Assembly: GCA_964448115.1 (NCBI GenBank)
Contig: CAYUVA010000043.1
Span: forward strand, 1-39,414
Length of the DNA: 39,414 nt
Source: an uncultured bacterium
GTDB lineage: Bacteria; CAYUVA01
Direction: 5' to 3'
Shown here piece by piece: positions 1-39,414 of this stretch. How positions within the stretch are numbered: the stretch's first letter is position 1; each line of letters opens with the position of its first letter. The notes below the pieces were generated by a model. It was given only the letters and a program-made list of their open reading frames with translations. It had not been told where the DNA came from and did not search any database. The position numbers and the translations under genes were made by a program.

Positions 1-1709
1 TCCTGCCTGCGCTTTTTCTCCTCGAGTTCCCTGCGCTTTTTCTCCTCGACAAGAGACTTTTGCTGCAAATTATTGAGTTTCATTAGCGCAATGTCGATGT
101 ATTTCTGTGTCTTGCAGCTATCGAGGAAACGATTCCACTCCTCGATGGTATCTATCTTCAGAGCCTCCTGGAATTGTGCGTAATCGCGCTCTTCCTGCTC
201 CTTTTGTCTTTTTCTTTGTTCCTCAAGCTCGCGCTCCTTGAGCATCCTTTCCTGTCGTTCGAGGATATCGATCTGCTTCTTAGCATAGTTTTTATTATCT
301 TCGCTGATACTTTTTGTGATGAAATCCTTCCAGTTCTCAATTGTGTTTATCTGCCTGGCAAGGGCAAAGAGCTTATCCTCCAGTTCTTGCTGCTCCTTTT
401 GGCGACGGATTCTTTCCGCCTCTTTTTGTTTAGCCTCCTCTTGTTTTCTCTTCTCAAGCTCCATCTTTTCGATGGTCTCCTGGAAGTCGATTCTTTTAAT
501 CTCCTCTTTAGCTTGTCTGCAATACTCGCTATCTGGGAATCGTAGGCAGAACTGCTCCAGAGCCTGCCTGGTACCGATATTCATTGCCTTATTGAATGCT
601 TGCTCATCGGGTGGTGGCTTCGGCTTTTCAACGAGTCCAGGTACAGCTTTCTCTGGTTGTTGTTCGGTTGGTTGTCTTTGTTTTTTGTTTCTTTGCAGCA
701 GAATGGTTGTGCCGATGAGGAGCAAAATAACTACAACTCCGGCTGGTATTGCCCAATCTGGCAGAGCATTCGGCAGTCTGAAATGTGTTGCAGATGGAGC
801 ATCGGTGGTCAGCATTCGCCTGATGCCTGCATCTGCGACTCCCTTTGCCAGGACATAGATGGAGGCGCCGGTGCCTTCTTCGAGGGTCCAGGGGTCTTGG
901 TTGTATTCGCTACCGATCTCCTTTTTAAGCGCAGCGGGGACATTTTCCTGCAAGTATGCCTTGAGGCTTCCGATGGTGATGTTCCCCTTGTTATCGACTG
1001 CCTCGCCGAGTAATCCCTTGATCAGGTAATACGAAAAAAGCCCCTGGTTCTTGCCTGGATACTCGAAGGCTCTTTGATTTGCGGCGCAAGAGAATAGTGT
1101 TACATGGAATGCAGGCACTCCGCCGGGGCTAGGTGGTATCTCGCGCTGGAATGCTTCGGCGAAACTGCGAGCCATGAGGTTCGGCTTGCCTCCACGCTGA
1201 GCATCCGGGTCATCTCGGCAGGCGTCTATTATCATCAGGCTCTTGGGCGCCTTGATGCGGTTAATGTAGTAGTGCAGTTCATCCACTGACAGTGATGTTC
1301 GCACCGTAGTCTCGTGGTCGGTGATGTCCGTCTCGTAGGTGAGAAGGTATTGCTTGCCCTCTTTTTCGATGCCGTGCCCGGCGAAGTAGAAAATGAAGAA
1401 GTCATCCTCGTCAGCAACATTCTCCAGCCATTTGAGGTACTTTATTATCCTTCCGCTGTATGGCTTGAAGTCATCGATCTGGTCGCTGGTAAGTATCTGC
1501 ATATTCTTAGGTTCAAAGTCAGCGTGTTTAGACAGAACTTCGCTGAACCTCCTAACATCGTTTACTGCACCCTCAAGCTCTTTGATGCGCGAGGAGCTAT
1601 ACTTGTCCATGCCGATGAGCAGGGCATAGCGGGTCTCCTCGGCGAATGATGGGCAGGCGAAGGCTGCCGAGAGAATGACTGCGGTTAATATGAGTGTGTA
1701 TTGTCTCAT
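1..1709 (-). CDS. Caspase-family (peptidase C14) protease with signal peptide, one TM helix and a coiled-coil/helical-repeat tail; 3' end lies outside the window
   Basis: Translated by hand, open from ATG 1709 to the edge (569 codons), AGGAG SD. N-terminus MRQYTLILTAVILSAAFACPSFA-EETRYALLIGMDKY...LEGAVNDV; catalytic FYFAGHG (about 1371-1391) and IIDACR (about 1215-1232); GLFSYYLIKGL; TM AIPAGVVVILLLIGTTILL (about 696-752). Confidence 0.9.
   Translation of the reverse strand, partial: MRQYTLILTAVILSAAFACPSFAEETRYALLIGMDKYSSSRIKELEGAVNDVRRFSEVLSKHADFEPKNMQILTSDQIDDFKPYSGRIIKYLKWLENVADEDDFFIFYFAGHGIEKEGKQYLLTYETDITDHETTVRTSLSVDELHYYINRIKAPKSLMIIDACRDDPDAQRGGKPNLMARSFAEAFQREIPPSPGGVPAFHVTLFSCAANQRAFEYPGKNQGLFSYYLIKGLLGEAVDNKGNITIGSLKAYLQENVPAALKKEIGSEYNQDPWTLEEGTGASIYVLAKGVADAGIRRMLTTDAPSATHFRLPNALPDWAIPAGVVVILLLIGTTILLQRNKKQRQPTEQQPEKAVPGLVEKPKPPPDEQAFNKAMNIGTRQALEQFCLRFPDSEYCRQAKEEIKRIDFQETIEKMELEKRKQEEAKQKEAERIRRQKEQQELEDKLFALARQINTIENWKDFITKSISEDNKNYAKKQIDILERQERMLKERELEEQRKRQKEQEERDYAQFQEALKIDTIEEWNRFLDSCKTQKYIDIALMKLNNLQQKSLVEEKKRRELEEKKRRQ
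6..49. repeat. Two exact 20-bp copies at 24-bp period (6-25, 30-49) encoding EEKKRR in the caspase tail
   Basis: cctgcgctttttctcctcga read twice directly. Confidence 0.85.
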
Positions 1710-1757
1710 GATCCGTGCTCCTGGTTGTTCCTCTTATTAAGATCGTATTGTATTATT

Positions 1758-1786
1758 ATTGTATAAATTTTTTGTGATTATTTCAA
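1758..1786 (-). promoter_or_regulatory. Sigma70-type promoter of the caspase gene
   Basis: TTGAAA-17-TACAAT on the minus strand, in AT-rich DNA about 50 bp above the ATG. Confidence 0.6.
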
Positions 1787-1863
1787 TTCCTTTTTTTATC
1801 CCAAAAGGAAGGTTATGATTGAGTAGGGGTGAGTCTTGAGATTTGAGGGAAGCAGGAAAAGAC

Positions 1864-1937
1864 CCTCTGGAGAGAGGTGTCTGCAAGTCCCGCTGTCCAG
1901 GACAGCCCATCGACCTCTGAGGAGGTCTTGAGGAGAC
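1864..1937. repeat. Cluster of short palindromes (REP-like)
   Basis: cctct-ggag-agagg (1864-1877), gctgtcc-a-ggacagc (1892-1906), gacctc-tgag-gaggtc (1912-1927). Confidence 0.5.
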
Positions 1938-2028
1938 TAGAGTTTAATATTCGCCCATTCAGGGTTGTTTCCTTTTAATCCTCCCGTGAAGTGTTAAAAA
2001 CAAAGGTGGGGGCTGCGATCGGTGAGGG

Positions 2029-3159
2029 TCAATCAGGTGCCTGTTTATACAGATTTATCGTCTCGGTCGCTACTTTTTCCCATGAGAACATAGCTGCGCG
2101 TTGCAATCCTTTGTGCGAGTAATCCTCATGTAGGCAATCATCCTTGGTAAGCGCAAGCATCGCCTGTGCGAAACCATTATAATCTGTCGCCTCGATCATC
2201 ATGCCCGCATCGCCGACCACTTCCGGCAAGGAGGCTGCATTTGATGCGATTACTGGCGTGCCACAAGCCATGGCTTCCAGTACCGGCAACCCGAAGCCCT
2301 CGTATAATGACGGAAAGATCAAGACCCGAGCTGCTGAATAGAGCATGGCGAGATCATTCTCATCTATAGGACCGATAAACAACACCCGCTCTGCTATGTT
2401 TAGCTTCTTCGCCAGTTCGATCAGTGAGCCAGCACTGACATTCTTCAAGCCAGCAATAACCAAGGGAAGCGGATCGCCAATCATAAGGGTGTATCTTTGA
2501 TAGGCTTGTAGCATCCCCTTTGGATTCTTGTAGCGCTTGGTGCTGCCCAGGTAAAGCATGTAGTTTTTCGGCAGCTTGTATCGGTTATAAAAATCGTTAG
2601 GTATGCTCTCTTTAGCGATTGGCTTGAAGTTATCCGCTGCTGCCTCGTGGATAACCGTGATTTTTTCAGCGCTAGCGGGAAATCTTCTAATGATATCATT
2701 GCGAGTATTATTGCTTACCGCAACTATCGCCCTGGATTTGGTTATACTGAGCGGCACAAGGTATCTGAAGTAGGTGCGCAGCTTAACTCGATTGAGAAAG
2801 TTATGGTGTGAGAAGGCATCGCTGTAGTCGAGATCCATCATATCATGCACGGTTACAACCAATGGAATGCGTTTAACTGGCGGTGCAGCCTGGAAGAGCG
2901 AATGGAAAAGCTGCGGTTTGATTGCCCTCACTATGCTAGGAATACGAGTGATTGTTCCAACAGATAGCAGCGGGTACTCGACAGGATAGGGCTGGGGGAT
3001 AATGCTGCGTGTTTGCCTGTCGAGACGCTGGTCAACAAGCGTTATAATATCCAACTGCTTTGCCAACCGCACCATTGCCTTGAGCAGATTGAGCCCATAC
3101 CGTCCCAGACCGGGATAGATCCCGATGGCTCTCGCATCAATGCAGATTCTGATAGTCAT
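2029..3159 (-). CDS. Glycosyltransferase family 4 (GT-B)
   Basis: [41 protein letters not shown]. Confidence 0.93.
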
Positions 3160-3180
3160 AGAACAAATAGGTCTGAAGGT

Positions 3181-3410
3181 TATTTAACCACCGAGGCACA
3201 AAGACACGAGGGAAACACAAGGGATCTATCGTTTCTCGTTCCTTGTTTCTTGTTTCTCGTTTCAGATATGGCATGCCCAACCCCCAAATAAATTAAGGTG
3301 TTGAGGAGGTATGGCCGACCTCTGAAGTGGTTCAATACGCCATTATTACTCTATCACGGTAGCACGGTATCACTTCTTTCTTCGTGCCTTGGTGCCTTTG
3401 TGGTTCAATA
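3181..3410. repeat. 230-bp element bounded by 31-bp imperfect inverted repeats of the CACAAAG family
   Basis: 3181-3211 tatttaaccaccgaggcacaaagacacgagg vs reverse complement of 3380-3410 tattgaaccacaaaggcaccaaggcacgaag: 25/31 identical. Confidence 0.8.
3231..3265. repeat. Tandem heptamer repeat, 5 copies
   Basis: gtttctc gttcctt gtttctt gtttctc gtttcag. Confidence 0.8.
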
Positions 3411-3425
3411 GCTTCGCACCTCGCG

Positions 3426-4907
3426 CTATTTTTCCCTTGCCCTTTGGACTGCCCTTTTCCATCCTTGATAAAGCTCCTCGCGTTGATTATCCGAGATGCT
3501 TGGCTTAAAGATGCGCTCCATCTTGATTGTCGCCTTGATGTCATCGCCATCCTTGAAGATGCCTTCATGCAGCCCAGCGAGGAAGGCAGCGCCCTGTGCC
3601 GTCGTCTCGATATTTAGCGGGCGCTCGACTGGTACTCCGAGGATATCAGCCTGGAACTGCATCAGGAAATTGTTCACCGCAGCTCCACCATCGACCCGAA
3701 GTGAGCTTATCTGCTCGCCGGAGTCCTTAGCCATTGCCTCGACTATATCTCTGACCTGATATGCGATGCTCTCCAGTGTAGCGCGAACCATCTGTGCACG
3801 CCCACTCCCTCTGGTTAAGCCGACCAGGACTCCCCTTGCATTCATGTCCCAATATGGTGCTCCAAGCCCGACAAATGCAGGCACCAGGTAAACGCCATCG
3901 GTCGATTCGATGCTTTGGGCAATTGATTCGGTCTCTGCTGCGCTTTTTATAATCTTCAGCGAGTCCCTCAACCATTGAACAGCAGCGCCAGCGATAAAAA
4001 CAGAGCCTTCAAGCGCATAGACCGGCATCCCCTCGCCGTCGCTCGCAAGGGTGGTTACCAAGCCATGCGCGCTCTCAACCTGTTTATTACCCGTATTTAG
4101 AAGCAAGAAGCAGCCAGTGCCGAAGGTATTCTTGGCAGTGCCCGAAGTAAAACAGCCCTGCCCGAACAGGGCTGCTTGTTGATCCCCAGCCACTCCGCAG
4201 ACAGGGACTTCATTGCCCTGAAATAGCTTTGCATTTGTGGTGCCGAAAAGGCTCTTCGAGGGCTTTACTTCAGGCAAGAGGCTGACAGGAATGTCAAGAA
4301 TCTCAAGCAGTTCATCATCCCAGCGTTTCTCATAGATGTTGTACATCAGGGTTCTGCTGGCATTGCTGTAGTCGGTTACATGTTGCCCAGTAAGATTATA
4401 TATCAGCCAGCTATCGATGGTTCCAAAGGCGAGTTTGCCCTCAAGTGCCCCTTGGCGTGCACCGGGGACATTATCGAGCAGCCATTTGAGTTTAGTACCA
4501 CTGAAGTATGCATCGATCACCAGACCTGTCTTGTGCTTGAAAAGCTCCGCATAGCCCTCTTGTTTAAGCTTTTCACACAGCGGCGCGGTGCGCCGGCACT
4601 GCCAGACTATGGCATTGTAGATCGGCTTGCCGCTGATTCGATTCCACAGAACTGTTGTCTCACGCTGATTGGTGATGCCGATGCCGGCGATATTTGATGA
4701 TGAGATGCCCGCTTTTTTCAAAGCCTGTTCGATCATAGAAGCAGTGGCGACCCAGATCTCCATCGGATCATGTTCAACCCAGCCCGGTTTGGGATAAATC
4801 TGTTTGAACTCGGTGTATGCTTGGGCGATCGCTTCGCCGTTGGCAGCATAAACGATCGCCTTGGTTCCAGTGGTTCCCTCGTCTATTGCCATCAGGTATT
4901 TATCCAT
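3426..4907 (-). CDS. glpK: Glycerol kinase
   Basis: AIDEGTTG, GWVEHDP, GITNQRETT, IVWQCRRT, DAYFSGTK, GDQQAALFGQ, YALEGSVF, DGGAAVNNFLMQFQAD; start set to ATG 4907 behind GGAAGGGAG. Confidence 0.97.
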   Translation of the reverse strand: MDKYLMAIDEGTTGTKAIVYAANGEAIAQAYTEFKQIYPKPGWVEHDPMEIWVATASMIEQALKKAGISSSNIAGIGITNQRETTVLWNRISGKPIYNAIVWQCRRTAPLCEKLKQEGYAELFKHKTGLVIDAYFSGTKLKWLLDNVPGARQGALEGKLAFGTIDSWLIYNLTGQHVTDYSNASRTLMYNIYEKRWDDELLEILDIPVSLLPEVKPSKSLFGTTNAKLFQGNEVPVCGVAGDQQAALFGQGCFTSGTAKNTFGTGCFLLLNTGNKQVESAHGLVTTLASDGEGMPVYALEGSVFIAGAAVQWLRDSLKIIKSAAETESIAQSIESTDGVYLVPAFVGLGAPYWDMNARGVLVGLTRGSGRAQMVRATLESIAYQVRDIVEAMAKDSGEQISSLRVDGGAAVNNFLMQFQADILGVPVERPLNIETTAQGAAFLAGLHEGIFKDGDDIKATIKMERIFKPSISDNQREELYQGWKRAVQRAREK

Positions 4908-5129
4908 ATAATCTGCTCCCTTCCTGGTCTTCATCGATCCCAAGCCACAACTTTCAAAGAGCGCTCAACAATAAAGCGCTCCCTAACGATCACGGCTCAG
5001 ATTTCATGGGGACTCATACCTTTAATTTAAGTTAAAAGCCTTGAAGCCTGGGCTACACTCCTTCCCTTATCAATGGTAAAGCTAAAGTTGGAGCCATAAC
5101 TTCATAAACCCATTTAACCAAAGGACAAA

Positions 5130-5270
5130 ATGAAGATCTACATCAGCCTTGACATAAGTAAAGGCTATGCAGATGCTGTCGCTCTTGACAAAGATACCAA
5201 GCCTTGCGGCTTTATTAAGCATTCTACCCATAATCCTGACCGATATCAAGAGATGCCCCAATGGATGGCT
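5130..5270 (+). pseudogene. Decayed N-terminal fragment of an IS110-family transposase
   Basis: MKIYISLDISKGYADAVALD resembles the IS110 YxGxDxSK start; KHSTHNPDRYQEMPQWM resembles the FxNxxxGxxxLxxW motif; AAGGA SD; similarity ends after about 47 aa. Confidence 0.65.
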
Positions 5271-5303
5271 CTTATAGCAAATGGTGTTAAAAGCCATCAT
5301 AAT

Positions 5304-5329
5304 GTAGGGACAGGGCTTTCCCCCGCCCT
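5304..5329 (+). repeat. GTAG-type REP-like palindrome
   Basis: gtagggacagggctttcccccgccct: GTAG tetranucleotide followed by an imperfect GC-rich hairpin. Confidence 0.55.
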
Positions 5330-5480
5330 TTATTTAGGGAAACCACAATCCCAACCAACTCGGGACCACAGAAAAACATTGATAACATACATCGCTATAA
5401 TAGCCCTGCGGTTTCGCGTGAGATTCTTTCTTTGTATCTTGCACTATGGCTATGGATCATTTTCTATCATCCACAGGCTC

Positions 5481-5509
5481 TTGAAATTTCACACATTGTT
5501 TGGTAACTT
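5481..5509 (+). promoter_or_regulatory. Sigma70-type promoter for the thiolase/DUF35 genes
   Basis: TTGAAA-17-TAACTT with a TG extended -10. Confidence 0.5.
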
Positions 5510-5573
5510 CTGGTTGCTTTACTGATTGTAGCTCAAGCACCGATTCAAGTATTCACGGCAAAGGAAAGGCTCT

Positions 5574-6782
5574 ATGAGAAAAGTCGCTATCACATCAGTC
5601 GGGATCACAGAGTTCACCATGCGACACAACACCATGACCCACCAGGAGCTTGGCATCTGCGCTATTGCAGACGCTCTCCATTCATGCGAGCTGAAAGCCC
5701 AACAGATCGATGCGGTAATAATCTGTACGCCCCGGGAAATAACTGCCAGTCATTCTATCATTCCAGAGATGATCAAGGAGAACCTCGGAATAGAGAAAAC
5801 AAGGCTATTCAAGATGGGAGGAGATACAGCAGGGGGGCTGATCGCCGTCGTGCTTGCCTGGCAACTCATCGCTAATGGAGTCTTCCAAAATATCCTCGTT
5901 TGCGGACTGGAGAAGTTTTCGCCTCTGCTGGAGCAGGGAACCGATCCTAAATCGATCATCCCACGCGTCTTCGAGGGCTATACCAACAGCTTCTTCGAGA
6001 CCGATAGCCAAAGTGGGATTATTAAGTTCTACGGCGCTTTAGCCCAGAGATTCCTTGAGCGATTCGCAGATGAATTCAGCGAGCAGGATCTCCACCGGGT
6101 AGCAATTAAGAACCGGGATCATGCGCGGCGCAATCCCAAGGCTGCGCTTCCTATGGAGCTTTCCGTGGACGATTGGAGTCAGATGGAACCTATAGTCCCC
6201 CCACTCTATTCCCTCGATTGCCCTCCACTAGCTGATGCAGGGGCTGCGCTGCTTCTGAGTTCCGAAAAGCTCGCTTATGATGCGACTGACCACCCGGTAT
6301 GGATAATCGGCGCCGGCAGCGCTGATAACAAGATCGGATTGGGCGACAAGTTCGAGCAACAGGAATCTCTAATCTTCTTCCCGGCGACAAGAGAAGCCTT
6401 GCTCCAGGCTCTCGAAGGGTGCGATATGAAGATCGATGACCTGAGGGATGAATTACAGGTGATCGAGCTTGCCGATCAATATGGTATTGCTGAGATCGCT
6501 GCCTACTACGACCTTGGCTTGTGCAAACAGGGCGAACAGGGCAAGATGCTTGGCGAAGGTATCACAGCCCTCAGCGGGAAACTGCCGGTAAATACCAGCG
6601 GCGGATTAACCGGCATGGGCTATGCAGGAGCTGCCACCTCGCTTGCCCAAACCGCCGAGATATTCTGCCAGCTAAGGGAGGAGTGCGAAAAACGACAGGT
6701 CTATGGAGCTAAACGAGGGCTGGTGCACGCGCTCGATCTCAGCGGTTGCCTGGCTGCGGTTCTTATATTACAAAGAGGATAG
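5574..6782 (+). CDS. SCP-x-type thiolase-fold protein lacking the canonical catalytic residues
   Basis: VAITSVGITEF, CGLEK, KNRDHARRNPKA, DCPPLADAGAALLL, PVWIIG, LPVNTSGGL; followed by a DUF35 gene. Confidence 0.85.
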   Translation: MRKVAITSVGITEFTMRHNTMTHQELGICAIADALHSCELKAQQIDAVIICTPREITASHSIIPEMIKENLGIEKTRLFKMGGDTAGGLIAVVLAWQLIANGVFQNILVCGLEKFSPLLEQGTDPKSIIPRVFEGYTNSFFETDSQSGIIKFYGALAQRFLERFADEFSEQDLHRVAIKNRDHARRNPKAALPMELSVDDWSQMEPIVPPLYSLDCPPLADAGAALLLSSEKLAYDATDHPVWIIGAGSADNKIGLGDKFEQQESLIFFPATREALLQALEGCDMKIDDLRDELQVIELADQYGIAEIAAYYDLGLCKQGEQGKMLGEGITALSGKLPVNTSGGLTGMGYAGAATSLAQTAEIFCQLREECEKRQVYGAKRGLVHALDLSGCLAAVLILQRG

Positions 6783-6784
6783 AT

Positions 6785-8002
6785 ATGAAACGGTTAAGCT
6801 CTAAGAAACTTGATCCCCAGCAGATGCATCGCATCGATAGATCCTTTATGGTCAAGGGCATTTATAGCATGGGGAGCCAAAGCCCGTTTTTCCAGTATTT
6901 GGCAGAGAAACACCTGGCTGCCAGCCACTGTCCTGACTGCGACCAGGTCATCTTTCCGCCCAAGGCTTACTGCCCCAAGTGCTTAACCCTTACCGAGTGG
7001 GTTGAGATAGAAGGCAAAGGAGAACTATTTGCTGTAATCAGCCTGATAGATGCACATATTGAGCCTAACCATGATCAGCGCTTCGAGGTCTTCGTATCAC
7101 TGACCGAATGCCAGGCGATCATCAGGACTACCATAGCACAGGTGATGCCGGAGGACCTGGTCATCGGGTTGCCGGTGGTGGCGGTCTTTGCTGATCAGCC
7201 CCTAGGGGTATTCGATGACCTGTATTTCGTGCCCGCACAGCCTACTGCACAAAGAAGATACCGCGGTGAAAAGATAATAGAAGAGGTTGCTGCCACTATC
7301 CCCGAAGTTGGGGATGAATCCAAGCCTGGATCGGCAGACCAAGCTGAGGAGGAGGCATTCGAAACCGCCCCGGTTACAGGCGAAACCAGAGAACATGCCG
7401 AGGAGGCAGAAAAGGATATCCATCCACAGATCGCTGATGAGCAGATGGAAATGCAGGATACTATTGAAGAACAGCAGGATGAGAGCGAGCAATCCGAGGT
7501 AGTTGCCACCCCTGAACAGCCTGCTCAACAAGAAGATTTATACAAACCAGAAGAGGAATATACCGCCCAGGCTTATGAATACGAACCAGGTGAGCCAGTC
7601 GATGGTACCGAGTTGATTAAGGTAGAAAAGACCAGTTCCGAAGAACCTTTTTCCGAAGAGGAACAGCTCGAACCGGTTACCGACCAAGACCAGAAGGAAA
7701 GGGAGATTCCCGATAAAGATGCCGATAAAGATGATGATATTCTACTTGAGGAACTTGATGAGGGGATGGTCGCTGAGATCACTGATATCAAGTTCGACTT
7801 CGAGGAGGACGCCGAGGATTACGATGATTACGAGGAATCGCTGAGCGCCGGTGAGCTGCAGCTCGATGAGGTAGAGATACTCTTCGAGGATGATTCCTCG
7901 GATGAAGAATTCGACCTCGATGATGAACCGGAGAGCAAAAAGGCTAAAGAACCAAAGAAGAACAAGAAAAATAAGCATAGGCAAGATAAAGAAGAGGACT
8001 GA
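6785..8002 (+). CDS. DUF35 Zn-ribbon/OB-fold protein with a very long acidic C-terminal extension
   Basis: CPDC..FPPKAYCPKC..EWVEIEGKG..IGLPVVAVF, then about 240 low-complexity D/E-rich residues; ATG 6785 after GAGG, 2 bp after the thiolase stop. Confidence 0.85.
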   Translation: MKRLSSKKLDPQQMHRIDRSFMVKGIYSMGSQSPFFQYLAEKHLAASHCPDCDQVIFPPKAYCPKCLTLTEWVEIEGKGELFAVISLIDAHIEPNHDQRFEVFVSLTECQAIIRTTIAQVMPEDLVIGLPVVAVFADQPLGVFDDLYFVPAQPTAQRRYRGEKIIEEVAATIPEVGDESKPGSADQAEEEAFETAPVTGETREHAEEAEKDIHPQIADEQMEMQDTIEEQQDESEQSEVVATPEQPAQQEDLYKPEEEYTAQAYEYEPGEPVDGTELIKVEKTSSEEPFSEEEQLEPVTDQDQKEREIPDKDADKDDDILLEELDEGMVAEITDIKFDFEEDAEDYDDYEESLSAGELQLDEVEILFEDDSSDEEFDLDDEPESKKAKEPKKNKKNKHRQDKEED

Positions 8003-8095
8003 TACCCTACACTTGCAGGCTGGCAGCTTACCATCGGCACCGGTCATTATTTCATGAAACTTAAAAAAGCTAAGGGAGGAACCTTCGACTGAACA

Positions 8096-8893
8096 ATGCC
8101 ACAGATCCCCAAAAAACGCCCTACACTTGAAGAGATAAGAAAAAGCCTGCTGCCTGATATCGAGATAATCTACCAGGTCCTCCAACAGGCTGGCGTCCCA
8201 CTCGGTATCTCAGATATCACCGAACGTTTCCTCGAGTTGAGGCCATTAGAGGTGAAGAATCCGCCACTTGCTTTGAGAAATAGAATAAAAAATCACTCCC
8301 CGAGCAAGGGACGAATAATCAGCATCAATAAAAAGTATGCCCTTGAGAACTGGTATTATAACCGCGTGCCAGCTCGTGTGCGCCTAAGCGCATCGGAAAT
8401 AGAGAACGGGATCATCTCCATTGATTGGGTGCTCAGCCTCTTTTTCCCCAACAATGAAGTGAAGGCTAGATTCATCAATCAACCTGATGGCTTGCCGATT
8501 AAGGGAGCGATCCTGGAGATCTTCGGTAGCCCTAGGATATCCAAACTAAGCAGGTGGTATATGGACAATTGCGCTCAGCCTGGCGATGAGGTGATAATAA
8601 CCCCCATAGATATCGACAACTGCGAGTACCTGGTGCGCTATGAACCGAGCCAGAAGCGCAATCACAAGAAGATTGCCAGAGCCAACAAGGTCTTCACCGA
8701 TACGGTCTATGAGGTGCTATCCGAGCAGGGCAAGCCGCTTCCCCTTTATGATCTGATCCCCCTGGTACACAGCCGCATCGATTGGAACAAGATCGAGGCT
8801 CCGGAGAACTACATCGAGATCCTGAGTGGGGACAGCCGCTTCGAGATGGCGCGCTATTTCCAGCCCTCTTTAACAGAGTGGCATTACCATTAG
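8096..8893 (+). CDS. Hypothetical protein, probably two winged-helix (HARE-HTH-like) domains around a beta-rich domain
   Basis: IYQVLQQAGVPLGISDI and VYEVLSEQGKPLPLYDL repeats, ending YALENW and SLTEW; GGAGG about 18 bp upstream. Confidence 0.6.
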   Translation: MPQIPKKRPTLEEIRKSLLPDIEIIYQVLQQAGVPLGISDITERFLELRPLEVKNPPLALRNRIKNHSPSKGRIISINKKYALENWYYNRVPARVRLSASEIENGIISIDWVLSLFFPNNEVKARFINQPDGLPIKGAILEIFGSPRISKLSRWYMDNCAQPGDEVIITPIDIDNCEYLVRYEPSQKRNHKKIARANKVFTDTVYEVLSEQGKPLPLYDLIPLVHSRIDWNKIEAPENYIEILSGDSRFEMARYFQPSLTEWHYH

Positions 8894-8910
8894 GCTGCCT
8901 AACCAATCGA

Positions 8911-8939
8911 TTGACAGCGCATCATTCAACAGCTATCTT
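8911..8939 (+). promoter_or_regulatory. Sigma70-type promoter of the envelope operon
   Basis: TTGACA-17-TATCTT. Confidence 0.65.
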
Positions 8940-8979
8940 AAGGTAATGATAGGAAATTATTATTAGCAAAGGAGTGCCC

Positions 8980-9786
8980 ATGAGATATCCAAACCGATTA
9001 GCAATAACATTCACCATTCTGCTGATAGCACTGGTCTGCTCAATGCCACGGGTCCTTGCGTCCGATGATGATAGCGCATTGACCGGTAAAGAAATAGTGC
9101 AAAAAGTCATCGATAAGGAAGAGCCGACTAGCTCAAAGGCTGATGTGAAGATGATCCTGGTAAATAAGCGGGGAGATAAAAGGATAAGGGAAATAATCCT
9201 TTACCGTATGGAAATCGATGACCTGACAAGAACCATGATCCGCTTTTTGAAGCCAGATGATGTGCGGGGAACGGGATTCTTGGTGCGTGAGCGAAAAAAC
9301 GAGGATGACGAGCAGTTCTTATACCTGCCAGCCTTGGGCAAAGTGAAGCGCATAGCCTCCAGCCAGAAAAGCTCCAGCTTCATGGGCACCGACTTCACCT
9401 ACGAGGACCTGCAAAGCACGGATCTCAGGGAGGATGACGAACATAAAAGGCTGGCTGATGAGACCATCAATGGACAAGATTGTTATGTGGTAGAGACCAT
9501 ACCATCCAAAGAGAGGGATTCGCAGTACTCCAGGCTGGTGAACTGGATTCGCAAGGATAACCTGATACCGATAAAGACCGAGTTTTACGATAAAAAAGGC
9601 AAGTTGCTAAAGGTGATGGAGGTAAAGAAGCTGGACAAGGTAGATGGCTACTGGACTCCGCTTGGCACACTTATGCGCAATGTACAAAAGGATCACCAGA
9701 CCCTGCTGGTTGTTGACAGTGTAAGCAATAAGGCTGAGTTGTCCGAGGAATACTTCACCGAGCGCTACCTGGAGAATCCGCTCTGA
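8980..9786 (+). CDS. Outer-membrane lipoprotein-sorting protein (LolA-like family)
   Basis: Signal peptide; RFLKPDDVRGTGFL, QFLYLPALGKVKRI, SFMGTDFTYEDL, EFYDKKGKLLK; AAGGAG SD before ATG 8980. Confidence 0.88.
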   Translation: MRYPNRLAITFTILLIALVCSMPRVLASDDDSALTGKEIVQKVIDKEEPTSSKADVKMILVNKRGDKRIREIILYRMEIDDLTRTMIRFLKPDDVRGTGFLVRERKNEDDEQFLYLPALGKVKRIASSQKSSSFMGTDFTYEDLQSTDLREDDEHKRLADETINGQDCYVVETIPSKERDSQYSRLVNWIRKDNLIPIKTEFYDKKGKLLKVMEVKKLDKVDGYWTPLGTLMRNVQKDHQTLLVVDSVSNKAELSEEYFTERYLENPL

Positions 9787-9817
9787 TAACAAGACCTTCT
9801 ATCTGCTTTCTTCGGTT

Positions 9818-10201
9818 ATGAGAAGGATTACGATACAAGTCATTTTTATACTTGGCATAACGCAGGTTTTATGCTGCTCATCCAATCAACGCTGGATAAG
9901 GCAACAAAACGACTTTGCCATAACCTGTGCGAAACATGATCTCTGGGATGAAGCCTTGTACAGATGGAAGCGCATTCTCGATAAGGATCCCGATAATCCG
10001 AAGGCGCTGAACAACTTGGGAGTAGCAATGGCAAAAATGGGGAATTTCACCGAGGCTTTTGAATTCCTGCGCCGGGCTTACCAGATCGCCCCAAAGAACC
10101 GGAGAATAAAGGAGAACCTTCAACTGATCGAGAGATACCTGGCTGGTTCACTAAAACCTAAACAGAAGCAATTGGAGACCGATTTCAAAAAATATATTTA
10201 G
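9818..10201 (+). CDS. Small TPR protein, probable lipoprotein
   Basis: Hydrophobic N-terminus ending VLC-C; TPR motifs WDEALYRWKRILDKDPDNPKALNNLGVAM and EAFEFLRRAYQIAP. Confidence 0.8.
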   Translation: MRRITIQVIFILGITQVLCCSSNQRWIRQQNDFAITCAKHDLWDEALYRWKRILDKDPDNPKALNNLGVAMAKMGNFTEAFEFLRRAYQIAPKNRRIKENLQLIERYLAGSLKPKQKQLETDFKKYI

Positions 10202-10214
10202 CCACTTGCTTAAC

Positions 10215-10916
10215 ATGAAGCACTCATCCATAGGAAACCTCAATTGTTCCAGCCTATTTGCCATGCTTCTGCTCAGCCTTGTGTCTTTGCTGCCTGCCGG
10301 ATGCCTTATCCGCGATCGGGTTATGGTAGAGTTTCCTCGCCAGGCGGTAATAAAAACCCAAGGGATTCAAGTTTTAGGTGTGGTGCCAATCGCTACCACA
10401 GGAAACGACTTGAATGAGGGGGACGAATTCGCTCGCATGGTGATTAACCGCCTCAATAAAGAGAAGATCTTTAAGCAAGTTAAAAGGATCGAACTTGAGG
10501 ATTTCCTTGCAACCTTAAATGAGGCTTATGCAAAGACAAAAGGCAACAGCGCATACTGGAATTATCTTAAAAAGCATCTTGCCGTCGATGCTGTTTTATA
10601 TGGCAATCAGACCTTCAGCAGCCGGGACGCCAAGGGGATCGTTACTGAGGAGTACTATGATTACATGGGAAGGCTCAGGCAGCGCGATGTCTATAAGGAT
10701 CAAACCCTTTATTTATTGACTATCACTATCGAGATGGTATCTCTGGATAACGGAGAGACCCTGTATAGCAAAAAATTCGAGAAGGACAACCTGGTCGATG
10801 GCAGGGGATTTGGAAATATCTACGGCTATTACGACCTGGCAAGCCAGGTGCTCGCCGAGCTGGTGGACAAGCTCAAGCCTTCGCCGATGCAAAAGGAGAT
10901 GTACCTTGCGCGCTGA
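10215..10916 (+). CDS. Lipoprotein, CsgG/LpoB-like fold (tentative)
   Basis: Lipobox LPAG-C; LGVVPI..HLAVDAVLYG..IEMVSLDNGETLYSK pattern; start uncertain (10206, 10215 or later). Confidence 0.6.
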   Translation: MKHSSIGNLNCSSLFAMLLLSLVSLLPAGCLIRDRVMVEFPRQAVIKTQGIQVLGVVPIATTGNDLNEGDEFARMVINRLNKEKIFKQVKRIELEDFLATLNEAYAKTKGNSAYWNYLKKHLAVDAVLYGNQTFSSRDAKGIVTEEYYDYMGRLRQRDVYKDQTLYLLTITIEMVSLDNGETLYSKKFEKDNLVDGRGFGNIYGYYDLASQVLAELVDKLKPSPMQKEMYLAR

Positions 10917-13686
10917 AAAGAGCCCGATAGCCTTGGTTGTTCTTTTCCTTTTCGTTGCAACGGCAGCCTTTGGATTCGGCAAGAACAAGATAAACTTCAT
11001 TGACTTCAAATGGAAGTACTACAAGGTTGGCAAGTTCGAGTTTTACTATTACGAGCAAGAGAAGGAGTTAGTCCAGCCGGTTATCGACCTGTTCTTGGAG
11101 GCTTACGAACACCATCGGCGAGTCCTTAAGCATGAACTCCAGTATGATATACCGGTTGTATTGTACAAGAATCATTTCCACTTTGAGCAGACTAACATCG
11201 CTCCTTGGTTCATACCTTTGGGGGTTGGTGGCTTTGCCGAGATCTCCAAGCTGCGGGTGGTGATACCGATAAACGGCTCGCGAGAGCGTTTGCGTGAACT
11301 TGTTTACCATGAGCTTTGCCACTCGTTCCAGTACGATATCCTGTTCAATAGTCGCCTTACCCAGCTAATATCCAAGGCGCCGCAGTGGATAATGGAAGGG
11401 ATGTGCGACTACCTGTCGGATGACTGGTCTGCGCAAGGGAACATGGTGGTCTGGGATGCAGCGGTGAACGATAAAATACCATCCTTGGAGGACCTGGCTG
11501 ACTTCAGCTATCTCCCATCCCCTTATGTTGGTTACAAGCTGGGGCAATGGGCAGTCAAGTATATCATCGACAATTATGGCATGGATGCCTACCTGAATTT
11601 TCTCTGGCGACTAAAGAAGAACCTGCGCATGGAGAGCTTCTTAGACGAGGCGTGCAAGGAGGCTTTCGGTGTGAAACTCAAAGAGCTTAGCGATAGCTTC
11701 ATTAAACATGTAAAAAAGAGAGCCTGGCAGAGGTTCGAGGAGAAGGAAGATCCAGCGACCGCCTATGGAGACCCGTTGCTTAAGGATGAGCAGGGAGCTA
11801 CCGTCTTTGCGCCGGCATTCTCACCCAGCGGCGAGCTTATGGCTGTATTTTATACAAAAAGAAACAAGATTGACATAGATATATTTCCAGCCAAGGGTGG
11901 GAAACCGATAAAAAGTATAACCGAGAGCTTCGGTTGGACGAGCTACCTGGGGATAATTGACCAGGGGCACCCGATAGCCTGGTCGCCGGATGGAGACTAC
12001 ATAGCCTTCATCGCCCGGCAGGATTCAGGCAGGATCTTGTATATCGTAAATATCCTGAACAACCAAGTCCATGCCAAGGTCAAGATACCATATCCATCGG
12101 CAAGGTCGGTCGCTTTTTCGCCAGATGGAGAACGGATACTCTTCGCCGCTGAGAACAATAAAGGCTCGCCAGAGATATTTACATATAACAGGGCTGAGCG
12201 TTCCTTCAGCCAGATCACCAATGATGAGTTTTATGATGACTATCCGATCTGGATGCCCAATGGAAAGGCTATTGTCTATTCATCAGAGAGAGACGGTTAT
12301 TTCAAGTTGGTATATTTATCGCTCGAAGACAACTCAGCAATCCAACTCACCTTCGGAGAAGGAAATGATATCTATCCGGTTTGTGCTCCCGATGGCAAAT
12401 CTATCTATTATATCTCCGACTCTTATGACAATACCTACAATCTTTTTTGCATCGATCTTGAAAGCGAACAGATAAGACAACTCACCGATGTATTTACCGG
12501 CATAGAGCATCCGGCGATTACACCCGATGGAAAGAAGATAGCATTCTCTACATATTATTCTTCAATGTACCATGTTCATACAATAGAAGTTCCGCAGAAA
12601 GCTAAAAAAACAGAAACCATCGATAGTTCCACAGATCAGCCTGGCAAAGTTAACCTGTTCGATAAGCCACCGGATGGGAAGAAGCCGCCCTTCAGACTCT
12701 TGCCTGATGAGAACTTGATGGTCGAGGTGGGTATAAGCTCCGGTGGCATCTTCACCGGCAACACGCAGGCATCCTTCAGTGACATCATGGGCAACCATCG
12801 CCTGGTGCTGCTGGGGGTGAGTGAGGCTGGTTATCAGACCCTGAATGTCTATTATCAATACATAAGGTATCGCTGGGATTTCTTTAGCGGCTTCAGCGAT
12901 GGCGACCGCATCTACTATACTTACGGGGATTATTATATAAGGCAGGATCGCTCCATCACAGCCGGCATCCAGTATCCGCTGAATATATTCTATCGCACAG
13001 GCTTCTTTCTTTATCACCAGCGCACCAAGGCTGAATTTTATTATCAGTCGGGCAGCAAAATTAGATACCAGGCGACAGCAGCGACCATAAACCTCACCGG
13101 CGATACTGCCCTGTATAGCTATTTCGGTCCTATAAGCGGCTATCGCTTCCAGATAGATTATTCCCGCAGCATCTATTCGCCGAGCGAGACCGACATGGAC
13201 TTCTCGGAGCTTACGGTTGATGCACGCAAGTATCTCAGGCTCTCCAAGCGGAGCCTGTTTGCGGTACGGGCTGTGGGCGCTTTCTCTTATGGAGATGATA
13301 GGCTCTTTTACTCCATCGGAGGGTCCGGAACCGTGCGCGGGATCGACTGGGCTAGCTTGACTGGCACCAGGGTTGCTTTTGTCAACTTCGAGCTGCGCTT
13401 CCCCTTTATTGACATACTACAGTTGCCTCTGGGGATAAGGATAACCGGCTTGAGAGGCAATATATTCTGGGATGTGGGCGCAGCCTGGTTCGATTCCGAT
13501 GAGTTCAAGCCTACTGAAAAACAAGATGGACACTACCGCTTCCAGGACGCGAAAAGCAGCGTTGGCTATGGCATCCGCTTCGATATCGGTCCCTTTGAGC
13601 TATGGTTCGACTTTGCTCATCGCTTCGACCTGGTCAAGGTAGATCCCGACACACGCTATGAGTTCTCCATTGGCAGGAAGTTCTAG
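10906..13686 (+). CDS. Omp85/BamA-family protein with N-terminal zincin metallopeptidase-like domain and PD40 beta-propeller
   Basis: TTG 10906 after AAGGAG gives a signal peptide; HELCH..WIMEG; six PD40-type repeats (FSPSG, WSPDG, FSPDG, WMPNG, CAPDG, ITPDG); barrel with SIGGSGTVRG, NFELRFP, FWDVGAAW, GYGIRF and terminal FSIGRKF. Confidence 0.88.
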   Translation: MRAEKSPIALVVLFLFVATAAFGFGKNKINFIDFKWKYYKVGKFEFYYYEQEKELVQPVIDLFLEAYEHHRRVLKHELQYDIPVVLYKNHFHFEQTNIAPWFIPLGVGGFAEISKLRVVIPINGSRERLRELVYHELCHSFQYDILFNSRLTQLISKAPQWIMEGMCDYLSDDWSAQGNMVVWDAAVNDKIPSLEDLADFSYLPSPYVGYKLGQWAVKYIIDNYGMDAYLNFLWRLKKNLRMESFLDEACKEAFGVKLKELSDSFIKHVKKRAWQRFEEKEDPATAYGDPLLKDEQGATVFAPAFSPSGELMAVFYTKRNKIDIDIFPAKGGKPIKSITESFGWTSYLGIIDQGHPIAWSPDGDYIAFIARQDSGRILYIVNILNNQVHAKVKIPYPSARSVAFSPDGERILFAAENNKGSPEIFTYNRAERSFSQITNDEFYDDYPIWMPNGKAIVYSSERDGYFKLVYLSLEDNSAIQLTFGEGNDIYPVCAPDGKSIYYISDSYDNTYNLFCIDLESEQIRQLTDVFTGIEHPAITPDGKKIAFSTYYSSMYHVHTIEVPQKAKKTETIDSSTDQPGKVNLFDKPPDGKKPPFRLLPDENLMVEVGISSGGIFTGNTQASFSDIMGNHRLVLLGVSEAGYQTLNVYYQYIRYRWDFFSGFSDGDRIYYTYGDYYIRQDRSITAGIQYPLNIFYRTGFFLYHQRTKAEFYYQSGSKIRYQATAATINLTGDTALYSYFGPISGYRFQIDYSRSIYSPSETDMDFSELTVDARKYLRLSKRSLFAVRAVGAFSYGDDRLFYSIGGSGTVRGIDWASLTGTRVAFVNFELRFPFIDILQLPLGIRITGLRGNIFWDVGAAWFDSDEFKPTEKQDGHYRFQDAKSSVGYGIRFDIGPFELWFDFAHRFDLVKVDPDTRYEFSIGRKF

Positions 13687-13692
13687 CTCCAA

Positions 13693-15225
13693 TTACTTGG
13701 CTAGCAGCATCCCGATGGTATCCAACGCCGCCTGCACAACGATCTCGCCGGTCTCCGGTCCATAGAAGGTCGCCACTGATTCGTAGCCACCTTCCCAGTA
13801 CTCCTCCTCATCGGTGATATAGGAGATGTGGTAGTTGCCAAGCCCCACCGTGTAAAGGTCGCTCAAGCCGTATTCTGTATCAGCTCGATCCAGTAGTTCC
13901 CAACCTAAGCTAACAATCATCTCTCCTGGAATGGTAATCAGGACATTATCGTTGATGCTGAATGCCTGGAAGGCTGTATAGTCCTCCAACAAGCCGGTAA
14001 GTGGAATGGTGAGCCAAATAGGTATTGACTCTTCCTCTAATCCAGGGCGCACATAGGGATCAGGTAGATCGACATCGTTCCATGCCGAGTTGAGCACTAC
14101 ATCAGAAGCGGTAACAATTGTATCCATCACCTCGACCACTTCGGCGCCGAGCTTATCCCCGATATTCTTTGCGCCATCGAAGCCACCTCCATGACAACCG
14201 ACATCACCCTCGCAGTTATTGATGAATAAAGCCTTTATATCGCCACCATAAGCTTGCTCAATATATCGCTGGGCATATCCCATGTTATCGCCGGAGAAAT
14301 AACGATTATCGCCGCCCAGTGAGGTTGGATGTATGGCGAAGTTGAAGACCGAAGCGAGCGGTTCGCCGTCACTGGCACGCTCCACCTTGATAACCCGCAC
14401 CGTGGTATCTAGCTCTGGATCATCCCTTCGATTGTGGGAGATGCCCACGCAATCGCCGTATCCGAAGCCGATACGCGCCGGCTCCATGCTCTCCACAGCC
14501 TGGATGACCGATTGGGCGATCTTGGATGTCAGCATGTCGAATATCGATTGCTTGAAGATGTCCACCGTGCAGAGCTGCCACCAGGGTGTGGTTGCCATGG
14601 CTCCGGGTCCGGAGTGGGTGTGAGAGCCGGCGAGCATCAGATTCTCCCTGGCTATGCCATGCGGCGCTACCATGGTTGCGACTTGGTCATGAACCGTGCC
14701 AGCACAACCGATGGCATTTATCGAGACTATCGCCAGGGTCATGTTTCCATCATCGAGAACAAGCGCTTTCGAGGTCAGCCTATCGTGCACTCCCAGCATG
14801 GGAAGATAGAGCGTGTGGTATCCATAGGGATCGTGCAGGGGATCATCATCTATACCGAACCTGCTGCCATATCCTGCTGATGGACAACCGATGGGTGGGG
14901 AGATGTCAGCCTCGCCGACTCCGGCATAAAGGACGCCCTTGGCGCCTGGATGATCAAGCTCCCGGTATAATTGATCCGCTAATGCCCTTAGGCTATCCCT
15001 CTCGGCTCTCATATCTGGAAGATAGATATTATTGATGGTTCGTTCCCTTGTGTCCCTATCAAATCCCAGCCAGGTCATGACCCTTTCAAGCCTTTGATAG
15101 ATGCTGGAGATCAGCGGGTCATAAATCCGACCGCCTGGATTGCTGATTCCTACAGCTCCAAGCTCCAAGGCAAACATTGCCATGGCTATCAATGCTAATG
15201 CTGTTATACCCTTGTTCACTATCAA
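13693..15225 (-). CDS. Neutral/alkaline ceramidase-family secreted hydrolase
   Basis: Signal peptide; AGVGEADISP, GVHDRLTSKALV, GSHTHSGP, HNRR, NFAIHPT, EGDVG, IPGE, GGYE. Confidence 0.8.
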   Translation of the reverse strand: MIVNKGITALALIAMAMFALELGAVGISNPGGRIYDPLISSIYQRLERVMTWLGFDRDTRERTINNIYLPDMRAERDSLRALADQLYRELDHPGAKGVLYAGVGEADISPPIGCPSAGYGSRFGIDDDPLHDPYGYHTLYLPMLGVHDRLTSKALVLDDGNMTLAIVSINAIGCAGTVHDQVATMVAPHGIARENLMLAGSHTHSGPGAMATTPWWQLCTVDIFKQSIFDMLTSKIAQSVIQAVESMEPARIGFGYGDCVGISHNRRDDPELDTTVRVIKVERASDGEPLASVFNFAIHPTSLGGDNRYFSGDNMGYAQRYIEQAYGGDIKALFINNCEGDVGCHGGGFDGAKNIGDKLGAEVVEVMDTIVTASDVVLNSAWNDVDLPDPYVRPGLEEESIPIWLTIPLTGLLEDYTAFQAFSINDNVLITIPGEMIVSLGWELLDRADTEYGLSDLYTVGLGNYHISYITDEEEYWEGGYESVATFYGPETGEIVVQAALDTIGMLLAK

Positions 15226-15418
15226 GTCCCCCTATCTAATCCAAGTTCTTTCCATTATCATTTATATCATACCTCAAGCCAATATCAAACAAAAACGAAT
15301 GTTTCTATAACCATCGTTAACTTTAAGGAGAACAACTTTGGCATAGTCGCTTAGGAAAATTGCCGAAAAACCACATAATTAAAAAATGCTCATTTGACTT
15401 GCTTTCCTTTTCGGGTCA

Positions 15419-15447
15419 TTGACTAATTGAGCTAGATTATGTAAGGT
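15419..15447 (+). promoter_or_regulatory. Probable gyrA promoter
   Basis: TTGACT-17-TAAGGT; TAAGGAG SD at 15475-15481. Confidence 0.5.
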
Positions 15448-15490
15448 ATATCGATCACTTTTAGTTTCCATCCCTAAGGAGTTTAGAACA

Positions 15491-17917
15491 TTGTCGCCTG
15501 ACCAGATAGCAACCATCTCCATAGAGGAGGAGCTGAAAAGCTCCTTCATCGACTACTCCATGTCGGTAATCATAAGCCGTGCCCTTCCCGATGTGCGTGA
15601 TGGACTCAAGCCGGTACACCGCCGCATCTTGGTCGCCATGAACGACCTGAACCTAACCGCTGACAAGCCAGCCAAGAAGTGCGCCAAGATCTGCGGTGAT
15701 GTCAGCGGAAACTATCACCCGCACGGCGAGCAGGTCATATACCCAACACTTGTGCGCATGGCTCAAGACTTCTCCATGAGATACCCGCTGGTTAACGGAC
15801 AGGGTAACTTCGGCTCCATCGATGGCGATCCGCCCGCTGCCATGCGCTACACCGAAGCCAAGATGAGCCGCATCACGGAGGAGATGTTGAAAGATCTCGA
15901 TAAGGAGACGGTTGACTTCGTGCCCAACTATGATGGCTCGCAGGTGGAACCTGTGGTCTTACCTACCGTGCTACCCAACCTCTTGATAAATGGTTCATCA
16001 GGGATCGCAGTCGGCATGGCGACCAACATTCCACCTCACAACCTGGCAGAGGTTATCGATGCGCTGGTAAATATCATTGAGGATCCAGAGTGCACTACCA
16101 GCGACCTATGCAAGCACATCAAGGGTCCCGATTTCCCCACCGGTGGGATAATCTATGGTGTCGATGGCATAAAAAGCGCCTACGAGACCGGCAGGGGACT
16201 GGTCAAGCTGCGCGCAAACGCCTATATCGAGGAACATGAGAAGAGCGGCAAGGATTCCATCATCGTAGACGAGATACCCTACCAGGTGAACAAATCCTCG
16301 CTTTTGGAGGCTATCGCCAACCTGGTGAACAATAGGAAAATCGAGGGTGTCGCAGATATACGAGATGAATCGGATCGCGAGGGGATGCGCATCGTAATCG
16401 AGCTGAAAAAAGACGGCATCGCACAGGTTATCTTGAATCAGCTTTATAAGCACACCCAACTGGAGATCACCTACGGAATCATAATGCTGGCGCTAGTCGA
16501 TGGCGAGCCGAAGGTGCTTACCCTCAAGGAGATGCTGGAATACTTCATAGCCCACCGCCGGCAGGTAGTTATCCGCCGCTCCATATTTGAGCTGCAAAAA
16601 GCTGAAGCCAGGGCGCATATACTTGAGGGGATGAAAAAAGCGCTCGACTTCATAGACGAAGTAATAAATATCATAAGAAGCTCCAGCGATGGTACTCAAG
16701 CCAAACGCAGGCTCATCGAGAGCTTCGAGTTTTCCGATGAGCAGGCACAGGCTATACTCGACATGAGGCTGCAACGGCTAACCGGCTTGGAGCGCGAAAA
16801 GATCGACCAGGAATACAAAGAGCTTATAAAGCAAATATCGTACCTCAAGTCGATCCTGGGCAGCGAATCGGTGCTAATGGGAGTGATAAAAGAGGAGCTA
16901 CTCCAACTCAAGGAAAGATATCAAGATCCAAGAAAGACGCAGATCGCCCAGCAGACCGAGGATCTCTCCGCCGAAGATTTCATCATCGAAGAGGATATGG
17001 TGGTGATGATAACCCACCAGGGATACATCAAGCGCAACAAGCTCTCCTTGTATAGGGCGCAGCATCGCGGGGGTATAGGCGTTACCGGTATCCTGACCAA
17101 GGACGATGATTTTGTGGAGCACCTCTTTGTCGCCTCCACACATGACTATGTACTGGTCTTTACCAACCTAGGAAAGGTACATTGGATCAAGGTATATCAG
17201 ATACCGGAGGCAGGACGAGCAGCCAAAGGCAAAGCAGTGGTAAACTTCCTGCGCCTGGAGACCGGGGAACACATCGCTGCTTACATGCCGGTGCGAGACT
17301 TCAGGGAAGACCTGTTCGTTACTATGGTTACAAAGAAAGGCTTGGTGAAAAAAACCGAGCTGATGGCATTCTCCCGACCATTATCCTCCGGGATCATCGC
17401 CATAAAGATTAAAGAAGGCGACGAGCTGATAAGCTCCAGGCTGACTAATGGAAATGCTGACCTGTTCATTGCAACCAAGCTCGGAAAAGCAGTCCGATTC
17501 AAGGAAGAACAGATCCGCCCAACTGGGAGAGGTGCTATGGGAGTTATCGGGATAAGGCTCTCAAATGGCGATGAGGTCGTCGGTATGGAGGCTATTACCG
17601 AGCCTACAACCATCCTCACCGTTACAGAAAATGGCTACGGGAAAAGAACCGATATCGAGCAATACACTCCGAAAAACCGCGGCACTATGGGGGTTATCAA
17701 CATAAAAACAACCATGCGCAACGGATACGTGGTCGGAATAACTACCGTTAAGGATGGCGATGATGTAATCTGTATCACCAGCAAAGGCAAGATCATCAGG
17801 CTTAGCATCAAGCCAGAAAGCCTCAGGACAATTGGAAGAAATACCCAAGGTGTACACCTGCAAGATCTCGATGCCGGCGAGAAGATCGTCGCCTTCGGAA
17901 AAGTAGCCAAAGATTAG
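15491..17917 (+). CDS. gyrA: DNA gyrase subunit A
   Basis: [21 protein letters not shown], catalytic AAMRYTE, GyrA-box QHRGGIG, C-terminal pinwheel repeats. Confidence 0.97.
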
Positions 17918-17980
17918 TAAAAGTCTTTAGTCTGTGGTTATTTGGCTTAAGGTTAATAAAACCATTAAGGGAATCTCATC

Positions 17981-18520
17981 ATTGTAACTAAAAGAGAAAT
18001 CATCACTACCCTCGTTGTATCAGTAATTGTACTGATTGGAACCGTTTACCTGGCATCGATGATCCGTTCGCCAAGAAAGATTAACCCATCGAATACGGAA
18101 ACATTCAGCGGCGATTGCGTTGAGTATAACCTCCTTGAATGGTGCATATCCGAGATATCTACAGCCAAGCCATCCTTTGCTGCAATCGATATGGTTCAAG
18201 ATACTGATGATCTTCTCGCTTTACGCCTTTGCCTGAAGAATAAGGGTAATGATCGATTCCTGTTTCATAACTCTATGTTAACCTTGATCGATGGCAGGGG
18301 CAGGACGTACAATGCCCTTGGCATCGTTAGCAACATAGATGCCAGCGGGATCAACACATCCATTGTACTCCCCGATGGTGAGCTGGATGTCATTGCATAT
18401 TTCCCAAAGCCAAAAAACCAGGCAAACCTGAAGCTCAAGATAGCCTTATCGGAACAGAAAAGGGAGCGTATAATCTATCAGCTCGGTAAAAAGCGGGGGC
18501 TGAAACCGAAAAGCAAGTAG
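17981..18520 (+). CDS. Membrane-anchored hypothetical protein (DUF4352-like, tentative); start may be ATT 17981 rather than ATG 18059
   Basis: LKNKGND..LTLIDGRGRTY..VLPDGE..F pattern; frame is open upstream and encodes KREIITTLVVSVIVLIGTVYLAS. Confidence 0.6.
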   Translation: MVTKREIITTLVVSVIVLIGTVYLASMIRSPRKINPSNTETFSGDCVEYNLLEWCISEISTAKPSFAAIDMVQDTDDLLALRLCLKNKGNDRFLFHNSMLTLIDGRGRTYNALGIVSNIDASGINTSIVLPDGELDVIAYFPKPKNQANLKLKIALSEQKRERIIYQLGKKRGLKPKSK

Positions 18521-18533
18521 GCAATTGACCTGT

Positions 18534-19322
18534 CTATTCTTTGTTCACGCCGACTCCGGCGTATCTTCTTCTCAGATAAAGATGCATATTAACTGCAACG
18601 ATAAGGATAAAGATACTGATCCACTGCGAGGTTGAGAGTAGCCAAACGAAGCCCCGTATCGTATCCCCGCGTAAAAACTCGATTAAGAACCGAGTGATGG
18701 CATACATTATAAGGAAATTCCAGGTTATCCACCCCGGATATGCTCTCCTCTTCCACAACAGCATGACTATAACAAAGAGCATCCAGCCGTTGAGCGATGA
18801 ATATAACTGCGTAGGGTGTATGGCGCATGAATATCCATAGTGGTCATAAGGAATGCTCCCCGGCGGGAAGGTTACACCAAAGGGGAGGTCGGTCGGCTTG
18901 CCAAAGCAACAGCCACTTAGGAAACAGCCGATGCGGGTGATGCCGATGCCCATAGCAACGCTCGGCGCCATATAGTCTAGATAGCGATGAATATCTATCT
19001 TCTTATAGCGACCATACAAATAGGCGGCTATCAGCGAAAGTATCACTCCTCCGTACATCACGAAGCCTCCGCTGCGCAACCTAAAATAGGAGCGGGGATT
19101 ATCGAGAAATGTACCAAAGGTCGTGATGACATAGGTCAGTTTTGATCCAACCAGGGCAGCAATGATTATGATGATAGCCATGTTGAGGAGCGTCTCTGGG
19201 TTCTCCCCATCCTTCTTCGCCAAGTACTGCGCCAGGGTAACGCCGGCTACAAATGCGATGCCGAGCATCAGCCCATAAGCGTAGATTTCAAGCGGTCCCA
19301 GCCTCAGTATGATAGGATGCAT
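18534..19322 (-). CDS. lgt: Prolipoprotein diacylglyceryl transferase
   Basis: MHPIIL..YAYGLM, GGFVMYGG, RIGCFLSGCCFG, HPTQLY, RFLIEFLRGD. Confidence 0.95.
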   Translation of the reverse strand: MHPIILRLGPLEIYAYGLMLGIAFVAGVTLAQYLAKKDGENPETLLNMAIIIIIAALVGSKLTYVITTFGTFLDNPRSYFRLRSGGFVMYGGVILSLIAAYLYGRYKKIDIHRYLDYMAPSVAMGIGITRIGCFLSGCCFGKPTDLPFGVTFPPGSIPYDHYGYSCAIHPTQLYSSLNGWMLFVIVMLLWKRRAYPGWITWNFLIMYAITRFLIEFLRGDTIRGFVWLLSTSQWISIFILIVAVNMHLYLRRRYAGVGVNKE

Positions 19323-19390
19323 AGCAGTTGCTATATATAACAACCCAATCGGGATTGCAACCTGGAAATAGGCATAAGGCGTGAGATTAT

Positions 19391-19419
19391 TTTAACCACA
19401 AAGGCACAAAGACACAAAG
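19391..19419 (+). repeat. CACAAAG-family repeat, three perfect units at 8-nt period
   Basis: tttaac-cacaaag-g-cacaaag-a-cacaaag. Confidence 0.85.
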
Positions 19420-19570
19420 AGAGAAAAGAGATCGGATACTCACTATATGGTCGAAACAAGCACGACCGCAATGGGTTGCAAGCAACCTATAGAATACCGA
19501 TGTCATTCGCTTTTGAGCCATGCTCAATGCCGATGAGAAACTTGGAATGACAGTTAAGGCAAGAAAATTA

Positions 19571-19612
19571 TGACCTGCGAAATTGCGTTATCTTTCTTAA
19601 GAGGTGATCTAA
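19571..19612 (+). repeat. 42-bp dispersed repeat, copy 1
   Basis: 33/42 identical, ungapped, to 39302-39343. Confidence 0.75.
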
Positions 19613-19660
19613 TATGAGAAAAACCACTGGCTCGAAATATGCCAAATATCGGTCATCTGC

Positions 19661-19689
19661 TTGCAGGTATAGGAATTCTCGGCTATATT
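19661..19689 (+). promoter_or_regulatory. Probable promoter for the phosphoesterase-GT9 genes
   Basis: TTGCAG-17-TATATT, 10 nt before ATG 19700; no SD. Confidence 0.4.
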
Positions 19690-19699
19690 TCACTGTATT

Positions 19700-20740
19700 A
19701 TGGTAACTAAATTACTAAAACTTTCATCCAGTCGTAATCATCTTCGCCTTTTACTGACAATAGGGTTCCTATTTTTTGCCTGTTCATCGCTGGTAGCCTC
19801 AGAGGCAGACCTGAATATTACAATAGCGATAATCGCCGACCCTCACCTGGGAGTTAATACCCCTGACCGACCGCCAAAGGCGTTCACCTTGAGCCTATCG
19901 TTGCTCAGCGAGGCTATCAACCGAGTAAATAATAGACCAGATATCGATGCAGTCTTATTCCCCGGCGATCTGCTAAAGGACGCAGAACCAGGGAACCTAT
20001 CCAAGCTGAAGCAGTTGCTAGGCAGGCTGAGCAAACCGTATTTTATGGCAATCGGAAACCATGACTTCTATGACAATCGCAAGGGGAAGCTGACCAAACA
20101 GCAGTTCATGGATGCTTTCCCTAAAGGCGGGTTCAAGGGCGGCAGATCATATTACCTAGCACAGCTTTGCGACCAGTTGAACCTTATAGTGCTCGACACC
20201 AACATATCAGGCAGAGCCGATGGCATATTGCCAAGTGAGCAATTGCAATGGCTGAAGAAAGTACTCGCGGGTACAAGCAATACGCCAGCTATTATCATGG
20301 CTCATCACTCCCTGGCATTCCATCATCCTGACGATAAGATGAGGCAGTGGCGCATCTTTAGCATCCGAAATATGGAGCAAGTGCAAAAAGAGATCCTCGC
20401 TTCGCCGAATGTAATAGCGGTCATCACCGGGCATCACCATCTGGCAAGCGTTCGAGTCATCGATGATCTCCCCTTCATCTCGGTTCCCTCAGCCCTTGTC
20501 TATCCTACCGCCATGGCATTAATGCGGATCTATAAGGATACCATCATGTACCGCACCATAAAGCTCGGAGATGATAAGACAAGGAACAAATCACTAGAGG
20601 TTCTCAAATGCGACATCTTATACCTCCCATCATTTCCACCCCCGAAGCTGGGATGGTTCGAGATGCTAAAAAGGGCGGTCGAGGGCAAAGAGTCCGATAA
20701 TCATTTTATATTGAAAAGCCGTTTCCGAGTGGCAGATTAG
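19700..20740 (+). CDS. Calcineurin-like metallophosphoesterase, exported
   Basis: ADPH, PGDL, GNHD, AHH, GHHH; N-terminal signal-like segment. Confidence 0.9.
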   Translation: MVTKLLKLSSSRNHLRLLLTIGFLFFACSSLVASEADLNITIAIIADPHLGVNTPDRPPKAFTLSLSLLSEAINRVNNRPDIDAVLFPGDLLKDAEPGNLSKLKQLLGRLSKPYFMAIGNHDFYDNRKGKLTKQQFMDAFPKGGFKGGRSYYLAQLCDQLNLIVLDTNISGRADGILPSEQLQWLKKVLAGTSNTPAIIMAHHSLAFHHPDDKMRQWRIFSIRNMEQVQKEILASPNVIAVITGHHHLASVRVIDDLPFISVPSALVYPTAMALMRIYKDTIMYRTIKLGDDKTRNKSLEVLKCDILYLPSFPPPKLGWFEMLKRAVEGKESDNHFILKSRFRVAD

Positions 20741-20752
20741 CACTAAGCCCGC

Positions 20753-21826
20753 ATGTCAGGATATTGTTCTAAAAAGCAAAATATATTGGTTATCAGTGCA
20801 ACCGGCATCGGCAATGCCATAATGGCGACTCCCCTGCTGGAAGCGTTGAGCAAGAGCAAACGCGGGTACTCGATCCACCTGCTCTGTAGTCGGGCTGCCA
20901 GCTCCCTTTTCGAACATGATGATAGAATTGACCAGCTCATTTACTTTGACCAGGCAAGGGAGCATCGATTCCTTGGCACTTGCAGGCTGGCTAGAGAGCT
21001 TCGCGCACGCCGTTTCCTGGTGGCGATCAATACATTCCCCGGCGCCAAGGTTCGCTATGCCTTATTGTGCTATCTAGCCGGCATCCCTACTAGGATATCC
21101 CATAGATATCGATTCCCAAGTACTTACAAGAATGTCAATTTCCTTTACACCCATCTTTTGCCCTACGAGGAGGGCATTCATGAGACCCTCTTGAATTCAA
21201 TGCTTCTCAAGCCCCTTAATATCAATATAGAAGGTAGAGCCGAATATGCCTTGCGAATCCCTGAGCACCCAAGGGATGTAGTAAAGGGATTCCTTGAACA
21301 ACAAGGCTTGGATGGATGTTCTGTCCTCATCGGCATCCACCCCGGCGCAGGGGATAGCCCGCTGGGAAGAGCCAAACGATGGAATCCCAAATGTTACGTT
21401 GACTTGATCGCTAGACTTTCAGAGCATAAGGATGTCGGCATCATCATCATACAAGGACCCAGCGAGGCTAGAGAGGTAAGGGATATCCTCTCCTCGGTAC
21501 CTGCAAACGACAAGATCAAGGTCTCTTCAGGGCTGAATCTAGTGGAAACCGCGCAAATGTTGCGAAGGCTCAGGGCATTGATAACCACTGATTCTGGCAT
21601 CGGGCACCTGGCAGCAGCCATGCATACGCCGGTCATAAGCTTGTTCGGTCCCTCGGACTACAGGCGCACCGCCCCTCTTGGAGAGCGTAATATGCTCATT
21701 CGCCATCAACTCGATTGCTATGGCTGCTACAGCGTCTATCAGCCTCTTACCTGCGACCGCAATTACCGCTGCATGGATGAAATTACCGTCAGCGAGGTAT
21801 ATGAAACGGTACAACGATTCCTTTGA
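20753..21826 (+). CDS. Glycosyltransferase family 9 (heptosyltransferase-like)
   Basis: GIGNAIMATP, IGIHPGA..KRW, TDSGIGHLAAA, SLFGPS, C-terminal Cys cluster. Confidence 0.92.
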   Translation: MSGYCSKKQNILVISATGIGNAIMATPLLEALSKSKRGYSIHLLCSRAASSLFEHDDRIDQLIYFDQAREHRFLGTCRLARELRARRFLVAINTFPGAKVRYALLCYLAGIPTRISHRYRFPSTYKNVNFLYTHLLPYEEGIHETLLNSMLLKPLNINIEGRAEYALRIPEHPRDVVKGFLEQQGLDGCSVLIGIHPGAGDSPLGRAKRWNPKCYVDLIARLSEHKDVGIIIIQGPSEAREVRDILSSVPANDKIKVSSGLNLVETAQMLRRLRALITTDSGIGHLAAAMHTPVISLFGPSDYRRTAPLGERNMLIRHQLDCYGCYSVYQPLTCDRNYRCMDEITVSEVYETVQRFL

Positions 21827-21857
21827 GGTAAGATGCTGCCATGTCAGCAACCGGGCA

Positions 21858-22637
21858 TCAAAACTCGATGGCGATCCCCAGCCCGGTAAATGAATCAGTG
21901 AACATGGGCACCAGCTCGACCTTGAATCTACTATCCCCTATATCAAAGCCCTTATAGCCCCAGCCTTTGGCTTTGGCCAGGTTGTAGATACCATTGCCGA
22001 TGTATATAGCTCCCAGCGCTATCACAACCGATGCCTTGCGAATGTCTTCTTCCACCTTGCGCTGATCGATCTGCCAACTATGCGTGGAGGCATTTGGAAA
22101 AACTACATAATGAGTCCCTTTCTTGGTTATTATCTTCTCTTCAATTGCAAAATACGATAATCCGAGGATAGCAACGCCATACCCCAGGGAAAGATACCCC
22201 AATCTTCTATAATCGGACATGGTAACCGGTATGAATCGCCATCGCTTGAGCGACCAGTCATAGTATGCTGAATCGAGTGCTATCGATTGATATGCAAGAT
22301 AGGAAACCAGTCCTAGCGAGGATAGGACTGCTGAGTATGGCGATCCCTTGTATCTGCGGGTTCGTTCATAATTCTCCCAATGGAGGGCACTTTGATTATC
22401 GGTGTATTCTAACTTGTAATCTTTGCTATCTATATGGATCTCCTGATACAAGAATCCAGCAGTGGTAAGAAGCAGGCTGCCGGCAAGGGTCAACCTCATA
22501 GCGGTCTTCATGTCCCCATGATCGCGAAACCTCCATCTTGGATCATCCATGCCTATGGTATAGTCCAGCGAATATACGCTACAAACAGATAGACAAAATA
22601 ACGATATGATTAAATATGGCTGAACTTTATCTCTCAT
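21858..22637 (-). CDS. Hypothetical exported/membrane protein
   Basis: 259-aa ORF filling the gap; signal peptide, hydrophobic segments, terminal GLGIAIEF. Confidence 0.65.
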   Translation of the reverse strand: MRDKVQPYLIISLFCLSVCSVYSLDYTIGMDDPRWRFRDHGDMKTAMRLTLAGSLLLTTAGFLYQEIHIDSKDYKLEYTDNQSALHWENYERTRRYKGSPYSAVLSSLGLVSYLAYQSIALDSAYYDWSLKRWRFIPVTMSDYRRLGYLSLGYGVAILGLSYFAIEEKIITKKGTHYVVFPNASTHSWQIDQRKVEEDIRKASVVIALGAIYIGNGIYNLAKAKGWGYKGFDIGDSRFKVELVPMFTDSFTGLGIAIEF

Positions 22638-22787
22638 TTCGAAATCTGGTTTCCAAAGACTTTATCTTTATAACATTAGCATTTAGCGATAAAATTATAA
22701 AGCAACAAGCAGGCTCGGGATGGTTCGGTTAATGGTGTCTATCTGTTTGTCAAAAACCTCATCTTATGATAGTGAGAGCATGATCTG

Positions 22788-24245
22788 ATGAATAAAAAGC
22801 GAATCATCCATGTTTCCTGTCTATGCCTGGCTGGACTGCTGGTTGTAATGATGACCCTCAGTGGTTGCAAACCAAGGGAAGGCAATAAAGAAAAGGCTTC
22901 CCAAGCAATTCAGTCATCTCAATTACAGCTTAAGCAATTCATCGACCTAAAGAAGAATGTCATTCTAATCTCGATAGATACCCTCAGGGCAGATGGCTTG
23001 GGAGCATACAGCCGGTACAGCGCCAGGACGCCGGTTATGGATAAGCTAGCCAATGAGGGCTTACAGTGCCTTCGTGCATATTGTCAGATACCGGTTACTG
23101 GACCATCGCATTATAGCATCCTATCCGGCGTGTATGCCCATACACACAATGTCTATAAGAATGGCAAGCCTTATAATGGTTCATTTCCCAGCCTGGCATC
23201 CATCCTGAAGAAAAAGGGATATCGTTGTGCCGCATTCATCAGCGGTACACCGCTCGCCGGCGATATAACCGCATTGAGCGAAGAATTCCATACATACCAA
23301 GACTCCTTCTTATCCAAGAATGGTCAAGATGCCCGAGATGTCCAATACATAACCTTTGATAGGGTTGCAACCGATACCGTGGAGCTTGTCAATGATTGGC
23401 TTGAGCAGGTCGCATCGCATCGCTTCTTCCTATTTCTGCACCTCTATGATCCACATGCACCCTATCGATGTTATCCTGAGTACCTGGTGGGTGATTATGC
23501 CGGGGAATTCATGAACGCTGATTATAGTAAGATCGAGCTCATGGCTAGGGATGATCCCCTGGATAGCAATCCTTACTGGCGTTTCATGCTGGATCGATAC
23601 TACTCTGAGGTTGATTATGTTGATCATGCCCTTGCCGTGCTCATGCGCAAGCTCAAGTCTCTGGGGCTTATCGAGGATAGCATAATCGCCCTGGTATCCG
23701 ATCATGGAGAATCCTTCGATCACGGATATTTATTCGATCATACCGATAGCCTTTATGAGTCTTGTCTGAGCATTCCGCTTATCATCTATGCACCCTCAAT
23801 AAAAAAGGTAAAAGGAGTGATCGCAGAGCCAACAGAGAGCATCGACCTGGCACCAACCCTGCTTTCATTGCTCAATATACCGATCCCCGAGTACATGGAG
23901 GGTGATGATCTTTTTGTTAATGACCCCAAACAATATGCCATAGCCGAGACCAAGCCATTGAATCATCGCACTGACAGGGGATATGTCTCTGCCTTGATTT
24001 ATGATGATAAAAAGCTCATTCACAATAAAGGGCTTGAATTGTTCGAGTGCTATAACCTGCTTGCCGATCCTGGCGAGATGCAGCCGATGAAGGAAACAGG
24101 TACTGATTACGCCATGCTGGCGCAACGGTTGAAAACTTGGCAAGATAATACGATGCAATTTGCAGAGCCAAAGCTGCATGAGCCAAAGACCCCGCTTCCA
24201 GGGCATTTGAAAGAGGGTCTGCGTGCCCTTGGGTATATCAAGTAG
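22788..24245 (+). CDS. Sulfatase/alkaline-phosphatase-superfamily lipoprotein with TxPxH motif
   Basis: Lipobox LSG-C; NVILISIDTLRAD, PVTGPSH, HLYDPHAPY, SDHGE, DLAPT, YNLLADPGE, LRALGY. Confidence 0.88.
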   Translation: MNKKRIIHVSCLCLAGLLVVMMTLSGCKPREGNKEKASQAIQSSQLQLKQFIDLKKNVILISIDTLRADGLGAYSRYSARTPVMDKLANEGLQCLRAYCQIPVTGPSHYSILSGVYAHTHNVYKNGKPYNGSFPSLASILKKKGYRCAAFISGTPLAGDITALSEEFHTYQDSFLSKNGQDARDVQYITFDRVATDTVELVNDWLEQVASHRFFLFLHLYDPHAPYRCYPEYLVGDYAGEFMNADYSKIELMARDDPLDSNPYWRFMLDRYYSEVDYVDHALAVLMRKLKSLGLIEDSIIALVSDHGESFDHGYLFDHTDSLYESCLSIPLIIYAPSIKKVKGVIAEPTESIDLAPTLLSLLNIPIPEYMEGDDLFVNDPKQYAIAETKPLNHRTDRGYVSALIYDDKKLIHNKGLELFECYNLLADPGEMQPMKETGTDYAMLAQRLKTWQDNTMQFAEPKLHEPKTPLPGHLKEGLRALGYIK

Positions 24246-24251
24246 AAGCGG

Positions 24252-26759
24252 TTAATTACCGGTTAGATACTCCACACTAACTGCGCCTAGATACAAATCT
24301 AGATCTTTTGAATTTGGGGTTGTCGAGCCCCAGTAATCCCGCTGATACCAGGCAGTTAAGGTATAGTTACCTGCCACATTGACCTTGACCTCGTAAGTTA
24401 GCTGGTTCCACTCCCTCCCGATTATATTCTCTTGTCCGAGCAGATAATCCTCCAGGTAAAAAAGGGCACGAGGACCAACCATATCGTCATTGCTCATCGC
24501 CTGGATTGTGAGCCTGATCTTGCCTGGATAAAGGTAGATCGGCATGGAGGCATATCCATCGCGCCAGTAGATGTTATTGCCCGCACGACCTTGCCAGTTC
24601 TTCGCTTCGAACTTGGTGCTAAGAAGCTCTCTTTTTTTGCGGTAATCCAAGGTTGAATAGAGATTGAATGGCACGAAACCGGGATCCAAGCGGCTTATTC
24701 GATCCTTTATCTTATCCGCATGCTTGTACCTGCCGCTTCTTTGAAGCACAAGCATGTATCGATAAAGAAGATTGATATCATCCTTGGAGTCATCGATGGC
24801 GCTCGAATAGATCTCCATCGCTTCCCTCGCTTTTCCCATCACCTCCAGCCCCATTCCATAATACAGGGCTTCAAAAGGCGTGAGATTACGCTGAGGTTCT
24901 GCGGAACTTATCGCAGTCATCACCGAACCTAATAATCTCCGTGAATCGGAACCTGATAAGCTATCCACCCTGAGCACCGAGGCTAATGCCCTGGCAAGCG
25001 TAACTACAGCCAATCTATGTTGACCAGCTTGCATGAGATGCCTGGTCCTTATGGCAAGCGACTCGCCAGCAGGTTGGATATTCACCTGGTAAAGGTCGAT
25101 GGAGCACTCCTTATCGCAGCTATTAGGTGCATTTTCTTCTTGGTCTATTAGTGCATAATGAATTTTAAGCATTAGTTCACCGCTAATAAACGGCGGTATC
25201 TCAGCCCTTAAATCAAGGTATTGCAACTCACCAGGTGAATCAACAAAGGATACCTCCCCTTCAGATATCATTCTTTCGCCTATATACAAACCGATCTTGA
25301 GAGCTTGCGCATTACCAACGAGCTGCTGAAGATAAACCCTGCAATTTATGTTCTCCGATGGGTACATGCGAGTAAAGACCGCAGCCGGATATAAATCTTC
25401 CTCGAAGATGCCATCATCCTGGTAATCATAAAATATCCGTGTCGCTATGCACTTGAAAAGGCTGCTATCGTCCAGGTAAAAGGCTTGACCAGACGGCATG
25501 GAGCTAAGGTATTCAGCAAATAGTGGATGCTCGCTCTTCAGCTTTTGCCTGGTTGAACTCGCCCGGTCTGCCCGATAAAACTCCGATGCCCATTGCAAAA
25601 GCAGCGCCTCCCTCGGATGCCTGGTTAGCAGCTTGTCAAGGGCATCCCTTTCACCCCCTAGCTGGGCATCGACTATTTCATGCATCAGCGCCAGTTGACT
25701 GGAGAGCGGGATGTACTCTTCATGTCGCTCCAGCAGCTCCTTCATGCGGGGATAATCTCCCATCTCGAACAACCATCTTGCTTTCAACTCGACCGCTTCC
25801 GGGTCCGGCATCATGCTATCAAGCAGGCGATCCACGAATGGCAAAATCTCTGCCTTGAAAGGTTGCTTCGATTCTATAAGCGTCCTGGCATAGAAGAGCG
25901 CCTTGCCGAACCTTGTATTCTTGGCGTTTATCGAGGCAGCCAAAAAAAGCCCCAACGGATTCATCTTATCTTGCTCAAGCGTCCTTTGTATATATCGACC
26001 TGCCTTCTCTAGTTCCCCTTGCATGTAACAAAGCGCTGCCAGGTGGCTCAGCGACCTAATGCAAGGTTGTGCTTGCCTGATCTTATGCAGGATTTCATCG
26101 GGCAGCCTCGTTATCACTGATTGGTTCTTCTGGTGACCAGGTTCACCAAGGGAAATCAAATAATATCGTTTTGCCTTCTCGACATCCCCCTGGATGTAAG
26201 CCTTATCTCCCAGCCTGGCATAGAGATAAGATAGTCCCAGCAGGGCGTTACTGTTATCCGGGTCATATTCCATAGCCCTTAGATAACATTGTTGCGCCCG
26301 GTCGAGATTATCCTTGAGGAAATACATGTAGCCAAGGCGCTGATACAGGTTCTGGTTCTTGTAATCAAGCTCGGCGTTGCGTAGAGATCTTATTATCTCA
26401 TCGACTATAGGCTCAACCCTTCTGGCAAGGATGATGTCTCGGCTCAAGCCGATCGCCTCCAATGGAGTGATCGGCTCGAAGAATAATAAGAACTCTGACA
26501 GGATCGGCGGCAGGTGAACCTTGGATTTATTGGGATAGAGCATATCGAGCGTCATGCCGAGGCTGTACCATGCCATACCGTTGTATTTCCAGTACTTGAC
26601 CGCACGCTCAAAGTGTTCGACAGCTTCCTTGAGCCGTCCCGCCTCCATAGATCGATAGCCCTTCTTGAAATGGATATCGGAGTCAAGAGGAAACAATGCA
26701 ATAATGCAAAGCACGATGATTACTACTGCGATCGGGATTCTTAGATACAGCTTCGACAC
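24252..26759 (-). CDS. Membrane-anchored TPR protein with beta-rich C-terminal domain
   Basis: N-terminal TM; TPR motifs (AWYSLG, LYQRLG..RAMEYDPDNSNALLGL); C-terminal beta-strand pattern. Confidence 0.8.
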   Translation of the reverse strand: MSKLYLRIPIAVVIIVLCIIALFPLDSDIHFKKGYRSMEAGRLKEAVEHFERAVKYWKYNGMAWYSLGMTLDMLYPNKSKVHLPPILSEFLLFFEPITPLEAIGLSRDIILARRVEPIVDEIIRSLRNAELDYKNQNLYQRLGYMYFLKDNLDRAQQCYLRAMEYDPDNSNALLGLSYLYARLGDKAYIQGDVEKAKRYYLISLGEPGHQKNQSVITRLPDEILHKIRQAQPCIRSLSHLAALCYMQGELEKAGRYIQRTLEQDKMNPLGLFLAASINAKNTRFGKALFYARTLIESKQPFKAEILPFVDRLLDSMMPDPEAVELKARWLFEMGDYPRMKELLERHEEYIPLSSQLALMHEIVDAQLGGERDALDKLLTRHPREALLLQWASEFYRADRASSTRQKLKSEHPLFAEYLSSMPSGQAFYLDDSSLFKCIATRIFYDYQDDGIFEEDLYPAAVFTRMYPSENINCRVYLQQLVGNAQALKIGLYIGERMISEGEVSFVDSPGELQYLDLRAEIPPFISGELMLKIHYALIDQEENAPNSCDKECSIDLYQVNIQPAGESLAIRTRHLMQAGQHRLAVVTLARALASVLRVDSLSGSDSRRLLGSVMTAISSAEPQRNLTPFEALYYGMGLEVMGKAREAMEIYSSAIDDSKDDINLLYRYMLVLQRSGRYKHADKIKDRISRLDPGFVPFNLYSTLDYRKKRELLSTKFEAKNWQGRAGNNIYWRDGYASMPIYLYPGKIRLTIQAMSNDDMVGPRALFYLEDYLLGQENIIGREWNQLTYEVKVNVAGNYTLTAWYQRDYWGSTTPNSKDLDLYLGAVSVEYLTGN

Positions 26760-26776
26760 GGTCTATATAGGATACT

Positions 26777-28834
26777 TCATTGAGCGCCTTGTCTCAATAT
26801 CTTTTCCACCTCCTCAAGGGCAGCCCTGGCGCCGGTGAAGCCAGGCTCCAATTCAAGGGCTTTCTTGAAGGAATCTTTTGCTTTCTCGTATTCCTTGAGC
26901 ATGATAAAAGTTTGCCCAAGGTTGTAATGTGCCTGGGAATAGTTATGGCGCAGTCGCAGCGCTTGCTTGAACTGGTTGACCGCCCCATCAAGCTGCCCGG
27001 TAGCGGCATAAGCTATGCCCAGATTATTATGCGCCTCTGGAAATCGACTCTTGTGTTTGAGCGCCATCTTGAGGTTGCTTATTGCGCGGTCATATTTTCC
27101 TATACTTTGGTAATATATCCCCATCCGGTAGTATGGAGCATAGTAATGGGGACAAAGCTCGGCAGCCATCTTGAAGTACTCCAGGGCTTGCTGGTGCATT
27201 CCCTGCACCCTGTAGGTCTCGCCTATAAGATAGGCAATCTGTCCTGACAAGGCAGGATCAGGCTCGCTCTGGTAAGCCTTGTGGAAAAACTCCGCAGCCT
27301 TGCGATATTCTCCCATCTGGAAGAACATGTTGCCTATGTTGATCAATCCCTCGCTCGACTCCTTAGCCTGCGGATTATAGATCATCAAGGTTGCCAAAAC
27401 GATAACCACTACAAGCGAAAGCAGCACCTGGTAGGTGTCCTTTAGAATGCCCAGCAGCTCCTTACCCAAGAAATAAGCTAGAAGGATCAGGATTAGCAGC
27501 AAGGTGATGCACCCTGCCGACCTTGCTGCGATCCCCAAGAGATTTGTCAGCATAAGGCTATTGGAGCCGGTTTGGGCGATCTGGGGAATGAACTCACCTA
27601 ATGGGAAGCTGTGGCTCAGCGGAAAGCGCGGGTTTATCCAGTTTGCCAATGTATGAAATAGCACGGAGACCTCGCCTAAAGCGAGAAATAAATATATGCT
27701 TCGGGTCTGCTCCACTCTGGGAATAAAGGCGAAGATAGGAATAATCAAAAACGGCAGTATGAGAACTAGATAACGAGGTCCGATCCCATACCCCCCCTGC
27801 CAATCGATCAGGCTGGCATTTAAAAGGGTCTGAGATACAGCAATCGCCATGGTTAGCAATACGAGCGAATATTGTCGCTGCCTGATCAATGAATACCAGC
27901 CAAAGGCGGTAAAAATGAAAAAGGGCGAGTAAAAAAGCAAACCCCTCGCCGGGGATAAAAGCACTCCATACAGCCTATCCCAGGAAAACCCGACCAGCCC
28001 CATAAATCCTTGCAGGCGATGAGGAAGTACATGATACGAATAGGCGTTGGTCCAGAAACTGTCAAAGCAGAGCTTATTGTAAAAAAGAAGTAAGGATAAT
28101 GGAAGCAAAATGCTCGCCATGTAAAGAAACTGTCTTCTATCTCGCAATCGATATGCGGTATAAATATAAAGAATAATGATCATCAAAAGCGCGCTGAAAT
28201 CGCTGAGCACTGCAAAACCACATAGTATGCCGCCTAGGGCAAGGTGCTGCCAGGTGGGATCACCCTCATTCTTACGACCATAGACCAAGTAAAAGCTTAG
28301 AAATAGCAGGGATGCTGCCAGTTGATGACCGTAGAATTGCACAGAATAGGTAAAAGCTCCGCTGCCAAAGGCATAAAACAGCACAGCTATCAAGGCTAGT
28401 TCGCGCCTTTTTACAAATTTGGAGCTTATCCTGTACAGCAACATTACCCCAAAAGCAGAGGGCAAAGAGATGATGAGCACTCGAAGAAGATAAGCATATA
28501 CTGAAAAATTCAGGCTTATCCCTAGAATCTTTGCTAGATTGTAAAGGACAAAATAGATTGGGATGCCTAAAATACTGGGACCTATCGGCTTATCAGAGTA
28601 GTAATGTCCATTGTAGTAAGCAACATCGACGCTGTTCTCCCGATATTTATCTATTCGTAAGCTATGATCTTCAACTACTGAGCGGATTAGATTATAGCGA
28701 CTATTCTCATTATCATCGATATAAGGAGCGAAAAACAAACAGTAGATCAGGAAGGTGAAAATAAATAGCCTAAGCTCGGTCATTTTTAGTAATACAAGCC
28801 GCATTAAAAGAATAATATACCATCTAAAACCCAA
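26777..28834 (-). CDS. Multi-TM GT-C-like glycosyltransferase fused to C-terminal TPRs
   Basis: About 12-13 hydrophobic segments; ENSRY, YYSDKP, RGLLFYSP, GPRYL; about 5 TPRs (EAHNNLG, AHYNLG); start may be ATG 28783. Confidence 0.78.
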   Translation of the reverse strand: MGFRWYIILLMRLVLLKMTELRLFIFTFLIYCLFFAPYIDDNENSRYNLIRSVVEDHSLRIDKYRENSVDVAYYNGHYYSDKPIGPSILGIPIYFVLYNLAKILGISLNFSVYAYLLRVLIISLPSAFGVMLLYRISSKFVKRRELALIAVLFYAFGSGAFTYSVQFYGHQLAASLLFLSFYLVYGRKNEGDPTWQHLALGGILCGFAVLSDFSALLMIIILYIYTAYRLRDRRQFLYMASILLPLSLLLFYNKLCFDSFWTNAYSYHVLPHRLQGFMGLVGFSWDRLYGVLLSPARGLLFYSPFFIFTAFGWYSLIRQRQYSLVLLTMAIAVSQTLLNASLIDWQGGYGIGPRYLVLILPFLIIPIFAFIPRVEQTRSIYLFLALGEVSVLFHTLANWINPRFPLSHSFPLGEFIPQIAQTGSNSLMLTNLLGIAARSAGCITLLLILILLAYFLGKELLGILKDTYQVLLSLVVVIVLATLMIYNPQAKESSEGLINIGNMFFQMGEYRKAAEFFHKAYQSEPDPALSGQIAYLIGETYRVQGMHQQALEYFKMAAELCPHYYAPYYRMGIYYQSIGKYDRAISNLKMALKHKSRFPEAHNNLGIAYAATGQLDGAVNQFKQALRLRHNYSQAHYNLGQTFIMLKEYEKAKDSFKKALELEPGFTGARAALEEVEKILRQGAQ

Positions 28835-28837
28835 ACA

Positions 28838-31108
28838 TCAAGAAAAAACCAGCACCAACCACACAATGAGAACCAAGGCAACGGTCACCAGGCTCAAATA
28901 CAGCCCAAGGGAAAACGAAAATGGCTGATAATAAAGGCTTCCTTCATAGCTACCTGGCTCTACAATTGCTCCCATGAACAGGTAGTTTGCCCTTGCAAGG
29001 GGCACAATTCTTTGATTTAACTCGAGAATCCAACCAGGGAAATACGAATTCAGGATCACCAATGCCCCAGGATAGGGCGCATTTATCGATAATGAAAACC
29101 GATTTGGATCTACCATCTGAAGTTCAATCCCAGGCAGCGCGCTATTGGAATCCACGATGTCAATGTCTCGGTGGTTATCAAGCATAGCCTGGCTGGACAG
29201 GCTGAACACAGCATATTCCCCGCAGGAGCTAGTTATCTGCGACAATTGCAGCAGCGAGATGCGCCCATCATCGGTAATGGCGAACCTGCTTGCCATGAAA
29301 GCCAATGGCAAAGCTCCCTTGTTCTCATATACTCGATAGTGCCTTTGCTGATAAGTAAGCGAAAGGTTGTGATCCTCCATGGGCGGATGACTAGGAGTGC
29401 TGATATCGGCGATGAAATACCTTGCGCCAAGGTAATCGAGCAGCCACGGCGGTCTGAGCAGATCGTAGGATACTCCGAAGCCAGACATCTCCCTGCCTTG
29501 TGCAAGATTTACCAGGGCATTGAAGCGGGATAAGAGACTCGATGAATAGCCACCGGCATTCGATATGCCATATATCATGCCCAGGTTACTATACATCTGG
29601 TTCAGGTAATAGTATCGCTGGTGCCCCGACTGGTCGGCTATGAAATCATCAAGCTCACTCATGTAATCGATGGCACCGGTATTGGCTTGCTGGACATATC
29701 TTGTATTCTCGGAAAGCGAATAGACGCAAAGCAGGTAAAACAAGGCTATTGCAATGAAAACAGCGATCTTCTTCGATTCCCTGATGGCTATGAAAATGCA
29801 ACCCAAGGCTGCGAGTAGCAGTAAAAGCTCGAAAAATGGGCGATTGGAAAGGCTGAGGCTGTGATTTGGGCACAGGATGATGGCTGGAGGTATAAGCGCC
29901 ATGGTCAAAGCTGCCAGCCAGAACAGCCCGGCTCTGTTTGCTGCCCTAAGGCTATCTTGAAGCCGATCCAGCAGCTCAGCGATAATGATTGCGGCTGCGA
30001 TGGTGAAAACATATAGCCATCGAGACGGTCCCCTGAAATGAGCGACTCCAGGCAACGACCAGAGCAGATCGCTTAGGTAAGGGAAGTTATCCCCTAGCAT
30101 CATCAAGACTGAAAACAATAACCCAAACCGATAGACATTTAACCTCGACCCGTTGAAGCAAGCTAATCCGGCAAGAAGCATGATCAGACCAGGGATGCCC
30201 AGGTAACAATACAGATCCCCGAAGTAACCCTTGCTTCGATAATCATCATCGATCGGCGTACCGAGATGTCTCGGATGCAGAAAGGTGATGAAATTCTCCC
30301 ACTGAAAGGGCGAAACCATGAGCACATCCTGGTCGAGAGCGCCGGTTCTCAATGTATGTTCGGTCAGCTCCGCGCCCGGTATCAACAGGCAAGCGCACAA
30401 AAGCGCAGCCATGAAGAAGGGCAGCAATATCAAGGCTGCGTCCTTGAAGCCGAGTTTGCGCCTGAAGGTGGCGTGAACAAAGATAAAAAGCAGCAGGTAA
30501 AAAGTATAAAAAATATACTGGGGATGACCGCCGTTGATGAATAGGAACAAAACTCCCGCCATCTGCAGGATCTGCTTGAGCCTCCTGGAGGACAACAATC
30601 TCTCGAATAGCAGGATCACTAGCGGAGCCAGCGCATAAGTAGCTAGGTTCACCAGGTGCCCGTAGAGCAGATGCCCTGCCCAGTAACCGCTGAATGCGTA
30701 AACATGCGAAGCGATGAAGCAAGCGCCCACGGACAGCCGATAGTGCCGACAGAGCGTATAAAAAAAGATGCCGGATAAGTATGTGTGCAAGAGAATTACC
30801 AGGTTCGAGGCTTGATATGGAGAGATAAAAAGATATAGCCAGGTCAATGGATAACCGATGCTGGTGAGAAGCCCGGCAATAAAAGGCACCCCGCAGAAGA
30901 TATGCGGATTCCACAGCGGTATGACCCCTGCCTTCAGCCACTGCGCCATGAAAACACGACGCGGAAGATACTGCAATATTAGGTCAGAGCCGAGGATCAG
31001 CTTGCCTTGAGATATGATCGGCAAAGCCTTGATCCCAATGATGACTAGCAACGATAGGCTGAGCAGTCCTGGATATAAGAGCCTATTCCTCCAGCCTGGT
31101 TCCATCAT
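28838..31108 (-). CDS. YfhO-family multi-TM protein (GT-C-like)
   Basis: DLILQYLP, PLWNPHIFCGVPF, YAFSG, GHPQ, FRGPSRW, LPLAF, YFPGW, ANYLFMG. Confidence 0.85.
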   Translation of the reverse strand: MMEPGWRNRLLYPGLLSLSLLVIIGIKALPIISQGKLILGSDLILQYLPRRVFMAQWLKAGVIPLWNPHIFCGVPFIAGLLTSIGYPLTWLYLFISPYQASNLVILLHTYLSGIFFYTLCRHYRLSVGACFIASHVYAFSGYWAGHLLYGHLVNLATYALAPLVILLFERLLSSRRLKQILQMAGVLFLFINGGHPQYIFYTFYLLLFIFVHATFRRKLGFKDAALILLPFFMAALLCACLLIPGAELTEHTLRTGALDQDVLMVSPFQWENFITFLHPRHLGTPIDDDYRSKGYFGDLYCYLGIPGLIMLLAGLACFNGSRLNVYRFGLLFSVLMMLGDNFPYLSDLLWSLPGVAHFRGPSRWLYVFTIAAAIIIAELLDRLQDSLRAANRAGLFWLAALTMALIPPAIILCPNHSLSLSNRPFFELLLLLAALGCIFIAIRESKKIAVFIAIALFYLLCVYSLSENTRYVQQANTGAIDYMSELDDFIADQSGHQRYYYLNQMYSNLGMIYGISNAGGYSSSLLSRFNALVNLAQGREMSGFGVSYDLLRPPWLLDYLGARYFIADISTPSHPPMEDHNLSLTYQQRHYRVYENKGALPLAFMASRFAITDDGRISLLQLSQITSSCGEYAVFSLSSQAMLDNHRDIDIVDSNSALPGIELQMVDPNRFSLSINAPYPGALVILNSYFPGWILELNQRIVPLARANYLFMGAIVEPGSYEGSLYYQPFSFSLGLYLSLVTVALVLIVWLVLVFS

Positions 31109-32168
31109 CGATCCTCACCACTTTCGCATTTCCCCCAGCCCTTTTTATCGCCTCCACTACCGATGCTTCGTTACCAGGGGCATAAGCGGTGAAGCATCCA
31201 CCGCCCCCGGATCCGTTCAGCTTGCATGCCAGAGCACCCGCTTTCATCGATGCGGAGATGAGCATCTCGATCCGCTCGGTAGATATGCCCAGCCAGTCCC
31301 TGATCACAACATGTTGTCTATTTAAAAGGTCGGCGAATGCTTCCCTATCTGGCTCAATGCAACCAGAAAGCAAATCGAGACCCTGCTTGGTTATCTGCCG
31401 GGTCATCATGGTGCCCACCAGCCTTCTACCGCCTCGCAAAGGGAGGCGGGCAAGGTCCTCGATAGCCTCTTCCGCGCTCGAATAGGATAGGGAGAATTCA
31501 GGCTTCATCTTTTGCATCATATCAAGTGCCTGAAGAACATCCCTCTTGATCTCAGCCAACATCCCGGTTGTATCCTTGGTGGTCAGCGAATCCCCCAGCA
31601 CTAGTCCATCTATCCTTGCATTTAACCTTGTTACCTTGAAGATTTCAGAGCAATCTACATGGATGATGCCACCAAGCGCACAGGCGTAATGATCCATCAT
31701 CCCCCCCGGCTCATCGAACTCCACTACCTCTGCCTGGTAGCCTAAGTTCGCCAGCTCTTCACCCCCCAAGGAGGTGCCTTGCACCGCGATCTCAGACAGC
31801 AACCTCGCCCAGGCGATGACCAGAGCTGATGAGCTGCTGATCCCCTTGCCAATGGGGATCTGGCTTTTTACCTCGCAGTCCCAGCCGCCATCAAAGCGAT
31901 ATCCCCCGCGCAGAAGCACATTGTAAACGCTGCGGAGGTAGTCGCGCTGCCTCCTGTAGGGCGCCGGTTCATTAGGTTGCAGCTCATCGACAGCTTCAAT
32001 ATCGGGCATTTTAACCTTTATCTTACTATCACGGTCGATCCTCAAGCCGCTGATCACCAGGCGCAGGTTTATGGCAGCAGGTATTACGCCCAACCCGAAG
32101 TAGTCCTGGTGTTCGCCGAGCAGGCAGATCCTGGCTGGCGTGGAGACCTCGATCTTATCTCTTCCCAT
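31083..32168 (-). CDS. GHMP kinase, galactokinase-like
   Basis: PARICLLGEHQDY, IPIGKGISSSSA, GMMDH, KLNGSGGGGC. Confidence 0.88.
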   Translation of the reverse strand: MGRDKIEVSTPARICLLGEHQDYFGLGVIPAAINLRLVISGLRIDRDSKIKVKMPDIEAVDELQPNEPAPYRRQRDYLRSVYNVLLRGGYRFDGGWDCEVKSQIPIGKGISSSSALVIAWARLLSEIAVQGTSLGGEELANLGYQAEVVEFDEPGGMMDHYACALGGIIHVDCSEIFKVTRLNARIDGLVLGDSLTTKDTTGMLAEIKRDVLQALDMMQKMKPEFSLSYSSAEEAIEDLARLPLRGGRRLVGTMMTRQITKQGLDLLSGCIEPDREAFADLLNRQHVVIRDWLGISTERIEMLISASMKAGALACKLNGSGGGGCFTAYAPGNEASVVEAIKRAGGNAKVVRIDDGTRLEE

Positions 32169-33309
32169 CGATTAGCTCCTTGATTGCCAGCACCTCGCCT
32201 GCCAGCCTATTATAGGACTGGGTGAACTCAGGTATGCACAAGCTGCATTCCTTTGGATACCCACCAGCGAGCATCTTCTTTCTAAAGCGCTGCATGGTTT
32301 CCCCCTTCCATAACATGGAGAATGGCGTCTTATGGACATTGCCTAGCAGGTTGCTGTACTTGGCTGCCAGTGTGCAGCAAACCATCACATCGCCATCGGC
32401 GTTGATGAAAGCCATCGTGTAAGGCGCAAAGCAGATCTTCGGAGGATCATGCCTTCCCAAGCCATACTCAAGTATCGAGCGATAGTTTGTGTATATTCGC
32501 TTGGATTCAGCCATCTTACCGAATCTTTCTATGTGCTCCAGTGCTTCCTTTTGTTTATTATTTGGTATCCAGAATGGCTTGTTGCTCTCCCATTCGAGCA
32601 AGACAGATAGGTTTATGGCTACAACACCGAACTGTTCGGCAATTTGTATTAACCGATCCAGGCTGGAGTAGTTGAGACTGGTGAGCACAGTGCCGATGCG
32701 CAGCACGGGCAGGTTAGAGTTTTGCTTTTTCCTAGCCTCGCTCAGGTTCCTCAAGCCCAACATAGTGCGTTTGAATGCCCACTTGCCGCGTATCCTGTCA
32801 TTTATCGACTCGAGGGGCGAATCCAATGAAACGCAGATATCATCATGCCCGGCAGCCACTATCTCACTCGCCAGCTCCTTATCGATAAAGGTAGCATTGG
32901 TGGTAAAAGAGCCTGTCATGCCTCGTTTCTTGATCGCTTTTATGATATCAAGGATGTCCTTTCGTACCAGCGGCTCACCGCCACCGGTGAAATCGACCTC
33001 GCCTACTCCCAGGTTTTTTAAATCATCCAAGATATCCTTTAACTTCTTCAGGGACATATCCTTTTTTTTAGCCATATCCAGCCTCATCTTTTTAGCATCC
33101 TGGAGCCGCCAGCAGATCGGACAGCTCAGGTTGCACTTGTCAGTAGGACTGATCATCACCCTTTGCGGGGGGATGTCTTGGTCAAGAAAGACTGCCTTAT
33201 ATAGCCTGATCGCCTGCTCGGAGAACCTGTCCGAACCCTCCAGGCTCGATAGCAGATCAGCCGGCGAGGATCCTTTTATTGTGCCTATAAGTCTCTTTAT
33301 TATGCTCAT
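32155..33309 (-). CDS. Radical SAM protein with SPASM/Twitch domain
   Basis: CNLSCPIC, GGGEP, TTNAT, VSLDS; C-terminal CFAPY..DGDVMVCC..LGNV..CSLC. Confidence 0.92.
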   Translation of the reverse strand: MSIIKRLIGTIKGSSPADLLSSLEGSDRFSEQAIRLYKAVFLDQDIPPQRVMISPTDKCNLSCPICWRLQDAKKMRLDMAKKKDMSLKKLKDILDDLKNLGVGEVDFTGGGEPLVRKDILDIIKAIKKRGMTGSFTTNATFIDKELASEIVAAGHDDICVSLDSPLESINDRIRGKWAFKRTMLGLRNLSEARKKQNSNLPVLRIGTVLTSLNYSSLDRLIQIAEQFGVVAINLSVLLEWESNKPFWIPNNKQKEALEHIERFGKMAESKRIYTNYRSILEYGLGRHDPPKICFAPYTMAFINADGDVMVCCTLAAKYSNLLGNVHKTPFSMLWKGETMQRFRKKMLAGGYPKECSLCIPEFTQSYNRLAGEVLAIKELIDGKR

Positions 33310-33316
33310 GTATGGA

Positions 33317-34426
33317 CTAAAAGCGAACCGAACGCTGCGGTTCGGGGATGAATCTCTTCGTGGTGATACGCATAAAATCCCTCAGGTAGGTAATATTATA
33401 GCACCCAATGGGGCATTTCCCCTCGAATATTGAACGCCTTATCATAAGCGCATCCGGCGATCTCCACAAATCGAGTATATCTTCAGAAAGAAGGTTGCCC
33501 ACCGAGTGCGGGTATTCCCAGACGCAACAGGGCTTCAGGTTGCCCATAACATCGACCCCGAATGAGTATGCCAATCCACCGCAGCGCACCGGCAGCCTCG
33601 GCGATGACCAATATAGCGGCGCAAAGCGGTAATAGAACCAGTTCCTTGCCACCCGGTAGTCCCTGCTCCTAAGATAAGCTATCGCCTCCCTGTATCGCTT
33701 GATATCGCAGGGAAGGCGGGGATAGAAGTCCCGCTGACCCTGCACCGGGTTCAGGTTGAAGTAAATGCCCAGATCCCGGCTCAGCTTGAAGGCATCAATA
33801 ACCTGGTGCAGGTTGCGATTGGTAGCGACGAAGGTGATCTCGATCTTGTCGCCCTCGAGGTATCTTTTAAGCGACTCGATCCCACCGATAGCCCGCTGGA
33901 ATGCTCCCTTGCGGTCTCGAAGCTCATCATGCAGCTCTTCCATTCCATCAATGCTGACGCTTACATAGATGGCATCTTTGAAGCGACCTAGCTTCTCGGC
34001 ATATCGTTCAAGAAGCATTCCGTTGGTGCTGAGCAGAAGAAATAACCCCTTTCTATATGCCTTGTCCATTATCTCGATGATGTCAGGGTGGGTGAGTGGC
34101 TCGCCGCCTGTGATGTTTAGCTCTTTTACTCCCAAAGCATGGGCAGCATCGATGATTTTCTCTGCCGAATCCAGCGCCATTATCCTGGGATTCTCCATCG
34201 TCTTGAACTCGCAGAAGATGCATGACAGGTTGCAGACCTCGCTGATCAGAAGGTTCATCGAGACCGGCAATGGGGGATCAGCATTGCCACCAAGGTGCGC
34301 CAGGTACTTTTTAATAAAGGCGCGATCAGCTCTATGCTGCCTTACTTTATCTCGCAGTACCCAATACGGATACCGATAGTCTTTTACCGTTCGTCTTATG
34401 TGTTGAAGCCACCTACTTAATGGCAA
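33317..34426 (-). CDS. Radical SAM protein with SPASM/Twitch domain
   Basis: CNLSCIFC, TGGEP, STNG, SIDG..HDELR; C-terminal CGGL..GNLKPCC..VGNL..CPIGC. Confidence 0.92.
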   Translation of the reverse strand: MPLSRWLQHIRRTVKDYRYPYWVLRDKVRQHRADRAFIKKYLAHLGGNADPPLPVSMNLLISEVCNLSCIFCEFKTMENPRIMALDSAEKIIDAAHALGVKELNITGGEPLTHPDIIEIMDKAYRKGLFLLLSTNGMLLERYAEKLGRFKDAIYVSVSIDGMEELHDELRDRKGAFQRAIGGIESLKRYLEGDKIEITFVATNRNLHQVIDAFKLSRDLGIYFNLNPVQGQRDFYPRLPCDIKRYREAIAYLRSRDYRVARNWFYYRFAPLYWSSPRLPVRCGGLAYSFGVDVMGNLKPCCVWEYPHSVGNLLSEDILDLWRSPDALMIRRSIFEGKCPIGCYNITYLRDFMRITTKRFIPEPQRSVRF

Positions 34427-35600
34427 AATAAAGCTCCTTATAACGCAATGCTATCCTTTCCCAGTCGTAGCCTTGCACGAACTCCCATCCGTTGGCGGCG
34501 AGTTGTCCAGCCAACTTCGGATCCTCGATCAATTTGCATACAGCCTGAGCCATGTCTTCCGGGGTTTCTGCGATGAGTACATTCTCGCCATGAGTAAGCT
34601 CGATCCCCTCGATCCCCTTGGCTGTCGAGACTATGGGTACGCGTGCTGCCAGGTACTCGAAGATCTTCAGGCGCGTGCCTCCACCGCTGCGAATCGGAAC
34701 CACCGCAACATCGGCAGCCGACAGATGGCTGGGCAGATCCGCCACCGCTCCAGTGAAGATACAGTCATCATTATTCACCAGGTAGGGGGGAAAATTTCTA
34801 CCAACCAGCAGCGCCTTAACACCATGCCCGGCTTGTTTTATAAAAGGGATGATCTGAAAAATGATCTCCTTAAGCGCAGCAAGGTTGGGTGCATAGGTAT
34901 AATCGCCGTGAAATACTATTATGGGCGAGTCGATATTCAGCAACTCCCGCACCCGCTGGGGGGTTAGGCTCTGATAGCGCTCAAGGGCGACCCCGTGAGG
35001 GATTATCGCTATCTTGCCCTGCTCGATACCTAGTTCCATAAGCCTTTGTTTATCGGCTTGCGAAACGGTGATCAAGTGATTGACCTTCTTGCACATTGCT
35101 TTTTCAACTGCCACTGCGAAGCGCTCTCCCTTTTCATCGAGGCTCCCCTGCTCCTTCAGCCTATGGCACTCGATGTTATGTTCCACCAGGGAGCTTTTTA
35201 TCCCCAATAGTCCAGCAGCGAACAGCACCGGAGCAGCAAAGGCAGTGAACTCGGCTTGCAGAAGATCGAGTTTCTCCCTGGCTGCTACATATAGAGCCTT
35301 AACGAACAGGTTGAGATCGAATAACGGCATATAGATCAGGCGGTCATGAAAAGGGATGCGATAATATGACAAGACAGCATTGGCAAGGAATTGGTTCTTA
35401 GGATAAAACCTCATCCAGAAGGGATATCGCATAAGCTCAGGCTCGGCATCTCTGAAGCGAAGATATCCTGTATCATCGGTGGTGATGAGATAAGTCTCCA
35501 CGCCGACCCTGCCTAAATATCGGGCAGTGGAGACTATCTTGGCAGCAGCGCCGTGGATCTCGGGGAAAACATCCCCCCTGGTAACCATCCCGACCTTCAT
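34413..35600 (-). CDS. Glycosyltransferase family 4
   Basis: EHNIE, TVSQAD, IPHGV, YAPN, PIRSGGGTRLKIFEYLA, YDW. Confidence 0.92.
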   Translation of the reverse strand: MKVGMVTRGDVFPEIHGAAAKIVSTARYLGRVGVETYLITTDDTGYLRFRDAEPELMRYPFWMRFYPKNQFLANAVLSYYRIPFHDRLIYMPLFDLNLFVKALYVAAREKLDLLQAEFTAFAAPVLFAAGLLGIKSSLVEHNIECHRLKEQGSLDEKGERFAVAVEKAMCKKVNHLITVSQADKQRLMELGIEQGKIAIIPHGVALERYQSLTPQRVRELLNIDSPIIVFHGDYTYAPNLAALKEIIFQIIPFIKQAGHGVKALLVGRNFPPYLVNNDDCIFTGAVADLPSHLSAADVAVVPIRSGGGTRLKIFEYLAARVPIVSTAKGIEGIELTHGENVLIAETPEDMAQAVCKLIEDPKLAGQLAANGWEFVQGYDWERIALRYKELYFAIK

Positions 35601-35606
35601 AACCTA

Positions 35607-35718
35607 TAATTTATCACGCTAGGACACAAAGAAGAAGAAAGAGTTTCACGCAAAGTCGAAAGAAATAGAAGTCTCACCCAAAGACGCAAAGTCGCAAAGT
35701 ATCAAAGAGAATGCAAAG
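35607..35718 (+). repeat. Array of degenerate TCACGCAAAG/CGCAAAG units
   Basis: tcacgctaggacacaaag (35614), tcacgcaaagtcgaaag (35646), tcacccaaagacgcaaagtcgcaaagtatcaaag (35674). Confidence 0.75.
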
Positions 35719-35972
35719 ATAATATATTACGAGCAACATCAATAGATGAGTCGTTTTTAGGTAAACCTTTTGGTTATGCTCTAACGAAGAATACCATTCA
35801 TCGTTGACAAAGCCCCTGCGAGCTGCGAACAAGGCTTTGCAGGGCGTTCACTTTCAGGTGTTCGATTTTCGAACTATGGTGGATTTGGCTCATGAGGGAG
35901 ACTTCATCTACTTCGATCGCCCTATGAGCCAATAAGCAAAACAGCGAATTTTTTTGCTAAAATAGTCTTATC

Positions 35973-37040
35973 ATGAAGCTGATCATTTTCGCTCCACATC
36001 CGCCGGGTAATGCCAGCAGCCACCATCGTGTATATCAGTACATACCCCATCTCGAAAAGGCGGGTATCGAGTGCACGGTGCGACCATTCTACTCGAAAGA
36101 ACTGTTTAAGATGCTCTACCAGAGTGGAAAGGTCTTCAAGAAAGGGCTTTTATTCTTATGGTGTCTGCTGAGGAGAGCTTATCATGCCCTGACTGCATAC
36201 CGATACGATGCTGTCTTCATCCATCGTGAGATAAATCCGCTACGAGGCAAGTGCCTTGAATGGCTGCTGATCAGGATAAACCCACGAGTCATATTCGACT
36301 TCGATGATGCGATCTACCTGCCGGTGCAGCATGTAAAAAGGTTCGGCTTGATCCTAAAAGACCCGAAAAAGGCTTATCTCTGGATGAAGAAAGCGCGGGT
36401 TGTGATTGCAGGAAACCGGCATCTCGCCGAGGTGGCTCGAAAATACAACAGTGATGTTGAGATATTACCAACTCCGGTCGATCTTGAGCGGTATAAGCTA
36501 GAGGAAAAAGGCGCTCAAGATTCGCTTACCATCGGCTGGATCGGCACCCAGGACAACCTTCGTTACCTGGAGAGGATCATCCCTGCACTGCGTGAACTAG
36601 CAAAGCGCCACCGTTTCAGGTTTCTCATCTTCTCTGGCGCAAGCATCGATGTCCCCGAAGTGAACATTGAACATGTCAAGTGGAGCAACCATATTGAGCC
36701 AAAGGTGCTAAGATGCTTCGACATTGGAGTTTATCCGCTTCCAGATGACCAGTGGACACGAGGCAAATGTGCCTTCAAGGGACTGCTTTATCTTGCCAAC
36801 GGTATCCCGGGGGTCTATTCAAGGCTGCCTGCAATCGAGGAGATAATCAAGCAGGGGCTTAATGGCTTCATAGCATCCGAAACAAAGGAATGGATCGAGT
36901 ATCTCGAAATCTTGATTCAGGATGAGCAACTACGGACAACAATGGGTAACATCGCTCGCCAGACATTCCCAAATGCGTTTGAGCTAAGATACTGCGCAGA
37001 AACATTGATAAAAAATCTCAATAAGATAACAAGATCATAA
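35973..37040 (+). CDS. Glycosyltransferase family 4
   Basis: HRVYQY, FDFDDAIY, IAGN..LA, IGWIG, FDIGVYPL..GKCAFK. Confidence 0.9.
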   Translation: MKLIIFAPHPPGNASSHHRVYQYIPHLEKAGIECTVRPFYSKELFKMLYQSGKVFKKGLLFLWCLLRRAYHALTAYRYDAVFIHREINPLRGKCLEWLLIRINPRVIFDFDDAIYLPVQHVKRFGLILKDPKKAYLWMKKARVVIAGNRHLAEVARKYNSDVEILPTPVDLERYKLEEKGAQDSLTIGWIGTQDNLRYLERIIPALRELAKRHRFRFLIFSGASIDVPEVNIEHVKWSNHIEPKVLRCFDIGVYPLPDDQWTRGKCAFKGLLYLANGIPGVYSRLPAIEEIIKQGLNGFIASETKEWIEYLEILIQDEQLRTTMGNIARQTFPNAFELRYCAETLIKNLNKITRS

Positions 37041-37136
37041 CAATATTGAAATATATCGAACCTTTGGGGATACTTGCATTTTTTCTTACTAGAGTTAATA
37101 TAGGGTTTAAGTTAAAGGTTTTTTTAGGAGTCATAG

Positions 37137-37700
37137 ATGAGTGGAACTAAATTTTTTAGCTTTTTTATCTTAGTTGCCTTGATAGCCATGTTAGTGAACG
37201 CCTGTAGCACTGATGAGACCAAGACCTATCTTTACGGCGCATTCATAGCAGCCAATCCGGACCCCCCCGACTATTCGGTCGCTATGGTGGAACGGGAGCA
37301 GACCAGCGATTATTTCATCGTGGATATAACCGTTTTTGACATCAACGATACTGCCGTTTACGCCGCTGCCTTCGATGTAGTTTACAATCCAGAGGTGATA
37401 GAGTTTATTGAGTGGGAGCAGGGCGAGTATCTTGAACAAACATGCAGCAGTGTCAATTATGCCGTGGAGCCGGATAGCGTGGAGGAAGGTAGGATCATTG
37501 TTGGCATCACCCAGAGCGGCAGTTGTCCAGGTGTGTTAGGAGGTATTGGAGTCCTATTGTCTATGAAATTTAGCGTCATTGCGGAAAAAAAGACTATCAT
37601 GGCATTTGAGAACAACGGACTTTATGATCCCGATGGTAAATATATTACCGGGATTTTATGGTACGGGGGCAGGGCATTCGGCACTGAGACAACAAGATAG
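37137..37700 (+). CDS. Cohesin-like-domain lipoprotein
   Basis: AGGAG SD; lipobox VNA-C; FIVDITV..AFDVVYNPEVIEF..GEYL..GRIIVGI..GVLLSMKF. Confidence 0.7.
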   Translation: MSGTKFFSFFILVALIAMLVNACSTDETKTYLYGAFIAANPDPPDYSVAMVEREQTSDYFIVDITVFDINDTAVYAAAFDVVYNPEVIEFIEWEQGEYLEQTCSSVNYAVEPDSVEEGRIIVGITQSGSCPGVLGGIGVLLSMKFSVIAEKKTIMAFENNGLYDPDGKYITGILWYGGRAFGTETTR

Positions 37701-37835
37701 AAAATTCAGATACTCACACTCATCCTGAGTATGAAACCGTATATGAACATACCCTCTTGCTCATATCTCTCGCCAGATATCTTAATATTACAGTTCGCGT
37801 AGTAATCTTTATTTGTCATAAGGCATGAAAGGCAT

Positions 37836-39122
37836 TCAATCAAATTTTGCATCCTTCTTTAACTGCATTATCCTCAGCTCTTTGGGATACATCAGCATCT
37901 TGCCGGGCCAGGGGTCGAATATCCCCTTTACCGCAAGCCAAATCGAGGTGCACAATATCAAAAGCAATGTCGCCGCTATAAATCTACGCTTCAGCAGTGG
38001 CAAAATCCTCGGCAGGAAAACAAACAACAATGGTATCATGCTGATGTAATACCTCGTAGAGTAGCCTATGCCACCGTAAGAGGTCGTACTCAGGATGTGA
38101 TAGCTGATGTGCAAGACGACCACAAACACGAACGCCATCGCCTGGCGCCGGTGCCTTGCCGTCGGCTTAAGCGCCTCGATCAACAGCATCATAAGTCCAA
38201 CTACCAGTATTGGGCTGTAGCGAAACAAGCCGCGATCCCCCAAGAGCGAATGCCAGGCGTAATTCAATGTAGAACTCCAGGTCTTCTCCTCGAAGTTCTC
38301 CGGTGGTTGCCTAAGCCAATGCCCCACTTGCCAAGCCTCCGGGTGCAGGTACGATGGCAGCAGGTCGCCAAAGACCATGTAATTTACCGTAAAGTGCACT
38401 GCTAATGGTGGTATCATGCCCGCAAACAATAGGAGTATGCGCCATCGATATAATTTTCGGTAGCTAACAAGAAAAATTGTGCTCCCTAAGGACATGAATG
38501 CCCCGCCTGGCGCCTCAAACGACCCACCAAATCCGAGTAAAAGCCCCATCAGAAGAAGGCTACCATCGCTTATTCGCTCCGACTCCCTCATTGAGAACAG
38601 AAGATAGATAACCCCCGTTATGCAAGCCGCCGCTGGCACATGTGCATTGAAGGTTACGCTGTACGACAGTAGGATAGTCGAAATTACAAAGCTAAGTGCC
38701 ATAAACACACTCCAGGAATGACCCATCATAAATGCATCCCTGCTGAGGTGATACATGAGGTAAGCGCAAAACAAGCTGCACAAGCCAACCGTACAAAGAG
38801 TAACCACCCAATAACAGAGCCACATCTGCCCACTGAAGCTGATACCGACTACATTATAGAGTAGCCAGTAGATTACGGCACCCCAAAGGCTGAGCATAGG
38901 GAGTTTATCGCTGTAAAGCCTGCCGTTGACCAGGATCTTATCGCCAGTCTCGAATACCTTGCTTTGGTCGATAGACAAGCTGCCACGCTCAACAAGAGAC
39001 TCCACGGTAGCAAGACGACTGCGGTCATTCCATGAGCCAGGCTGATGTTTAGTCGCCAATAAAAGTAGCAGCGCCAGCCCAATCAACCACTTAAGCCTTA
39101 ATATGTACCTGCAAGCACCCAC
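37836..39122 (-). CDS. Multi-TM GT-C-like protein, paralogue of the membrane domain of 26777-28834
   Basis: NDRSRLATVESLVERG, LYSDK, RGLFRYSP, STRYY; start set to in-frame GTG 39122 (track: TTG 39143). Confidence 0.75.
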   Translation of the reverse strand: MGACRYILRLKWLIGLALLLLLATKHQPGSWNDRSRLATVESLVERGSLSIDQSKVFETGDKILVNGRLYSDKLPMLSLWGAVIYWLLYNVVGISFSGQMWLCYWVVTLCTVGLCSLFCAYLMYHLSRDAFMMGHSWSVFMALSFVISTILLSYSVTFNAHVPAAACITGVIYLLFSMRESERISDGSLLLMGLLLGFGGSFEAPGGAFMSLGSTIFLVSYRKLYRWRILLLFAGMIPPLAVHFTVNYMVFGDLLPSYLHPEAWQVGHWLRQPPENFEEKTWSSTLNYAWHSLLGDRGLFRYSPILVVGLMMLLIEALKPTARHRRQAMAFVFVVVLHISYHILSTTSYGGIGYSTRYYISMIPLLFVFLPRILPLLKRRFIAATLLLILCTSIWLAVKGIFDPWPGKMLMYPKELRIMQLKKDAKFD

Positions 39123-39247
39123 CAATACTAATTTATCACGCAATAAAGCAAAGCAACAGGTTCTCTTTGGAATTTTCTAAATATGCAATTATTTTACAAA
39201 AATCATGATATTTTACGATTTTTTTAGAATAAAGGAAAGAAAGAGGA

Positions 39248-39297
39248 TCACGCAAAGACTCAAAGAACCCAAAGAAGAAAGGTCAGAAGACACAAAA
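39248..39297 (+). repeat. TCACGCAAAG-family repeat
   Basis: tcacgcaaagactcaaagaacccaaag...gacacaaaa. Confidence 0.7.
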
Positions 39298-39301
39298 ATC
39301 T

Positions 39302-39343
39302 TGACGCGCAAAATTGAGTTATCTTTCTATGGAAGTAATCTAA
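39302..39343 (+). repeat. 42-bp dispersed repeat, copy 2
   Basis: 33/42 identical to 19571-19612. Confidence 0.75.
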
Positions 39344-39392
39344 AGCCTCTTCCTTATCACCTGTGATTCAGACAGTAATTTTGTGGCTATTA

Positions 39393-39414
39393 GGCTCCTG
39401 ATTTATCAGGGGCT
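39393..39414. repeat. REP-like hairpin at the window edge
   Basis: gctcctgat-tt-atcaggggc, 9-bp stem with one G:T pair. Confidence 0.5.

Follow-up and report, generated by a model that had tools for sequence, protein, structure and literature searches.

Intergenic C(A/G)CAAAG arrays of an uncultured bacterium as probable end-pieces of GxxExxY nuclease cassettes

The described systems closest to the repeats analyzed here are the REP/REPIN elements with their RAYT transposases (Bertels and Rainey, 2011; PMC3116915), the Ssn nucleases with their NTS/SRM repeats (Chenal et al., 2025; PMC11893778), and the TAACTGA heptamers of Beggiatoaceae (MacGregor, 2015; PMC4679880). In the Ssn system, the cognate repeat is the nuclease substrate. 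The TAACTGA heptamers form about 170 oriented intergenic direct-repeat sets; most of them stop a short distance before a start codon, and according to the abstract their transfer has no evident mechanism. The PDDEXK_3/TIGR04256 GxxExxY family is listed as being of unknown function (Steczkiewicz et al.; PMC3424549), and the portion of that description considered here mentions no flanking repeats. A literature search revealed no paper describing the pairing of GxxExxY genes with such repeats.

The repeats of this study, hereafter referred to as arms, consist of an AACCAC or TCACGC head and a tandem array of C(A/G)CAAAG units; both heads and the period of 8 nucleotides, proposed in an earlier note on this DNA, were confirmed. 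Like REP/REPIN sequences, the arms are short extragenic repeats present in hundreds of copies, they may occur as inverted doublets able to form hairpins (222 of 250 copies are non-coding), and they flank one dedicated gene, with gene-less copies being far more numerous. They differ in that the arm-linked protein is a predicted PD-(D/E)XK nuclease and not a Y1 HUH transposase, and in that each arm is a tandem array and not a palindrome; no PF01797 match indicating a Y1 (RAYT) transposase was found in this genome. Most arms are solo, with pairs present in 23 of 142 spacers, and therefore they lack the doublet organization expected of REPINs. Nor are solo arms more decayed than paired ones, as REPIN singlets should be (medians of 24.7 and 26.0 bits, respectively; p=0.17). 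With the Ssn system, the arms share the repeat-gene-repeat arrangement, the tiny single-domain nuclease, and the many dispersed gene-less repeats; Ssn, however, is a GIY-YIG protein with a CGTC-tagged hairpin repeat, whereas the arm-linked protein is a PD-(D/E)XK protein with a tandem array. Similarly to the TAACTGA repeats, the arms are oriented, intergenic, present in few copies inside genes, and patchy across phyla, but they cluster after stop codons, have a fixed head, pair inward, and are linked to a nuclease gene. Terminal inverted repeats around a gene-less interior, as in a classical MITE, are present in 23 spacers, but solo arms are in the majority and the interiors consist of mosaics unrelated to one another.

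Arms in the window and across the genome

The window comprises the whole analyzed stretch of 39,414 nucleotides (contig CAYUVA010000043.1, assembly GCA_964448115.1). Copies were scored with a 22-position profile trained on this genome, which yielded six window copies at 21-30 bits (3184+, 3386-3407-, 19392+, 35612+, 35672+, and 39246+) and a seventh, 35644+, at 14 bits (Table 1). The strong copies listed in the earlier note were upheld, all of them in non-coding spacers as it had stated, whereas its four faint ones, re-scored with a flexible gap, comprise one plausible truncated copy, one marginal copy, and two members of other repeats (background in reversed non-coding DNA: 0.23 hits per kb at at least 6 bits and 0.10 at at least 8 bits). 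The copy at 5406-5425(-) scores below zero with the profile; it carries a TCTCACGC head and a purine-rich leader and is therefore plausibly truncated. The stretch at 5365-5382 was rejected because it is part of a different 136-nt repeat (5270-5405), whose twin on contig C1 is 95% identical, as was the supposed reversed partial copy at 19379-19388, which reads better on the forward strand as a GGCGTGAG heptamer leader. The pair in the first spacer yields an RNA fold z of about -3 against 60 dinucleotide shuffles, and positions 3231-3410 show 82% identity to a stretch of contig C21.

Table 1. Arms and accompanying repeats in the window.
Feature	Position	Strand	Characteristics
AACCAC-type arm	3184..3219	+	Left end of inward-facing gene-less pair; 3184-3205, 21.1 bits
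Gene-less inward pair, whole	3184..3409	.	Occupies GT4-glpK spacer; long hairpin predicted
Nested 7-nt-period array, TCGTTTC unit	3229..3263	-	Five tandem copies; separate repeat family within pair
Nested GTGATA-type 8-nt array	3353..3378	-	Directly inside right arm of pair 3184..3409
AACCAC-type arm	3380..3409	-	Right end of pair; 3386-3407, 23.8 bits; head-to-glpK-stop distance 16-19 nt
Probable truncated TCACGC-type arm with purine-rich leader	5406..5435	-	Adjoins separate 136-nt repeat
Co-oriented heptamer leader, GGCGTGAG type	19368..19388	+	Outside arm; same leader behind several other arms
Solo AACCAC-type arm, best window copy	19391..19420	+	Upstream of lgt; 29.8 bits
Three serial co-oriented TCACGC-type arms	35612..35718	+	Upstream of GT4 gene 34413-35600; 23.7 bits (35612), 14.1 bits (35644), and 24.7 bits (35672)
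Marginal degenerate arm	39129..39153	+	7 bits with flexible gap, near background
TCACGC-type arm with purine-rich leader	39232..39282	+	39246-39267, 26.6 bits; 147 nt to contig end

Across the genome, the profile detected 250 copies at at least 16 bits compared with 3 in a reversed-genome control; the non-coding excess noted above occurs in a genome that is 89% coding. The data had already been inspected when this threshold, the one of 5 matches per genome, and the generic pattern for arms were chosen. Among the 142 arm-bearing spacers, 119 carry arms in one orientation only. In spacers with both orientations, the arms face inward in 23 of 23 cases, whereas random placement gives on average 5.1 inward spacers (never more than 13 in 2000 runs) and 6.5 arranged otherwise; the copies behave as element ends. 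AACCAC and TCACGC heads are mixed in 14 of 21 typed pairs, which is not a convincing preference. When four inward pairs were folded, z fell between -3 and -7 for one or both strands in three of them and was -1.9 in the fourth. Other repeats accompany the arms: an arm is also present in 32 of 43 spacers having a GTGATA-type array, and of 15 heptamer arrays close to an arm, 12 are located on its outer side in the same orientation.

The strand rule of the earlier note, which related the pyrimidine-rich and purine-rich strands to neighboring genes, holds inside the window because of geometry, the head lying near the gene end and the array running into the spacer. A bias to precede starts was not borne out genome-wide, where the outermost heads come after a stop more often (97) than they face a start (68). 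The reported lack of a GxxExxY gene in the window is consistent with the whole 94%-complete assembly, in which searches with TIGR04256, PF13366, tblastn, and our own profile detected neither such a gene nor a fragment of one. A contig end or gap occurs within 500 nt ahead of 11 of the 250 arms, including the last arm of the window (39232..39282). A GxxExxY gene was detected in neither of the two genomes richest in arm matches, this one (131) and G056 (93).

Arms around GxxExxY genes and at variable sites

In other bacteria, the full form of the cassette is an arm, a GxxExxY gene, and an inverted arm. The enclosed gene belongs to PDDEXK_3/TIGR04256, the only gene family tested and found between arms elsewhere, and arm-flanked GxxExxY genes occur across many phyla. 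The link between the repeats and GxxExxY genes, put forward in the earlier note, is borne out by these genes, and its view of the copies as cis-acting ends of a poorly described type of cassette has gained support. Window positions 19391-19420 are identical to the two arms of one GxxExxY cassette (genome G026, locus L005) at 28/30 and 25/25 positions. When 124 GTDB loci were selected solely for their AACCAC arm, a GxxExxY gene was found within 700 nt in 6, in all of them ahead of the arm and in none behind it, and an inverted partner is found ahead in 57 and behind in 9. For the TCACGC arm, 127 metagenome loci were selected; 47 of them have the partner ahead of the arm, 6 have it behind, and 2 contain the gene.

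Of 250 sampled genomes, 57 contain GxxExxY genes. An inward-facing arm lies within 200 nt of 45 of the 55 GxxExxY genes analyzed, and an outward-facing arm of 14; when five loci found through their arms are excluded, the inward count is 40 of 50. With the profile at at least 16 bits, inward arms are present at 17 of 55 genes (12 of the 50 not picked by arm) and outward arms at 4. Arm type requires 7 changes on the protein tree compared with 17.4 after shuffling (0 of 500 shuffles were as low), a match also expected from simple co-inheritance. The model of the GxxExxY protein (pLDDT 96) adopts a PD-(D/E)XK fold in which Asp and Lys are invariant and Glu is nearly so; its best fold matches have Z of about 8, which assigns it to a fold class only. 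The GxxExxY profile had no hits among the sequences of solved structures.

The presence of arms varies at an orthologous site. In the spacer adjacent to tyrS, the number of gene-less pairs is 0, 1, or 3 in three genomes of one genus, and in two genomes from a sister genus tyrS is followed by a full cassette; the gene-less pair is triplicated in tandem, and the tyrS 3' end is duplicated beside a cassette. In the genome analyzed here, copies interrupt two genes in frame. One of them, a GT2 gene on contig C20, has a 27-residue insertion composed of two arms, with a motif spacing of 37 residues; of 111 homologues measured, 110 have a spacing of 10. By our own reading of the sequence, the GT2 junction is compatible with a duplication of 0-2 nt, with no clean empty allele for comparison; the best homologue is 37% identical, and the nearest genomes compared share domain rank only. 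A short insertion in a GT4 gene on contig C50 (about 5 residues relative to two of three paralogues) was not counted. The earlier note had suggested looking for inversions; as a weak test, contigs of three runs from a single sample that is probably the source showed neither inversion nor shuffling at arms. One contig of depth 2 skips 3209-3374; its short side is 22 nt, and it more likely represents another locus.

Origin and spread of the arms

The repeats match inverted ends that enclose GxxExxY genes elsewhere, which makes them likely remnants, devoid of the gene, of a selfish cassette. On balance, we favor the explanation that they are end-pieces of GxxExxY cassettes, probably non-autonomous remnants whose spread by that nuclease is predicted. 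It is weakened by the small number of gene-carrying loci in both arm-picked sets given above, by the missing gene in this genome and in G056, by the predominance of spacers with a single orientation, by solo arms being no more decayed than paired ones, and by the failure to fix a target-site duplication or an exact junction. By analogy with Ssn, whose substrate is its cognate repeat, the PD-(D/E)XK protein would bind the tandem C(A/G)CAAAG units, probably in DNA that is single-stranded or folded into a hairpin, and nick beside the arm head, after which host repair would copy the arm, alone or with adjoining DNA, into a new site. Copies would persist mostly just after stop codons, where they are least harmful, and further small repeat families would accumulate at arm sites, resulting in mosaics.

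It is less probable, although the chance is appreciable, that the arms spread without a nuclease, by slippage, tandem duplication, and gene conversion, with GxxExxY genes merely riding between pre-existing arms. No GxxExxY gene was detected in the genomes that are richest in arms, solo and tandem arms predominate, and the tandem triplication and the duplication near tyrS agree with such spread; however, arm type tracks the protein tree in unrelated genomes, the gene is always ahead of the arm in the GTDB loci, and slippage can neither make a fixed head nor place it mid-gene. We consider it improbable that the arms are host regulatory sites that bind a protein or act through RNA structure where transcripts end or begin, as has been proposed for the Beggiatoaceae TAACTGA repeats. 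Arms show no constant distance to start codons (median about 88 nt, from 13 to several hundred), one orthologous site lacks copies in one genome and has them in triplicate in another, some copies lie within coding sequence, arms surround one gene family across many phyla, and Rfam gave no match in the window, even though the strong intergenic bias, the location of 72 of 97 heads within 60 nt of a stop codon, the possible hairpin folding of inward pairs, and the enrichment of convergent spacers (31 with arms compared with 14.3 expected, divergent spacers being depleted) would suit this role. A secondary function of the arms as terminators or stabilizers may exist.

Recombination sites of a system inserting or shuffling glycan or envelope genes are the least credible of the origins considered, with only a slight chance of being correct. 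Glycosyltransferase or lipoprotein genes border 4 of the 5 listed arm spacers of the window, and a GT2 gene carries the clearest of the in-frame insertions, but the concentration at envelope and glycosylation genes proposed in the earlier note disappears genome-wide: arm-bearing spacers touch a GT4, GT2, or GT-C gene in 18 of 142 cases compared with 244 of 2229 other spacers (Fisher p=0.49), and no excess of arms was found within 2 or 5 kb of these genes. Such genes are plentiful in this genome (38, 53, and 90 matches, respectively; the count covers GT4, GT2, and PMT_2-type GT-C only, with 8 matches not mapped to gene calls), and the glycan tie is a local impression of this window. In addition, only one inward pair shorter than 2.5 kb encloses a called gene, compared with four outward pairs.

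The arms constitute a concrete candidate substrate for the GxxExxY family, with clade-matched variants, and therefore one oligonucleotide assay would suffice as a test, as for Ssn. If the arms are indeed this substrate, a new nuclease fold would join the known selfish systems composed of a repeat and an enzyme, and short repeats would have a route to add loops to proteins. The window by itself is of lower value, containing orphan ends only. A broader extension, which we put forward tentatively and regard as rather doubtful, is that GxxExxY proteins, following Ssn, may constitute a second large group of very small site-specific nucleases in which every clade reads a tandem array of its own; the mobile unit would be the single arm and not the inverted pair, pasted from its head end, even in frame, and several nuclease-repeat families would insert next to and within one another in a set order to produce the intergenic mosaics of many uncultured bacteria.

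Separately from the arms, this genome contains a small GIY-YIG gene followed by CGTC-type hairpins (locus L036).

Abundance and orientation of the repeat family

The C(A/G)CAAAG repeats, arranged with a period of 8 nt in oriented arrays (arms) headed by AACCAC or TCACGC, are a real family in the source assembly (3.98 Mb, 86 contigs, 94% complete; the window is contig C43). Pieces of TCACGCAAAGACGCAAAG are the commonest 12- to 16-mers of this genome, second only to the CRISPR repeat; a CRISPR-like repeat of 29 nt occurs about 142 times. A 22-position profile, seeded with 87 strict matches and iterated on the window's own genome, yielded 250 copies at 16 bits or more, compared with 3 in the reversed genome; since the profile was trained on the copies counted, the count of 250 shows abundance, and position and orientation played no part in training. 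Among four faint window copies proposed in the earlier note, the one at 39129 is marginal and the one at 5406 a plausible truncated copy, and those at 5365 (inside a different repeat) and 19379 (a co-oriented heptamer leader) were rejected.

Features of the window and of loci elsewhere (G000, the window's own genome; G026, another genome compared; C, contigs of G000; L, loci)
Feature	Position	Strand	Remarks
Strong arm copy	window 3184	+	21-30 bits
Strong arm copy	window 3386-3407	-	21-30 bits
Strong arm copy	window 19392	+	21-30 bits
Strong arm copy	window 35612	+	21-30 bits
Strong arm copy	window 35672	+	21-30 bits
Strong arm copy	window 39246	+	21-30 bits
Weaker arm copy	window 35644	+	14 bits
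136-nt element	window 5270-5405		GTAG-headed hairpin; 95% identical copy at G000:C1:40742-40877
Open frame, 131 aa	window 5130-5525		overlapped by the 136-nt element
Second dispersed non-coding repeat, ~57 nt	window 19556-19612 and 39287-39343		75% mutual identity
Hairpin-like repeat	window 35770-35840		about five other genome copies, best two 90-95% identical
Contig-end sequence	window 39342-39414		93% identical to C46 end
Four-helix-bundle gene	L001 (G000:C6:83890-84192)		enclosed by inverted arrays of a 7-nt unit
GIY-YIG gene, 95 aa	L036:1489-1776 (G000:C17)		then several CGTC-type hairpins
GT2 gene with insert	L032:1373-2410 (C20)
Membrane-protein gene with insert	L033 (G000:C59:16100-18442)
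tyrS 3'-end duplicate	L005:1280-1420 (G026)		diverged; between cassette right arm and further arm

Genes were called with a purpose-written simple caller (2851 genes, 88.8% coding), whose start codons are often too late. Non-coding copies number 222 of 250, or 214 if the longest possible frames are used; 196 of them are spread over 142 spacers, and 26 more lie past the last gene of a contig. The oriented ends are directly visible: in all 23 spacers holding both orientations the arms face inward, each array running from its head towards its partner, compared with a mean of 5.1 inward and 6.5 other arrangements under random placement. Where a single orientation is present (119 spacers), the copy is directed away from the nearer gene in 88. 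Copies are enriched in convergent spacers (31, with 14.3 expected from spacer length) and depleted in divergent ones (20 vs 39.8). Heads behind a stop lie at most 60 nt from the stop codon in 72 of 97 cases, and head-to-ATG distances are broadly spread. Together with the orientation data, these distances indicate that the proposed strand rule reflects the location of element ends, the main partner being the stop codon.

The repeat family is not glycan-specific, and its suggested concentration at glycosylation genes was not borne out. Pfam matches (38 GT4, 53 GT2 and 90 PMT_2-type) were mapped onto 171 called genes; spacers bordering such a gene made up 18 of the 142 with a repeat and 244 of the 2229 without (p=0.49), these three types being the envelope genes counted in the test. 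Enrichment was still absent after restriction by spacer length, family, or 2- or 5-kb neighbourhood. The glycosylation complement of this genome is very large, and no close relative was found in genome or protein collections.

Association with GxxExxY genes

No match to GxxExxY, a nuclease-fold family (PDDEXK_3), was obtained in the window's own genome with TIGR04256, PF13366, tblastn or a custom profile. Linkage is directly observed elsewhere: the gene occurs in 16 of 60 unrelated genomes with same-kind inward arrays on its flanks, in line with the association stated in the earlier note, and the arms of one full cassette (arm, gene, inverted arm; L005) are almost identical to window 19391-19420. 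A GTDB scan with an AACCAC-type 18-mer gave at least 124 loci (77 with at least 500 nt ahead of the arm, 76 with at least 500 nt behind); among those listed, GxxExxY is present in 6, each time ahead of the arm but in either orientation, while 57 loci have an inverted partner ahead and 9 have one behind. The metagenome scan with a TCACGC-type 18-mer gave 127 loci, of which 47 have the partner ahead and 6 have it behind. The gene is present in 2, once within an inward pair and once ahead of a minus copy and behind the reference plus copy. In a gene-first survey, a near-full match was present at 55 of 60 loci, with an inward arm at 45 and an outward one at 14, these loci being best-scoring matches, five of which came via the arm, and the generic arm pattern having been written after viewing the flanks.

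On the protein tree, AG-ending arms cluster (7 changes vs 17.4 shuffled; 0/500 shuffles), as do AT-ending arms (5 vs 11.1; 0/500), and the CAAAG period-8 type is found in 5 of 7 members of one well-supported GxxExxY clade and also outside it. Six of the 60 genomes have at least 5 arm matches, and the gene is present in 5 of these 6 vs 11 of the 54 others (p=0.004); the two arm-richest genomes, the window's own and G056, are both without it.

In an alignment of 21 GxxExxY proteins, Asp62 and Lys74 are invariant and Glu72 near-invariant. The structure model is confident (pLDDT 96), and its best structural matches are PD-(D/E)XK nucleases, namely BpuSI (Z 8.2; rmsd 2.3 over 88 aligned) and the Cas4 protein SSO0001 (Z 8.0; rmsd 3.7 over 98 aligned). 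The matches of this predicted structure give the PD-(D/E)XK fold, not the function of GxxExxY.

Insertion sites and mode of spread

Presence and absence at an orthologous site were observed directly in the spacer from a common upstream membrane-protein gene to tyrS, compared among nine kin of G026: G063 has 56 nt there and no arm, G069 has a single gene-less pair in 252 nt, and G068 has three gene-less pairs in tandem in 358 nt. A full cassette directly follows tyrS in G026 and G061; in G026 it is succeeded by a duplicated tyrS 3' end and then a further arm, which suggests that cassette insertion can bring duplication of the neighbouring gene end.

In-frame insertion is likewise a direct observation. 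In the GT2 gene on C20, two conserved motifs are separated by 37 residues, vs 10 in 110 of 111 homologues, the spacing being measurable in 111 of 119 (8 did not fit the pattern); its 81 extra nt (27 residues) consist of two co-oriented arms starting at a head. The membrane-protein gene on C59 carries about 37 extra in-frame residues relative to its closest paralogue, formed by two arms plus a hairpin repeat present elsewhere in the genome. The inverted partner is absent from both inserts, and these two cases reflect either one-ended insertion or later loss of one end.

The repeats are probably GxxExxY cassette ends left as orphans. If Ssn and RAYT are taken as models, the nuclease would recognise the arm array, nicking would occur near the arm head, and host repair would then make the copy; the arm system resembles REP/RAYT and Ssn/SRM in its working but is a member of neither. 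The main rival is that arms spread through slippage and recombination alone, and regulatory use of the arms is possible but secondary.

As to the cassette-end reading, no repeat-GxxExxY pairing was found in the literature on octamer, STRR, MITE and REPIN repeats, including passages of PMC3116915, PMC3733652, PMC4679880 (TAACTGA) and PMC11893778 (Ssn); subscription papers and supplements may already list these octamers. The text of one paper mentions GxxExxY only in passing, and Steczkiewicz et al. (PMC3424549) give the function of the PDDEXK_3/GxxExxY family as unknown.

Other repeats in arm-bearing spacers

Other short repeats are over-represented in spacers that hold an arm: of 43 spacers containing GTGATA-type arrays, 32 also have an arm (3.5 expected), as do 16 of 27 with GGCTTGA-type heptamers (2.2 expected). 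Heptamers lie mostly outside the arm head, and GTGATA arrays mostly inside and co-oriented. The heptamer family enclosing the four-helix-bundle gene is also found outside many arms. The GIY-YIG locus looks like an Ssn/SRM unit; no Y1 transposase match was found in the genome. The nested hairpins are presumably REP-like and SRM-like, labels given by resemblance.

The ~57-nt repeat may be a solo insertion-sequence end; it has at least 19 genome copies, none of them within a called gene, and their distance to starts is not fixed. A Pfam search of the 131-aa frame gave no match. The repeated sequence at the window's contig end has a depth several-fold higher.
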